Assembly (NCBI GenBank): GCA_965238175.1 | Contig: CBDEGZ010000003.1 | Coordinates: 2,720,001-2,784,000 of the forward strand | DNA length: 64,000 nucleotides | From: Gammaproteobacteria bacterium | Lineage (GTDB): Bacteria > Pseudomonadota > Gammaproteobacteria > CAJXQU01 | Reading direction: 5' to 3' | Shown here: one piece after another, positions 1 to 64,000 of the stretch | Numbering within the stretch: the first letter of the stretch is position 1 | How the letters are laid out: each line of letters starts with the position of its first letter | Position numbers and translations under genes: made by a program | Notes under the pieces: model-generated | What the model saw: the letters and a program-made list of their open reading frames with translations, nothing else | Databases searched by the model: none | What the model was told of the DNA's origin: nothing

Positions 1-29
1 AATAGAGAAGAAAGTATTGTGTATTTCAT
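1..29 (-). CDS. 5' end of a gene running off the window (MKYTILSSL..., signal-peptide-like)
   Basis: ATG at 29-27 preceded by an AAGGA Shine-Dalgarno on the minus strand; only 9 codons visible. Confidence 0.5.
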
Positions 30-111
30 AATAGTTATCCTTATTTATTTATTCGTCGAATCTATAGAACCGCTCTACAGATAAAGGTTCAATTAAGCAT
101 TAAATTATTTG

Positions 112-1029
112 TTACAGATTTTCAAGCGAGTAGCAAACAGATAGTCGATGCTCACAACCCGCTTCAATTGAAATCACATCTTCAGCTGCATTACAGGTTT
201 CCACACAGATCATTTTCCGGTATCCATCTATTCCCATATCACCCAACCGGGTTGATTTTTCTATCCATGGATTCCAAACAACACTGGAGTGACTACCTTG
301 TTTCTTGATTCTAATTTTCCGATCAAATCCTTTATCAACAATCACGTTATCATTTGCCGGTTCATCTTGATAAATCCGATCTATTTCACACTCTATTTTG
401 ATCGACTCCTTTTGTTTTTTATTCTGCCAAGCATCTAAAGTGTCGATATAGTTTTTATTTTCTAATCCTTCAATACGGATATTACTAATATCGCTGATAT
501 TGAAATAGGTATGGAAAGCACCACCAAGAGTGATCATTTCTCTTCCAGTATTTTTACTGACTAGATCCATCTCTAGTTTTTCACCGATGGTGATTTTCAA
601 TTCCAGTTCAGCACCATTTAGACGATATTCTTCTAGTACTTTATCCTGATTCAGATGCATTGAAAGAAAAGTTTTTTCATCAGAGATCTTTTCTATTTTG
701 TTCAACTCCCAAAGTTGGGTTCGTGCATAACCATGTGATGGAAAACGTTGATTTGTTAGATGAGAACCAAACCAGGGCCAACAAATTGGGATCCCTCCTC
801 GAATAGATTGACCCTTAGTCAAAGTAGCACCTCTGGAGAGCCAGATGACATCCGGTGAATTTTTTATTGTATCTTTTTTTATCCATGACAATAACTGTGC
901 CCCCTGCAGACAAAGTTTTGCTTTAGATAAAACATTCTCCACATGAACAATTACTAAACCTTCATGACTCGTTTCAAATTCTATTTGCTCAGGAACACCA
1001 AACTTTTTTGTTAATCCAGAAGCATCCAT
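112..1029 (-). CDS. yeaD: D-hexose-6-phosphate mutarotase (aldose 1-epimerase family)
   Basis: IRGGIPICWPWFG, HGYAR, FHTYF, VVWNPW and CVET motifs. Confidence 0.9.
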   Translation of the reverse strand: MDASGLTKKFGVPEQIEFETSHEGLVIVHVENVLSKAKLCLQGAQLLSWIKKDTIKNSPDVIWLSRGATLTKGQSIRGGIPICWPWFGSHLTNQRFPSHGYARTQLWELNKIEKISDEKTFLSMHLNQDKVLEEYRLNGAELELKITIGEKLEMDLVSKNTGREMITLGGAFHTYFNISDISNIRIEGLENKNYIDTLDAWQNKKQKESIKIECEIDRIYQDEPANDNVIVDKGFDRKIRIKKQGSHSSVVWNPWIEKSTRLGDMGIDGYRKMICVETCNAAEDVISIEAGCEHRLSVCYSLENL

Positions 1030-1062
1030 GGTTTCAAAAATACAAATCGATCATTAAAGTAT

Positions 1063-1827
1063 TCACATCCAGTCCAAACTGTCTTTTGTTGTCCCTTCAG
1101 GATGATATTCAGCGCCCGTCCAACCTTCAAAAATTGAATCGTCGATCGTTTTAAACACCGCGTCAAAGTCAATATTGCCAGTTCCTGGTTGTCCCCGACC
1201 AGGCGTATCAGCAAATTGAATATGGCCAATAATATGTGCATGTTCAAAAATATTTTCACATACATGCTCCCCCATTAGCTCCATATGATAAACATCATAT
1301 TGGAGTCTGATATTCGGGTGTTGTACCTCTTCAAGAATTTCGATCTGTTCCCGAAGCGTGTGTAAGAAAAAACCGGGCACATCTTGATTGTTTACCGCTT
1401 CAAAAACAGTAGTAATCCCCATGGCATCGAAAACCGCCGCCGACTGTCGAAGGTTTGAAATATAAGTTCGGTGATATTCACTGCGCCTCGATTTATCCAG
1501 TTCCCGACCCGCCAGTACATTGACTGATCTCGGTTGTAAAATTTCCGCATAACTCGAACACAGTTCCAGCGCTTGTTTAAATTCTTGTTCTTTTTCCGGA
1601 ATGCTCGCTAAGCCTGAACCACCTTCCATAAGGTCACCAACAGGAACATTGATCAAAACAACCTCAACTCCAGCTTGATCAGCCGCTTTTTTTAAATCGT
1701 GCACTTTTTGATCATATGGGAACTGAATTTCAACCGCTTTAAAACCACAATCAGCCGCTGCTTGAAAACGTTCTAACATTGAATATTCAGTAAAAAGAAC
1801 AGACAGGTTCGCACTAAAATTTGGCAT
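1063..1827 (-). CDS. hyi: Hydroxypyruvate isomerase family TIM-barrel protein
   Basis: FSANLSVLFTE, YDVYHM, HIQFADTPGRGQPGTG, GAEYHP motifs. Confidence 0.85.
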   Translation of the reverse strand: MPNFSANLSVLFTEYSMLERFQAAADCGFKAVEIQFPYDQKVHDLKKAADQAGVEVVLINVPVGDLMEGGSGLASIPEKEQEFKQALELCSSYAEILQPRSVNVLAGRELDKSRRSEYHRTYISNLRQSAAVFDAMGITTVFEAVNNQDVPGFFLHTLREQIEILEEVQHPNIRLQYDVYHMELMGEHVCENIFEHAHIIGHIQFADTPGRGQPGTGNIDFDAVFKTIDDSIFEGWTGAEYHPEGTTKDSLDWM

Positions 1828-1844
1828 AGTTTTTCCTTTTGTTT

Positions 1845-2723
1845 TTATTTTATATAGAGTTCGACAAGTGTTGCAGGATCTTTTTCTAAATATCCAGCAT
1901 CACCATGTTCACGCATCAGCCTTGCACCTAATTCAGACATCGGTATTTGACTACCTTCATTCTGAGATAATGTAACCGCCGTATCCAAATCTTTTAGCAA
2001 AGTCCTCACATGCCATTTAATTGGCTCGAATGTATCTGTCGCCATTTGCGACCCAAGAATTTGTAAAGGTTTGGAATCAGCAAAACCACCAGCTAACGCT
2101 TGAGGCATTTTTTCCGCGTCTATACCGGCTTTTCTAGCCAGAGCTATCACCTCTGCTATCACCAGTGCATTACAACTCACGATCATTTGGTTACATACTT
2201 TGGTAATTTGTCCTGCACCACTTTCACCCATGTAAGTAAAACGTTGTGAAATGGATTCCATCAACAAGCAAAGTTGATCAAAAACTTTCTTTTCACCGCC
2301 TGCCATAACAGCCAAAGTGCCCTGCTCTGCTCCAACAACTCCACCAGAAACAGGCGCATCGATCCAATCCATTCCACATTGTTGTTTTAATCGATCAGAA
2401 AATTCTCGTGTCGCTTCCGGTTTAATACTTGATAAATCAACCAGGATCTTTCCTTTCGAGCCACCTTCAACAATGCCGTTTTTACCGAAAACAACATGTT
2501 CAACGACATCAGTATCAGCCAGGGAAAGTAAAATAACTTCTGCGGTTTGAGCGACGTCTTTTGGTGTTTGCGTCTGGATAGCACCCTGCTTGATGACTTT
2601 ATCAAGTTTCTCTTGAGTACGGTTCCATACTTTGACAGAAAACCCTGCATCAAGCAGACGTAGTGTTATAGGCTCTCCCATCAAGCCAATGCCAAGGAAA
2701 CCCAGCGTTGGTCTTTGATCCAT
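1845..2723 (-). CDS. NAD(P)-dependent beta-hydroxyacid dehydrogenase (tartronate semialdehyde reductase / 3-hydroxyisobutyrate dehydrogenase family)
   Basis: GFLGIGLMG Rossmann motif, DAPVSGG, GAGQITKVCNQ; start moved to ATG 2723 because a GGGGGAG RBS precedes it; adjacent to hyi. Confidence 0.85.
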   Translation of the reverse strand: MDQRPTLGFLGIGLMGEPITLRLLDAGFSVKVWNRTQEKLDKVIKQGAIQTQTPKDVAQTAEVILLSLADTDVVEHVVFGKNGIVEGGSKGKILVDLSSIKPEATREFSDRLKQQCGMDWIDAPVSGGVVGAEQGTLAVMAGGEKKVFDQLCLLMESISQRFTYMGESGAGQITKVCNQMIVSCNALVIAEVIALARKAGIDAEKMPQALAGGFADSKPLQILGSQMATDTFEPIKWHVRTLLKDLDTAVTLSQNEGSQIPMSELGARLMREHGDAGYLEKDPATLVELYIK

Positions 2724-2812
2724 GATTATTGTGCTCCCCCCTTTTTCGGTAAATATCATCAACAAACTATTTCTTACTGACAATACGGAAAGCTGCGCTA
2801 TATCACAAGTTT

Positions 2813-2983
2813 TATACCCGTAATACTTGGAAATGCGTGTTTAGACGACTCCAAGGATAGAGTCGTGCTAACTCCCCTTATCTACATCTTGTGGGCAACG
2901 CGCTACCATGGATGAAAAGGGGGATGACGTGCATGGATAGACAAGAGCAGCCTAATGGACATTTCTAAATATCACGGGGTATA
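2813..2983. mobile_element. ERIC-like miniature inverted-repeat element
   Basis: Ends TATACCCGTAATACTTGGAAATG ... CATTTCTAAATATCACGGGGTATA form an imperfect terminal inverted repeat with TATA termini; internal hairpin ACGACTC-N8-GAGTCGT. Confidence 0.65.
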
Positions 2984-2996
2984 TCCTGAAAAAAGA

Positions 2997-5078
2997 TTAA
3001 AACAACTCTTCAACAGTATCGTCGGAGTTGGTTGTTACCGATTTAGAGAAAGGATTTAGATGCCCTGTATCTGAATTATCCTCATGAAAATCAAACTCAT
3101 CTTTTTCCTTATCTAAATACCCATCTTTCTGTTGTTGCAACCAAGGCGGTGATTCTTGATCGTGATCTTTCATATTCACAAAGTGATTGTTATCTTCAAT
3201 TGCTCCACCAATCTGAATATGCTCAGAAATAAATGAATCTTCGTTCACTTTGGCAGTACTTTCCGGCTCTATAAGAATAAGATCATCTTCACCTAAAGTA
3301 TTAAATTCTTCTAATATGATCTGATCATCTGTAAGTTCCAATGCCTCAGTTTCTTTTTGCCTGAACTCATTTTTATTTATCTTTGTTTCGATAAGTTCGA
3401 GCATTAAATTTTCTTCAGTAGTAGAAAATACATCATCTAAACTTTCATCGTAGTTCTGATATTGCGGTTTTATCTTTACCAAATCCACAGGATCTGTTTG
3501 TACCATTTCCAATTCATTATCGGATGTTATGTCAACAGGTTCGTCCATCAGGGTTGTTTGAGCAGGTAACCTTTCTTCAACGCCTAGCATAGATATATCT
3601 TCTTCATTGAAGTCAATTATCAGATTTTCATTAGGTAAAGGTAAAATATCAGAATCAATCGACTCTGATTGTACATCGTCTAACGTATCTACATGTGTAG
3701 GATCACTTGCTATTAAACCCTCACTCATAGATATATCTTCTTCATTGAAGTCAATTATCAGATTTTCATTAGGTAAAGGTAAAATATCAGAGTCAATCGA
3801 CTCTGATTGTACATCGTCTAATGTATCTACATGTGTAGGATCACTTGCTATTAAACCCTCACTCATAAATATATCTTCTTCATTGAAGTCAATTATCAGA
3901 TTTTCATTAGGTAAAGGTAAAATATCAGAGTCAATCGACTCTAATTGTACATCGTCTAACGTATCTACATGTGTAGGATCACTTGCTATTAAACCCTCAC
4001 TAAATCCATTGTTTGTTAATGAGACTTCTGTTAAATCACCTATAGAAACTTCAGGTTGTCTACCGTTTTTTTTTGACTCAGTCAAGTCTACTTTCTTTTC
4101 TACAGCATCTAATACCTGACCTTCGTTAGGGCCAGATAACACCGTTTCCAGAATACTCTTCTGTTGAACTGGTTCGATATTACTTTCAGAAATAACCGTA
4201 TCCAAACGATCTGCAACAAGTACATCTATCATGTCTTCAACAAGTGAGTTTTGAAAATCTATATCAGAGAAATCGTTATCCATTTCTCGTACTATATTTA
4301 ACACATCAGTTGCAGAAACTATATCCGTCCCTTTCAGACAAGCAGCTAACAGAATCCTTTCACAAATCATATTGATCTTCGCAGGGATCCCTTTTGAATG
4401 TTGATGAACAGCAATGAATGCTTCAGGAGAAATTGCTGGGTTACCAATCCAACCCACCGTTCTTAAGCGATGGAAGATATAGGCTTTTGTTTGCTGTTGG
4501 TCAAAATATTCCAAGTGATATTTCGCCACGATTCTTTGTTTTAATGGTTCAAAATTATCTGAAGAGATCTGTTCTTTTAAACGCGTTTGTCCAAATAGAA
4601 TTATTTGGATCAAAGAATTGTTATCAGAGATAATATTCATCAACATTCGTAATTCGTCGATTGCTGAATCTGATAAACTTTGTGCTTCGTCTACTATAAC
4701 TACGACTCGTTGATTATTCGTTTGACACTCTAATAAAAGATGCTCAATCGACTTCAACAAGCTGACTTTTGATAAATCTTCGTAGGGAAGGTTTAGCTCT
4801 GCTGCCACATAACGCAATAATTCACCGCTATCTAACTGGGTATTAACAATTCGAGCTATAACAATATTAGTATCATCCAACATATACTGTAGCGCGGTCA
4901 TCAAGGTTGTTTTACCCATTCCTGAATCACCGGTAACTACAATAAAACCCTGCCCATTCCCCAAACCTTCGCCAAGATACAACAACGCTTTTTTATGCGT
5001 ATTACTGTTAAAGTAAAAACGTGGATCTGGGTTTATACCGAATGGTTTCCCACTGAATTTGAAATAGTTAACGTACAT
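2997..5078 (-). CDS. ExeA/GspA-family AAA ATPase with long acidic repeat-containing C-terminal tail
   Basis: N-terminal YFKFSGKPFGINPDPRFYF, Walker A GDSGMGKTT, Walker B VVIVDEAQ, GIPAKINMICE; C-terminal ~420 aa are D/E-rich. Confidence 0.85.
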   Translation of the reverse strand: MYVNYFKFSGKPFGINPDPRFYFNSNTHKKALLYLGEGLGNGQGFIVVTGDSGMGKTTLMTALQYMLDDTNIVIARIVNTQLDSGELLRYVAAELNLPYEDLSKVSLLKSIEHLLLECQTNNQRVVVIVDEAQSLSDSAIDELRMLMNIISDNNSLIQIILFGQTRLKEQISSDNFEPLKQRIVAKYHLEYFDQQQTKAYIFHRLRTVGWIGNPAISPEAFIAVHQHSKGIPAKINMICERILLAACLKGTDIVSATDVLNIVREMDNDFSDIDFQNSLVEDMIDVLVADRLDTVISESNIEPVQQKSILETVLSGPNEGQVLDAVEKKVDLTESKKNGRQPEVSIGDLTEVSLTNNGFSEGLIASDPTHVDTLDDVQLESIDSDILPLPNENLIIDFNEEDIFMSEGLIASDPTHVDTLDDVQSESIDSDILPLPNENLIIDFNEEDISMSEGLIASDPTHVDTLDDVQSESIDSDILPLPNENLIIDFNEEDISMLGVEERLPAQTTLMDEPVDITSDNELEMVQTDPVDLVKIKPQYQNYDESLDDVFSTTEENLMLELIETKINKNEFRQKETEALELTDDQIILEEFNTLGEDDLILIEPESTAKVNEDSFISEHIQIGGAIEDNNHFVNMKDHDQESPPWLQQQKDGYLDKEKDEFDFHEDNSDTGHLNPFSKSVTTNSDDTVEELF
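3588..4001. repeat. Coding tandem repeat, 3 x 138 bp (46 aa)
   Basis: Units start at 3588, 3726 and 3864 and differ by only a few bases; peptide SEGLIASDPTHVDTLDDVQ(S/L)ESIDSDILPLPNENLIIDFNEEDI(S/F)M. Confidence 0.97.
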
Positions 5079-5133
5079 TTCCTTGTTCGTTTTTCCGACG
5101 ACACTCCATAAATAACAACCTTGTTACCTAGTT

Positions 5134-5160
5134 GTGTCGGCAAAAGCTCACATCTCTTTA
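5134..5160 (-). promoter_or_regulatory. Sigma-28 (FliA)-type promoter of the ExeA-like ATPase
   Basis: TAAAGAGA-N11-GCCGACAC on the minus strand versus consensus TAAAGTTT-N11-GCCGATAA. Confidence 0.75.
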
Positions 5161-5180
5161 ATCGGACTTTGAGATTCTTC

Positions 5181-6050
5181 CTATTCTTTATGACAGGTTC
5201 CAATCGAATTTTTGGCACAAATTTGGCCATCTTTCCAAACTGCCTGATCGAGAATGGCGCCTTGTAAATCTGCCCCATCAAGATCAGCACCTCTAAGATC
5301 TGCATGACTTAGATCTGCCTTAATCAATGATGCAGCTTGTAAAACAGCCAAGCTAAGATTTACACCTTTTAAACTAACTCTGTCCAAATTAGCATTCGTC
5401 AGATTCGCACCAGCAAGATCAGAATAGGAAAGATCGGCTTCAGTCAAATTCGTACCCTGGAGATCAACTCCGATCAATGATGCATTTCTGATCAAAGCTG
5501 CAGATAGATTTTTTTGGCTAAAATTTAAATTATCAAAATCACAATTATCCCAAACAACACCCGGTTCGGAAGGTGCTTCGCAGTCAATAAAAATTAGTGG
5601 ATCAGAACCTTTCAAAAAGAATCCCAATATAACAATCGCAATGATTGTAAAAATAATTGACTTAACCGGAAAACGTTCTTCCTTACGGCTTTCATGTATC
5701 GCATCTAAGAGCTGTGTTCGGCCTTTTCTACGTGCAATATCTTCCTCAGATTCAGGTTCTCGTCGATCTACTTTTTTACGTTTTTTTTGTGCTGATTCAG
5801 GTTGGGTATCAGCTGCTTGTTCTCGTCTATCAAGACCACTACGTTCTTCATCCTTCAAAAGTGATTCGGTTTCATCACTTGAAAACAGTTCTGGAAAATC
5901 ACTAGCCGCTATCCAACTTTGCTGATCATTACTTAATTTATCGGTGGGCTTAAGGCGTCCGAGTTTCCCCAGTTTGGTTAAAACGACATGTGTAAATGGA
6001 CCCTGGATTTTTTCACCACGTTTAACAAACCACTTTTTACTGTCTGTCAT
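5181..6050 (-). CDS. Membrane-anchored pentapeptide-repeat protein with N-terminal GYF_2-like domain
   Basis: WFVKRGEKIQGPF (GYF_2-like), one TM helix (IIFTIIAIVILGFFL), A(D/N)L-type pentapeptide repeats, flanking Cys residues. Confidence 0.75.
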   Translation of the reverse strand: MTDSKKWFVKRGEKIQGPFTHVVLTKLGKLGRLKPTDKLSNDQQSWIAASDFPELFSSDETESLLKDEERSGLDRREQAADTQPESAQKKRKKVDRREPESEEDIARRKGRTQLLDAIHESRKEERFPVKSIIFTIIAIVILGFFLKGSDPLIFIDCEAPSEPGVVWDNCDFDNLNFSQKNLSAALIRNASLIGVDLQGTNLTEADLSYSDLAGANLTNANLDRVSLKGVNLSLAVLQAASLIKADLSHADLRGADLDGADLQGAILDQAVWKDGQICAKNSIGTCHKE

Positions 6051-6062
6051 AAGCAATTTTAC

Positions 6063-6089
6063 TCAAGTTTTATGCCAATTAGTCGCTAA
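6063..6089 (+). promoter_or_regulatory. Sigma-28-type promoter of fliK (likely leaderless)
   Basis: TCAAGTTT-N11-GTCGCTAA ending 7 nt before ATG 6097; no Shine-Dalgarno. Confidence 0.65.
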
Positions 6090-6096
6090 TAATTGG

Positions 6097-7296
6097 ATGA
6101 ATAGTCCGGTTCAAACTTCTCAACAATCAGGTCAAATTGCACAAACAAATACAGCAATTCAAAAACCTGTCCAAACTCAGCTATTGCAACCACAAAATGC
6201 AACGGCGACGGCGATTAAAAATTGGGCTACAGGACAACTCATAAAAGCCACTGTCCTGGAACAATTATCAAATTCATCACTTTTATTAAAAGTTGGCAAT
6301 TTAAAGCTCTCGGCTAATACGAATGTTCTTTTATCTGCCGGATCACAACTTAACTTGAAAGTTATCCGTACTGGTGAACAACCTTCTTTACAAATTATAC
6401 AAAATAATCCTAAATCTGCTGAACAAACTAATCTTAATGCATTAAGACAAATCTTACCAAAACAGGCACCACTCGCAGAATTTTTTTCCAATATAAAAAA
6501 CATTAGCTCGGGGGAACAACGTCTCCCACTAACCGTACAACAAGCACTCAATGTGATTCAGGCCGGATTAGCGTCGCGGGCGGATTTAACTAATCCAGAA
6601 AAAATAAAAAAAGCACTTAAAGAAAGTGGTGTTTTTCTTGAATCAAACCTGGGCAAATCAAATTCAACTAAATCAGCAGGATCAAACCTTATTGAAGGTG
6701 ATTTAAAAGGTAAATTATTACGCCTTGTAACCTTAATCAGTAGCGAAAGCACCAGTTCAACTAAACAAACAGAACAAAAACAAGGTACGTCTAATAACAG
6801 TTTGCTGAGCTTTCTATCAAATAATAAATTAATCCCCGAATTACAACGTCATGTTGAATCAGCCATAGCTCGCATACAATTAAACCAGCTTAATTCTCTA
6901 CCTGTTACAGAACAAAACCAACATGCCATTCTTTTAGAATTACCTATAAAAGAAAAAGAAAAGATTGATATTATTTCTCTCAAAATAAGTGAAGAAGAAA
7001 ATCAAAAGGAAGATCAAGAATCACAAAAGCAATGGGCAATAAATTTATCGTTCAAATTAGAAGGTTTAGGGAGTTTACATGCAAAATTAGTTTTGGGTGG
7101 CCATAAAATTCAAGCCACTTTGTGGGCAGAAGATCAAACTACTTTTGAGTTAATACAAAACAATATCGACCTATTACAACAACGCCTAACAGACGTTGAA
7201 TTTATTGATCCAAAAGTAAATTGCTATCAAGGTAAACCAGAACCAACCAATTCCATTAATCCAGCAAATAAAGATTTGATCGACATAAAAATATGA
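6097..7296 (+). CDS. fliK: Flagellar hook-length control protein FliK-like
   Basis: LKESGVFLES, DLKGKLL, ARIQLNQL and C-terminal T3S4-like WAINLSFKLEGLGSLHAKL; start set at ATG 6097 to avoid overlap with the divergent gene. Confidence 0.8.
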   Translation: MNSPVQTSQQSGQIAQTNTAIQKPVQTQLLQPQNATATAIKNWATGQLIKATVLEQLSNSSLLLKVGNLKLSANTNVLLSAGSQLNLKVIRTGEQPSLQIIQNNPKSAEQTNLNALRQILPKQAPLAEFFSNIKNISSGEQRLPLTVQQALNVIQAGLASRADLTNPEKIKKALKESGVFLESNLGKSNSTKSAGSNLIEGDLKGKLLRLVTLISSESTSSTKQTEQKQGTSNNSLLSFLSNNKLIPELQRHVESAIARIQLNQLNSLPVTEQNQHAILLELPIKEKEKIDIISLKISEEENQKEDQESQKQWAINLSFKLEGLGSLHAKLVLGGHKIQATLWAEDQTTFELIQNNIDLLQQRLTDVEFIDPKVNCYQGKPEPTNSINPANKDLIDIKI

Positions 7297-7556
7297 AAAC
7301 AGATATAGCCATTGCCTTAAACTATGATGAAGCCTCTGCACCAAAAGTCACGGCAAAAGGTAAAGGTCTCATCGCTGAAGAAATACTCAAACTTGCGTCA
7401 GAAAATGATATTCCTATCAAAGAAGAGCCAGAATTGGTTGAATTGTTAGCCACCGTAGAACTCGGCGATCAAATTCCAGAAGCCTTATATGTCGCAGTCG
7501 CTGAAGTTATCGCCTTTGCTTATAGTTTAAAAGGGAAAGTTATTAGCGAAAACTAA
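7293..7556 (+). CDS. FlhB C-terminal-like (EscU/YscU/HrcU family) switch protein
   Basis: AIALNYD..APKVTAKGKG..IPEALYVAVAEVIAF; 4-nt overlap with the fliK stop region. Confidence 0.9.
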   Translation: MKTDIAIALNYDEASAPKVTAKGKGLIAEEILKLASENDIPIKEEPELVELLATVELGDQIPEALYVAVAEVIAFAYSLKGKVISEN

Positions 7557-7575
7557 AACATTTATGACTTCAAGG

Positions 7576-8801
7576 TGTAGAAGTTTAGACCCAATCTGAC
7601 ACATCACTAAATCAAGCGGAGCGTAGCGACGCTTGATTTAGTGAGAGTTACCCGCTTTGATGTAACTGCAACGTAAACATCAAAACACAAAGAGGTAACT
7701 CTCATGATTCATACTAATGACAAAGTTATAAAACATAAAGTTGGTCTACTCAATCTCGCTGAAGAACTCGGCAATGTCTCAAAAGCCTGCAAGATGATGG
7801 GTTTGTCCAGAGATACATTTTATCGCTACAAAGAAGCGGCTGATGAAGGCGGTGTAGAAGCCTTGTTTGATCGTAATCGGCGTACCCCAAATCTTAAAAA
7901 CAGAATCGACCCGGCTATTGAAACCGTTGTGCTCGAGTATGCACTGGAAGAGCCCGCACATGGTCAAACGCGCACCAGTAACGAGCTGCGCAAACGGGGA
8001 ACATTTGTCTCACCCAGTGGCGTTCGTTGTATCTGGCTTCGTCATGGTCTTGCTTGCTTTAAAGATCGCCTGAAGGCATTGTCTGATAAGGTAGCTGGTG
8101 AAGGCTTGATCCTCACTGAGTCTCAAGTCGCGGCGATGGAACGCAAGAAAGACGACGATGAGGCTTGTGGCGAGATAGAAACGGCACACCCTGGTTATCT
8201 TGGCTCGCAAGATACTTACTATGTCGGTACTTTCAAAGGCATTGGTTGGGTTTATCAACAAACGTTTGTTGATACTTACAGCAAGGTCGCTCACGCGAAA
8301 CTGTACCCGACTAAAACACCGATTACGGCAGCTGACATGCTCAATGACCGCGTCCTCCCATTCTACGAAGAACAACGTTTGCCTATGTTGCGCATTTTGA
8401 CAGATAGAGGGACGGAGTATTGTGGGCGAGCTGACCAGCATGATTATCAGCTTTATATGGCGTTGAACAATATCGAACACACCAAAACCAAGGTCAAATC
8501 ACCTCAGACGAATGGTATTTGTGAGCGATTCCATAAGACGATCCTCAATGAGTTTTATCAAGTCGCTTTGCGTAAGAAAATTTACCAATCGATTGATGAA
8601 CTGCAACTCGACCTTGACGAATGGTTGCTCAAATACAATACTCAACGAACTCACCAAGGCAAAATGTGCTGCGGGAGGACGCCGATGGAAACACTCATCG
8701 ACGGACAAGCTATCTGGAAGGAAAAGTTTGTGAATTAAACTTAACCTGACAGTCGGTTACTGATAATTGGGTAACTGTCAGATCAAATCTGAATTTCTAC
8801 A
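7576..8801 (+). mobile_element. IS481-family insertion sequence, apparently complete
   Basis: TGT...ACA termini; 26-bp IRs TGTAGAAGTTTAGACCCAATCTGACA / TGTAGAAATTCAGATTTGATCTGACA (20/26 identical); direct repeat CTTCAAGG at 7568-7575 and 8802-8809. Confidence 0.95.
7704..8738 (+). CDS. IS481-family DDE transposase
   Basis: HTH N-terminus (LLNLAEELGNVSKACKMMG); catalytic D-D-E in GSQDT, LTDRG, ICERF. Confidence 0.95.
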   Translation: MIHTNDKVIKHKVGLLNLAEELGNVSKACKMMGLSRDTFYRYKEAADEGGVEALFDRNRRTPNLKNRIDPAIETVVLEYALEEPAHGQTRTSNELRKRGTFVSPSGVRCIWLRHGLACFKDRLKALSDKVAGEGLILTESQVAAMERKKDDDEACGEIETAHPGYLGSQDTYYVGTFKGIGWVYQQTFVDTYSKVAHAKLYPTKTPITAADMLNDRVLPFYEEQRLPMLRILTDRGTEYCGRADQHDYQLYMALNNIEHTKTKVKSPQTNGICERFHKTILNEFYQVALRKKIYQSIDELQLDLDEWLLKYNTQRTHQGKMCCGRTPMETLIDGQAIWKEKFVN

Positions 8802-8842
8802 CTTCAAGGTAAAGTCAGATGGGAAAATATTCAGCTCAATCA

Positions 8843-9355
8843 TTATTTCTCTAAATACTCATCAGAATTTCTCTTAGCTTTTGCGGCGGCTTCATATTGC
8901 CCTGCACCTTCAAGTGATAGTGAAATAACTAACCAGTTCCCACCAATCAAGCGTCTGTTCCCATTGGCTAATGCAATTGAACGATTAGCAAGTTCAACCG
9001 CCTGTGGCCATTTTTTTTGTTGCATCCGTAGCACAGCAAGTCGATGCCATAACCACGGGTTATCAGGCTCAATGTGGATTGCTCTTTCTAACGTAGCAGC
9101 AGCCTTATCGCCTTGTCCAGCTTCAGCCTGTTGTCTAGCTATTTCAAGTAGTTCAATAGCGGATCCACTAGCTGTTGGTGTAGTGTTTTGACCAGTAGCC
9201 TGTGATCCAACAGAAGGCGCAGTTGAGCTTTTTGGATAAGTCTCATCCGATTCCTGGACAGGCGTATTTTGGGTATGAGATGTAGTACATCCAGATAATC
9301 CAAGCAAACAACTTAAACAAATACCGATCTCAATTTTTCGTAAAAGTAAACTCAT
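8843..9355 (-). CDS. TPR lipoprotein, LpoP-like candidate PBP1B activator
   Basis: Lipobox LSGC, S/T/P-rich linker, TPR AAATLERAIHIEPDNPWLWHRLA; directly downstream of mrcB. Confidence 0.75.
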   Translation of the reverse strand: MSLLLRKIEIGICLSCLLGLSGCTTSHTQNTPVQESDETYPKSSTAPSVGSQATGQNTTPTASGSAIELLEIARQQAEAGQGDKAAATLERAIHIEPDNPWLWHRLAVLRMQQKKWPQAVELANRSIALANGNRRLIGGNWLVISLSLEGAGQYEAAAKAKRNSDEYLEK

Positions 9356-9379
9356 TCTCTAATAACCATTATTCAAAAT

Positions 9380-11755
9380 CTAAAACCCAAAAAAACCACT
9401 CTTTTGATTACAGTTTTCTATTTCACCTGAAACAGAACCTGATTTAAATGGTAAAGGAATAGATCCAGGACACTCTTTTTCGGTGATTTTACCTGATTGT
9501 TGGTTTATCCAATACCATTTTATATTCTCAGGCGGTGTCAATTTAACCGGTTTTGTAGGAATTGCTTGCATCAAATCGATCCAAACACGCAATGCCCCTG
9601 AAGCACCGGTTAACCCAGACGATTTATTATCATCACGCCCCAACCAAATAACCCCTAATGTATTTTGATCAAAACCTGCAAACCAACTATCACGTAGAGC
9701 ACTGGTTGTTCCGGTCTTACCCGCCAAAGGCAAATCGCTTAACAGACTTGATGCAGCTTTTGCAGTTCCAATTCTGACAACCTCAGTCATTGCATATTTG
9801 ATCAAGTAAGCATCTTCAGAATCAATAACACGATCTATTTCCAATTCATTTCGTTGTAGTGGTTTATTCTCTTTCGTCAAAACAGCGCGAATTGCACGTG
9901 GTGGGATACTAAAACCATCATTAGCAAATGTTTGATAAACACGGCTAATTTCCAACGGGGATAAGGCAACTGCACCTAACAATGTTGAAGGATAGTCAGA
10001 GATAGATCTACCGAGTCCTAGTGAATTCAAACGATCGACTATCGAAGGGATCCCTAATTCACGCCCTAACCAAACTGTTGCAGCATTATATGAATTAACC
10101 AAAGCAGTGATTAATGGTACTTCCCCATGAAATTTTTTATCGTAATTCTCAGGCTTCCAACTATTTTGATTTTTAATCATCCATGTGATCGGTTCATCTT
10201 TAACCATCGATGCCAATGTCCATCCTTTTTCCAAAGCTTCTAAATAAATCACCGGTTTGATTAATGATCCAATATGACGAGTAGAATTGATCGCTCTGTT
10301 GTAGTCTGCTTTACGCGGTTGTCGATCACCCACCATCGCGAGCGTCTCCCCGCTTTTTATATCTGTTAGAACAATCGCACCCTGTAATTGATCTTTAGGT
10401 AATTTTTTTTGTCGCTCGAGATTTATGATCTTATCTTTAAGCACCTTTTCAGCCTTCTCCTGCAAGATAGGATCTAGTGTTGTGAATATTTTCAATCCAG
10501 CTGTCCGTAAATCATTTTGATTATAATTTTTGATCAACTGCTTCCGAACTAAATCAGTAAACGCCGGGTAACGTGAACGACTCAATGATCGTTTTGTCTT
10601 TATGTCAGGATTTCTTAATGAGTTGTCTTTTTTTTGCTGTTCACTAATCAGACCTTCAGCAACCATGCTGTTAAGTACAATATTTCGACGTTGCATTGCT
10701 CGCTTGGGATGACGCCTAGGCTCGAAGTATGAAGGTCCTTTTACTAAACCAACTAACATGGCTAATTGATCAGAGCGTAATTCATTCAAAGGCGCAGCAA
10801 AATAATACTCAGCTGCCAGACCAAAGCCATGTATCGCACGATTATTATCCTGACCTAAAAAAACTTCATTCATATAAGCGGTAAGAATCTCATCTTTCTC
10901 GTAACGAAGTTCCAGCAATAGAGCCATTACCAACTCCGTAAACTTCCGTTTAAAGGTTCTTTCATGGGTTAAATAAAAGTTTTTAATCAATTGTTGGGTC
11001 AAGGTGCTAGCACCTTGCTTAGTTTTCATTGCTTGCAAATTGATCCAAAATGCACGCGCTATGCCTCTTGGATCAATTCCGTGGTGTTGGTAAAAACGTC
11101 GATCTTCCGTTGCTAAAAGAGCCTGGATCAAAAATGGAGGGATATCCTCATGTTTAAGAATGATTCGATCTTCTCGATGCATTGGAAATATTTTTGCGAT
11201 TTCCACAGGTTCAACTCGTAGAATAGGGACAACGCTACCCGAGCCAATTTGACTAATTTTTATAAGTTTTCGACCTTTAAAACGCAAAGAGATTCTTTGT
11301 GCAGGCTCATTTCCATCTAAGAAAATAAACCCTCTGGTATGAAGGTTTATAACACTCTCATTTGCAGAAAATTCACCAGGATTTTTTGCAGAAAGAACTC
11401 GCCTATAACCAAGTAGCTTCAATTCTGTCTGAACATCGACGAGATTTATGTTTTTTCCTGAAAAAAGTTCTAACGGTCTAGCAAAAACCCTGGCTGGCAA
11501 TGCCCAACGCTGACCTTCAAATTGTTGTTGAATCGTATGATCTAACCATACTAACCACGACGAAAGTATAATTAGTATAATAATAGATAGATAAAAAAGT
11601 GAACGTAATGAAATAATCGAAGATGGCCGTCGCTTTTTTGACACAGCCTCCCTCTTACGACGAACTCGCTTTGTACTCTTATTGTTACTTTTTGTTTTAT
11701 TAGTAGTTTTTTTCCGACTAACCGTGCGTTTTTTTTTGCTTACGTTTTTTGCCAC
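9380..11755 (-). CDS. mrcB: Penicillin-binding protein 1B
   Basis: UB2H region, transglycosylase EDRRFYQHHG and GASTLTQQL, transpeptidase SLIK, SYN, KTG. Confidence 0.95.
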   Translation of the reverse strand: MAKNVSKKKRTVSRKKTTNKTKSNNKSTKRVRRKREAVSKKRRPSSIISLRSLFYLSIIILIILSSWLVWLDHTIQQQFEGQRWALPARVFARPLELFSGKNINLVDVQTELKLLGYRRVLSAKNPGEFSANESVINLHTRGFIFLDGNEPAQRISLRFKGRKLIKISQIGSGSVVPILRVEPVEIAKIFPMHREDRIILKHEDIPPFLIQALLATEDRRFYQHHGIDPRGIARAFWINLQAMKTKQGASTLTQQLIKNFYLTHERTFKRKFTELVMALLLELRYEKDEILTAYMNEVFLGQDNNRAIHGFGLAAEYYFAAPLNELRSDQLAMLVGLVKGPSYFEPRRHPKRAMQRRNIVLNSMVAEGLISEQQKKDNSLRNPDIKTKRSLSRSRYPAFTDLVRKQLIKNYNQNDLRTAGLKIFTTLDPILQEKAEKVLKDKIINLERQKKLPKDQLQGAIVLTDIKSGETLAMVGDRQPRKADYNRAINSTRHIGSLIKPVIYLEALEKGWTLASMVKDEPITWMIKNQNSWKPENYDKKFHGEVPLITALVNSYNAATVWLGRELGIPSIVDRLNSLGLGRSISDYPSTLLGAVALSPLEISRVYQTFANDGFSIPPRAIRAVLTKENKPLQRNELEIDRVIDSEDAYLIKYAMTEVVRIGTAKAASSLLSDLPLAGKTGTTSALRDSWFAGFDQNTLGVIWLGRDDNKSSGLTGASGALRVWIDLMQAIPTKPVKLTPPENIKWYWINQQSGKITEKECPGSIPLPFKSGSVSGEIENCNQKSGFFGF

Positions 11756-11829
11756 AGTTTTACCACAGATTTAAGCCATTAGATTGTTGTTGAACAATAA
11801 ATCCAGAGAATTGAGGGTAATTGCCATAT

Positions 11830-11860
11830 AAAAAAGCCTTACTTATTTCTAAGCAAGGCT
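11830..11860 (-). terminator. Rho-independent terminator after the histone-like gene
   Basis: AGCCTTGCTTA-GAAA-TAAGTAAGGCT followed by a T-run on the minus strand. Confidence 0.8.
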
Positions 11861-11926
11861 CTTTAAATCAAGAAAATGTGAAATGGATCAAAAGCAGCAT
11901 GCTTACTACAAATCCAGATCAATTAT

Positions 11927-12427
11927 TTACTTTGCTGCTTTAGCCTTAGCTGCCGCCTTTCTTGCTTTAAGCCGCTCACGCACTTTTTTTGCCTTGGCGC
12001 GTTCATTATCTTTCAGCATCTTAGAATAGTTTTTTTCAAATTTATTTTGAAAAGCTGCAAATGCTTTGTTATAAGCTACTTTCTTTCGAAGTTTAGCTTT
12101 TCTCTCTTGCTGTTTAGCACGTTTTATATCTCTAGCTTCGCGCTGCTGCTCAGTCAACGGCACACCCCTTCCTTTTGCAGTGGCCTTCCTAGCAACTTTC
12201 TTCTTAGCAACCATCTTTTTCTTAGCAGGTCTTCCTCTGACAGCCACTTTTTTCTTACTAGTAGCTTTCTTTTTAGCAACCGTTTTTTTCTTCGCTACGG
12301 TTTTCTTCTTATTGATCACTCTTTTCTTTGCAATTACTTTCTTTTTTGAAACTATTTTCTTTTTAGCCAAAGGTTTTTTCTTTGTTGCAGATTTTTTACG
12401 AGAAACTTTCTTTTTTGCCAATGCCAT
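11927..12427 (-). CDS. Lysine-rich histone H1-like nucleoid protein
   Basis: About 12 xxAKKK-type hexapeptide repeats, RGRP motif, basic helical C-terminus; ATG 12427 has a GAGGT RBS. Confidence 0.75.
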   Translation of the reverse strand: MALAKKKVSRKKSATKKKPLAKKKIVSKKKVIAKKRVINKKKTVAKKKTVAKKKATSKKKVAVRGRPAKKKMVAKKKVARKATAKGRGVPLTEQQREARDIKRAKQQERKAKLRKKVAYNKAFAAFQNKFEKNYSKMLKDNERAKAKKVRERLKARKAAAKAKAAK

Positions 12428-12538
12428 ATTGAGGATACCTCTTCGGTAATTAATTGATCTTGAATATATGAACTTTCTAACTATAACATATTCATTAATG
12501 TCGTAAACCATCAAACATCTTTATATACATGATATTTT

Positions 12539-13192
<654 letters not shown>

Positions 13193-13282
13193 CTATATTT
13201 AGAATTCTGTATTTGTGAGTAATTATTGAAAGGTGTTATCTTACTGGCAGTTAAAAAAAAGTACACTGGGATTTATCTAAAA

Positions 13283-13660
13283 ATGAAACTTGAAACGAAC
13301 AATGATAATTCATCTTATGTGATTCATGCTTATGATGATTTTGGCATAACTGTTAATGATAAAAAACTTACTCATAGTTTCATTATTAGTCCTGATGAAC
13401 TAATCCCTGATTGGCGACCTGACAGATTTACAGAATTAACCATCGACGATGTAATTGATATCTTAAATTTAAAACAGGAAATTGTTATTCTCGGTTGTGG
13501 TAAACATTCTGTCCTACCTGATCAATCAATTATTAATATTATTAAAAAGAAAGGAGTTGGTTTTGAAATAATGGATACTTATGCTGCATGTCGCTGCTAT
13601 AGCATTCTCGTTTCTGAAGGCCGAAGTGTGGCTGCTGGTCTAATTATTAACCAGGAATAA
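13283..13660 (+). CDS. Mth938-like domain protein
   Basis: EIVILGCG, FEIMDTYAACRCYSILVSEGRSVAAGL. Confidence 0.85.
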   Translation: MKLETNNDNSSYVIHAYDDFGITVNDKKLTHSFIISPDELIPDWRPDRFTELTIDDVIDILNLKQEIVILGCGKHSVLPDQSIINIIKKKGVGFEIMDTYAACRCYSILVSEGRSVAAGLIINQE

Positions 13661-13676
13661 CGATGGCAGGCTTTTT

Positions 13677-14675
13677 TTATTCTTCTGGACACAAGGTCTC
13701 TATTGACAGCCCTTCTTTCTCAAGTTGATGCCTCAAACGTTTAAGCGCTTCCAATTGAATTTGTCGTACTCTTTCACGAGTAACACCAATTAATTTCCCA
13801 ACTTCTTCTAAAGTGTGAATATCGCTCCCGTGTATGCCAAAACGATATTCAACCACTGCACGTTGTTTATCATTTAAGGTCATAAGCCAGCTATCCAGAT
13901 GTAACTTGATATCATCATCTTGAAGTTTAATGGCCGGATCACTTTTATTTTCATCAGGAACAGTATCAAGAATAGAAAGCTCCGACTCACCAGCGACAGG
14001 AACATTCACCGAGATGACACGATCATTCATACTCAAAATACTTTCAACGTCTTCAACTTCCCGATCTAAATAGACAGCTATATCTTCCGCACTTGGCTCA
14101 CCTGTCATAGTCTGAGAAAGTTTATAACGTGCTCTAAGACAAGCATTTAGCTCTTTAACAACATGGATTGGAAGTCGTATGGTTCTTGTCTGATTCATAA
14201 TGCCGCGTTCAATTGTTTGACGAATCCACCATGTCGCATAAGTAGAAAAACGAAAACCTTTTTCAGGATCAAACTTCTCTACCGCTCGAATTAAACCAAG
14301 ATTTCCTTCTTCTATCAAATCTAAAAAAGCGAGACCACGATTCATATATCGTCTAGCGATCTTGACCACCAGTCGGAGGTTACTTTCGATCATTCTCTTC
14401 TTCGCATCAGGATCGCCTTGTTGAACCTTACGTGCAACGAGGACTTCTTCTTCGGCAGTTAATAATGGAGAAAAACCAATCTCATTAAGATAGAGACTAG
14501 TCGCATCAAGATCACGATTATTCAAATTTTTAGCTATTTTTTGTTCGCCATCAAGGGGACTTTCTTCTGTCTTTTGGTTGCTGGTCTCAACTCTTTCGAT
14601 AGGCGTATTATCTGAGACAGTTTTTGTTTCAAAGTCTAAAGGGTGTGAATTCTCATTTTCTTCAATTTCACTCAT
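13677..14675 (-). CDS. rpoS: RNA polymerase sigma factor RpoS
   Basis: [46 protein letters not shown]. Confidence 0.93.
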
Positions 14676-14947
14676 TGGAATATTATCAATTAGTTTAAAA
14701 GATACTTCATAAAACTTATGTTAATTACAAGAATATTAGTTTTCTAACTTTTATTAAAGTTCTATACGTTTTAATCTCTTTGTGTGATCCTAGTATGCCT
14801 ACTAATTGTCTGATATAAAAGCTTCAAGATAGCTACTCTTATTCCAAACTGAATCGTAAAAAAACTATTCGTATCTTATAGATGGTTGTTAATTAAGTGA
14901 TCAAGTGACAAAATTAGCCTGAAAGGACCCATCAAGAGGTACAGCTT

Positions 14948-15379
14948 ATGAACACAGCACAACAAGTATTAAATAGCCGTGATGATCATCGAATATGGTC
15001 TATCAAACCCGACGCCACTGTCTACGAAGCAATTGCCGAGATGGACAACAGAAGCGTAGGTGCTTTACTGGTAATGGAAGGAGAGCAGCTTTTAGGTATT
15101 ATTTCTGAGCGAGATTACACGCGTAAAATCGTTTTAAAACAGAAGTCATCACGCACAACAAAAGTGTTAGACATTATGACACAGGATATTTTTTGCGCTC
15201 AAAAAGAAGAATCCATTGATAAATGTATGCGCCTCATGCATAAACATGCGTTCAGGCATTTACCCATTCTTGATGGGAAGACAGTAATCGGTATGCTCAC
15301 GGTTAAAGATGTTCTTGGTAGCTTACTTTCAGAAAAAGACGAACTAATCCACCAATTGGAAAATTATATCAATAGCTGA
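14948..15379 (+). CDS. Tandem CBS-domain protein
   Basis: VGALLV, GIISERDY, FRHLPI. Confidence 0.9.
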   Translation: MNTAQQVLNSRDDHRIWSIKPDATVYEAIAEMDNRSVGALLVMEGEQLLGIISERDYTRKIVLKQKSSRTTKVLDIMTQDIFCAQKEESIDKCMRLMHKHAFRHLPILDGKTVIGMLTVKDVLGSLLSEKDELIHQLENYINS

Positions 15380-15422
15380 CCTTTGTTATATTTTAAGCTT
15401 CAGCTCAAAAACAGTTGACACT

Positions 15423-17054
15423 ATGGCACCCAATGATACGCCTGCATGGAGGAAACTTCGGCAACACTACCTGACGATTAAATCTGTACATATGCGCCAA
15501 CTCTTCGATAATAATAGTCAGCGAGTTAAAAAATTCTCCGCCCAAACAGAAGACATATTCCTCGATTATTCGAAAAACCGTATTGATCAAACAGCGATGG
15601 ATCTTTTGATCAAACTGGCTGAAGAGAGAGAACTCGATATTATGCGGTCAGCGATGTTTAACGGCGAAAAGATAAACTTCACTGAACAACGTGCAGTAAT
15701 GCATACAGCTTTAAGAAATCGTTCTAAAAGACCTTCTTTAGCCGATGGTAGAAGTGTTAAATCATCTGTAAAAGATGTTCTAAAAAAACTCGGCGTTTTT
15801 TCTGACAGAGTTCGGAGTGGAAAATGGTTAGGCTATTCAGGGAAACCAATCAAAACCATTATTAATATTGGCATAGGCGGTTCCCACCTTGGTCCAAAAC
15901 TAGTCTCAAATGCGCTCGCTGAATATAATAATTCTACTCTCGATTGTTGGTTTATTTCGAGCTCAGATATCAACACATTACTCAATAAAGTTGATCCCGA
16001 AACAACCCTTTTTATTGTCGTCTCTAAATCATTTTCGACACAAGAAACGATTGCAAATGCTGAATTGGCCAAATCATGGCTAGTCAAAAAATCTGGAGAC
16101 AAGAGCTCGGTCGCTAAACATTTTGTCGCTGTTTCTGCAAATCATCAGGCAACTGGCATGTTTGGAATTGATCATGAAAATGTCTTTGAACTCTGGGATT
16201 GGGTAGGGGGACGCTATTCTTTATGGAGCTCAGTTGGCCTCTCCATTATCTTACAAATTGGAATAGAACAATTTGAAGCCATGCTTGAGGGTGCATGGCG
16301 TATGGATGAACATTTTCGTACGACACCTTTTGATCAAAACTTACCTGTGATTATGGCGCTGCTCGGTGTTTGGTATACAAACTTTTTCGATACCACTTGC
16401 CATGCTGTCGAGCCATATGACGTACGCCTGGAAGGCCTACCGTCCTATCTACAACAGTTAGACATGGAAAGCAATGGCAAATCTGTCACCGCAAATGGAA
16501 CGACAGTTAATTATAATACGGGCCCTATCATTATTGGTTCGGTAGGTACTGACTGCCAACATGCATATTTTCAATCACTGCATCAAGGTAGCCACCTCAT
16601 CCCAGTGGACTTTATTGCTTCGCTTCAACCACCACCTTATTCTGCAAAAAAACAACATGAAGCTTTGTTGGCAAACTGCTTTGCACAATCAGAGGCAATG
16701 ATGTGTGGACGCACAGAACAAGAAATTCGTACTGAACTCAAAAATTCAGATCTAAGTACAGGTGATATTGAGTTACTGACTCTACATAAAGTTATTCCAG
16801 GAAACAAACCCAGTAATACTCTTTTAGTCAATGATGTTACACCTGAATCTTTTGGTGCTCTTCTAGCACTTTATGAACACAAAGTTTTTGTCCAAGGCGT
16901 CATTTGGAATATTAACTCCTTTGATCAATGGGGTGTTGAATTAGGCAAACAATTAGCAAAAACGATTCAACAAGATTTAAAACAGAAGGTTTTCGACGAA
17001 CATGATTGCTCGACAGAGAGTTTAATGCGTAAGTATCGTTTAGGGAACCTTTGA
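15423..17054 (+). CDS. pgi: Glucose-6-phosphate isomerase
   Basis: NIGIGGSHLGP, DWVGGRYSLWS, QQLDMESNGK, FDQWGVELGK. Confidence 0.97.
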   Translation: MAPNDTPAWRKLRQHYLTIKSVHMRQLFDNNSQRVKKFSAQTEDIFLDYSKNRIDQTAMDLLIKLAEERELDIMRSAMFNGEKINFTEQRAVMHTALRNRSKRPSLADGRSVKSSVKDVLKKLGVFSDRVRSGKWLGYSGKPIKTIINIGIGGSHLGPKLVSNALAEYNNSTLDCWFISSSDINTLLNKVDPETTLFIVVSKSFSTQETIANAELAKSWLVKKSGDKSSVAKHFVAVSANHQATGMFGIDHENVFELWDWVGGRYSLWSSVGLSIILQIGIEQFEAMLEGAWRMDEHFRTTPFDQNLPVIMALLGVWYTNFFDTTCHAVEPYDVRLEGLPSYLQQLDMESNGKSVTANGTTVNYNTGPIIIGSVGTDCQHAYFQSLHQGSHLIPVDFIASLQPPPYSAKKQHEALLANCFAQSEAMMCGRTEQEIRTELKNSDLSTGDIELLTLHKVIPGNKPSNTLLVNDVTPESFGALLALYEHKVFVQGVIWNINSFDQWGVELGKQLAKTIQQDLKQKVFDEHDCSTESLMRKYRLGNL

Positions 17055-17201
17055 TGTGTCTGAACGAGAAAGTTTTTGAATTAAAATACTCAAGGTCAAG
17101 GTGCTAAACGCAAGGAATAGTTGTTCTATTGCTAAGTTTCGCACCGCTGAAATTGAGTATTTTGGACTAAAACTGACCGTTCATGACATATCAGAGTTCC
17201 C
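17043..17201. mobile_element. MITE-like element, copy 1 (GGGAAC...GTTCCC family)
   Basis: Imperfect terminal IR GGGAACCTTTGATGTGTC / GACATATCAGAGTTCCC flanked by TTA on both sides; colinear homology to 41744-41905. Confidence 0.8.
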
Positions 17202-18482
17202 TTAGGAAGGCTCTGATAAAACCGATGAAACAATGTTAATAGAGATCAACTTTCTTGTTAATGCGGCAGAGAGTGCTTTATATATTTTTACTTGACAAGG
17301 CTGAGAAAGATTTTCTATTAGCTCATAAGTTAGCTTTATCACTCTGGTTTGAGTAGTCGCTGTAATAGTTGTGGTATATGGCTCTCTAGTTATAAATGAA
17401 ACCTCACCAAAACTATCACCAATATTAATACTCTCGGTAGAAAATTCACCTTTCATAAGCACATAAAAACCCTGAACAAGCTGATCTTGCTGAATAATCT
17501 GGGCACCTTGATTAAATTTCAACCAGATACAGCCACGACTAATCACTTTAATTTCATTATCATCAAAATCATCAAAAAAGTTCAGAGCTCTGACTTCACT
17601 TTCTTTATCTGTGAAGACATTTGCTGTGTCTTTCACAGAATAAATATGTTTTAAACATTTGATCATTTCTGAAGCAGAGTGGAAACGTAGCTTTGGATCT
17701 TTTCTCAAAGCACGCATGATGAACTTCACAAGCTCATCTGAAAGTTCAGGTTTGAAATCTAATGGGCTAGCGGGAGCTTCATTCACAACCTTAAAGATCA
17801 ATTTAGAAAAACTTTCTGAGGCAAAAGGGTGTTTACCAGTTAACAACTCATACATTACAACACCCAGTGAGTAGAGATCTGTTTGGTAGGTAATAACGTC
17901 TTCCTGGATTTGTTCAGGAGACATATAGCGAGGAGAACCAACAAAACCAGTTGACATTGTTATTTCAAAACCAGGTTTGTTTACATAAGCAATACTAAAG
18001 TCTGCTAACTTAACCTTTTTATCTTCTGTTACAAGTAAATTTGCAGGTTTTATATCTCGATGTATAACACCCATAGAATGCATATATTCAAGTCCTGATG
18101 CACATTGTATAAGCAACTCCACTGCTTGTTCTGGTGTTAATAAATTTTCATTAGAAATATACTCTTTAATCGTTCGAGCATGTTTGACCAACTCCATAAC
18201 AATAAAATGTTTACCTTGATCATTACCATAATCAAATACTCGCATGATATTTGAATGGTTTAATAGCCGTGCAGTTTTAGCCTCACGAATAAACATCTCG
18301 TTAAGCTGTCGTGCCTGGAGTTTGTCTTTTACTTGATACGAACGCGATACCTTGATCGCTACAGACTGCTCTGCAATTGGATCAAATGCTTCATAAACTG
18401 TACCCATACTACCATGAGCTAATCTTTCAATAATTTGATATTTCCCAAGCCTTTTAGGGATTGTATGCTTTGGCTTATTCAC
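17202..18482 (-). CDS. Hanks-type Ser/Thr protein kinase with C-terminal cyclic-nucleotide-binding domain
   Basis: VAIK, HRDIKPAN, DFS, YMSPEQ; C-terminal GDSFGEVSF cNMP-like motif; no TM helix. Confidence 0.85.
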   Translation of the reverse strand: MNKPKHTIPKRLGKYQIIERLAHGSMGTVYEAFDPIAEQSVAIKVSRSYQVKDKLQARQLNEMFIREAKTARLLNHSNIMRVFDYGNDQGKHFIVMELVKHARTIKEYISNENLLTPEQAVELLIQCASGLEYMHSMGVIHRDIKPANLLVTEDKKVKLADFSIAYVNKPGFEITMSTGFVGSPRYMSPEQIQEDVITYQTDLYSLGVVMYELLTGKHPFASESFSKLIFKVVNEAPASPLDFKPELSDELVKFIMRALRKDPKLRFHSASEMIKCLKHIYSVKDTANVFTDKESEVRALNFFDDFDDNEIKVISRGCIWLKFNQGAQIIQQDQLVQGFYVLMKGEFSTESINIGDSFGEVSFITREPYTTTITATTQTRVIKLTYELIENLSQPCQVKIYKALSAALTRKLISINIVSSVLSEPS

Positions 18483-18537
18483 GATTTTTTATTGTTTTTT
18501 AGCCTGTGTTTTAGAAAATGCTATTTGGAGGTTCAGA

Positions 18538-20151
18538 TCAAGATTGTTCTTCAGCATGTTGTATAGGATTGTTGATCAATTGACTATGATCTTCAATCGA
18601 AAAAGAAAAAGTACTTCCTTTATCCAATTCTGATTCAACCATTATCTGACCTCCCATCAACTCTATTAACTGTCTACTGATCACAAGTCCTAACCCTGTG
18701 CCACCATAATTTCGAGTAGTAGAAGCATCCGCTTGTACAAAAGCATTAAAAATAACGTCTTGCCTATCTTCCGGGATACCGACACCACTATCTTCAACTT
18801 CAAACAAAACATATTCTTTACTTTGTGTAGTTAAAAGTCTTATTTGAACAAATCCATCACTCGTGAATTTAATTGCATTCCCAACTAAATTGTACAATAC
18901 CTGTCGTAATCGGCCTGGATCTGTAATAATTGATTTTAGTTCTTCATTTTCAATGGTGTAATCTAGTAAAACACCACTCTCTCTCGCCGAACCAGAAAGT
19001 AGATTGATCACATCTTTTATAATTTCTTCAGGATTAAAACTAATTTTTTCTAACTCGACTGAATTCGTACTCAGCTTTGACATATCGAACACATTCTCAA
19101 TTAGCTCTAATAGTGACTCTGCTGATCTATGAGCAACATTTATATATTCTAATTGTTCTACACTCATTTCCGACTGTTTTAATAAATTATGCACACCCAT
19201 AACGCCATTAAGTGGTGTCCTAAGTTCATGACTCATGTTACTTAAAAAGTCAGACTTCACTCTGGTGGCTTCGATCGCTTCTTCTGATGCTTTCTCAGCC
19301 TTGATTTCGGCCAATTTTCTTCTTGTTATATCTTGACTAATACCGATGACACGATGAGCTTTACCCCCCTTATCATGTGTCACTACCTTTGCACGTCCAG
19401 ATGTCCACATCCAGTCGCCTGATGATTTAAGCATCCTGAATTCACAGTCAAAATAATCAAGTCTGCCAAACAAATGCTGACACATCATTTTCTTCACATT
19501 CGACCAATCTTCCGGATGTACCAGATCTTGCCACTCCGAAATATAAGAATGTAATTTAGCATGCTCATAACCTAACATACCCATAAGACCGCCATGGAAA
19601 ACTTCCCGAGTATCTACGTGCCAATCCCACATGGCCAGATCCCCAGAACTTAACGCTAATTTAATTCGATTATTTGCTTGAGATAATTCCAGTACATTTG
19701 AACGTAATAATGCCTCTTGATTCACAGTAGCACTTATATCTGAGACTTGAATTAAACAATGATGTTTATCTTCAGTACCTAATTTAATCGGCCTTATCTC
19801 AATCGCTTGTGGAATTTTTTCTGATTGATTCGGGTTAAACAAAGGTAAAGGAGCTTTATGAATTGATTGAGCCAAGATTGATGAGCTACCATTTTTAATG
19901 GCATTATTAACAACGTAGAAAAAATGCTTATCTGTTATTTCTGAAAAAATAGAACAATAGCTTTTACCGATAACTTCATTCTGTGTTAGACCGCTCTTTT
20001 CTTCCATCCAACGATTCCACAAAATTACAGAACCATGCGGGTCTATCATCACTATACCGATATTAATAGCTTCAATTATCTTATTCATCGTGTGTTTACT
20101 ATATTCCGATTTGATCTGATCTGAACTGATCAACTGTTTTATTCTACTCAT
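18538..20151 (-). CDS. Cytoplasmic PAS-PAS sensor histidine kinase (no receiver domain)
   Basis: SNMSHELRTPL H-box, NLVGNAIKFT, DSGVGI, GGTGLGL; PAS motif VHPED. Confidence 0.9.
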   Translation of the reverse strand: MSRIKQLISSDQIKSEYSKHTMNKIIEAINIGIVMIDPHGSVILWNRWMEEKSGLTQNEVIGKSYCSIFSEITDKHFFYVVNNAIKNGSSSILAQSIHKAPLPLFNPNQSEKIPQAIEIRPIKLGTEDKHHCLIQVSDISATVNQEALLRSNVLELSQANNRIKLALSSGDLAMWDWHVDTREVFHGGLMGMLGYEHAKLHSYISEWQDLVHPEDWSNVKKMMCQHLFGRLDYFDCEFRMLKSSGDWMWTSGRAKVVTHDKGGKAHRVIGISQDITRRKLAEIKAEKASEEAIEATRVKSDFLSNMSHELRTPLNGVMGVHNLLKQSEMSVEQLEYINVAHRSAESLLELIENVFDMSKLSTNSVELEKISFNPEEIIKDVINLLSGSARESGVLLDYTIENEELKSIITDPGRLRQVLYNLVGNAIKFTSDGFVQIRLLTTQSKEYVLFEVEDSGVGIPEDRQDVIFNAFVQADASTTRNYGGTGLGLVISRQLIELMGGQIMVESELDKGSTFSFSIEDHSQLINNPIQHAEEQS

Positions 20152-20154
20152 TTT

Positions 20155-20784
20155 TCAACCTTCAGCTTCTAATTCAAATACTTGTATTACTCTCTCTCTA
20201 AACTTATCTAAGTTGAACATGTCTATAAGAAACGTAATATAACCTTGAATATCTTTACCTTTTACATTGAACATAACCTTTGTTTTTAATAATAGGATAT
20301 GATTATTTTCCTCTTCTATACCATCGCTACTTTTGAATATGCTTTTAGTATTACCGTATGCAAATTTAGGTATTTCATTATTGATCTCTTCACCTAACAA
20401 ATCTGCAATACTGCTTAGACAACTAGTCAGAATAATATTACCAACTTCTGTTAGTGCTTCTTGTTCCATCTCAGTCAATACACCAAGTGGCAATTCATCA
20501 CTTATTAGAAGTCGAACCAACTCAAGACTGCCTTCATCAGAAAAAAATATAAAGGCTTCGCCTTCAAAAGCACCCGCAAATTTCTCTCTTACGCCTGTTT
20601 CGGAATTATCTTCTTCACCCGTAAGCGCTCTAGCTGCTGCTTGCCTTTCCAAAACCTCAACATGGGGAATAGACAATTTTATTTCTTGATTAACCATCAG
20701 ACTTAAAGCTGAGGCTGCATGACCAACTCCAATGTTTAAAATCTCTGAAAATGCATCTTTTTCCAAATCAGTTAAAACGACCAT
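20155..20784 (-). CDS. cheC: CheC-family phosphatase
   Basis: Two E-x2-N motifs (SEILNIG, TEVGNII). Confidence 0.8.
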   Translation of the reverse strand: MVVLTDLEKDAFSEILNIGVGHAASALSLMVNQEIKLSIPHVEVLERQAAARALTGEEDNSETGVREKFAGAFEGEAFIFFSDEGSLELVRLLISDELPLGVLTEMEQEALTEVGNIILTSCLSSIADLLGEEINNEIPKFAYGNTKSIFKSSDGIEEENNHILLLKTKVMFNVKGKDIQGYITFLIDMFNLDKFRERVIQVFELEAEG

Positions 20785-20787
20785 GAG

Positions 20788-21141
20788 CTATGCTCCTTTT
20801 TCAAGAAAACGAACAACTTTACCTTCTGTAACTGGTTTTCCTATAAAACCAACGCTCGCAGCTTCTGCTTTAACTCGGGTTGCCTCTTGAACATTAGCCC
20901 TCATCATGGATAGCTTTACATTTGGATATAGTCGTCTTAATTCAATACCTAAAGTTAACCCATCCATACCTGGCATGTTCATATCTAAGGTCGCTATATC
21001 AATATCTATGGATCCACACACCTTAGTGTTTCAATGGCATCTGCAGCTTCAAAAATCTCACAATCAGAACATCTGTTTTGGTAAATGCTGTAAATATCAT
21101 TCGAGACATCCGGCTATCATCAACCAATATTTTTTATTCAT
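20788..21141 (-). pseudogene. Single-domain response regulator with three frameshifts
   Basis: MNKK / ILVDDSRMSRMIF / CSDCEIFEAADAIE / IDIATLDMNMPGMDG..FIGKPV are read in successive shifted frames from ATG 21141. Confidence 0.8.
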
Positions 21142-21144
21142 TTT

Positions 21145-22938
21145 TCAATCGCCTTTCCAAACGTAATCAACTTCGACCACCTTCCCAAAATCTTCGTAAT
21201 CGAGCCTGTCTGTTAGAGACTTAACAAGTTTAATGCCATGTCCATGAACCCGATCATCTTGTTCACATTCCTCCAATAACCCTTGTGTCGTTTCCACATC
21301 AAACCCATCACCATCATGCGATATACGCACCGTTAAAACACCTCCATCCCCAGAAGGTTTATGCTTTATATTGATCGTGATTGTCCCTTCATCTAATGCG
21401 GCAAGTGCTCTATCACGTTCTTTATAATACTTATCAAAACCATTATCAGAATCAGATTTTAATTTTGAATCAATATCCAGTAAACCATGCTCTAACGCAT
21501 TCGTATATAACTCAGTTATTATCAAATAAATAGTCTTTTGACAGTGGTGCAGCCCCTGTATATCAACGATCATACTGACAATTGATGGAACAACATCTGC
21601 ATGTTTAACCAAGTCAGAATCCACCGTAAAATCCATACTCCAGCTTGCCGCAGGTAGCACTGCCTTTTGGGTTGTTTTTTGAGCATTACCAACTGTGGCG
21701 GGGTCACAAATTATTTCCAATAACGAAATATCATCTGTTTGTGGATGCCCACATGAAAATTCTTCAACATCATTTAATATTTTGCTAAATAAATTTTTAG
21801 TTTCTTTTTCACTACGAATAAGATTATCCAATCTCTTCGTACTATAAAATTCGTCGTTGTGATTTTCAGCCTCTATCACCCCATCTGAATAGAGAAAAAA
21901 TTGATCGCCCTGATCAATTTGAAGTGTTTCACTTACAAATTCAATTTCATGGCTATCAACCACTCCCAGTGGTAAATTAGTTGATGGAATATTTTTTACT
22001 TCTCCAGATATATTTTTACAAAGATATATATCAGGAAGCCCGCCATTCCAAACCAAAGCTTTCGAATGATCTATATTCAACTCAACAAAACCAACTGCCA
22101 GAAAACGTCCAATTGGCAAAATTTCTCTTAGTTTACGATTAACTTCAGAAGCAATTTGATTGATAGAAAATCCTTTTATTGCCATGGTTTTAAAAACATC
22201 AAACACCACCATTCCACCAATTGCCGCACCAAGGCCATGTCCGGTGAAATCACCCAATAAATATATCTGTCCACCATCTGGTTTGTGAGCAACAATGATT
22301 AAGTCACCATTAAGCTGTTGCATAGGTGACAAATAATATTTTATGTTTTTAACATCAAAGGCCTCCTCACGCGTAATCTTTGACAGTATACGTTCAGCAA
22401 TATCAAGATCTGCTGCAACCTCTTGCTCCCGAATATGCAATGCACTATTTTGTACTTGCAATTTCTTATAAACGTCACTATTTCGAAGTGATGCCTCAAC
22501 TTTAGCCTTAAGAATAATTGGACTATAGGGCTTTGATATAACATCATCACCACCCACTTCAACACACTTTACTAGTGCATGTTCATCAGTAATTGCTGTA
22601 AGAAAAAAAATAGGTAAATTAGTAGATTGCTGTTCAGACCTTATTATTTTAGTTGCTTCATAGCCGTCCATAACTGGCATCATAACGTCCATTAAGATCA
22701 TGTCTGGTTGTTCTGCTCTGAACATATCAACAGCTTCTTGACCATCATCCGCAACAATAACGTTGTATCCTAACTTCGATAACATTCCTTTTAGTACAAC
22801 CTGATTCGCCGCATTGTCGTCTACAATAAGTAATGTATATTTTTTATTCAGATCAATCTGATCGACAACTGAGTTGTCGCCAGAGACCAACTCAGAAACT
22901 ACATCTTTCTCATATTCAGAAATTGGCAACATTCGCAC
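21145..22938 (-). CDS. REC-PP2C(SpoIIE)-anti-sigma kinase fusion (HsbR-like)
   Basis: REC (LIVDD, LMDVMMP, SKP), PP2C (GDFTGHG, YSDG, TDDIS), HATPase (TELYTNALEHG, HDGDGF, GHGIKLV). Confidence 0.88.
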   Translation of the reverse strand: MRMLPISEYEKDVVSELVSGDNSVVDQIDLNKKYTLLIVDDNAANQVVLKGMLSKLGYNVIVADDGQEAVDMFRAEQPDMILMDVMMPVMDGYEATKIIRSEQQSTNLPIFFLTAITDEHALVKCVEVGGDDVISKPYSPIILKAKVEASLRNSDVYKKLQVQNSALHIREQEVAADLDIAERILSKITREEAFDVKNIKYYLSPMQQLNGDLIIVAHKPDGGQIYLLGDFTGHGLGAAIGGMVVFDVFKTMAIKGFSINQIASEVNRKLREILPIGRFLAVGFVELNIDHSKALVWNGGLPDIYLCKNISGEVKNIPSTNLPLGVVDSHEIEFVSETLQIDQGDQFFLYSDGVIEAENHNDEFYSTKRLDNLIRSEKETKNLFSKILNDVEEFSCGHPQTDDISLLEIICDPATVGNAQKTTQKAVLPAASWSMDFTVDSDLVKHADVVPSIVSMIVDIQGLHHCQKTIYLIITELYTNALEHGLLDIDSKLKSDSDNGFDKYYKERDRALAALDEGTITINIKHKPSGDGGVLTVRISHDGDGFDVETTQGLLEECEQDDRVHGHGIKLVKSLTDRLDYEDFGKVVEVDYVWKGD

Positions 22939-22979
22939 TTACTCAATTAAATTGATTACAGTTTTACTTGAGTCGAGTT

Positions 22980-23282
22980 TTATTCAACCGTCATTAATTT
23001 ATCAAAATTTGCGATCTTTAATATTTCTTTAATATTAGAATCCGCATTTGCAATCGTCACTGATTCCTTTCGACCGCCGGCATGTTCACGTAATTGCAGT
23101 AACATTCCTAATGCTGAGCTATCCATATATGATGCACCTTGCAAATCGACAACATAATTGCACCCTGCTTCATCACCTTTATACACATCGCGAAGATCTT
23201 TATGTATATTGAAATCAAATCGATCCGTGATTTGAATTCTCTTAGTTTTACCATCACCAATAGACTGTGCTGAAATTGACAT
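22980..23282 (-). CDS. STAS anti-anti-sigma factor (HsbA-like)
   Basis: RFDFNIH, YMDSSALGML with phosphorylatable Ser, ILKIANFDKL. Confidence 0.88.
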   Translation of the reverse strand: MSISAQSIGDGKTKRIQITDRFDFNIHKDLRDVYKGDEAGCNYVVDLQGASYMDSSALGMLLQLREHAGGRKESVTIANADSNIKEILKIANFDKLMTVE

Positions 23283-23307
23283 AAGTATTACTCCTTTGTT
23301 TACTTAT

Positions 23308-24510
23308 TTAAAATAGTTCAACGTCACCTTCTGACATCGATTCCTGAGATGCTGGACTACCTGGATGTTCCAAGGATTGTTCAACAAAAATATTTAATTT
23401 GTTCCGAATACTTGCAATTGACTCATCGGAATTTGATTCGGCATATGATTCCACTTCAGATTCAAAATCATTAATAAATTTCTCAATCTCACTCATACGT
23501 CCTTCAGCATGTTCACTAACCTGTCGAACAATATCTTCAAATTGCAAGCTTCTAATTGCAGTAGATGTTCTCTCACCAATACTGTCTGCAAGATCTGTTG
23601 CTTCTTTAACAGAAGACTCCACTGAAGATTCCATTTCTTGCAAACGACCCATCATTTTTTCCACTCGACCTTTACTGGATACGACAACAGTCATATCTTC
23701 TGAAGCTGTTTGGCCGACTAAATCACGGGTTTTATTGATCGCGTATTTTGCAGCAACCATTTTTGTTTTTATCTGATCATTAAACTGATTTGATCTAACT
23801 GATAAATTTCTTACTTCGTCAGCGACAACTGCAAAACCTCGACCAGCCTCGCCCGCACGTGCTGCTTCAATAGCAGCGTTTAATGCTAAAAGGTTAGTCT
23901 GTTCGGCAATTGATTTAACATCAGAAAGTAGGACAAAAATATCATCCACTTGATCTGCCATATCATCAATTCCTGTAACAGTCTTCATACTGTTCAGACT
24001 GCCTGAAACCATAAACTCAACGAAATAATTCATGACCAATGTTGTTTCATCTATAAATTTCTTTATCGTTAAATGATCATCTGATATCTCTTCTTCAACA
24101 TCTTCTTCATGCATGTTATTCAGTAGTGTATGCATCATGTCGCTTTGAGCCTGACTAACATTATGCAAACCGCTAAAGCTATCCGTTAAACGATGTACAG
24201 ACTCTCCAACCAGCTGTCTTATTTGTTGATACGAAGCCTGTTGCTCAGTCATCTCTTTGATCATTTGACGGTTTACATCTCCGACAACAGAGAAAAATTC
24301 AGTGTCACTATTTATTTGTCCTTCCACTGAAGTATTGTCAAGTTTTTCTAGAGAACGTTTTGGTTGCTTTACTGCTGACATCATCCAAACACATGTCATA
24401 ACTACCAACAGCATAATCGTTGTTTGACCTACATTTGACCAGATAGCAAATCCCATACAGAATCCACTCACTAATATTGCGACACGATTATGCTTAAATA
24501 AACGTTTCAC
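23308..24510 (-). CDS. Methyl-accepting chemotaxis protein, McpA-like (no periplasmic sensor)
   Basis: [34 protein letters not shown]; short hydrophobic N-terminus; C-terminus GDVELF. Confidence 0.88.
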
Positions 24511-24541
24511 TACTCTTTATCTTTATTCATAATTAGTCTCT

Positions 24542-24568
24542 TTATCGGTAAAACTAACTTTATCTTTA
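24542..24568 (-). promoter_or_regulatory. Sigma-28-type promoter of the mcpA-STAS-hsbR unit
   Basis: TAAAGATA-N11-ACCGATAA, about 30 nt upstream of the GTG start. Confidence 0.8.
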
Positions 24569-24729
24569 AGAATATTATCGTTACCTAACAAAGACAGCCC
24601 ACATGTGGCCAGAAATAGATATTCATGTGAAATACTATTAAATCAAAAGACAGAAATTGAGTTGTAATTTCAGAATCTTATAAAATGGTTACAACAAGAA
24701 AGTTAACAAACCATTTTCTTGAGTACTTA

Positions 24730-24834
24730 GAGATTGTTGATCTTTCACTAATAATAACTAAACCTCACTCCCTCTACCTTGTTGCGACAAAGAAGCGTCC
24801 CAGCAGTTAGTGCGCATGAAAGATCAACAGCTCC
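24730..24834. mobile_element. Short MITE-like element with TGTTGATCTTTCA inverted ends
   Basis: GAGATTGTTGATCTTTCA ... TGAAAGATCAACAGCTCC flanked by TTA at 24727-24729 and 24835-24837. Confidence 0.7.
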
Positions 24835-25944
24835 TTAGGCATCCATGAGATCAAACGCTTGTTCTATAATCCTGCCTGCTACTTTACCAAGAGGTTGAAT
24901 TTCATCAGCAGCACCTAGCTTTACAGCTTCGCCAGGCATACCCCAAACCACACTGGTTTTCTCATCCTGCACAATGGTAGGTGAGCCAATTTCCTGCATT
25001 TCTTTGAGTCCCTGAGCACCGTCATTACCCATACCGGTTAAAATTACGCCAACGGCATTTGCACCAACGTTCTGTGCGATCGCTCGAAACATTACATCAA
25101 CTGAAGGTTTATGACGATTTACAGCTGGTCCATCATTTAGACGACAAATAAAACGCGCACCGCTACGCTCTACCAACAAGTGTTTTCCGCCCGGGGCAAT
25201 ATACACATGACCACGTAAAATCTGCTCTCCATCTTCAGCTTCTTTCACATTGACTGCAGTTAATTGATTCACACGTGCCGCAAAAGGCCCACTGAATGCT
25301 CCAGGAATGTGCTGTGAAATAACGGTTGCAGGTGCATCTGCTGGAAATTCTGCCAGCACCTCTTTCAGTGCTTCTGTGCCTCCAGTAGATGAACCTATGG
25401 CGATAATCTTATCTGTCGTTTTGAAAGGTCTCGTTCTTGCCTGTTTACTGATTATTGCATCTGCAGTTCTTGCCGGACCAACATCTGGTAGATCATCTAA
25501 AGTTACTTTCCGTTTTTTCAGGTTGCTAAGAGGTTGAACTTTTGCCTTAGATGCCATTTTGACTTTTTGAATTAACTCTTCAGAATAACTCTTTATAGTA
25601 TTAGTGAAATCTGTTTTTGGTTTAGTAATAAAGTCAACTGCACCAAGCTCCATAGCATCTAAAGTAACGTCTGCCCCCTGCTCTGTCAGCGTAGAAACCA
25701 TCACCACTGGCATAGGTCTAAGACGCATCAGGTTTCGTAAAAAGGTAATCCCATCCATTTCTGGCATTTCCACATCTAACGTCAAAACATCTGGATTTAG
25801 TAATTTTATTTTATTACGCGCAACTACAGGATCTGAAGCGGTACCAACAACGTCGATATTGCTATCAGAATTCAATATTTCTGTTAGCATATTCCTTACT
25901 AGTGCTGAATCATCTATGACTAAAACTTTTATCTTGCCCATCAC
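24835..25944 (-). CDS. cheB: Chemotaxis methylesterase response regulator
   Basis: REC domain plus [18 protein letters not shown]. Confidence 0.97.
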
Positions 25945-25972
25945 TCTGATCTCAAATTCTTTTTAAAAACAT

Positions 25973-26623
25973 TTAAAATAATTCTATTTCACCAGCCACT
26001 GGTTCTTCTTCAATAGAGTTTCGATAAGTTGCTTCACGTTCTATAATCGTATTGTTATGAAGACTTTCTAACTTTTTAACTTTTACCTTTCCTGTCATCG
26101 GATCATAAATAACTTTGCGGGGATAGATATCACCAACATCTTCACCAACCACTTCCAGATTTTCCATCTGCAGATATTCTCTAGCAAATGCAATATTTTT
26201 TTTGCCTACATCAGACATGTTTTGAACAATTTGCCCACCGCCAATCAACTTTACCTCAAGATGCTTTCGACTAGCCCCTTCCTTAAGAATATCGTTAATC
26301 ATATGTTCCATTGCGAAGTTACCATAACGTGTTGCTTCACTGTTATTTCCCTTTATCCAGCTGTCACTTCCATCGTCACGACTCATTGGCAACATAAAAT
26401 GGTTCATCCCACCAATACCAAAAAGTTTGCAACGAATACAAGCGGAAATACACGAACCGAGCACCGTTGCAATTACTTCATGGCGCATAGTGACATAATA
26501 TTCACCGGGTAATATTTTTGCTGTCACAACTTGTTGATGCTTATCATAATAACGATTAATTTTTTCAAATCCTGAAAGTGAGGGCTCTATTATGGATTCA
26601 GAATTTACGGCAAAAACTGTCAT
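25973..26623 (-). CDS. cheD: Chemoreceptor glutamine deamidase
   Basis: TVLGSCISAC, GGMNHFMLP, RYGNFAME. Confidence 0.95.
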   Translation of the reverse strand: MTVFAVNSESIIEPSLSGFEKINRYYDKHQQVVTAKILPGEYYVTMRHEVIATVLGSCISACIRCKLFGIGGMNHFMLPMSRDDGSDSWIKGNNSEATRYGNFAMEHMINDILKEGASRKHLEVKLIGGGQIVQNMSDVGKKNIAFAREYLQMENLEVVGEDVGDIYPRKVIYDPMTGKVKVKKLESLHNNTIIEREATYRNSIEEEPVAGEIELF

Positions 26624-26638
26624 TATACTTTCCTTAAA

Positions 26639-27472
26639 CTAAGCGCACTTTTGATAAATCGTGTGTCCCATTAATTTAAAATCCTCTGAAACGTTATGTA
26701 ATGTTTCAGAGTGTCCTATAAACATTTGTCCATGACTTGGTACTACATTTGCAAATTTTTTAAATAAAATTTTCTGTGTTGACTTATCAAAATAAATCAC
26801 CACATTGCGACAAAATAAAACATCAAACGGCCCACTAAACGGCCACTCTTTAAGAAGATTCAGTTGTTTAAAAGAAATCAGTTGTTGTAGTTCAGGAGCA
26901 ACTCGAACATAGCCTGCCTTTGCACCCTTGCCTCGTTTAAACCACTGCTTAATTTGTGCTTTAGATAAACCTTCAATCCTATCCTCACGGTAGACACCTG
27001 TACTAGCTGTGTTTAACACCTCAGAGTCAATATCAGTTGCAAGTATTTTTACATCCCAGGTCTCAATGTCAGAAATAGATTCCATTAAAGTCATTGCAAG
27101 TGAATAAGGTTCTTCTCCAGTTGAGCAACCCGCCGACCAAACACGAATCTTCCTGCTCGAATGATTATGCTGTAACAACCTGGGAATAATTTCTGATTTA
27201 AGATGTTCAAAATGATGTTTCTCTCTGAAAAATGAAGTGAGGTTTGTTGTTACCGCATTAACAAAATTTTCTATTTCCTCAGATCCATCATATTCAACAA
27301 GTTTAAAATACTCATCAAATGATCCGAGCCTTAACTTTCTTAACCTCCTCGCTATCCGCCCATAGATCAATTCTTTTTTCTCATCGGAAATAGTAATACT
27401 TGTATGTTCCAGGATGAGATCTTGGAATTTTTTAAATTGTCTGTCGGTAAACTCGTATTCTCTTTCACTCAT
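26639..27472 (-). CDS. cheR: Chemotaxis methyltransferase
   Basis: TTNLTSFFRE, WSAGCSTGEEPYS, FCRNVVIYF, IGHSE. Confidence 0.97.
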   Translation of the reverse strand: MSEREYEFTDRQFKKFQDLILEHTSITISDEKKELIYGRIARRLRKLRLGSFDEYFKLVEYDGSEEIENFVNAVTTNLTSFFREKHHFEHLKSEIIPRLLQHNHSSRKIRVWSAGCSTGEEPYSLAMTLMESISDIETWDVKILATDIDSEVLNTASTGVYREDRIEGLSKAQIKQWFKRGKGAKAGYVRVAPELQQLISFKQLNLLKEWPFSGPFDVLFCRNVVIYFDKSTQKILFKKFANVVPSHGQMFIGHSETLHNVSEDFKLMGHTIYQKCA

Positions 27473-27525
27473 TTCATATCAAACTCATTAATCACGTTTT
27501 TACAGAAGTCTTTGATCGAAACCAT

Positions 27526-28098
27526 TTAAAATAATTCTATTTCACCAACTTCCTGCTCTGGTTTATCTACTTTATAACTTGTGAGTGCTTCCTCTACTGA
27601 AGCTCCCTTGAACATCATATCGAACATGTCGCGTTCCTCTTTCATTGTGTATCCGCTACGGATCTGTTCCTGCAAAGAAGTCCATTCTAAGGGGTTATAG
27701 ATTCGATTTTGATCACACACCAAGCTCCCGAGTGAACTCAAGTTCTTATTGACATGAGAAAGATTCTGACTCAAACGATCATAAAACTGAAAAGCAATAA
27801 TTGCATTTTGGACGTTGTCAGATAGTGTGGTGCATTTTTGATCAATGGTATTCAATAACTCGTCATTTTCTGACTTCTCAACTTGCCCTATTACATTATG
27901 AATATCACTAATAGCTTGCGCCATTATTGTAAACGAACCAGTAAGTGTAGAAACAGACTCGTCTCCATGCGCCATCGTTCCGCTAAGTTGAGCAACCGCC
28001 AAATTAAGCATTTTCACCGTCTCTCTAATTTGACTCCAGTCGAGATCAGGTGCTGTTGAGTGCGAACCTACATTCGCATTTAATGTTGTTTGGTTCAT
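27526..28098 (-). CDS. Uncharacterised helical protein in the chemosensory cluster
   Basis: Coiled-coil-like, IIAFQFYDRLSQ resembles the C-terminal part of McpA-type receptors; ends GEIELF. Confidence 0.75.
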   Translation of the reverse strand: MNQTTLNANVGSHSTAPDLDWSQIRETVKMLNLAVAQLSGTMAHGDESVSTLTGSFTIMAQAISDIHNVIGQVEKSENDELLNTIDQKCTTLSDNVQNAIIAFQFYDRLSQNLSHVNKNLSSLGSLVCDQNRIYNPLEWTSLQEQIRSGYTMKEERDMFDMMFKGASVEEALTSYKVDKPEQEVGEIELF

Positions 28099-28160
28099 AT
28101 TATTTTCTCTAAATACATATAACTTTTATGTGTATTCCAAATAAATTAAGTTTTAACTTT

Positions 28161-30130
28161 CTACCTAAAACTCTTCCCACTCATCCCCACCTATACTCTG
28201 ACTGGCCGCCGCCACCTTTTTTGCCGGTCTCACCGGTGCCGGTGCAGCTTGTTGCTGTGGTGCAGACTCTTCCCATGGGCGTCCACCTGTACGGCGTTCA
28301 TTCGCACTGCCTTGTTGTTGATTGCCAGTTTCAAAAAAAGCCATCTGACCCAGCAAGTCACGCGCCTGACTATCCATCGTCTGACTCGCCGCCGCCGCTT
28401 GTTCTACCAGGGCCGCATTTTGCTGCGTGCCTTGATCCATTTGCGTCACCGCTTTGTTCACTTGTTCAATACCCGATGACTGTTCTTGTGAGGCTGCTGC
28501 TATCTCAGCAATAATGTCGCTCACTTGTTTTGCAGATTCGGTGATTTCATCCAGCATCGTGCCTGACTCATCCACCAGACGAGAGCCGTCTTCAACTTTC
28601 TGTACACTGTCGTTAATCAGGTTTTTGATTTCTTTCGCCGCACCCGCACTACGTTGTGCCAGGTTGCGTACTTCTGAGGCAACTACCGCAAATCCACGGC
28701 CTTGCTCACCTGCGCGTGCCGCTTCTACCGCTGCATTTAGAGCCAGCAGGTTGGTCTGGAATGCGATTTCGTCGATGACGCCAATGATGTCGGAGATCTT
28801 ACGACTGGAGTCGTTGATTTCTGACATCGCTGAGACTGCTTCACCCACTACTTCCCGGCCTTTTTCCGCTTGCTCTTTGGAGCTAACAGACAATTGATTC
28901 GCCTGACGTGCATTGTCGGCATTTTGTCGGACAGTTCCTGTCAGTTCTTCCATACTAGACGCCGTTTCTTCTAACGAGGATGCTTGTTGTTCTGTGCGGT
29001 TGCTTAGGTCGTTATTACCTTGTGCAATTTCATTTGCTGAGGTCTGGATGTTAGACGCACCTTCGCGGATCTCACTGACCATTTTTAGCAAGTTGGCCAC
29101 GCAACCATTGACGGAGGATTGCAGGGTTTTAAATTCACCACTGTATTCACCTTCCATTTGTTGCGTCAGGTTACCGTCAGCAATGGAGCTCATCACCCGG
29201 GCTGTTTCTGACATGACGTGTTCTAATTCACGGGCCGCATTTTTTTGTTCGGTAATATTGGTCGCGTATTTAACCACTTTAAAGGGCTTGCCATTTGGAT
29301 CAAATATCGGGTTGTAGGATGCTTGTAACCAAAGTTCAGTTCCGCCTTTACCCATCCGTTGGTATTGACCCGCGCTCAGTTGGCCATTGCCAAGGTTTTT
29401 CCAAAACGATTGGTATTCGACGCTGGCACGTTGCTCTGGGTCAACAAACATACTATGGTGTTTGCCGACGATTTCATCCAGGCTATAGCCAATGGTTGAG
29501 CAGAAGTTTTCGTTCGCCGTTAAGATCGTACCGTCCAATTCAAATTCAATCACCGCTTGTGCTTTGCTTATCGCATCAAGCTGGCCTGAGAAGTCGGCTT
29601 TTTCAATCGTTTCTTGGGTAATGTTACTAGCGTATTTGACCACTTTGAAGGGCTTGCCTTCTGGATCAAGTATCGGATTGTAAGACGCTTGTAACCAGAT
29701 CTCGCTACCGTCTTTGGAGATCCGTTTATATTGGCCAGCATCGAATTGACCACTGCCAAGGTTTTTCCAGAATTGCTGATATTCCGCACTGGCACGTTGC
29801 TCTGGGTCAACAAATAGACTGTGGTGTTTGCCGACAATTTCATCGAGACCGTAACCCACTGTGGCGCAGAAGTTTTCGTTCGCCGTTAAGATTGTGCCGT
29901 CCAGTTCAAATTCAATCACCGCTTGCGCTTTGCTGATCGCAGCGAGCTGGCCCTCGTAATCTGCAAGCTTAAGTCGTTCATCTTCCGCTGTTGCTGCGTC
30001 ATTAGTTATTTTGCTATCTTTTGCCATGTGTTTATCCTCTGTCTCTTTATAACGGCGCTACTTCTGTTCTTCTATAGTTAAATCTTTACATTCGAAATTC
30101 GTCTTTAAAGCCCATTAATTCTAGTGTCGC
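28161..30130. repeat. Segmental duplication, copy A (2-PAS receptor plus upstream DNA)
   Basis: Near-identical to 31859-34193 apart from one missing 366-bp unit, a 1-bp indel and scattered SNPs. Confidence 0.95.
28165..30027 (-). CDS. Soluble MCP with 2 PAS domains, HAMP and C-terminal pentapeptide EWEEF
   Basis: Two repeats [17 protein letters not shown]; [30 protein letters not shown]; no TM helix. Confidence 0.93.
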
Positions 30131-30940
30131 TTGAAAAGAATCTGATGGTTCCTGCCAGATCACTTTATTTTCCTTTTTATTAGTATCTTTCATAAAGACG
30201 ACAAGCAATTGCAAAGCTGCTGCATCAACACTTGAAACTTCCGAACAGTTAATTTCCAAATCCTGTCCTTTATCAAAAAATGTTTTAAATTGATCGTGTA
30301 ACTCAGCAACGTCTGCAATTGTGATTATTCCTTCAAGCTTAAATATTTGCATTTCCAACTCCGTATCCTTTTGTTGATCAGTTATTTGTATCACTTCGGT
30401 TGGAGCTTCATCTGAGTCATCAACTAAGGACTCAACAGTCTCTTCAATTTCGGGCTCAAGTTCTTCAACCGCTTCTTCAAACTTATCTTCTTTTAGTGCA
30501 TCTGAAGGTTCTTTTATTTCTTCAGGTTGTGACTTACTAACTTCAAACACGGGTTCTAAATCGTCTTCTGCTAGTCCTTGTGGAAACTTTGTTATTTCAT
30601 CACTTTCTGGTTGAACTTCTTCAACCACTTGCGCTAAATACTCCTCTTCTACAAATTCATTAGGAAATTCAGCTACTTCTCCAGGTTCAGATTTAACTAC
30701 TTCGACTGTTTGCTCTAAAACCTCTTCCGATTTTTCTGGATGAATATCTTGTTGGATCTCATCTACGCTTTCTTCAATGTGATCTTCATCAACTACAAAA
30801 ATATCCTTTGCATCTTCACTTTCTTCCTTTAACCAAGCTAATGGATCAATTCCAATAATCGGTTTTTTATTTGTTCGTTTCTTACCTTCAAAAACTTGAG
30901 CGGCTGGATTAACATTTTCTGTAATTATCTTTTCCATCAT
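30086..30940 (-). CDS. Protein with basic N-terminal peptide, long acidic linker and C-terminal STAS domain
   Basis: KKRTNKKPIIGIDPLAWL N-terminus; C-terminal VSSVDAAALQLL (STAS_2-like); ATGA overlap with parA. Confidence 0.75.
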   Translation of the reverse strand: MMEKIITENVNPAAQVFEGKKRTNKKPIIGIDPLAWLKEESEDAKDIFVVDEDHIEESVDEIQQDIHPEKSEEVLEQTVEVVKSEPGEVAEFPNEFVEEEYLAQVVEEVQPESDEITKFPQGLAEDDLEPVFEVSKSQPEEIKEPSDALKEDKFEEAVEELEPEIEETVESLVDDSDEAPTEVIQITDQQKDTELEMQIFKLEGIITIADVAELHDQFKTFFDKGQDLEINCSEVSSVDAAALQLLVVFMKDTNKKENKVIWQEPSDSFQATLELMGFKDEFRM

Positions 30941-31812
30941 GCGGTCAGTTCCTCAGACACTTCCACCGTTTCAGGAAAACCAACTTGTTTATTAGCAAAA
31001 TCATCCGCAAGTTTTTGGGTGAAATCTGGATCAAAACCTTTTAAAACAGTTCTGGAATACATCAGATCAGCTGCGAGTGTCTTATAATCAATTGCCCCAT
31101 TACTTTTTGATCGATACTCGAAAATTGTATTTCCCCGTCCTGGGCATTCAGCTAATGCAGCTGTTTCTCTAATTTGAGTAGCTAAAACATTGTCAGGAAA
31201 ATAGTGCAATAATTTTGCCAACACCTCTTTTCCTAAACGGCGACGTTTATGGAAGCGTGTTACTACGATCCATTCCCGTAAGCTGTAACCTAATTTATTT
31301 TTAAACGTTTTTATTGTTGCCATCAGAAATGACAAACCTTCAAGAGATAGATAGTCGCCCGTTACTGGAATTAAAACTTCATGACTCGCAATTAATGCAT
31401 TAATTGCTAACAAGCCAGAACTTGGCGGACAATCGATCAAAACAAAATCTTGCTCTGATAATTTACCTTTTAAAGCTTGTTTTAATAGCTCACCTTTTTT
31501 CAGTCCACCATTGCCGAGTTGCTCAATACGGTTAAGCTCTGTTCCAGCGGGAATAAGAACAAGATTATCTCGAACTGAAATCATCACATCTTCAATCGCA
31601 GCTCCTTCGAGTAAAACCTCATCCACTCCAGAGTATTCTCTGCCGTTTACACCAAGGCTCGTCCCAAGGTGTGACTGTGGATCCATATCAATTACGGTTA
31701 CCCTATTCCCAGCTAATGCTAAGGCATGTGCCAGGTTAGCCGTTGTCGTGGTTTTACCTACTCCACCTTTCTGATTTATTACAGAAATAATTCTCATTTG
31801 AATCCCCATCAC
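30937..31812 (-). CDS. ParA/Soj-family ATPase within the chemosensory cluster
   Basis: NQKGGVGKTTT deviant Walker A, IDMDPQ, IDCPPS. Confidence 0.92.
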   Translation of the reverse strand: MMGIQMRIISVINQKGGVGKTTTTANLAHALALAGNRVTVIDMDPQSHLGTSLGVNGREYSGVDEVLLEGAAIEDVMISVRDNLVLIPAGTELNRIEQLGNGGLKKGELLKQALKGKLSEQDFVLIDCPPSSGLLAINALIASHEVLIPVTGDYLSLEGLSFLMATIKTFKNKLGYSLREWIVVTRFHKRRRLGKEVLAKLLHYFPDNVLATQIRETAALAECPGRGNTIFEYRSKSNGAIDYKTLAADLMYSRTVLKGFDPDFTQKLADDFANKQVGFPETVEVSEELTA

Positions 31813-31858
31813 CTTCTTCAGAATCGAATATTTTTACTTTCATGTATATTAAAGAGTC

Positions 31859-34193
31859 CTACCTAAAACTCTTCCCATTCATCCCCACCTATACTCTGAC
31901 TGGCCGCCGCCACCTTTTTTGCCGGTCTCACCGGTGCCGGTGCAGCTTGTTGCTGTGGTGCAGACTCTTCCCATGGGCGTCCACCTGTACGGCGTTCATT
32001 CGCACTGCCTTGTTGTTGATTGCCAGTTTCAAAAAAAGCCATCTGACCCAGCAAGTCACGCGCCTGACTATCCATCGTCTGACTCGCCGCCGCCGCTTGT
32101 TCTACCAGGGCCGCATTTTGCTGCGTGCCTTGATCCATTTGCGTCACCGCTTTGTTCACTTGTTCAATACCCGATGACTGTTCTTGTGAGGCTGCTGCTA
32201 TCTCAGCAATAATGTCGCTCACTTGTTTTGCAGATTCGGTGATTTCATCCAGCATCGTGCCTGACTCATCCACCAGACGAGAGCCGTCTTCAACTTTCTG
32301 TACACTGTCGTTAATCAGGTTTTTGATTTCTTTCGCCGCACCCGCACTACGTTGTGCCAGGTTGCGTACTTCTGAGGCAACTACCGCAAATCCACGGCCT
32401 TGCTCACCTGCGCGTGCCGCTTCTACCGCTGCATTTAGAGCCAGCAGGTTGGTCTGGAATGCGATTTCGTCGATGACGCCAATGATGTCGGAGATCTTAC
32501 GACTGGAGTCGTTGATTTCTGACATCGCTGAGACTGCTTCACCCACTACTTCCCGGCCTTTTTCCGCTTGCTCTTTGGAGCTAACAGACAGTTGATTCGC
32601 CTGACGTGCATTGTCGGCATTTTGTCGGACAGTTCCTGTCAGTTCTTCCATACTAGACGCCGTTTCTTCTAACGAGGACGCTTGTTGTTCTGTGCGGTTG
32701 CTTAGGTCGTTATTACCTTGTGCAATTTCATTTGCTGAGGTCTGGATGTTAGACGCACCTTCGCGGATCTCACTGACCATTTTTAGCAAGTTGGCCACGC
32801 AACCATTGACGGAGGATTGCAGGGTTTTAAATTCACCACTGTATTCACCTTCCATTTGTTGCGTCAGGTTACCGTCAGCGATGGAACTCATCACCCGGGC
32901 TGTTTCTGACATGACGTGTTCTAATTCACGGGCCGCATTTTTTTGTTCGGTAATATTGGTCGCGTATTTAACCACTTTAAAGGGCTTGCCATTTGGATCA
33001 AATATCGGGTTGTAGGATGCTTGTAACCAAAGTTCAGTTCCGCCTTTACCCATCCGTTGGTATTGACCCGCGCTCAGTTGGCCATTGCCAAGGTTTTTCC
33101 AAAACGATTGGTATTCGACGCTGGCACGTTGCTCTGGGTCAACAAACATACTATGGTGTTTGCCGACGATTTCATCCAGGCTATAGCCAATGGTTGAGCA
33201 GAAGTTTTCGTTCGCCGTTAAGATCGTACCGTCCAATTCAAATTCAATCACCGCTTGTGCTTTGCTTATCGCATCAAGCTGGCCTGAGAAGTCGGCTTTT
33301 TCAATCGTTTCTTGGGTAATGTTACTAGCGTATTTGACCACTTTGAAGGGCTTGCCTTCTGGATCAAGTATCGGATTGTAAGACGCTTGTAACCAGATCT
33401 CGCTACCGTCTTTGGAGATCCGTTTATATTGGCCAGCATCGAATTGACCACTGCCAAGGTTTTTCCAGAATTGCTGATATTCCGCACTGGCACGTTGCTC
33501 TGGGTCAACAAATAGACTGTGGTGTTTGCCGATAATTTCATCGAGACCGTAACCGACCGTGGCGCAGAAGTTTTCATTCGCCGTTAAGATTGTGCCGTCC
33601 AGTTCGAATTCAATCACCGCTTGCGCTTTGCTGATGGCGTCAAGCTGACCTGAGAAGTCAGCTTTTTCGATCGTTTCTTGGGTAATGTTACTAGCGTATT
33701 TGACCACTTTGAAGGGCTTGCCATCGAGATCAAATATCGGGTTGTAAGACGCTTGTAACCAGATCTCGCTACCGTCTTTGGAGATCCGTTTATATTGGCC
33801 AGCATCGAATTGACCACTGCCAAGGTTTTTCCAGAATTGCTGATATTCCGCACTGCCACGTTGCTCTGGGTCAACAAATAGACTGTGGTGTTTGCCGACA
33901 ATTTCATCGAGACCGTAACCGACTGTGGTGCAGAAGTTTTCGTTCGCCGTTAATATCGTACCGTCCAGTTCGAATTCAATCACCGCTTGCGCTTTGCTGA
34001 TCGCAGCGAGCTGGCCCTCGTAATCTGCAAGCTTAAGTCGTTCATCTTCCGCTGTTGCTGCGTCATTAGTCGTATTGCTATCTTTTGCCATGTGTTTATC
34101 CTCTGTCTCTTTTAACGGCGCTACTTCTGTTCTTCTATAGTTAAATCTTTACATTCGAAATTCGTCTTTAAAGCCCATCAATTCTAGTGTCGC
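31859..34193. repeat. Segmental duplication, copy B (3-PAS receptor plus upstream DNA)
   Basis: Matches 28161-30130, including the 5' leader and the last 45 bp of the STAS gene. Confidence 0.95.
31863..34091 (-). CDS. Soluble MCP with 3 PAS domains, HAMP and C-terminal pentapeptide EWEEF
   Basis: Three 122-aa PAS units; signalling domain protein-identical to that of 28165-30027. Confidence 0.93.
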
Positions 34194-34201
34194 CGTGGGG
34201 A

Positions 34202-34735
34202 TCAGCTAACTGCCGTATGATCAAAATTGATCATTTGATCAATATCGAGCAATACGACCATTTTTCCATCGACCGATGTCAAACCTTTTACAAAATTAAT
34301 ATCAATACCTTCTCCTGATTCAGGAGCCTCCTGGATCGATTCATGTTCTATTGAGTAGACATCTGATATCGCCTCGACCATAAAACCGACGGTTCTTTCT
34401 TTGTCACCATCTTCAATCTTAAGTACAATAACAACGGTTGTTTTACTAGATTCAATCGGATCTAATCCAAACCGTTGACGCAGATCAACTACAGGAACAA
34501 TTGCGCCACGTAAATTGATCACGCCTTTTAGATAATCTGGTGCGTTCGGAATTTCTGTTGCTCTATCCCAACATTTGATCTCTTGTACACGAAGAATATC
34601 CACTCCGTATTCTTCGCCTGCTACAAAAAAACTAAGGAACTGAGCAGAATTTAAATCTTGTTCTGCATTCATCATGGCAAATATCTCAGCCTGATCTGTT
34701 GCTATTTTTTCTGCTTGTGTTTCTACCATTTCCAT
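34202..34735 (-). CDS. cheW: Chemotaxis adaptor
   Basis: YGVDILRVQEI, GVINLRGAIVPVVDLR. Confidence 0.96.
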   Translation of the reverse strand: MEMVETQAEKIATDQAEIFAMMNAEQDLNSAQFLSFFVAGEEYGVDILRVQEIKCWDRATEIPNAPDYLKGVINLRGAIVPVVDLRQRFGLDPIESSKTTVVIVLKIEDGDKERTVGFMVEAISDVYSIEHESIQEAPESGEGIDINFVKGLTSVDGKMVVLLDIDQMINFDHTAVS

Positions 34736-34754
34736 AAATTTATTTCCTGTAGGC

Positions 34755-36896
34755 TTAAGCTACTGCGTCTTCTTTGATCACTTCCTGTGGTTTCGCTATT
34801 ACTTTATGTTTGATGGTTCTTGATAATGCGGAAAGACTCGATAAATCGAGAATCATTGCGACGGTGCCATCACCCAAAATAGTTGCTCCAGAAATACCTT
34901 CAACTTTGTCGTAGTTAGTTTCCAGACTTTTGATTACCACCTGTTGTTGGGCCAACAGGTCGTCTACAAAAATACCCACTTTCTGACCTTCAGCTTCAGC
35001 AACCACCAATAAGCCTTTTTCAAGCTCAGTACTGTCTGGAGTAATGTTGAAAATACTGTGTAGACGAAGCACTGAAATGTATTCTTCGCGTAATTTATAT
35101 AACTCAGCTTTACCAGCGACGGAATTGCAGTTTTCGGTTTCAATTTGTAACGACTCAACAATCGATATTAATGGGATAATGTAGACTTGTTCGCCTACAC
35201 GAATTAATTGTCCATCCAATATTGCAAGTGTTAGTGGTAAGCGGATTGTAAAAGTTGAACCTTTGCCTGTTTCGGATTTTATTTCGATCTTGCCACCAAG
35301 ATCGCGGATGTTTCTCATCACAACATCCATACCCACACCGCGACCTGATACATCACTTACTTCGGTGGCAGTTGAGAAACCTGGAGCAAAGATCAATTCA
35401 TGGATCTTGTCATCCGATAAAACTTCATCTGGACCAACCAATCCATTTTCTTGAGCTTTACTAAGAATTCGTTCTTTATTTAAACCTGCGCCATCATCGA
35501 TAATTTCGATGACAATATTGCCACCTTCATGAAAGGCATTCAAATTAATCGTACCCACTTCTGATTTTCCAGCAGCGAGTCTTACATCTGGCATTTCAAT
35601 ACCATGGTCAAGGGAGTTTCTTACCAGGTGAACTAGTGGATCACCAATTTTCTCCATTACAGATTTATCAAGTTCTGTTGATTCACCTGTTAGTTTCAAT
35701 TCTATGTTTTTGCCCAGTTTTGAAGCTAAATCTCTGACTAATCGTGGGAAGCGGTTAAAGGAGAAACTGATCGGCAGCATTCTAATCTGCATAACGTTCT
35801 CTTGTAACTCGCGAGTGTTACTTTTGAGTTCATCAATACCATCTTGAAGTTTTTCAAGATCTTCAACTTTAAAATTTTCACTAATTTGACTGAGCATTGA
35901 TTGCGTAATAACCAATTCACCGACCATGTTGATCAGCGTGTCAATTTTGTCGGTTCCAACACGTATAGACGTACTCTCACTCGCGGCACTCTTGTTTGCT
36001 TTTTTCTTTGAGGATGCAGCTGCTGGAGCAGGCGCGACACTTTTTTCTGGTTCTGATTTCTCAGCGACTGGAGGAGCTTGGTCAGGAGTCGGCTCCGTGG
36101 CAATTGATACCGAATCTACTTCGTCAGGCGTTGTATCTAACGACCATTGCTCAGCCATTTGACTAATTGTTAAATCACAATCTTCATCTACCCATTCAAA
36201 AATTTCTAAAATATCTGCTTCTGAACAGTCGCCTTGTAAATCAATCTCCCATGACATATACGATTCTTCAGGATTTAAATCCTCAAGAGAGGGTAATTCT
36301 GTATGGTTCACAACAACGGTTAACTCACCCAGATGTTCTAATTCGCGGAACATTTTTACTGGATCATTACCCGTTTTAAACAAATGCGGATGTGGAAAAA
36401 ATGTTATTTTCCATAAACGATCTGTTGCTTCCTCAGCTACTGGAGTATCAGTAGATTCCGCTTCAGCAATCACTTCCGTAGAATTTTTACTCGCATCATT
36501 ACTAGAACCATTTGCAAGCATTGTCTCAAGATCTTGCTGCAAAGTGTTTTTGGTATCCTTATCAATTTCCTCACCAGCATCAACAGCTGATAGCATTTCG
36601 CGTAAACAATCGACACTGAGTAAAAGCAGATCAACACCTTCTCGTGTTACTGCTCTCACACCATCTCGCATCTCATCCAGTAAGGTTTCCATTACGTGGG
36701 TAAAACTGGCCACGTCTGTAAATCCGAATGTTCCAGCCCCTCCTTTTATGGAATGTGCTGCACGAAAAATTGTATTGATTTCTTCGTCATCTGCTGCACC
36801 CAGATCAAGATCCATCAAACCCGTTTCCATAATATCAAGTCCTTCGAAACTTTCTTCGAAGAAAATCTGATGAAATTGGGACATATCAATGGACAT
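34755..36896 (-). CDS. cheA: Chemotaxis histidine kinase
   Basis: FRAAHSIKG HPt, HLVRNSLDHG, GFSTA..VSGRGVGMDVV, CheW-like P5. Confidence 0.98.
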   Translation of the reverse strand: MSIDMSQFHQIFFEESFEGLDIMETGLMDLDLGAADDEEINTIFRAAHSIKGGAGTFGFTDVASFTHVMETLLDEMRDGVRAVTREGVDLLLLSVDCLREMLSAVDAGEEIDKDTKNTLQQDLETMLANGSSNDASKNSTEVIAEAESTDTPVAEEATDRLWKITFFPHPHLFKTGNDPVKMFRELEHLGELTVVVNHTELPSLEDLNPEESYMSWEIDLQGDCSEADILEIFEWVDEDCDLTISQMAEQWSLDTTPDEVDSVSIATEPTPDQAPPVAEKSEPEKSVAPAPAAASSKKKANKSAASESTSIRVGTDKIDTLINMVGELVITQSMLSQISENFKVEDLEKLQDGIDELKSNTRELQENVMQIRMLPISFSFNRFPRLVRDLASKLGKNIELKLTGESTELDKSVMEKIGDPLVHLVRNSLDHGIEMPDVRLAAGKSEVGTINLNAFHEGGNIVIEIIDDGAGLNKERILSKAQENGLVGPDEVLSDDKIHELIFAPGFSTATEVSDVSGRGVGMDVVMRNIRDLGGKIEIKSETGKGSTFTIRLPLTLAILDGQLIRVGEQVYIIPLISIVESLQIETENCNSVAGKAELYKLREEYISVLRLHSIFNITPDSTELEKGLLVVAEAEGQKVGIFVDDLLAQQQVVIKSLETNYDKVEGISGATILGDGTVAMILDLSSLSALSRTIKHKVIAKPQEVIKEDAVA

Positions 36897-36954
36897 AAAC
36901 TACTCCTCGTTTAATGTTGACTAATAGTTATAACCTGACAAGCCAGCATACGAA

Positions 36955-37317
36955 TTAACCGACTACTTTTTTCACCGTGCTTAATAATTGGTTAGGATTG
37001 AATGGTTTTACCAGCCAGCCGGTGGCACCTGCAGATTTTCCTTCTGCTTTTTTGTCTGCCGAAGATTCTGTCGTCAACATAAGCATTGGCGTAAACTTAT
37101 AACTAGGAAGTTTTCGTAATTCCCGAATTAGTGTGATGCCATCCATATTTGGCATATTCACATCCGTTAGTACCATGTTGACACTCTGACCTTTTGCTTT
37201 GTTTAATGCGTCGACACCATCCACCGCTTCAATGACGTCGTAGCCTGCGCCTTTCAGTGTAAACGTTACCATTTGACGCATAGATGCAGAATCATCGACC
37301 GCTAAAATACTTGGCAT
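36955..37317 (-). CDS. cheY: Chemotaxis response regulator (CheY2-type)
   Basis: ILAVDDSASMR, LTDVNMP, MLTTES, GWLVKPF. Confidence 0.93.
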   Translation of the reverse strand: MPSILAVDDSASMRQMVTFTLKGAGYDVIEAVDGVDALNKAKGQSVNMVLTDVNMPNMDGITLIRELRKLPSYKFTPMLMLTTESSADKKAEGKSAGATGWLVKPFNPNQLLSTVKKVVG

Positions 37318-37387
37318 GACTTATGTTCTCCTTTTTAAAACTTAAAATTAAACCTTAAAAATTTTTATCAAAACTATTACAGAGTCC

Positions 37388-37414
37388 TTATCGACAATTG
37401 CTGGTTATGCTTTA
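37388..37414 (-). promoter_or_regulatory. Sigma-28-type promoter of the che operon
   Basis: TAAAGCAT-N11-GTCGATAA, 70 nt upstream of cheY. Confidence 0.8.
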
Positions 37415-37553
37415 ATAAATATTCGCTTATATTGAAAATCAGAAATTAGTCTGTTTTTTAAGGCAAGATACAGACCAGTTGTCTGTATTACGTGTGTGGT
37501 TTTATTGGATTTTTTAGAGCAGGGTTAGGAGAGAGGTAAACAAATAACTTAAC

Positions 37554-37576
37554 AAAAGGGCACCGAAGTGCCCTTT
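37554..37576 (-). terminator. Rho-independent terminator after the SoxYZ-like gene
   Basis: AAAGGGCAC-TTCG-GTGCCCTTTT. Confidence 0.85.
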
Positions 37577-37600
37577 AAGTAAACTAGCAGAAGATATTTA

Positions 37601-38419
37601 TCAGCCTTCAACATCAAATGATTCAACCCATTCTAGTCCATCAGAGTCTGAAACCGTTGCAGTTACTTTCCCCTTTCCTTCTGGTTTAAAGAAAAAACGA
37701 AAACTCGGATCAGCACTGATGGAAATACCAACTTCGGCTGACATGATGGGTTTATCATTGTACGCAAGCGCAACTTTCTTGACGTAATGAGCCGGGGTTA
37801 TCAAGCGAGTACGCTGGTCAAGCTGCATGCCTGTAATATTAGGATGACTGACCATATACTGTGACAAACTCGTACCATCTTCGGTTCCTTCTCCATCTAT
37901 GGTTCGAAATTTCATATTACCCATACGATCCATTGCAGCAGCGAGATCAGCTGCAAGCGGTGCAGAACATCCGCCTTGCGCTTTAACGAAATTAGTCACC
38001 ATATGATGTTCGCCAGTATTCAATGCTGCAACGACACGAACATTAGTGTACTCATTTATTCGTATGCGCATTGCAAGATCAGCTTTACCCATTTCAGGGG
38101 TCATATTAAACACACCTACTAGTGGTTCTGGGTTTTTATCGACAATCAAATAGATTTTCTCGATAAAAAGATCTTTTGTCTGTGGGATCTGGGCAGTGAT
38201 ACTGACTGGCGTTACTGCAGCATCTTCAGCTCGATAAGGTGTTGTTAAATCAACCACTGTTTTATCCTCAATGATTTCAATATCCTTAAAGAACTTATCC
38301 TTCAAAAATGTTTCCCAGGCACCCGCTTCAGATTTCTCTTCGGCCCAAACAGATGTTGTTGCCACAGCAAGCAAAGCTAAAACGACTACTTTTCCTATTT
38401 CTAATATTAGATTTCTCAT
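37601..38419 (-). CDS. Exported fused SoxYZ-like carrier (quinoprotein dehydrogenase-associated type)
   Basis: Signal peptide, PYRAEDAAVTP, VDKNPEP, VKAQGGCSAP, SHPNITGMQLDQ. Confidence 0.85.
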   Translation of the reverse strand: MRNLILEIGKVVVLALLAVATTSVWAEEKSEAGAWETFLKDKFFKDIEIIEDKTVVDLTTPYRAEDAAVTPVSITAQIPQTKDLFIEKIYLIVDKNPEPLVGVFNMTPEMGKADLAMRIRINEYTNVRVVAALNTGEHHMVTNFVKAQGGCSAPLAADLAAAMDRMGNMKFRTIDGEGTEDGTSLSQYMVSHPNITGMQLDQRTRLITPAHYVKKVALAYNDKPIMSAEVGISISADPSFRFFFKPEGKGKVTATVSDSDGLEWVESFDVEG

Positions 38420-38452
38420 TTTCTATCTCCTACGTTTAAAAACTTGGACAAA

Positions 38453-39043
38453 TTACGCCTTAGAAGGTTGCGTAATTCCGACCAATGATAAAATAATTTC
38501 TGAGGTTGACTCAAGACGGCTACGATCTTCAAAGGCTTTTGCAACTACCATCGCACCCTCCAAAGAGGAAACCATCATTCTCGAGAGTCTTGTCGCTGAA
38601 GCAGGTAACTCAATTTCACCCGCTTTTGCACCTTCTTCAAGAATATTACAAACCCACTGTTCACCACGAAGCCAAAAAACCCTCACCTCATCTCGCACAT
38701 CTTCAGGGATTGTGCCTTGGGTAGTAGCCATCATGCAGAATGGGCATAGTCGTCCATCCCCATAGGTTTCGAGAAAAATTCCACTAAACTTTCTAAGTCG
38801 TACCTCAATACTACCGCCTTCAGCATCAATACCAGCTAATCCTTGTTCAAACATTCCTCTAATTCTAGCGAGCATCGCTTTAGCCAGATCAGTTTTTGCC
38901 GGATAATAATAATGAATACTTGCTGTTTTAATACCGATACGTTCAGAAATATCACGATAACTAAAAGCGTGATAGCCACGGGTTTGCACCATTTCCTGTG
39001 CAACATCCATAATTTTCTCAGCAGTATTTGAGTCTCTAACCAT
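38453..39043 (-). CDS. TetR/AcrR-family regulator with CPFC motif
   Basis: HTH RGYHAFSYRDISERIGIKTASIHYYYPAK; GRLCPFCMM; SSLEGAM. Confidence 0.92.
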   Translation of the reverse strand: MVRDSNTAEKIMDVAQEMVQTRGYHAFSYRDISERIGIKTASIHYYYPAKTDLAKAMLARIRGMFEQGLAGIDAEGGSIEVRLRKFSGIFLETYGDGRLCPFCMMATTQGTIPEDVRDEVRVFWLRGEQWVCNILEEGAKAGEIELPASATRLSRMMVSSLEGAMVVAKAFEDRSRLESTSEIILSLVGITQPSKA

Positions 39044-39064
39044 TTCTACCTTTTCACATTAACC

Positions 39065-39104
39065 TACCTACTAGTAGAATAGATTATACCTACTTGTAGA
39101 TAGA
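39065..39104. promoter_or_regulatory. Two tandem palindromic operators, probably for the adjacent TetR
   Basis: TACCTACTAGTAGAATAGA (39065-39083) and TACCTACTTGTAGATAGA (39087-39104); core palindrome CTACTAGTAG. Confidence 0.7.
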
Positions 39105-39165
39105 ATCAAGGTATGTATCGATTTAGTCTATTAACTGTTTTTATTATTCTGAGATTAAGTAGCTA

Positions 39166-39181
39166 GGAGCTGTTGATCTTT
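39166..39181. repeat. Solo end of the 24730-24834 element family
   Basis: GGAGCTGTTGATCTTT is the exact reverse complement of 24819-24834. Confidence 0.55.
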
Positions 39182-39238
39182 AAGGTTCTTCATCAAAAGA
39201 TTATGGATCGAGATTCATTGATTGATTATCATGTTCTG

Positions 39239-39757
39239 ATGTCAAACCGAATCATAATAGTTATTCTGCTTAGCATTATTTTCGCTAGTTTAGCGATTAT
39301 AAAAAACCAGCTATTCCCCAACTTAGATATAACAAGATCAGAAATACCAAGCCCTTCGATCGCAGCCGTCAGTGAAAATCAGCAAAAAATTATTGGCGAG
39401 ACCCATTACCTGTTTGATGTTGCTGATCATGGTCCTGTCCAGATAAAAACCTTACTAGAACGTGCTGAAAGTCTTTCTACTGAAGCTAAATACAATAATG
39501 AGAGTAGTCGAATAGCGATGGTTATTCACGGCCCAGATATTAAAATTTTTGAGAAGAAATACTATCAGGCAAATAAAGAGATTGTTGATCTAGCTGCTCG
39601 GCTAGATGCTCAAAATATAATCGATTTTAAAGTATGTAAGGTATCTGCTAGCTCACGCGGAATTAAGGAGTCCAGCTTTCCTGCATTTATGGAAATTGTT
39701 CCCTTCTCTGTTGACGAAATAAAAAGGCTTGAAAAGCAAGGCTATATCCAACTATAA
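39239..39757 (+). CDS. Membrane-anchored or exported DsrE-like protein
   Basis: N-terminal hydrophobic helix, AMVIHGPDI and FKVCKVS typical of DsrE/F-like folds. Confidence 0.65.
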   Translation: MSNRIIIVILLSIIFASLAIIKNQLFPNLDITRSEIPSPSIAAVSENQQKIIGETHYLFDVADHGPVQIKTLLERAESLSTEAKYNNESSRIAMVIHGPDIKIFEKKYYQANKEIVDLAARLDAQNIIDFKVCKVSASSRGIKESSFPAFMEIVPFSVDEIKRLEKQGYIQL

Positions 39758-39779
39758 AGAATTAAGGGAAATATTAAGT

Positions 39780-40286
39780 ATGTCCAAACAAAAAAAATCA
39801 CTCTATATGACCGTTTTAATGACACCTGACATGGCTAATTTCTCAGGTGTGGTACATGGTGGAGCCTTACTAAAATTACTAGATCAAGTTGCCTATTCTT
39901 GTGCTGCCCGTTACTCCCAAAGCTACGTTGTTACTTTGTTCTTGGATCAAGTGCACTTCAAAGAACCTATCCATGTTGGAGAGCTAGTTACCTTTCGAGC
40001 AAACGTCAATTACGTGGGAACAACCTCTATGGAAGTGGGTGTTAAGGTTGTTGCAGAAAACCTCCAAACCCAAAACTCAAGGCACACAAATTCCTGTTAT
40101 TTCACGATGGTTGCAAAAGATAAAGATGGAAAAACACAAGAATTACCACCATTGGAAATAACATCAGAAGTAGAAGAAAAATTATTTGAAGCTGCTCAAA
40201 TGCGTACTACATTACGAAAAGAGATCATGGAAAAAAATCAGAAATTACATGTAGATGGTTTAGATGCAGAACGTCCCTGGTTATAA
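39780..40286 (+). CDS. Hotdog-fold acyl-CoA thioesterase
   Basis: MTPDMANFSGVVHGGALLKLLDQVA, GTTSMEVGVKV. Confidence 0.92.
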   Translation: MSKQKKSLYMTVLMTPDMANFSGVVHGGALLKLLDQVAYSCAARYSQSYVVTLFLDQVHFKEPIHVGELVTFRANVNYVGTTSMEVGVKVVAENLQTQNSRHTNSCYFTMVAKDKDGKTQELPPLEITSEVEEKLFEAAQMRTTLRKEIMEKNQKLHVDGLDAERPWL

Positions 40287-40326
40287 GCACAAGGTTTAAA
40301 AGCATCTTAAATAATATAAAAAATGA

Positions 40327-41292
40327 TCAAAAATGCTGATAACCTGTACTTTTAATGCCATGCAAAGAACCATCTTTTGATACACACCGTAAGCCTGGTT
40401 TAGATTCTATAACACCAATTTTGGCGATCTGACAAATTGTCCGTAACTCTTCAAGCTGATCCTTTTTATCTGCAGGCACTGTAAAGCATAATTCGTAATC
40501 ATCACCACCAGATAAAGCCAGATCCCAGCCAATATCAACCGCTTTTTCGAGTTCCATTTCTAATTCTGCACATAATGCCAATGATAAGGGGATCTGATCA
40601 ATATCTAGCTGAGCACCAACACCACTAGCAGATAATATATGTGTTAAATCAGCAACTAAACCATCTGATATATCAATTGCACTACTGGCAATATTTCGTA
40701 AACAAAGCCCAGCTTCTACTCGCGGTATCGGTCGAGTCAAACGTTCTTTTAACCACAAGCTGTTTTTAGTACTCGCTGACCAAAATTTTAGACCGGCGGC
40801 GGCATCGCCCAATGTTCCAGTGACATAAACCAAATCTCCCACGCTCGCACCAGACCGAGTTAGCCATTCCTGATCAGGAATAAAACCAAAAGCTTGAATG
40901 GTAATACTCAGCGGTCCTCGGGTTGTATCACCACCGATCAACTGAACATTATAGTCTTTAGCTAAACCAAAAAGTCCCGATGCAAAAGCTTTCAACCAAG
41001 TCTGGTTTGATTCGGGTATCGTCAAGGCCAGCGTTATCCAGGCAGGCTCTGCTCCCATTGCTGCAAGATCGCTTAAATTGATAGCTAGTGCACGATAACC
41101 AATGTCGCGAGGTTTCATATCGATTGGAAAATGCACGCCGGCAATCATCGTATCTGTGGTGATAGCTAATTTTGATCCGCTTGGGACATTTACTAATGCC
41201 GCATCATCACCCATTCCCAAGCAAACATCTTGTCTATCAGTTATCTGTTGTTGAAAAATTTGCTGAATGATTTCGAACTCTGAGAGAGACAT
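40327..41292 (-). CDS. thiL: Thiamine-phosphate kinase
   Basis: GDDAA, NLSDLAAMGA, GGDTT, DISDGL, GGDDYELCFT, GYQHF. Confidence 0.97.
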   Translation of the reverse strand: MSLSEFEIIQQIFQQQITDRQDVCLGMGDDAALVNVPSGSKLAITTDTMIAGVHFPIDMKPRDIGYRALAINLSDLAAMGAEPAWITLALTIPESNQTWLKAFASGLFGLAKDYNVQLIGGDTTRGPLSITIQAFGFIPDQEWLTRSGASVGDLVYVTGTLGDAAAGLKFWSASTKNSLWLKERLTRPIPRVEAGLCLRNIASSAIDISDGLVADLTHILSASGVGAQLDIDQIPLSLALCAELEMELEKAVDIGWDLALSGGDDYELCFTVPADKKDQLEELRTICQIAKIGVIESKPGLRCVSKDGSLHGIKSTGYQHF

Positions 41293-41294
41293 GT

Positions 41295-41738
41295 TCAGGA
41301 AGCCTTGATCTCCATTTTCCTGAGATTTTTTGCCAACTTATCAAGTGAACCGTTGATAAATTTGTAGCTATCCGTGGCACCAAACATTTTAGCGAGTTCC
41401 ACCGCTTCGTTGACAACTACTTTGTAAGGAATTTCAAGACATTTTGCCAATTCATAACAACCTATCATTAGGACTGAGAACTCAACAGGATCAAGTGCAT
41501 CTAACTCTTTATCAATAACGGATGAAAGATGTTGTTTTAATTCTTCAGCATGCTCAGGAATTTCAATCGTCAGTTGCTTGAAATAATTCATATCAACCTT
41601 GATCAATTCTCGCTCTGCTACGAATTCCGTCAAAATATCTTTTGGATTCTGCCCTGCTAGTTGCCACTGATATAAGGCCTGGACAACACAACGCCTGGCA
41701 CGCACTCGACCACGAATTGAAGAATGATTATTAGACAA
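41295..41738 (-). CDS. nusB: Transcription antitermination factor NusB
   Basis: RVRARRCVVQALYQW, VVVNEAVELAKMFG, FINGSLD; TTG 41738 preferred because the longer ORF starts inside a repeat. Confidence 0.93.
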   Translation of the reverse strand: MSNNHSSIRGRVRARRCVVQALYQWQLAGQNPKDILTEFVAERELIKVDMNYFKQLTIEIPEHAEELKQHLSSVIDKELDALDPVEFSVLMIGCYELAKCLEIPYKVVVNEAVELAKMFGATDSYKFINGSLDKLAKNLRKMEIKAS

Positions 41739-41743
41739 AACTT

Positions 41744-41905
41744 GGGAACCTCTGATTAATTCTGGACAGGTCAGACTGAGAGTCAAAATAATCAAAGTCA
41801 AGGCGCAAAGCGCAAGTGATAGTGGTTCTATTACTCAGTTTTGCAACGCTGAATTTGATTATTTGGGACTCAAGCTGACCGTTCATGTATTAATCAGTGG
41901 CTCCC
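41744..41905. mobile_element. MITE-like element, copy 2 (GGGAAC...CCC family)
   Basis: GGGAACCTCTGATTAAT ... ATTAATCAGTGGCTCCC followed by TTA; homologous to 17043-17201. Confidence 0.8.
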
Positions 41906-42382
41906 TTAGGTTAACTTCCGAAACAGAGATACCATTTCGATGGCTGTTTGCGCTGCATCCGCGCCTTTGTTACCTGCTTTTGTTCCTGCTCTTTCAATCG
42001 CTTGTTCAATTGTATCGCACGTCAACACACCAAATATGACGGGTAATTCATGTCGAGTACTGGCATTTGAGACTCCTTTTGCACACTCTCCTGATACATA
42101 ATCAAAATGCGGTGTTGCACCTTTGATCACAGCACCAAGTGTAATAATTGCATCAAAATTTCCACTGCTAGCTAGCCTTTCAGCAATCACAGGTAGTTCA
42201 AAAGCACCCGGTGCTTTAACAACTGTAATATCAGTTGATTTCACACCATACTGTTTTAATGTGTCGACACAACCACTCAATAACGCGTCGACAATAAAAC
42301 TGTTAAAACGGGTTGAGATCACACCGAACCGTGCCTTTTCTGGTAATTGCAATGTGCCTTCAATCAGTCGGTAATCTTCCAT
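41906..42382 (-). CDS. ribH: 6,7-dimethyl-8-ribityllumazine synthase
   Basis: [37 protein letters not shown]. Confidence 0.97.
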
Positions 42383-42422
42383 AGTATTCTCTAAATAATT
42401 GGTTAGTGCGTGATTCTAACCC

Positions 42423-43523
42423 TTATGATACATATTCGACAATTTCTAAACCAAAGCCGGAAATAGAATGAATTCGTTTTGGTGCACTCAATACACGCAT
42501 TTTCTTAACACCCACATCTGCGAGAATTTGTGCTCCCAAACCGATTACGCGTAAATCTTCCGTTTCGGTTTTAATTCGTATGACCTTTTCTTCAGTATGA
42601 TGATTTCTGATCTGATTGATCATGTCTTCAGTAGAAACCTGATTCCGCAGGATAACCACAACGCCACTTTCTTCATTCGCAACACGTTGCAAAGCATCAC
42701 GTAATGGCCAGCCAAGTTCCGGATCAAGGTTGCCAGTCAGATCACCAATAGGATTCTCTATATGAACCCGTACTAGAGTTTGATCATTTTCTTTAATCTC
42801 ACCTTTCACCATCGCCATATGAAAACTACCATCGATAGTATCTTGATAAGTAGTAAGCTGGAATTCACCGAATTCCGTCTCTATTGGACATTCTGCTACG
42901 CGTTCAACAGTTTTTTCATTCTGTACTCTGAATTCGATCAAATCTGCAATCGTACCTAATTTCAAACCATGTTTTTCAGCAATAATTTCCAGATCGGCCC
43001 GGCGCGCCATGGTGCCGTCTTCATTCATTATTTCAACGATAACCGCAGCAGGTTCAAGCCCGGCAAGCCCAGCAAGATCACACCCTGCTTCAGTATGTCC
43101 TGCTCGCGTTAATACGCCACCAGGTTGAGCCATGACTGGGAAGATATGCCCCGGCTGATGTATATCTGATGGTTGAGCATCCGGATTAATTGCGGCAGTG
43201 ACGGTTGTCGCTCGATCTGCAGCAGAGATCCCGGTTGTTACTCCTTCGGCAGCCTCAATCGAAACGGTAAAGTTCGTCCCCTGGCCTGAAGAGTTGCTCT
43301 GAACCATCAGCGGCAGTTGTAATTGCTCGCAACGTTTCTGCTCTAATGTAAGACAAATCAATCCCCGTCCATGCATCGCCATAAAGTTAATATTTTCTGC
43401 TTTGACACAGCTCGCAGGCATAACAAAATCACCTTCGTTCTCGCGTTGCTCGTCATCAACAATAATAACCATTCGTCCTTGACGAAATTCTTCGATGATT
43501 TCTTCAGTTGTCGCAAATTTCAT
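42423..43523 (-). CDS. ribB: DHBP synthase fused to a degenerate GTP cyclohydrolase II domain (RibBX type)
   Basis: [23 protein letters not shown]; C-terminal VRVH lacks the downstream Zn-binding cysteines. Confidence 0.9.
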
Positions 43524-43687
43524 AATGAGTAATCTGTCACAGTTAATTAGCGGATTATAACCGACCTGCCAGATTTATTGTGAACCTATTCTCAAATCTG
43601 TATGCAAATTAGTTCAACCATAAAACCATTCTCGCCTTACTAAGTCACAACCATCGACGACAACGTAAAAACAAAATGGAGGAAATA

Positions 43688-44167
43688 ATGAAATCACAGA
43701 AAATATACATGATTAGCACTGGGGTTATTACATTAGTAACGCTAGCGAGTCTTAGTGCTTGTGGTCACACAAAGTTTGATCGAGGAACAGGTGGTGCGAT
43801 GGTCGGTACAGCCACCGGCGCAGCAGTTGGAGCAGTTACTGGAATAACCATAGCGCAAGGTGCTCTTCTTGGTGCAACAAGTGGTGCCATTGTCGGGTTA
43901 GCGACTGATTCAAATCAAATTAATCTTGGTAAACCTTTCTGGCGAGATAATGCTTCGGAAAATTTATACAAACCAAAAAGTAAACACCATAGCTTTGTCA
44001 GGCAAATTCAATCTGCACTTGCCGCAAAAGGCTATCACCCGGGCCCCTCTGATGGCATAGCAGGAAGACAAACACGAAAAGCGATCCGTGCTTATCAACG
44101 GGATAATGGCTTATTAGTTAATGGACAAGCAAGTCCACAATTGGCTTCTCACATCAAGGGTTATTAG
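43688..44167 (+). CDS. Lipoprotein with glycine zipper and peptidoglycan-binding domain
   Basis: GGAGG RBS, lipobox LSAC, GGAMVGTATGAAVG, GYHPGPSDGIAGRQTRKAIRAYQ. Confidence 0.85.
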   Translation: MKSQKIYMISTGVITLVTLASLSACGHTKFDRGTGGAMVGTATGAAVGAVTGITIAQGALLGATSGAIVGLATDSNQINLGKPFWRDNASENLYKPKSKHHSFVRQIQSALAAKGYHPGPSDGIAGRQTRKAIRAYQRDNGLLVNGQASPQLASHIKGY

Positions 44168-44239
44168 CTCAGAACTATCAGCAAACAATCAAGAAAACAT
44201 ACATGGAAAAATAACTTGATTTAACCCAAAATTTAACTA

Positions 44240-44375
44240 AACCTCAGGTGCGCATAAGAATATATTCTTTAAGATCAATATTTCAAAAACGACTTAGTAT
44301 GATAGTGAGTTTCATATCTATTTGTTTTTGTTGAACAATATATTTCCCCGTCTCTTCTTATGCAAACCTCAGGTT
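44240..44375. repeat. Inverted-repeat-bounded element (MITE-like)
   Basis: AACCTCAGGTGCGCATAAGAA / TTCTTATGCAAACCTCAGGTT, 18/21 complementary. Confidence 0.55.
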
Positions 44376-44392
44376 AATTTAGAAGTCTCAAT

Positions 44393-44851
44393 CTATTTTT
44401 CAAAACCATGATCAATTTCTAATGAAATAATATGATCTTCAAGATCATCCGCTTCATCTTCAGGAACCGCCCAACCACCAATAGCAATACCTGCTTTTGA
44501 AACGCTATCAGGATCACCACTAACTAAAGGGTGCCAGGGATAAAGATCTTTGCCTTCGGATAATAATCGGTAAGCGCAGGTTGATGGAAACCAGGAAAAA
44601 ACCTCAGGCTTTTCGGGTGACATGGTGATGCAATCAGGAACCAGCATTGATCGATTTTTGTAATCGGTGCAACGACAGGTTTTGTGATCCAATAATTTGC
44701 AGGCAACTTCGGTATAAAATAATTCACCAGTATCCTCATCTTCCAGCTTAAATAAACAACACCGGGCACAGCCATCACATAATGATTCCCATTCTTGCAT
44801 ATTCATTTCTGTAAGCTTCTTCGTCTTCCAGAAAGGTAATTCTTCACTCAC
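44393..44851 (-). CDS. ycgN: YcgN-family cysteine-cluster protein
   Basis: FWKTKKL..EWESLCDGCARCC, CKLLD, TCAYR, WHPLVSG. Confidence 0.9.
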   Translation of the reverse strand: MSEELPFWKTKKLTEMNMQEWESLCDGCARCCLFKLEDEDTGELFYTEVACKLLDHKTCRCTDYKNRSMLVPDCITMSPEKPEVFSWFPSTCAYRLLSEGKDLYPWHPLVSGDPDSVSKAGIAIGGWAVPEDEADDLEDHIISLEIDHGFEK

Positions 44852-45507
44852 AACAAAAAACCTGTACGAGCGAGTAGTTCGGCTGTGATTCCTGGCATCG
44901 CTTCATCACTCTCTTCACTCTTCAGAATCAACCTCTCAAGATAACGAGCAATAATATCAACCTCAATATTAACCTTATGACCAACCGCATAATCACTGAA
45001 AATAGTTTCCTGTAAGGTATGAGGAATGATCTGCAAACTAAACTCATCACCATTCACATGATTAACAGTCAGACTTACGCCATCCACACAAACCGAGCCT
45101 TTGTGAGCAATATATTTCGCCAGAGCTTCTGGAACTCGAATACTAAAACGGGTGGACCGACCTTCGGTCACGCGCTGTGTGATTTTACCTAAACCATCGA
45201 TATGACCAGAAACAAGATGGCCTCCCAAACGATCAGACAATTGCATGGCTCGTTCCAGATTAACAGCCGAACCCGCTTTTAGTCCCCCAAGTGTCGTTAA
45301 CGCAAGCGACTCACGCGAGACATCAACCGAGAAACTGCTCTGATCAAAAGCGACCACTGTCATACATGCGCCGTTAATGCTGATACTTTCGCCCATTTCG
45401 ACATCGTCGAATAGCATATTTCCTACATTAACTTTTAAACGTGAATCCATCTTGCTGGATTTGATCGTCACTATATTCCCTACGGATTGGATAATTCCTG
45501 TAAACAT
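44848..45507 (-). CDS. ribE: Riboflavin synthase
   Basis: MFTGII, VNLERAM, GGHLVSGHIDG, DGVSLTVN. Confidence 0.97.
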   Translation of the reverse strand: MFTGIIQSVGNIVTIKSSKMDSRLKVNVGNMLFDDVEMGESISINGACMTVVAFDQSSFSVDVSRESLALTTLGGLKAGSAVNLERAMQLSDRLGGHLVSGHIDGLGKITQRVTEGRSTRFSIRVPEALAKYIAHKGSVCVDGVSLTVNHVNGDEFSLQIIPHTLQETIFSDYAVGHKVNIEVDIIARYLERLILKSEESDEAMPGITAELLARTGFLL

Positions 45508-45519
45508 ACTTAATCGTAC

Positions 45520-46602
45520 TCAGATAATGTTAGCTATAATTCGAATGTCCTTATCAATTTTCTTCATTCCCTGAATGTCTAATTGTACACAATCAGCCAG
45601 TTTTTCCAGCCCTGTTAATTCAAGTAATGGTTTTGCCGCACCACCCAGGAGTTTAGGTGCAAGATAAATGATCAATTCATCGACTAAACCAGCTTGAATA
45701 AAAGCACCTGAAAGTATTGATCCTGCTTCAACTAATACTTCATTTATTTCTTTCTCAGCCAGCTTTCGCATGGCCTTTTCCAAATCAACTTTTTGATCGG
45801 AATTAGAATCAATTTGGATGATGTTTTTTTGATCTATTTCCTTAGTCGTCATGACTAAGGTTTCACCCGGCAGTTCGCACATTTTTGAATTCAAAGGAAA
45901 ACGATTATGCGAATCTAAAACGACTCTTAAAGGATATCGTCCTGCCATATCCAATTCTGGATCGCGTACATTCAACGAAGGATCATCAGCCAATACCGTT
46001 TCGATACCGGTGACAATAGCAGAACTTCTGGCCCGCCATTTCTGTACATCATTACGTGAAGTTTCGCTGGTAATCCATTGGCTTTCACCAGAGGCCATCG
46101 CCGTTCTTCCATCAAGACTAGCACCAATTTTTATCCGAATAAAAGGCAATCCTGTCTTCATCCGTTTAATAAAACCTGGGTTCAATCCTTCCGCCTGTTC
46201 TGTGCAAATTCCTGATGTGACTTTTATGCCTGCTTTTTCAAGAGCCGCGCTCCCCTTTCCAGCAACTAAAGGATTTGGATCATTCATTGCAATAAAGACT
46301 TCGCTAACTCCAGCCTCGATCAAAGCATCTGTACACGGTGGTGTTTTTCCATGATGACAACAAGGCTCCAAAGTCACATAACAAGTCGCGTCCTTTGCTA
46401 CTGCACCTGCTTGTTCTAACGCATTAACTTCCGCATGTCCTTCACCACTTTTTCGATGATAACCTTCACTAATAATCTGATCATTTTTAACCAAAACACA
46501 GCCCACTCTTGGGTTTGGATGCGATGTAAGCAAACCCTTCCTCGCTAATTGAATAGCGCGGTTCATATATTTTTGATGTGAATTAGGATGTTGCTCGTTC
46601 AT
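45520..46602 (-). CDS. ribD: Bifunctional riboflavin deaminase/reductase
   Basis: PNPRVG, HAE, TLEPCCHHGKTPPC, SLDGRTA..SQWIT. Confidence 0.97.
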   Translation of the reverse strand: MNEQHPNSHQKYMNRAIQLARKGLLTSHPNPRVGCVLVKNDQIISEGYHRKSGEGHAEVNALEQAGAVAKDATCYVTLEPCCHHGKTPPCTDALIEAGVSEVFIAMNDPNPLVAGKGSAALEKAGIKVTSGICTEQAEGLNPGFIKRMKTGLPFIRIKIGASLDGRTAMASGESQWITSETSRNDVQKWRARSSAIVTGIETVLADDPSLNVRDPELDMAGRYPLRVVLDSHNRFPLNSKMCELPGETLVMTTKEIDQKNIIQIDSNSDQKVDLEKAMRKLAEKEINEVLVEAGSILSGAFIQAGLVDELIIYLAPKLLGGAAKPLLELTGLEKLADCVQLDIQGMKKIDKDIRIIANII

Positions 46603-46679
46603 TCCGACAGTTTGCTGTGGCTTGTAAAAAGGATCAAGCCATAGTTGATAGCTAATTGCTTATAAGTAATCATTCATAA

Positions 46680-47201
46680 CTAATCGCGTTTTCCTTTACG
46701 CTTTTCAGCGGGAATAAGATCAAGTTGATCTTTTTTTACTTCAGGTGGTAATTCTTTTTCGAGGCTTTCAATTTCATCGAGAAATGCACGTACATCTTCA
46801 AAACTTCGGTAGACAGAAGCGAAACGAACATAGGCAACTTGATCCAGTCTCCGCAATTGTTCCATCACCCAATCACCTACTTTCTGTGAATCTACTTCGC
46901 GTTCACCACTCTCACGTAAATGCCGCTTTATTCGCTCTATGGATATTTCAACCGCATCCATTTCGACGGGACGTTTTTCGAGTGCTCGCAATAAACCAGC
47001 GCGTAGCTTGCCTTCTATGAATGCTTCACGACGACCGTCAGATTTGACGATACGTGGAAGACTAAGCTCAGCCGATTCGTAGGTAGTGAAACGCTCTTTG
47101 CAATCTGTACATTCACGACGACGTCTAATTTGATCACCTTCGCTGGCATCGCGTGAATCTATAACTCTAGTATCAGGTTCAGTGCAAAAAGGACAACGCA
47201 T
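46680..47201 (-). CDS. nrdR: Transcriptional repressor NrdR
   Basis: [26 protein letters not shown]. Confidence 0.98.
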
Positions 47202-47261
47202 GATTTGTTTTCTTTAATTTGTTTTTTATATTCGTATTCTGAATTTCGGGACATTCAGATC

Positions 47262-47301
47262 AAAAAAACCGCAAGGGCATCAATAAGACATCCTTGCGGT
47301 T
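47262..47301 (-). terminator. Rho-independent terminator after glyA
   Basis: AACCGCAAGG...CCTTGCGGTT followed by a T-run on the minus strand. Confidence 0.8.
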
Positions 47302-47325
47302 GATCAAAAACACAACTAATTGTTC

Positions 47326-48579
47326 TTACTGCTCGTACAAAGGCAATTTTGCACAAAGTTCAAGTACTTCACTCTTAACGCGAGCGATCGTCGCTTCATC
47401 ACCCATGTTATCCATAATGTCACAGATCCAGGTTGCAACTTGTGCTGCATCTGCTTCTTTAAAGCCACGCGTTGTAATTGAAGGCGTACCAATTCGAATA
47501 CCACTGGTTACAAAAGGAGATTGTGGATCATTTGGAACCGCATTTTTGTTAACGGTGATATTTGCGCTACTTAATGCAGCATCCACTTCTTTACCGGTCA
47601 GACCTTTTTCAATCATGTCGACTAGGAAAAGATGATTATCAGTTCCACCTGAAACAATTTTCAAACCACGAGCAAGAAAAACATCAACCATTGCATTGGC
47701 ATTTTTCTTAACTTGTTGAATGTACGTTTTGAATTCAGGTTCCATACACTCTTTGAAAGCCACGGCTTTAGCCGCGATTGTGTGCATGTGTGGTCCACCT
47801 TGATAGGCAGGGAAAACCATGAAATTGATTTTCTTCTGGATATCTTCGTTAGCTTTACCCATGATGATACCTGAGCGTGGGCCTCGGAGTGTTTTATGAG
47901 TAGTAGATGTCGTGATATCTGCAATACCTACTGGGCTTGGGTATTCACCCGTTGCGACTAAACCAGCAACGTGGGCAATGTCAGCCACCATGATGGCGCC
48001 GACTTTGTCACAGATATCACGGAAACGCTGCCAGTCCCATTCACGTGAATAAGCAGAGAAACCCGTCCAGATCATTTTTGGCTTATGTTCAAGCCCTAAT
48101 GCTTCAGCTTGATCATAATCAACAACACCGTTGTCATCTAAGCCATATTGCACAGCATTAAAAACACGACCTGAAACGTTAACATGTGCACCATGCGTTA
48201 AATGTCCACCATGAGCAAGGCTCAAACCCATAATCGTGTCCCCAGCTTCTAATAGCGCAAGGTAAACTGCACCATTTGCTTGTGAGCCTGAGTGAGGTTG
48301 AACGTTCGCCCAATCTGCACCAAATAATTTACAGGCTCGATCTATTGCTAGCTGTTCTACAACATCAACATACTCACAACCACCATAGTAGCGTTTGCCA
48401 GGATAACCCTCGGCATATTTATTCGTCAGAACCGAACCCTGACATTCCAGAACACGTGGGCTGGTCATATTTTCAGAAGCGATCAATTCGATATCTTCTT
48501 CCTGACGCTTCCTTTCCCCTTCCATTGCTGCATATAGCTCTGGATCAAAACCTTCCACCTTCATATCTTTCGTAAACAT
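47326..48579 (-). CDS. glyA: Serine hydroxymethyltransferase
   Basis: [40 protein letters not shown]. Confidence 0.98.
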
Positions 48580-48806
48580 TGGGTAAAGTCTCCCATTTAA
48601 ATTAAAAACTTACATAAAACCGAATGACCGTTCTCTACAATTACGCAAATGTTTAGATAAAACGGCCTACATACAAACCATATCACCAGAGAAAACAACC
48701 AGGAGTTAGCATCGAACTAAATCTAGAATATCAAATATTACAGCGTTGTTATAGATATTCTCTAACATTATATAAGTAAAAAAATATAACTACTCGCAAA
48801 CTTAAC

Positions 48807-48833
48807 TCAAGAAATATCTATAAATGTCGCTAT
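48807..48833 (+). promoter_or_regulatory. Sigma-28-type promoter of cyaA (likely leaderless)
   Basis: TCAAGAAA-N11-GTCGCTAT ending 7 nt before ATG 48841; no Shine-Dalgarno. Confidence 0.6.
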
Positions 48834-48840
48834 ACAACGT

Positions 48841-51741
48841 ATGTCCGATGTAGTACTTGAACAACAAGCTGAAGATCAGTCCGAAAGCGAACAACAAACG
48901 TCTGAATCACCTATAGAACGATTTCTTGCCATTAATGCGGCCAGGTTCGCACGCATACAGTCTTCATTAAGCCAAAGAAAAGAAGCATTTCTTGATGCTC
49001 TGCCGATGCTTTTTCATATAAATGATAAAACACTGCCAGGATATGTTTCTGATAAAACCCCATGCGGAATCGCAAACTACACACCTTCTGGTCAATCCAT
49101 GTTTGAAACTCGGCGAATTGCAAAAAATTCTGCTATTGGTAAAAGAGCACCGCAAAAATTTGATCTGCTGGGAATATATTTCATGGGTAGCCCCGGCACA
49201 ATTGCCTATAACGGCAAAAGTGACTTTGATATATGGCTATTCGTTGATCCAGATCTTGAAGAAAAATGCAATGAACTCGATCAAAAAGCAAGATTAATTG
49301 AACAATGGGCAGAAAAATCTGCCATTGAAGTACATTTTTTTATTATCAACCCGAATAAATTCCGTGATGGCGAAACATTACCGATCTCATTAGAAAGCAG
49401 TGGCAGTTCACAACACGGTTTATTGTTAGATGAGTTCTACCGATCAGGTATTTTGATCGCTGGATTACCACTTACATGGTGGTTAGTCGCACCAGAATAT
49501 GAAACACATTATGAGGACTATGTGCATAGTCAGCGAAATGTACAAATTCCCGACATTCCCAATATTGTTCAATGTATAGATCTTGGTCCTTTACTAGAAA
49601 TTGAACCTACTGAATTTTTTGGTGCAGGTATCTGGCAGTTGAACAAGAGTATTGCATCGCCTTATAAATCTGTCTTGAAACTATTATTGATCGAACTCTA
49701 TGCACAAGATGAAAGTGGTATTAGTTTAATTAGCCACCAGTTTAAAAAACGTGTCTACTCCGGGGTCACAGATATTGATCTTCTCGACCCCTGGATATTG
49801 ATGTTTGAGCTTGTTGAAGAATATTTAGAAAATAAAAATGATAAGCTTAGATTAAAAGTCTTACGTCGAAGTTTTTATCTTAAAGTCGATGAAAAATTAT
49901 CTGATACGGTAGACATTAATACCTCTCGTAATTGGCGAAAAAAGATAATCACTAATTTAGTGAAAAAATGGCAGTGGGATGAAGACAAAATCCTGGAACT
50001 TGATTCCAGAAACAACTGGAAGCTTGAGACAGTCACACACGAGCGAACAGATATTGTTAATACTCTAACAAATAGTTTTAGAGTTCTATCACGCTTTTCG
50101 CAAAAAGTAGAAATTCCAAAGATCACAAAAACTGATCTCCAGTTATTGAATCGAAGATTATTTGCAGCTTTTGAAAGGAAAGCTGGAAAAGTGGAAATTA
50201 TCAATCGTGGTATTTCACCTAATATCAATGAAGGTACAGTTTCACTACACATGCTGAGATCAGCGCCAGATCCTTCTTGGGGAATAAGCGAAACACCAAC
50301 AAACACAAGAGCATCGTGGGTGCTTTATCGCGGTATTATCACTGAAAAAGATCTTGGTGATTCAACACATTTAAAACGAACTTCCAGCCTTATTGAAATG
50401 TTGTCGTGGTGCTACTTCAACAAAATTTTAAATGTTGAAAGTAAAATCACCTTGTATTTACCGTCAGACAAAAAAATATCTCAACAAGAAATCAGAACTA
50501 TTCTGGAATCGTTGACTAAACAGTTCCCTCTTGATCAGAAATTTGATAATCAAGCACTTGCTAATCCAGCCCAAATCACCTCTGGTGCCGTCTTTGTAAA
50601 TGCAGGATTAGTTCCAAAATCAGACCCCTCACTAAGCGATACTTTACTGTCCAGTCAACGGAGTAATGCGCTAAGCTATGGCGGCCAGCATGAAAACTTA
50701 ACCAAAACATTTGATCTTGTTTTCACGACCAGCTGGGGTGAAACATTTATAAAAAATTATTCTGGATCAGATAGCCTAATTGATTGCATTACAGAGTATA
50801 TGTCCTGGGCGCCAACGTCACAACAAATCCCACCAGCCGTGCTCGAAGTTTACTGTTATTCTCCAGGTTATGGTGCACAGATTAGAAAAACACTTAATAC
50901 ACTTTTTAGAAATATTGTTGATCATTTTTATAATGAAAATTCGTCGAGTGATGGTAGGTATATACTTGAGATAGAAGATGGATTTCAAAGCCTTGAACGA
51001 CGTGGAGAAGTAATTAATCACAATTTCATCTCTAGTCAGAATGAACTGATTCACTATTTAGAAAAACCAAAAATGCAATTCTCCCATGTGCATTTTGGAC
51101 CATACGCCTGTGATAACACACTATTGCCATCAATCTACACACACAACAAACTAGATTCAGTACAACTATTTTTTTACTTGAATAATAATCAGGCGAATGT
51201 ATACATTTTGGATGAAAAAGGATCACTTTTTATTCAAAATAACTTTTACCTGGATAAACATAGTCTGTTTGGTCACTACAAAACTTTTTCAGATACGATC
51301 ATAGAAAGAATTATGCACAATGACCTGACAAGTTTGTTAGAAGGTTCTGAAGTAACAACAGAGCTCTATCAAATAGAAAAAGATAAATTCAGTGGTTTTA
51401 AAGTTGAAAGTATTTCACTAAAGATGGATCGATCAGATAACTTTTTAAGTTTGCAAGTGCTATGTGATCTTGATGAAAATAATACTGAACAATATACGAT
51501 TTTCTGTCAAGAACAAGAATTTTCTTCCTTGCAATATGGCGATAGTTTATACGAAGTCGTTGCAAAACAAATCATGAAATTTAGAGGCAGTCGTCAAACC
51601 TATCCAGCCTATATAACTGACATTGATCTTTCTCAAGCTATGCTAAGTGATAGTGATAAAAACCAATACCAATCAGTCCAATTCTTTAGATATAAAAAAC
51701 ATATCGAATTAAAATTAACCCGAGCTTTGGAAAAGTTATAG
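48841..51741 (+). CDS. cyaA: Class I adenylate cyclase
   Basis: LPGYV, YFMGS..SDFDIW, ESSGSSQH.LLLDEFYR, SPYKSVLK, YPAYITDID. Confidence 0.93.
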   Translation: MSDVVLEQQAEDQSESEQQTSESPIERFLAINAARFARIQSSLSQRKEAFLDALPMLFHINDKTLPGYVSDKTPCGIANYTPSGQSMFETRRIAKNSAIGKRAPQKFDLLGIYFMGSPGTIAYNGKSDFDIWLFVDPDLEEKCNELDQKARLIEQWAEKSAIEVHFFIINPNKFRDGETLPISLESSGSSQHGLLLDEFYRSGILIAGLPLTWWLVAPEYETHYEDYVHSQRNVQIPDIPNIVQCIDLGPLLEIEPTEFFGAGIWQLNKSIASPYKSVLKLLLIELYAQDESGISLISHQFKKRVYSGVTDIDLLDPWILMFELVEEYLENKNDKLRLKVLRRSFYLKVDEKLSDTVDINTSRNWRKKIITNLVKKWQWDEDKILELDSRNNWKLETVTHERTDIVNTLTNSFRVLSRFSQKVEIPKITKTDLQLLNRRLFAAFERKAGKVEIINRGISPNINEGTVSLHMLRSAPDPSWGISETPTNTRASWVLYRGIITEKDLGDSTHLKRTSSLIEMLSWCYFNKILNVESKITLYLPSDKKISQQEIRTILESLTKQFPLDQKFDNQALANPAQITSGAVFVNAGLVPKSDPSLSDTLLSSQRSNALSYGGQHENLTKTFDLVFTTSWGETFIKNYSGSDSLIDCITEYMSWAPTSQQIPPAVLEVYCYSPGYGAQIRKTLNTLFRNIVDHFYNENSSSDGRYILEIEDGFQSLERRGEVINHNFISSQNELIHYLEKPKMQFSHVHFGPYACDNTLLPSIYTHNKLDSVQLFFYLNNNQANVYILDEKGSLFIQNNFYLDKHSLFGHYKTFSDTIIERIMHNDLTSLLEGSEVTTELYQIEKDKFSGFKVESISLKMDRSDNFLSLQVLCDLDENNTEQYTIFCQEQEFSSLQYGDSLYEVVAKQIMKFRGSRQTYPAYITDIDLSQAMLSDSDKNQYQSVQFFRYKKHIELKLTRALEKL

Positions 51742-51822
51742 CTTCGCGGTATCTTAACAGTAAGTTCATTGTGGGCTGATCTGCAAAGCCTTATACTGCA
51801 TCAAAAAAGGTAGATCTTCCAA

Positions 51823-53082
51823 ATGAACTTTTCACGCTTCGGTAAGAAATTCACACAACAATCCGGCATTCTTCAATTGATGAATGATCTTGGCCAAGCA
51901 ATGTCTGGTAATTCAGACATGTTAATGCTTGGTGGTGGAAACCCTGGTCACATTCCTGAAGTCCAGTCCCTTTTCCGCAAACGGATGCAGCAGATCCTGA
52001 ATAATGAGAATGCTTTCGAAAAATTAATCGGCAATTATGATCCACCACAAGGTGATCAAGAATATACAAAAGCATTAGCAACATTATTAAAAAATACCTA
52101 TGGCTGGGATATAAGATCAGAGAACATTGCGTTGACATTGGGCAGTCAATCAAGTTTTTTCATGTTGTTTAATCTCTTTGCTGGTGAGACTAATGACAGT
52201 AAAAAGAAGAAGATCCTTTTTCCCCTGACACCTGAATATATTGGCTATTCAGATCTTGGTTTAACAGAAAATTCTTTTATTTCACAACGTCCATCAATCG
52301 AACACATAGACAATCACACATTTAAATATCATGTTGATTTCGACACATTAGAGATATCCGATAACATCGGTGCCTTATGTGTTTCACGCCCAACCAATCC
52401 AACTGGCAACGTGCTAACTGATGCAGAAATTAACCACTTATCAAGGCTAGCTGAAGAACACCAAATTCCACTCATTATCGATAACGCCTACGGCCTTCCC
52501 TTTCCAGGCATCATTTTTACCGAAGCTCAAGCCATTTGGAATGACACTACAATTCTGTGTATGAGTTTATCTAAACTGGGTTTACCTGGCACGAGAACCG
52601 GGATCGTTATTGCAGATCCAAAAGTGATCGCAGCTATCACTGGAATGAATGCAATTTTTAATTTGGCTACCAGTGGCTTTGGTCCACAACTAACCTTGGA
52701 AATGGTAAAAACGGGTAACATAATTTCTTTAAGTAAAAATTTGATAACACCTTATTATCAACAAAAAGCCGAGCAAGCTATTGCCTGGCTGTCAGAGCTT
52801 TTGCAAGGTGTTGACTTCCATCTACATAAGGCAGAAGGTGCACTTTTTTTATGGCTTTGGCTACGTGAATTACCGATAAAAAGTGAAGTTCTTTATGAAA
52901 GAATAAAAAATCGTGGCGCACTTGTGGTGTCGGGACATTATTTTTTTCCAGGCCTCCAAGATGAATGGCAACATCAGCACGAATGTATACGGATCACCTA
53001 TTCACAAGATGATGAAACGGTTCGGAAAGGTCTTGAAATTATCGCAAAAGAAATTAAACGCGCTTATGATAATTCTGCTTAA
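51823..53082 (+). CDS. avtA: Valine--pyruvate aminotransferase
   Basis: FSRFGKKFT, MLGGGNP, SRPTNPTGNV, DNAYG, SLSKLGLPG. Confidence 0.93.
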   Translation: MNFSRFGKKFTQQSGILQLMNDLGQAMSGNSDMLMLGGGNPGHIPEVQSLFRKRMQQILNNENAFEKLIGNYDPPQGDQEYTKALATLLKNTYGWDIRSENIALTLGSQSSFFMLFNLFAGETNDSKKKKILFPLTPEYIGYSDLGLTENSFISQRPSIEHIDNHTFKYHVDFDTLEISDNIGALCVSRPTNPTGNVLTDAEINHLSRLAEEHQIPLIIDNAYGLPFPGIIFTEAQAIWNDTTILCMSLSKLGLPGTRTGIVIADPKVIAAITGMNAIFNLATSGFGPQLTLEMVKTGNIISLSKNLITPYYQQKAEQAIAWLSELLQGVDFHLHKAEGALFLWLWLRELPIKSEVLYERIKNRGALVVSGHYFFPGLQDEWQHQHECIRITYSQDDETVRKGLEIIAKEIKRAYDNSA

Positions 53083-53629
53083 TCACATACCAGAGACTAC
53101 CCACATCAGACTTTTGTTCAACCAATAAAAGAGTGATCAAAATTTCCTCCAGTGAAGCAAGAACACAAACAACAACGGCAGCATGAAATAACCAAACCGT
53201 GCCGCCAAGGAATAACACAATAGACGAGATCGCCATAAAAACTGCAGCGATTTTTGTTAGCCATGTATGATAGCTCGGATAGTTTCCAAACTTAAAAATA
53301 CAGATCAAAACCGGCAAGACAACACTGCACAAAATCGCGACCACATAAAACATTTCTTGTCGTATAACTTCCGGCCATAATAGCCAGGCACATATGGGTA
53401 TCGTTAAGTAAACCGCAAAATCTGCAAGGCTATCTAGCTTTGCTCCAAGTGATGATTGCAAATTAAACTTTCTAGCAATCGCACCATCCAGAGCGTCTGT
53501 GACAAAGCTAAATGTGAGTAAAGACAAAAAAATGGTTGAGTAACCTTTGTAAGAAAAAAAGATCAAAAGTGGCACCGTCAATAAGCGCATAACACTTAAA
53601 ACATTTGGGATATACGCTGGTAGACTCAT
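53054..53629 (-). CDS. CDP-alcohol phosphatidyltransferase family protein
   Basis: PNVLS..R and signature DALDGAIARK..GAKLDSLAD. Confidence 0.9.
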   Translation of the reverse strand: MSLPAYIPNVLSVMRLLTVPLLIFFSYKGYSTIFLSLLTFSFVTDALDGAIARKFNLQSSLGAKLDSLADFAVYLTIPICAWLLWPEVIRQEMFYVVAILCSVVLPVLICIFKFGNYPSYHTWLTKIAAVFMAISSIVLFLGGTVWLFHAAVVVCVLASLEEILITLLLVEQKSDVGSLWYVIKQNYHKRV

Positions 53630-53931
53630 TCTAAGTTTGACTGGTTCTTATCTGTTCTGTCCTTACCCGAACTGTTATCTTTTTCCGTATCACTATTTTT
53701 CAAGTTACTTGCTTTGTCGACAACGTCTTTCGTTTTGTCTTGCATCACTTTTAGCCAATGCTTGGCCCAGGCAAACTCCAGACTGAGAATGGCTAAACCT
53801 GCAGGAATAACGACAATAGCTGGACCTGGTGTAACAAACATTATTATTCCGATAATGACCACTGTTGTACCAATAAGAAAGATCGTAATACGCCGGATCA
53901 ATTTATAAGTTATTTCTAAGGTATGTCGCAT
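53626..53931 (-). CDS. PGPGW-family small membrane protein
   Basis: GIIMFVTPGPAIVVIPAGLAILSLEFAWA. Confidence 0.8.
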   Translation of the reverse strand: MRHTLEITYKLIRRITIFLIGTTVVIIGIIMFVTPGPAIVVIPAGLAILSLEFAWAKHWLKVMQDKTKDVVDKASNLKNSDTEKDNSSGKDRTDKNQSNLE

Positions 53932-53940
53932 TTCTGGAAT

Positions 53941-54717
53941 TTAAGGTTCAATCAAGCCAAACCCAGCCTGTAGGGCAGCATGATCTGACAATTTACGCCA
54001 TGTTTTTGACTTAAGACAGCGACAATTTTCGGGGGTTAAATTACGAAAATAAATTCTATCAACAGGTAATACAGGCCACCAGACTGGAAAGGTTTTCGCG
54101 CGTTCGCCGGTAAGTGTTTCAAATACTTCTGAAAGTCCTAACTGCTGACTAATACTCTTTTCAGCTTGCCCCAGCCAATCATTAAAATCACCCGCAATAA
54201 TTAACGGACATTCTGCCGGCACTTGAGTTTTAATGCGATGAGATAATACTCGCAGCTGGCGCCGTCGTTCCGATGCACGAAGGGCTAGATGAATACAAAA
54301 AACATGAAAATATTTCTTAGAATGGGGCACGTGTATTACCGCATGTAATAAACTTCTACTCGCACGTTTACTACTGGATACATTAATGTTCTCCCAATGG
54401 ATAATGGGGTACTTACTCAAGATTGCATTGCCATGATGCCCAGAATAATAAATAGCATTTTTGCCATATGCATAATGAGGCCACATTTTTTCAGCAAGGA
54501 ATTCAAATTGCGGAAGAGAAGGCCATCCGTTTATGCGTTCTTTTTTTCGCTCATGTTCACCTTGTATTTCTTGCAAGAAAACCAGATCGACATCTTCGAT
54601 TTCGATCGCGTCACGAATTTGATGTAACACAAATCGGAAATTACCCGTGCTAAATCCTTTGTGAATATTATAGGTTAGCACTCTAAAGTGCTCGGGAACT
54701 TCTGTTGTTTTTTTCAT
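53941..54717 (-). CDS. Endonuclease/exonuclease/phosphatase family protein (YbhP-like)
   Basis: LTYNIHKG, LQE, YGKNAIY..GHHGNAILS, AGDFNDW, LSDH. Confidence 0.9.
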   Translation of the reverse strand: MKKTTEVPEHFRVLTYNIHKGFSTGNFRFVLHQIRDAIEIEDVDLVFLQEIQGEHERKKERINGWPSLPQFEFLAEKMWPHYAYGKNAIYYSGHHGNAILSKYPIIHWENINVSSSKRASRSLLHAVIHVPHSKKYFHVFCIHLALRASERRRQLRVLSHRIKTQVPAECPLIIAGDFNDWLGQAEKSISQQLGLSEVFETLTGERAKTFPVWWPVLPVDRIYFRNLTPENCRCLKSKTWRKLSDHAALQAGFGLIEP

Positions 54718-54726
54718 TCCCTCTCT

Positions 54727-56532
54727 TTACTTATTACTTCCAAGTCGTGCTTTAATTTCATCTCCTTTACCAGAATCTTCTTGAGCATTTTCCATCAGAA
54801 AATCCACCCAATTATTAAAACGATCGACTATAGACTCTTCCTTTTTAGAGGGTGGAACATAAACTTCTTCGATGACAACAGTATTAGCCTTTTTAGTATT
54901 ACTTTTATCTTCAACTACTTTTGGTTTTTTTTCTAAAGGTACTGCATTGCTTACTTCATCAACAATGATAATTTTACCTTCCGCAGCTAATTCAGCTGCT
55001 GTTTGTTCATCAAGAACCAATGGCGATCCCTCTTGAGATGACGCTGAGATAATTCCAGCCTCTTTAATCGGGGCTGCTTGTTCTGAAATAGTCGTTTCTG
55101 ATAAATTTGTTCCTGTACTAGTACTACCAATTACGACAGGTTCTCCATCAACAATAATTACCCTTTCTTGAATAACCGGTAGTTCATTCAACTTTTCTAC
55201 GGATCCTTCGATGGGAGCTTCTTCTGTATTTATAACGGGACTTTCTGACTCTTGAGTAATGATCAGTTGTCCTTGAATCAACTCTACAGGTTTATCACTG
55301 ATCACATCTTGCGGTACAAAACCTGGCCTGACCACTTGCTGTATTTTCTGAAAGTTACCGATAAACAAACCACTAACCAATACCGTTAGCATTATCAATG
55401 CATATTTTAACCCTCGTCGAAAACCAGCTTTATGAGCAAGTTCCACAGATTCTACCGAAGTGGGATCTTCATCCATCAACATTGCGGTGAGATCAGGTTC
55501 ATCATGTAGCTTTGTTACTGTTTGCGTTAATGATTCCTTGACAATAGATACAATCTGACCAGAGGCGTGACCTGACAAAATTTGTTCGGAAGATGAGCCA
55601 ACTTTCTCTGTCAACTCAGGTGAAGTGAGAAACTCCTGCCTCCAAGCCATGATCGTTTGCGGCCTGTCACGAGTTAAGAAAGCGAGACCATGATCAATCG
55701 CCTTAATAAAATCGCTAGAGTATCGTTTATCAGCCAGTTCATGACAGGCTATCAAATTATCCTGTTCATTCCCTGTCAACGCCTCACCACGAGTAATCGC
55801 ATCACTCGGCGGCACACCTGTAACTGCACGATATAACGTTGCGGCCATTCCATAAATATCCGACCATGGCCCTTGTTTATCACTCTTACTAACGTATTGC
55901 TCTATCGGTGCATAGCCTGGTGAGACTAGACTGGTTAAAGTGTGTGTTTCTATTTCTAATGATTGACGTGCAGAACCAAAATCAAGCAGTACTGGAGATC
56001 CATCTGTACGAATAAAAATATTTGCGGGTTTTATATCTCGGTGGATAAAACCAGCTTCATGTACTCGCTCTAGTCCATCGAGAACGGGAAAAAGAATATT
56101 TAGTAGATCTGATTCATCAAGAAACTTCTGTCGGATCAAAACTTCTTTAAGACTCACGCCCTGCTCATATCCCATCACCATATAAGCCGAATTATTCGCT
56201 TCAAAGATATTCATTATCCGAACAACATTAGGATGATCAAATTGATCAAGAATACGCGCTTCATCAATAAAACGTTGTAGGCCTTGGGTGAATTTTTCTT
56301 GCAGCGTTTCAGAAACTGGTCGGACAGTCTCCGCACCATCTCGCATGGCATATTGCCCTGGTAGAAATTCTTTAATGGCGACCAGACGATCGAGATTTAT
56401 GTCACGTGCCAGATAGGTAATCCCAAATGCACCTTGCCCAAGCACTGATTTGATCTGATACCACAGCAATTCATACCCTGCGGGCAGGGCATTACGTGAG
56501 TTTAAGTTGTTCCCCTGTGGTGCCTTTTGCAT
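54727..56532 (-). CDS. Membrane-anchored Hanks-type Ser/Thr protein kinase
   Basis: LGQGAFGITY, VAIKE, HRDIKPAN, DFG, YAPIEQY; TM helix YALIMLTVLVSGLFIG. Confidence 0.9.
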   Translation of the reverse strand: MQKAPQGNNLNSRNALPAGYELLWYQIKSVLGQGAFGITYLARDINLDRLVAIKEFLPGQYAMRDGAETVRPVSETLQEKFTQGLQRFIDEARILDQFDHPNVVRIMNIFEANNSAYMVMGYEQGVSLKEVLIRQKFLDESDLLNILFPVLDGLERVHEAGFIHRDIKPANIFIRTDGSPVLLDFGSARQSLEIETHTLTSLVSPGYAPIEQYVSKSDKQGPWSDIYGMAATLYRAVTGVPPSDAITRGEALTGNEQDNLIACHELADKRYSSDFIKAIDHGLAFLTRDRPQTIMAWRQEFLTSPELTEKVGSSSEQILSGHASGQIVSIVKESLTQTVTKLHDEPDLTAMLMDEDPTSVESVELAHKAGFRRGLKYALIMLTVLVSGLFIGNFQKIQQVVRPGFVPQDVISDKPVELIQGQLIITQESESPVINTEEAPIEGSVEKLNELPVIQERVIIVDGEPVVIGSTSTGTNLSETTISEQAAPIKEAGIISASSQEGSPLVLDEQTAAELAAEGKIIIVDEVSNAVPLEKKPKVVEDKSNTKKANTVVIEEVYVPPSKKEESIVDRFNNWVDFLMENAQEDSGKGDEIKARLGSNK

Positions 56533-57628
56533 GATGGCTTATTACTCGATTCCGCCCTGATTCTTTTGCTTTGTAAACGGCTTGATCAGCCGCTTCAACA
56601 AGCTTATGTGCTGTTTCACTAATGTCATCGGTTTCCTCTATTAATCCCGTTGTTGCCACACCAACTGAAACAGAAACCTGCATATCGATTTCATTCGGAT
56701 CATACTCCCATTGTTCTATATTTTTTCTAATCCGTTCTGCAATTTCCATCGCCAGCTCAATATCAGCCTGTGCAAGCAAAACTGCAAATTCTTCACCGCC
56801 ATAGCGCGCAACAACGTCAATTGATCTGAGTTGCTCCCTGATCAATTGAGCGACATACCTCAGTACATCATCACCCACCTGATGCCCGAAGTTATCATTT
56901 ATACGCTTAAAATGATCAAGATCAATGAACAAACAGCCCAATGAAACACGATCTCTACGGGTTCGTTCAAGTTCTTCGTGTAAACGTTGGTCAAAAAATC
57001 GTCGATTATTGATGCCTGTTAGCCCATCAGTTAATCCAATAAAACGTAAGCGTTCACGAATTTCCGCCATTTCTAAACAAACAGAAACCACCGCTGCCAG
57101 GTGTTCCATAAAATCCGTTGCAGTATTTTCCTGAAATTTGTCTGGGTTATAACTCGCTAAAGTAAGAGATCCAATCAAACGTCGATTACGAATTAACGGT
57201 AATATTGCCGTACTACTGAGGCGTTGATCTGATTTTGGAAAAAGCCCAGAGTGCAAACGCGCTCGATAAGGCCCTAGGATTGGTCGTCGGCCATGCTCAA
57301 ATAATCGATCTATATGCTGAAGAGTATCAACTAGAAATAGTTCCGGAAAATCTGACCGTGGTGACCCTGTAGAGTCTAATAAACGATGAATTTCATATTC
57401 TGGGTCATGCAAAGTCAGTGAGATCACATCCCAACCGAAACCAGCGCGATAATCATAAAGTACTGTCCGCAGCATTTCGGGTAGAGAACCGCTGCGCATC
57501 AAACTTAACTCTAAAGACTGAAACCGCCGCCAACGTTCATCATTACGGCGTCCTTCGAGCAGCAGCCGATCTAGTTTTCGTTGTAATATTGCGTTAGATT
57601 GGTCTTGAATTATGCTCTTCCCGATCAA
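56492..57628 (-). CDS. DUF484/GAF-like plus GGDEF diguanylate cyclase
   Basis: DGLTGINNRR, DLDHFKRIND, RSID I-site, RYGGEEF. Confidence 0.9.
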   Translation of the reverse strand: MIGKSIIQDQSNAILQRKLDRLLLEGRRNDERWRRFQSLELSLMRSGSLPEMLRTVLYDYRAGFGWDVISLTLHDPEYEIHRLLDSTGSPRSDFPELFLVDTLQHIDRLFEHGRRPILGPYRARLHSGLFPKSDQRLSSTAILPLIRNRRLIGSLTLASYNPDKFQENTATDFMEHLAAVVSVCLEMAEIRERLRFIGLTDGLTGINNRRFFDQRLHEELERTRRDRVSLGCLFIDLDHFKRINDNFGHQVGDDVLRYVAQLIREQLRSIDVVARYGGEEFAVLLAQADIELAMEIAERIRKNIEQWEYDPNEIDMQVSVSVGVATTGLIEETDDISETAHKLVEAADQAVYKAKESGRNRVISHHAKGTTGEQLKLT

Positions 57629-57676
57629 AAAATCTATCTAAACTTAACTAGCACTCATATCAACTTGTATCCTGTT

Positions 57677-58714
57677 CTAGGTAACTTCTGCAATCACCAT
57701 ATCGGCGAACTCTGCCGTTGTTGCTTTACCACCTAGATCACCCGTTAAGTTCTTGCCCGCTCGGATTAACTTTTCCAATGCTTTACGAATACGATTTGCT
57801 TTTTCTTGCTCACCGACATGGTCCAACATCATCGCTGCACCAAGTAATAAAGCGGTTGGATTTGCGATCCCTTTCCCAGCGATATCTGGGGCCGATCCAT
57901 GCACGGCTTCAAATAAAGCTGCATCGTGACCAATGTTTCCACCGGGTGCCATTCCAAGCCCACCAACCAACCCGGCAATCTCATCAGATAGAATATCACC
58001 AAACATATTTGTCGTTAGAATGACATCAAATTGACTAGGATTCAGCACTAGCTGCATTGCGGTGTTATCAACAATCTTATCTTCAATTACCAAACGATCT
58101 TGATACTTCTTTCCGACTTCCTGACACGTTTCCAAAAATAGTCCTGTTAGAGCTTTGAGTATATTTGCTTTATGTACAATGGTCACCTTTTTTCGGCCAT
58201 TTTTTACTGCATATTCAAAGGCATATTCCGCAATCCGCCGACAACCACTACGCGTAATAAAACTGGATGACTCGGCCACCGCATGCGGATCGCCATCAAC
58301 AGGCACAAAATGTTCCGCACCAACGTACATTCCTTCAAGATTTTCCCTAATCAGCACAAGATCAATATCTGTATAACGGCCATCCGGAACAAAAGTTAGG
58401 GCTGGTCGCACATTTGCAAACAGTTTAAATGCCTCTCTCAAACGCACATTTACTGAACGAAAACCGCCACCAATCGGTGTAGTCAACGGCCCCTTTAACG
58501 CTAACTTTGTTTTTTTTATCGATTCAAGCACCGCATCTGGGATAGGATCACCGCCTTCATCCATCGCCGCCATTCCTGCAATCTGTTCATCCCATTCAAA
58601 AGGCGCATCCACAGCATCAAGAATACGAACCGTCGCTTTAACTATCTCAGGTCCAATACCATCACCATGTATAAGGGTTGCTGGAATAGTCTTTTTTGAA
58701 ACAGATTGAGTCAT
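57677..58714 (-). CDS. Isocitrate/isopropylmalate dehydrogenase family (NAD-IDH-like)
   Basis: GDGIGPEI, KGPLTTP..SVNVRLR, HKANILK, NMFGDILSD, FEAVHGSAPDIAG. Confidence 0.9.
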   Translation of the reverse strand: MTQSVSKKTIPATLIHGDGIGPEIVKATVRILDAVDAPFEWDEQIAGMAAMDEGGDPIPDAVLESIKKTKLALKGPLTTPIGGGFRSVNVRLREAFKLFANVRPALTFVPDGRYTDIDLVLIRENLEGMYVGAEHFVPVDGDPHAVAESSSFITRSGCRRIAEYAFEYAVKNGRKKVTIVHKANILKALTGLFLETCQEVGKKYQDRLVIEDKIVDNTAMQLVLNPSQFDVILTTNMFGDILSDEIAGLVGGLGMAPGGNIGHDAALFEAVHGSAPDIAGKGIANPTALLLGAAMMLDHVGEQEKANRIRKALEKLIRAGKNLTGDLGGKATTAEFADMVIAEVT

Positions 58715-58910
58715 AGTTTGATTTCCAAATAGATAGCTTACTTGTTAAATTGTCCCGTAGATTTTATACCAAACAAATCCATATGTACTGAAATAATGAT
58801 CTTAGTAGAATTAATCAACAGTTCCTAAATTAATCAAGTCTGCTAAAATCCTTCCCGCTAGATAAATCACGCTTCTCAAATAATGAAGAACAATCACACA
58901 AGGAACACAA

Positions 58911-59264
58911 ATGAACATCTATGTTGGAAATTTACCTTACAATACTGAAAAAGAAGATTTGGAGAACGTTTTTGCAAAATTTGGAGAAATTGAGTCCATA
59001 GACATTATCGTTGATCGCCGTTCGGGACGCTCTCGAGGATACGGCTTTGTCTCTATGCTTGATCAAGACGAGGCAAAACAAGCAGTGGAAAACCTCAACG
59101 GCAGCGAGCTAGGGGGACGAAATCTAAGAGTAGATTTTTCACGACCAAAACAGAGTAAAAAACCGAATCACAACAATAATAAACCGAGACAATCTGCACA
59201 ACAAGATAATACCCCTCCAAAATCAGGTGGAATTTTTGGTTTAATTAAACGAATTTTTAGCTAA
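58911..59264 (+). CDS. RRM RNA-binding protein
   Basis: RNP2 IYVGNL, RNP1 RGYGFVSM. Confidence 0.93.
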   Translation: MNIYVGNLPYNTEKEDLENVFAKFGEIESIDIIVDRRSGRSRGYGFVSMLDQDEAKQAVENLNGSELGGRNLRVDFSRPKQSKKPNHNNNKPRQSAQQDNTPPKSGGIFGLIKRIFS

Positions 59265-59288
59265 TTGACTAAACTAGTGAAACTCTCA

Positions 59289-59312
59289 GGAGCATCAACC
59301 TGTTGATGCTCC
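59289..59312 (+). terminator. Hairpin, probable terminator after the RRM gene
   Basis: GGAGCATCAA-CCTG-TTGATGCTCC followed by TTATT. Confidence 0.65.
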
Positions 59313-59509
59313 TTATTCACAAAATCTGTCCCATCACTTATTTCAAACTAAAATCGTAAACCCATCCTATATGAATTGCCGCGTCTACCACGTTGTCTGA
59401 GCCACGCATTTATGAACTATCGATTATCATCATGTTTAGATTAGTGGGAAAAATATCGATAAAAATGTATTCGAATTATGTTTGAATTTATAATTTCATC
59501 TCTTTATTT

Positions 59510-60667
59510 CTATCCTTTAAGCTCAAAATAAGCCCACTCAACCCAGAGCATTAATTTTTCCACATCATTAGACTCAATCGTTGCTCCACACCAAATACGC
59601 AAACCTGGTGGCGCGTCAATATACGATCCAAAATCATAACCGGCATTTTCACTTTCAACTAAAGATACAAGTCGATTGATTATATTACGTTGTTGTTGTT
59701 CTGACATTTTCACAAACCAGGGATCAATTACTTTCAAACAAACACCCGTATTTGATATCGTCTGCTTATCTTGAGCCAAAAAATCGATCCAACCTTTTTC
59801 TTCGATCCATTTTTTGATCACTCCTAAACTACGCTCAGAACGCGCAATAAGACCTGACAGACCACCTTCACTTTTAGCCCATTTCAACACATCAAGATAA
59901 TCTTCAACACAGAGCATCGACGGTGTGTTTATAGTCAGCCCTTGAAATATTTTTTCATTTAATTCTCCATTTTTTGTTAAACGAAAAATTTTCGGCATCG
60001 GCCATGTGGGTTTCCATGACTGCAATCGTTTAACTGTTTGCGGACTGATAATCAACATGCCATGAGCAGCTTCACCACCCAACACTTTTTGCCATGAATA
60101 AGTCACAACATCCAACTTATCCCATGGTAATTTCATCGCAAATACCGCCGAGGTTGCATCACAGATCGTCAAGCCTTTTCTATCTTTTTTTATCCAATCA
60201 CCATCGACTATTTTCACACCAGACGTCGTTCCATTCCAAGTGAAAACAACATCGTGATCAAAATTAACTTTCGTTAGATCTGGAAGCTTTCCATAATCCG
60301 CCTCATGCCGACTCACCTTCTCTAATTGAAGTTGATTTAAAACATCATTAATCCAACCAGCACCAAAACTTTCCCATGCCAACACATCAACACCACGCTC
60401 TCCAAGAAGTGACCATAATGCAATCTCTACCGCACCCGTATCTGAAGCAGGAACAATAGCGATACGATAATCATCAGGAACTTCTAATATTTCACGTGTT
60501 CGATCAATCGCCTCAGCCAGTTTTCTTTTGCCCGGTTCTGATCGGTGCGAACGACCCAGTAAAGCACCTTCTAAATTGCTAAGTGACCAACCTGGTCGTT
60601 TCGAACATGGTCCTGACGAAAATAAAGGGTTATCAGGTTTTACTTTTGGCTTTAATACTTGATTCAA
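59510..60667 (-). CDS. serC: Phosphoserine aminotransferase (Methanosarcina/alphaproteobacterial type)
   Basis: [52 protein letters not shown]. Confidence 0.9.
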
Positions 60668-60772
60668 GACTCTTCTCTATTTAGTTTTTTACGATTTTTT
60701 GTGTTGATATGATGGCTACAGCTGAAGATTATATGCCATAATTTAATTTCGAATATTTGAAAGGGATTCTCT

Positions 60773-61405
60773 ATGCCTAAGTCTGCGATCAATTCTGAGC
60801 CTCACACTGGGCTCAACATTGGTTTTATGGCTTCTTACAATGCTAGTGGTATGCTTTCGGTGCTGAATGCCGTTGCAAATGGATTAGGCATAAAACCAAC
60901 CGTACTGATTTGTAACAACAAAAATGCAAATGCCTTCACACTCGCCAAAAAATATGACTTGCCAGCTTACCACTTGAGTAGCAAAACACATGAAGATGAT
61001 GCGGATTTAGATCAAACTATCTGCGACCGACTACAACAACACAAGGTGGATCTCATCCTTCTTTCTGGCTACATGAAAAAACTTGGTCCAAAAATGTTAA
61101 CTGAATACCCGCATAGAATTCTAAATATTCACCCTTCATTGCTACCGAAGTTTGGTGGCAAAGGTATGTATGGTGATCATGTCCATCAGGCTGTGTTAGA
61201 TAACCATGCTAAGGAAACCGGTGCGACTGTACACATTGTAACTGCAGAATATGATCAAGGTCCTATTCTCAATCAGCAAAGTGTCTCGCTAGGCAACAAC
61301 GAAAGCCTTGAAAGCATACGAGAAAAAGTCAGACAAATTGAAGCTCATCTGTATGTCGATACGTTGGGAGGAATTCTTTCTGGCGATATTGAAATACCAC
61401 AATAG
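60773..61405 (+). CDS. purN: Phosphoribosylglycinamide formyltransferase
   Basis: LSGYMK, LNIHPSLLPKFGGKGMYG, ETGATVH, YDQGPI. Confidence 0.9.
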   Translation: MPKSAINSEPHTGLNIGFMASYNASGMLSVLNAVANGLGIKPTVLICNNKNANAFTLAKKYDLPAYHLSSKTHEDDADLDQTICDRLQQHKVDLILLSGYMKKLGPKMLTEYPHRILNIHPSLLPKFGGKGMYGDHVHQAVLDNHAKETGATVHIVTAEYDQGPILNQQSVSLGNNESLESIREKVRQIEAHLYVDTLGGILSGDIEIPQ

Positions 61406-61480
61406 GATCAATGATTATTAGATAAATGTTATAATCACCAGACATTAACCTCACAATAACAACAAGAAATGGAATGGTAA

Positions 61481-61969
61481 ATGAACACAATTTTTACGCA
61501 AGACGCTCTAATAAAACTTAAACCGATCAATGAGAACTACCACATTAATTTTGATCCCGATCTGTTTTTTGCCAAAAAAAAATCATTAACACAACTTGAG
61601 TCAGAAGCTGAAAAAAATACCTACGCTGAATTTCTGGCTCGGAAGATAAGACGTGACCCCAATCTGTTAGATGCGCATATTCAACGTATTCATCTAAACT
61701 ATTTACTCAAAAATGAAGAAGCTTACTTTGGTGCGGTTATTGATTTTTTTATCACTTTAGGTTCAAAAGGATTATCTCTAAAAAAATCTGTCCTTAAACC
61801 GACCTATGATCTTTTTAGCAAAGAACATGCAGGTTTCATAAAAAAACATTTGCATACAGGAATATCAGCAACACAATTTATCCCAAGTTCAGAATCACGC
61901 TTATCTAAAGGGCTAAGCTCTACTTCAGCCGTTGTGATCAAAATAACAAGCTACAAGCCTCCCGTTTAA
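61481..61969 (+). CDS. Hypothetical helical protein
   Basis: 162-aa ORF with RBS-like GGAATGG; RRDPNLLDAHIQRI..GAVIDFFITLGSKG; 8 nt from the next gene. Confidence 0.65.
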   Translation: MNTIFTQDALIKLKPINENYHINFDPDLFFAKKKSLTQLESEAEKNTYAEFLARKIRRDPNLLDAHIQRIHLNYLLKNEEAYFGAVIDFFITLGSKGLSLKKSVLKPTYDLFSKEHAGFIKKHLHTGISATQFIPSSESRLSKGLSSTSAVVIKITSYKPPV

Positions 61970-61977
61970 ATAATCCT

Positions 61978-62616
61978 GTGACCAATTATCAATTTGCAGA
62001 AAATATTTACCTCGCACCCACTCCTACGGGTGCTTTTTATGCTGTTTCTAACCCAGCACCAGAGCCATTACGAATTTTCTTACATGCACTTTTAAAACAG
62101 GAAAGAACGCCAAAGCCGATTACTAGCCAGCTCATTAACTGGACCCAAGCAAACAGTGTGAAGTCAATGATGGCACTCCTGCATGAAGCACAATTAATGA
62201 CCTATATTGAAGGTTTGCAAGAACCGCTTAAGTTACCTGACTCGGGTTTTGGTAACAGTGCAGAAATTCTATTGTCTTATTTGTCCACATCCGGCAATGC
62301 TGTTTTAGTTGATAATACAGGTTGTGCAATTGCCCACAGTGGTTTTGATCAAGAAACCGTTGAGATGCTTTCAGCGTTAAGTGCGGATTTACTTACTGTT
62401 CAGGATCGTCATGAAAAACGTCTGGAAAAACATTTCGATCTCACCATTAACGGCTGGGGAGCTATGGACGCATCGGGTTCCAGTCGGATTGGAACATGGC
62501 CTATTTATATTGGGCAGAAAAGACTTCTGCTGGTTATTCCTGGCGAGCCACGTTTTAACTGTCCTCAATTTACCTTATTAATTTGGAGTTTAGTTAAACG
62601 TTATTTTGATCAATAA
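61978..62616 (+). CDS. Conserved hypothetical protein with possible roadblock/profilin-like C-terminal half
   Basis: TPTGAFYAVS, AVLVDNTGCAIAHSGF..MLSALSA, PIYIGQKRLLLVI. Confidence 0.65.
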   Translation: MTNYQFAENIYLAPTPTGAFYAVSNPAPEPLRIFLHALLKQERTPKPITSQLINWTQANSVKSMMALLHEAQLMTYIEGLQEPLKLPDSGFGNSAEILLSYLSTSGNAVLVDNTGCAIAHSGFDQETVEMLSALSADLLTVQDRHEKRLEKHFDLTINGWGAMDASGSSRIGTWPIYIGQKRLLLVIPGEPRFNCPQFTLLIWSLVKRYFDQ

Positions 62617-62690
62617 ATGATCTGAATTCGAGGTGGAAAGTTGTCCTACTCAGATGTTAATAAATAAACCTTTCAAAGGCTTCGTTCCAG

Positions 62691-62771
62691 AGATTCTTCT
62701 TCCTGCGTCATCAGAATGACAGCGTATTATATAAAAAAACATCTGTCATCCTGAGCTTTCGCGAAGGATCT
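62691..62771. repeat. Inverted pair of REP-like GTCATCCTGA...GAAGGATCT units
   Basis: AGATTCTTC..TCAGAATGACAG (62691-62722) pairs with CTGTCATCCTGA..GAAGGATCT (62743-62771). Confidence 0.65.
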
Positions 62772-62880
62772 TAATGTCGAAGCCTCATGTCTAGAAGCTA
62801 ACCATTAAACTAATAAAATAAACTGGTTTTTCTTATCTCAATTTCAGATTAAGTAATCAAACACTGTTTTTAAAACTCAT

Positions 62881-63429
62881 TTATATAAGTTTTTTATACC
62901 TAACCCAATCAAAACTTTCCCCAGGATCTGTTTTTCGATCTGGCGCGATATCACAATGACCAACAATTCTATCTTGATCAATTTCCGGCCATTGTTGCTG
63001 AATCAACCGGGTTAACTCAACAAGACTTACATATTGTGCATTTTCATATGCCTCATCGTCACAACCTTCCAATTCAATTCCCATTGAAAAATCATTACAA
63101 CACTCACACCCTTTAAATTCAGAAACACCCGCATGCCAAGCACGTTTTGTCAGTGGCACAAACTGCGTAATTTCACCTGATCGGTTGATCAATAAATGCG
63201 ATGACACTTTGAGCTCATATATTTCTTTAAAATAGGCATGCTCTTCAGGATCGAGTTTATTGGTAAAAAGCTGATCAATATAATTATTATTATATTGTCC
63301 AGGCGGTAAGCTAATATTGTGAATTACCAGCAGATCAATTTTGGATCCCTCAGGACGATCATCATAATTCGGTGATGGACAATGACGAATACCACTGATC
63401 CATCCATTATTTTTATTCAATTTCAACAT
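62881..63429 (-). CDS. ampD: 1,6-anhydro-N-acetylmuramyl-L-alanine amidase
   Basis: SPNYDDRP, IHNISLPPG, VSSH, RAWHAGVS, CNDFSMGIELEG, GHCDIAPDRKTDPG. Confidence 0.97.
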   Translation of the reverse strand: MLKLNKNNGWISGIRHCPSPNYDDRPEGSKIDLLVIHNISLPPGQYNNNYIDQLFTNKLDPEEHAYFKEIYELKVSSHLLINRSGEITQFVPLTKRAWHAGVSEFKGCECCNDFSMGIELEGCDDEAYENAQYVSLVELTRLIQQQWPEIDQDRIVGHCDIAPDRKTDPGESFDWVRYKKLI

Positions 63430-63475
63430 TGCGACAGACTACCACCAGTCAACAAATTACGGCAAACTATTAAAC

Positions 63476-64000
63476 ATGAACGATAATAACGAAAAAAATA
63501 CTGATCAAGAAAACAGTATAGGGAAAATAATGTTGATCCTGGCACTCCTTCTCGTGCTTGCCATGCTCACTTTCTTTTTCAAAGATGTTTTAGACAAACA
63601 ACGTAACCCCAATCAACAGATCAATAATATACTTAATAGTGAAGGCATTCCCGAAGTCGTGTTACAACAAAATCGACAAGGACACTATTTCGCGACAGGT
63701 TCGATCAATAATCAAACCGTTGATTTCTTATTAGATACCGGTGCGACCGACGTCGCAATCCCGGCAGAAATTGCCAAGAAACTCAAACTAAAACCCGGGC
63801 CAGAAGTCCGTATGACTACAGCAAACGGTGTTATTACGGCACAAATGACACGCTTAGATAACGTTGAGCTCGGTGGTATCTCCTTAAAAAATATTCGCGC
63901 AACCATCAACCCTTTTATGCATAAAGATGACGAAATACTGCTCGGCATGAGTTTTTTAAAACATCTTGAAATGACACAACGTGGCAAAACCCTGATCTTG
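63476..64000 (+). CDS. Clan AA retropepsin-like aspartic protease (3' truncated by window; absent from the ORF track)
   Basis: Manual translation MNDNNEKN..TM helix..QNRQGHYF..FLLDTGATDVAIP..TANG..LLGMSFL. Confidence 0.88.
   Translation, partial: MNDNNEKNTDQENSIGKIMLILALLLVLAMLTFFFKDVLDKQRNPNQQINNILNSEGIPEVVLQQNRQGHYFATGSINNQTVDFLLDTGATDVAIPAEIAKKLKLKPGPEVRMTTANGVITAQMTRLDNVELGGISLKNIRATINPFMHKDDEILLGMSFLKHLEMTQRGKTLIL

Follow-up and report, generated by a model that had tools for sequence, protein, structure and literature searches.

The window analysed here, a 64-kb stretch from the genome of an uncultured gammaproteobacterial lineage, holds an F7-like chemosensory cluster, a candidate partner switch, the genes for an ATPase, a FliK-like protein and a class I adenylate cyclase, and five sites of the sigma-28 (FliA) promoter type. 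The features are listed below by position in the window, the promoter scores being those of the matrix described further on.

2997..5078, minus strand: AAA_22 ATPase, 693 aa (PF13401), with three acidic repeats of ~45 aa
5134-5160, minus strand: sigma-28-type promoter of the ATPase gene, TAAAGAGA-n11-GCCGACAC, 55 nt 5' of the gene, 16.3 bits
5181..6056, minus strand: pentapeptide-repeat protein (Pfam), divergent to the FliK-like gene
6063-6089, plus strand: sigma-28-type promoter of the FliK-like gene, TCAAGTTT-n11-GTCGCTAA, ending 7 nt 5' of the ATG, 18.0 bits
6097..7296, plus strand: FliK-like protein, 399 aa, with a C-terminal Flg_hook domain (PF02120, 51.6 bits; cut-off 29.8)
13677..14675, minus strand: rpoS (NF004207, 456 bits; cut-off 394), 2.5 kb past the kinase end of the next block
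17202..20784, minus strand: CheC-like phosphatase, PAS histidine kinase and Ser/Thr kinase with a cNMP-binding domain (Pfam), candidate members of a FliA-driven unit
21145-22938, minus strand: receiver-PP2C-HATPase_c_2 protein (Pfam PF00072, PF07228, PF13581)
22980-23282, minus strand: STAS anti-sigma antagonist (Pfam PF13466)
23308-24510, minus strand: McpA-like MCP (Pfam, NCBIfam)
24542-24568, minus strand: sigma-28-type promoter of the McpA-like gene, TAAAGATA-n11-ACCGATAA, 31 nt 5' of the gene, 20.2 bits
24835..37317, minus strand: F7-like cluster of cheY, cheA, cheW, Aer2-like (742 aa), ParA-like, 284-aa STAS protein, second Aer2-like (620 aa), 190-aa unknown, cheR, cheD and cheB (Pfam)
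37388-37414, minus strand: sigma-28-type promoter of cheY, TAAAGCAT-n11-GTCGATAA, 70 nt 5' of cheY, 18.6 bits
48807-48833, plus strand: sigma-28-type promoter of cyaA, TCAAGAAA-n11-GTCGCTAT, ending 7 nt 5' of the cyaA ATG, 17.3 bits
48841..51741, plus strand: cyaA, class I adenylate cyclase (PF01295 and PF12633)

The order of the chemosensory genes is that given for stage 1 F7 clusters in a preprint (10.1101/653600), namely cheY, cheA, cheW, aer2, cheR, cheD, cheB, mcpA, an anti-sigma antagonist and a serine phosphatase, and a STAS gene before cheY is absent here. Much the same set, with cheY, cheA, cheW, aer2, cheR, cheD, cheB, mcpA, a STAS protein and a receiver-PP2C-kinase, makes up the che1 (F7) locus of Shewanella oneidensis as described in PMC9855816; the ParA-like gene, the 284-aa STAS protein and the second Aer2 are insertions relative to the stage 1 order and extra relative to che1. 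The match to the Aer2 model NF041847 covers the C-terminal half, and McpA, CheD and the 190-aa protein share a conserved array tail of the form x-E-[IV]-E-L-F. The cluster CheA, as indirect evidence of its class, is 55-57% identical to records from Methylotuvimicrobium and Methylomicrobium and 36% identical to the CheA of the genome's own F6 system, which includes cheZ (fliA-cheY-cheZ-cheA-cheB-motAB, 1.522-1.530 Mb). Such a coexisting F6 system with cheZ belongs to the stage 1 description (10.1101/653600) and is shared with Vibrio cholerae (cluster III) and Pseudomonas aeruginosa (Che2), whose F7 systems also have cheD and an Aer2-type soluble PAS receptor with a W-x-x-F tail.

The gene labels of the preliminary description hold for cheY, the McpA-like MCP and the class I cyaA; two others needed revision. 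CyaA carries both expected domains (Adenylate_cycl, 366 bits; Adenyl_cycl_N, 207 bits), and its 864 bits against NF006984 lie under the equivalog cut-off of 1300, NCBIfam equivalogs being matched below their cut-offs. The ATPase had been called ExeA-like, and with ExeA/GspA and the XrtA-associated ATPases it has the N-terminal AAA_22 domain in common; it differs from them in its sub-cut-off family score (300.5 bits against the TIGR03015 cut-off of 324.5, over residues 1-268), in lacking the ExeA peptidoglycan-binding domain and in having no secretion-system neighbours, but rather the pentapeptide-repeat and Flg_hook proteins. Only AAA_22, AAA_16 and a weak helicase-domain match were found in it, and its acidic repeat region varies in length by species, with open frames of 390-721 aa. 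The neighbourhood of the pentapeptide-repeat gene is the same in six of six congeners. As for "fliK", the gene is an orphan rather than a member of a fli operon: the genome has just two Flg_hook matches, both outside flagellar clusters, fliJ (2405986-2406411) is followed by an IS transposase gene, and no NCBIfam model matches its product; the second Flg_hook protein, also encoded by an orphan gene, weakly matches a FliK model. In the hierarchy of model organisms FliK is needed before FliA is freed, and a FliA-dependent FliK would be paradoxical.

All five promoter sites of the preliminary description are present in the window sequence with the boxes quoted there and 11 nt between the octamers, each joining a -35 TAAAG(TTT) or TCAAG to a -10 of the GCCGATAA type at the same 19-nt offset (5/5). 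A degenerate pattern drawn from them matches five times in the window against 0.28 expected, which is a weak test since the pattern derives from the same five sites. The FliK-like promoter occupies almost the whole of its ~40-nt divergent intergenic space, and a terminator-like hairpin (24595-24611) lies just upstream of the mcpA promoter. As an independent test we scored the genome with a two-block matrix, seeded with the E. coli consensus TAAAGTTT-n11-GCCGATAA (PMC2859248, Table 1) and then refined on the genome's own upstream-oriented intergenic sites outside the window, 71 in all. On both strands of the window the five sites are the only matches of at least 15 bits, and their 16.3-20.2 bits (mcpA ranking 13th in the genome) compare with 18.6 for the genome's own flgM, 18.7 for flagellin, 18.4 for flaG, 18.5 for motA and 15.3 for cheV. 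Genome-wide, 63 sites of at least 16 bits fall in the 0.317 Mb of upstream-oriented intergenic strand-positions, or 198/Mb, against 10.5/Mb in other intergenic DNA and 4.6/Mb in coding DNA, a ~19- to 43-fold excess.

Refinement and counting drew on the same class of DNA, the window being left out of the former, and the matrix was cross-validated: in two-fold tests at 14 bits or more the held-out halves gave 204-243/Mb against 20-22 and 14-16/Mb, a roughly ten-fold excess. A matrix from the other chromosome half scores mcpA at 20.0, cheY at 16.4, cyaA at 15.3, the ATPase gene at 14.4 and the FliK-like gene at 13.3 bits, the drop to 13.3-15.3 bits being that of the TCAAG and CGCT variants; CGCT replaces CGAT in 21 of the 71 (~30%) matrix-building sites. 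The same promoter type stands upstream of about 73 genes or operons in this genome, which encodes flgM and a single FliA-family sigma above cut-off (C3:1522732-1523391, 268 bits; TIGR02479 cut-off 189.6). The regulon is already rich in genes for GGDEF, EAL, HD-GYP, HDOD and PilZ proteins.

The sites are also conserved in related genomes. Among six congeneric genomes the sites recur at orthologous positions before the FliK-like gene (6/6, 18.0-22.3 bits), the ATPase gene (6/6, 15.7-18.8 bits), mcpA (5/5, 17.2-21.6 bits), cyaA (6/6, 15.8-20.6 bits) and cheY (4/5, at least 17 bits, with 12.8 bits in congener G005), so that 27 of the 28 promoter regions hold a site of at least 15.7 bits; no off-target match of 15 bits or more was found in the congener stretches fetched. 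The spacers have diverged while the boxes were retained: averaged over genome pairs, the -35 pentamer has an identity of 1.0 and the -10 octamer one of 0.80-0.88, values inflated by the selection of sites with the same matrix, against 0.32-0.44 in the spacer, or 0.73 in that of the FliK-like gene, and 0.27-0.39 over the 20 upstream nt. Farther afield, 23 of 76 CheA-relative loci carry a site of at least 15 bits upstream of cheA, most of them in the relative position upstream of cheY; the opposite strand has none in the 76. The 23 include high-G+C genomes. In three Shewanella species only sites of 14.7-16.3 bits with a 12-nt gap were found at these loci.

We conclude that the five sites are probably genuine FliA promoters within a large regulon that numbers roughly 60-75 of them. 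Once the hook-basal body has been completed and FlgM exits the cell, free FliA would transcribe the stage-1-type F7 operon, starting at cheY, along with mcpA and its CrsA/CrsR-like partner switch, and the units of the AAA_22 ATPase, the FliK-like Flg_hook protein and the class I adenylate cyclase. The FliA dependence, transcript starts and timing of the five units are inferred from their promoter sequences; their co-expression in one FliA programme is likely because the sigma-28-type promoters are conserved in relatives. Counting against FliA control is the reported RpoS dependence of known F7 clusters: for V. cholerae cluster III and P. aeruginosa Che2, dependence on RpoS and starvation has been described (PMC7534058), whereas FliA control is predicted here and in many relatives.

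The closest parallels for the promoters are the class 3 FliA promoters of E. coli and Salmonella, such as that of aer (TAAAGATA-n11-GCCGACAT; PMC2859248), which have the same two octamers, the 11-nt gap and a CGA core in the -10; the -10 box of the ATPase site is nearly the GCCGACAT of the proven aer promoter (Table 1 of that source). Receptors, che genes and cyclic-nucleotide enzymes are likewise among the targets there (PMC2859248). The present set differs in its candidate targets, which include a class I cyaA, an ancestral-type F7 cluster and a partner switch, in the four sites that abut a start codon and in the ~30% of CGCT in the matrix set. The expectation that FliA does not typically target class I cyaA is borne out for E. 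coli K-12, whose cyaA upstream region holds no site above 1.6 bits, and in the literature searched.

What such an array might act upon is suggested by the genes directly after mcpA, where a receiver-PP2C-GHKL protein adjoins a STAS protein as in CrsR/CrsA (HsbR/HsbA), with gaps of 25 and 41 nt within the unit (21145..24510). By domain architecture and position they would form a CrsA/CrsR-like partner switch, a published candidate output. The F7 array might thus act through this switch on the balance of RpoS against, possibly, FliA, the FliA promoters serving only to place the arbiter in motile cells and cyaA being regulated in parallel; we give this scheme a little under an even chance, and it is compatible with the FliA-regulon reading. 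In its favour, the genes match crsR and crsA of the Shewanella che1 locus in composition and position, and those proteins control RpoS availability (PMC9855816; PMC6482189); CrsR does so by sequestering RpoS, and HsbA, the homologue in Pseudomonas, binds FlgM and releases FliA (PMC6482189). An anti-sigma antagonist and a serine phosphatase are carried by stage 1 F7 clusters (10.1101/653600), and rpoS lies nearby. Against it, the homology is one of domain architecture and position, and the link from Shewanella Che1 to CrsR is itself described as probable. Shewanella che1 is reported as a single transcription unit, while mcpA here has its own conserved, putative promoter, which fits the finding that Shewanella McpA works with the flagellar (F6-type) system (PMC9855816). 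The premise of the preliminary description that F7 output is wholly unresolved is dated, in view of the CrsR/CrsA-like switch in the block and its Shewanella counterpart (PMC9855816; PMC6482189).

The preliminary description had instead proposed one late-flagellar programme joining the F7 array, a cAMP source, a cNMP-binding kinase and an array-tethered ATPase, with cAMP signalling as the F7 output circuit. Its co-expression of array and cAMP source agrees with the conserved promoters on both cyaA and cheY; cAMP as a specific F7 output we consider unlikely. The gene block does end in a Ser/Thr kinase with a cNMP-binding domain, and the genome encodes a CRP orthologue (317 bits; cut-off 266), but the CheC-like/PAS kinase/cNMP kinase block lies beyond a 360-nt gap and has no site of its own of at least 15 bits in the 64-kb window, and the VEELF tail said to link the ATPase to array proteins occurs in this genome only, an LF end being found in none of six orthologues. 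Moreover, cyaA lies 11 kb from the cluster in housekeeping-gene surroundings, and a sigma-28-type -10 octamer stands just 5' of cyaA in 14 of 27 gammaproteobacterial genomes of other families. Since the promoter type is common to ~73 genes or operons, shared regulation gives cyaA no special standing as a partner of the array; most simply, cyaA would be one more second-messenger gene in the FliA regulon, tied to the chemosensory cluster by nothing beyond shared timing.

The cyaA upstream regions of other families also bear on whether the conserved boxes might have a different reader, or a different role, and only resemble sigma-28 sites. Outside the genus the -35 boxes at cyaA depart from TAAAG, the full matrix reaches 15 bits in 5 of 27 forward against 4 of 27 reverse, and one genome without a fliA above cut-off (G117) nevertheless has GCCGATAA before cyaA. 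Inside the genus, however, the two boxes are retained at exactly the same spacing, flgM, flagellin, flaG, motA and cheV are preceded by the same motif, and FliA is the only sigma of its family above cut-off, and we regard this explanation as quite improbable. That intergenic DNA rich in A+T produced the sites by chance is scarcely credible, for although the genome has 40% G+C and the degenerate window pattern is post hoc, just ~1.5-3.3 of the 63 genome-wide sites of at least 16 bits are expected by chance, orthologous positions are conserved in diverged genomes, and the idea is already contradicted by the genome-wide densities, the cross-validation and the conservation in congeners and CheA relatives.

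If the five sites are FliA promoters, two of them carry a further prediction. From the end of the -10 octamer to the start codon, the distance is 7 nt in seven of seven genomes for the FliK-like gene, and for cyaA it is likewise 7 nt in all but one of the seven, which has 8 nt; at the sigma-28 promoter of E. coli aer the transcript begins 6 bp past the octamer (PMC2859248). Both mRNAs are therefore predicted to be leaderless, their 5' ends falling at or within 1-2 nt of the start codon. The GTG start in three of the seven FliK-like genes counts against this reading. In E. coli a GTG start on a leaderless mRNA is poorly translated. Start codons of frames of at least 100 aa lie 7-8 nt past the octamer at four upstream sites, and at distances of 3-6 or 9-10 nt at none.

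All five of the sigma-28 (FliA)-type promoters that the preliminary description had placed before the F7 cheY, mcpA, an AAA_22 ATPase gene, a FliK-like gene and class I cyaA are found at those positions, with 11 nt between the -35 and -10 octamers. The genes concerned and their neighbors, labeled from Pfam and NCBIfam scans, are given here in window positions; the source genome is 3.35 Mb in size, with 40% G+C.

Genes of the window
36955-37317, minus strand: cheY, start of the F7-like block, then cheA and cheW
after cheW, minus strand: Aer2-like PAS-HAMP receptor, 742 aa
after the first Aer2-like gene, minus strand: ParA-like ATPase and 284-aa STAS protein
next, minus strand: second Aer2-like receptor, 620 aa, then a 190-aa protein without family
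next, minus strand: cheR, cheD and cheB, with the cheB end at 24835
23308-24510, minus strand: McpA-like receptor, 400 aa
between the McpA-like and receiver-PP2C genes, minus strand: STAS protein, 100 aa
21145-22938, minus strand: receiver-PP2C-HATPase_c_2 protein
past a 360-nt gap after the receiver-PP2C gene, minus strand: CheC-like protein and PAS histidine kinase
17202-18482, minus strand: Ser/Thr kinase with cNMP-binding domain, last of the block
13677-14675: rpoS
2997-5078, minus strand: AAA_22 ATPase, away from the F7 block
5181-6056, minus strand: pentapeptide-repeat gene
6097-7296, plus strand: Flg_hook-domain (FliK-like) gene, divergent from the pentapeptide-repeat gene
48841-51741, plus strand: class I cyaA, with riboflavin genes and glyA as neighbors

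Because the first pattern had been derived from the five sites themselves, an independent matrix test was built. A crude call of open frames gave 3046 for the chromosome (88% coding), and a consensus scan of the genome that allowed at most two mismatches led to flgM, flaG, flagellin, motA, cheV, MCPs and many GGDEF, EAL, HD-GYP and HDOD genes; at canonical spacing and with at most one mismatch there were 17 intergenic versus 14 in-gene sites, intergenic DNA making up 12% of the genome. For refinement of the two-block matrix, 71 upstream-oriented sites were used, all outside the window, and it converged to TAAAGTTT-n11-GCCGATAA, with C tolerated at position 2 of the -35 block and a CGCT variant in 21 of the 71 -10 boxes. 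It gives the mcpA site 20.2 bits, cheY 18.6, the FliK-like gene 18.0, cyaA 17.3 and the ATPase 16.3, ranking the five between 13th and 87th of all genome positions, and they are the only hits of at least 15 bits in the window. At 16 bits or more there are 198 per Mb of upstream-oriented intergenic DNA versus 10.5 per Mb of other intergenic DNA and 4.6 per Mb of coding DNA, with ~1.5-3.3 false sites expected among the 63 at this threshold. With training on one chromosome half and counting on the other, an excess of roughly ten-fold persisted at a threshold of 14 bits; the half-genome scores were 20.0 for mcpA, 16.4 for cheY, 13.3 for the FliK-like gene, 15.3 for cyaA and 14.4 for the ATPase, and the largest drop fell on the TCAAG/CGCT variants. 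Inspection by eye for CRP sites near the five promoters turned up nothing convincing.

The sites are also conserved within the genus. Upstream regions of six congeners, whose CyaA N-termini are 54-88% identical and whose gene neighborhoods are the same, were scanned on both strands; one congener was left out for mcpA and cheA, its matches being cut by contig ends without upstream DNA.

Sites at orthologous positions in congeners
FliK-like gene: 6/6 congeners, 18.0-22.3 bits
ATPase: 6/6 congeners, 15.7-18.8 bits
mcpA: 5/5 congeners, 17.2-21.6 bits
cyaA: 6/6 congeners, 15.8-20.6 bits
cheY: 4/5 congeners, 17 bits or more

The exception for cheY has only a 12.8-bit site with a gap of 12 nt, and the fetched congener DNA held no further hits of at least 15 bits. 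Averaged over genome pairs, identity reaches 1.0 in the -35 pentamer and 0.80-0.88 in the -10 octamer, as against 0.32-0.44 in the spacer (0.73 for the FliK-like gene) and 0.27-0.39 in the preceding 20 nt; the box identities are inflated, the congener sites having been chosen by the matrix, but this selection does not affect the fixed distance to the gene. The spacer of the FliK-like promoter (6071-6081 and its orthologues) differs from the other four in keeping 'tatgcc' in six of seven genomes. As the start of the divergent pentapeptide gene is ~13 nt upstream of the FliK-like -35 box, this promoter DNA may also serve the pentapeptide gene.

Beyond the genus, the cheY site could be sought at 79 loci with CheA relatives in public genomes, 76 of which were used after three with a match less than 900 nt from an end had been dropped. 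A forward site of at least 15 bits lies within 1.5 kb of cheA at 23 of the 76, and 19 of these sites are 450-630 nt upstream of cheA, the position of the cheY site in the window; on the reverse strand there was none upstream of cheA at any of the 76. Three congeners and two Shewanella species are among the 23, as are genomes of 58-68% G+C; the records of Methylotuvimicrobium, Methylomicrobium and Marinospirillum had no site of at least 15 bits near cheA.

For cyaA, 301 genomes of the class were sampled and 80 had a match (a tally that counts the unpublished genome G045, of which no sequence was used), and the best 27 non-congeneric loci, each with a 1.5-kb flank, formed the test set. The full two-box matrix is not convincing here, with 15 bits or more at 5 of the 27 loci on the forward strand and 4 on the reverse. 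The -10 octamer by itself, at 10.4 bits or more and no farther than 160 nt from the cyaA match, occurs at 14/27 loci versus 3.7% of 1344 control windows, and exact GCCGATAA precedes cyaA at 7/27 versus 0.5% of these controls, which contain the true cyaA windows too. The first in-frame start follows the octamer by 7-21 nt in 12 of the 14, and by 44 and 97 nt in the other two; outside the genus a G-rich stretch often lies between octamer and start, and the sequence at canonical -35 spacing is TGAAT, TCCAG, TGTAG and similar, not TAAAG. In a first sample of relatives, eight cyaA regions comprised one with 18.3 bits, two with 13.2-13.6, two with 10.3-10.8 and three with nothing of at least 9 bits, and the region upstream of cyaA in E. 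coli K-12 has no site (best 1.6 bits). As fliA is above the cut-off in 25 of the 27 genomes, its presence or absence is no usable test of the octamer; of the two genomes without it, one has the octamer before cyaA. Four of the 27 loci (L204, L205, L213 and L218) carry a 16.6-18.6-bit site on the reverse strand, facing away from cyaA, which may be the promoter of a divergent neighbor.

Two of the promoters abut the start codon. At cyaA the distance from octamer end to ATG is 7 nt in all but one of the seven genomes, where it is 8 nt; for the FliK-like gene, 7 nt separate octamer and start codon in each of the seven (ATG in four, GTG in three). No in-frame start codon lies upstream of the cyaA ATG, and residue 26 is the first of the CyaA Pfam domain. 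In E. coli, the transcript from the sigma-28 promoter of aer starts 6 bp after the octamer (PMC2859248); by this spacing the cyaA and FliK-like mRNAs should be leaderless, or nearly so with 1-2 nt of leader. Among upstream sites of at least 14 bits genome-wide, a start that opens at least 100 codons lies at 7-8 nt in four cases and at 3-6 or 9-10 nt in none. The other two abutting sites (18.2 and 18.0 bits; C3:1234134-1236150 and C3:3275297-3276900 on the chromosome) end 7 and 8 nt before the ATG of an HDOD-receiver-GGDEF gene and a histidine kinase gene. The -10 box is GTCGCTA in all four; of the 71 training sites, 21 have this C.

In all, 73 genes or operons of the genome have an upstream site of at least 15 bits. 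Prominent among those annotated are flgM, flagellin, flaG, motA, cheV, four MCPs, four GGDEF, three GGDEF-EAL, two HD-GYP and three HDOD-containing genes, together with genes for a PilZ protein, a cNMP-binding/rhodanese protein, pilin-like proteins, a PilT-like ATPase, a second AAA_22 protein just before motA and a small pentapeptide protein, and cyaA is thus an addition to a set in which second-messenger genes already dominate. The fliA gene itself lies within a fliL...flhFG-fliA-cheYZAB-motAB cluster, and CRP is encoded in the genome.

The gene order of the window block matches that of the stage 1 F7 cluster, which a preprint (10.1101/653600) gives as cheY, cheA, cheW, aer2, cheR, cheD, cheB, mcpA, anti-sigma antagonist and serine phosphatase, with F6 elsewhere. 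In Shewanella the che1 locus has the same genes and ends with those for CrsA and CrsR, which govern the availability of RpoS; its McpA signals via the flagellar system (PMC9855816), and this fits the separate FliA promoter of mcpA here. For the Pseudomonas counterparts, HsbA is stated to bind FlgM and free FliA while HsbR holds RpoS (PMC6482189). The architecture and position of the genes suggest that a FliA-driven CrsR/CrsA-like switch might in turn affect which of FliA and RpoS is favored. Expression of the V. cholerae F7 system is reported as RpoS-dependent (PMC7534058), whereas FliA control is predicted here. Such control, at least as far as the 23 of 76 loci with CheA relatives go, bears on the role of these ancestral-type arrays, for if the prediction is right they would be built in swimming cells, beside a switch that arbitrates RpoS and, by homology, FliA.

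We tentatively propose, at somewhat less than an even chance, that class I cyaA is a direct sigma-28 target in many non-enteric Gammaproteobacteria, transcribed from a start-abutting promoter and, in this lineage, without a leader, such that completion of the flagellum would switch on cAMP synthesis and could close a FliA-cAMP-CRP loop, and that the same program makes ancestral-type F7 arrays and an RpoS/FliA partner switch in motile, not only starved, cells. The loop could close because CRP can activate sigma-28 promoters, for example that of E. coli aer. The textbook order runs from cAMP-CRP to activation of the flagellar master genes; if the proposal is true, the reverse would hold and flagellar assembly would lead to catabolite signaling. 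FliA regulons are well known, but the literature searched contained no report of class I cyaA as a member.

The observation of the promoters is confirmed and extended, and the interpretation put on it is partly supported at the level of sequence. As for the suggested F7 output circuit through cAMP, the sole link of cyaA to the array is the shared promoter type, and the cNMP-domain kinase, tentatively assigned to the same FliA program, is not tied to a FliA promoter and has no hit of at least 15 bits of its own; a terminator and sigma-70 scan of 17000-25000 gave counts not above those of shuffles and no clear operon end. Nor does the ATPase share the C-terminal tail of the array proteins as a lineage trait: it ends in VEELF in the source genome, and none of its six orthologues ends in LF. 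The tail x-E-[IV]-E-L-F does end McpA in 5/5 congeners and CheD and the 190-aa protein in 3/3 each (coding 3' ends at 23308-23325, 25973-25990 and 27526-27543), the Aer2 tail being DEW[ED]EF in 3/3. The x-E-[IV]-E-L-F tail could be a docking peptide of its own, different from the DEWEEF of Aer2. Nine proteins of the genome end in ELF, where 0.84 would be expected; two more MCP-like proteins (C3:672178-674148 and C3:1723709-1725211) are among them, and so is a 164-aa protein (C3:2288390-2288884) that contains a GGEEF motif.

Several smaller observations concern these and other genes. The two Aer2-like genes (28165-30027 and 31863-34091), which flank those for the ParA-like ATPase and the acidic 284-aa STAS protein, encode nearly identical N-terminal 35 residues and identical C-terminal 45 residues, and look like a recent duplication within the F7 cluster. 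In three congeners (G001, G002 and G004) the cheA and mcpA matches are on different contigs. The AAA_22 ATPase (2997-5078) has three tandem acidic repeats of ~45 aa each, in a region whose length differs among congeners (open frames of 390-721 aa), and a 284-aa paralogue (C3:1119831-1120685) with its own 19.6-bit FliA site is encoded ~1.5 kb upstream of motA. A FliA-like 26-nt string with ~25 genomic copies is apparently part of a repeated element, probably an IS. The FliK-like protein has zero NCBIfam matches. A non-flagellar type III secretion (injectisome) cluster at C3:1490000-1505000 (locus L085) adjoins the fliL-fliA flagellar cluster, and its needle-length ruler might be one of two orphan Flg_hook proteins, that of the window or that at C3:2717483-2718433. 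An IS transposase (HTH_29/rve_3) lies 3' of the FliK-like gene (7704-8738); the same transposase follows fliJ, where fliK is expected (C3:2404795-2405829), and a third copy is within the injectisome region (L085:5914-6948).
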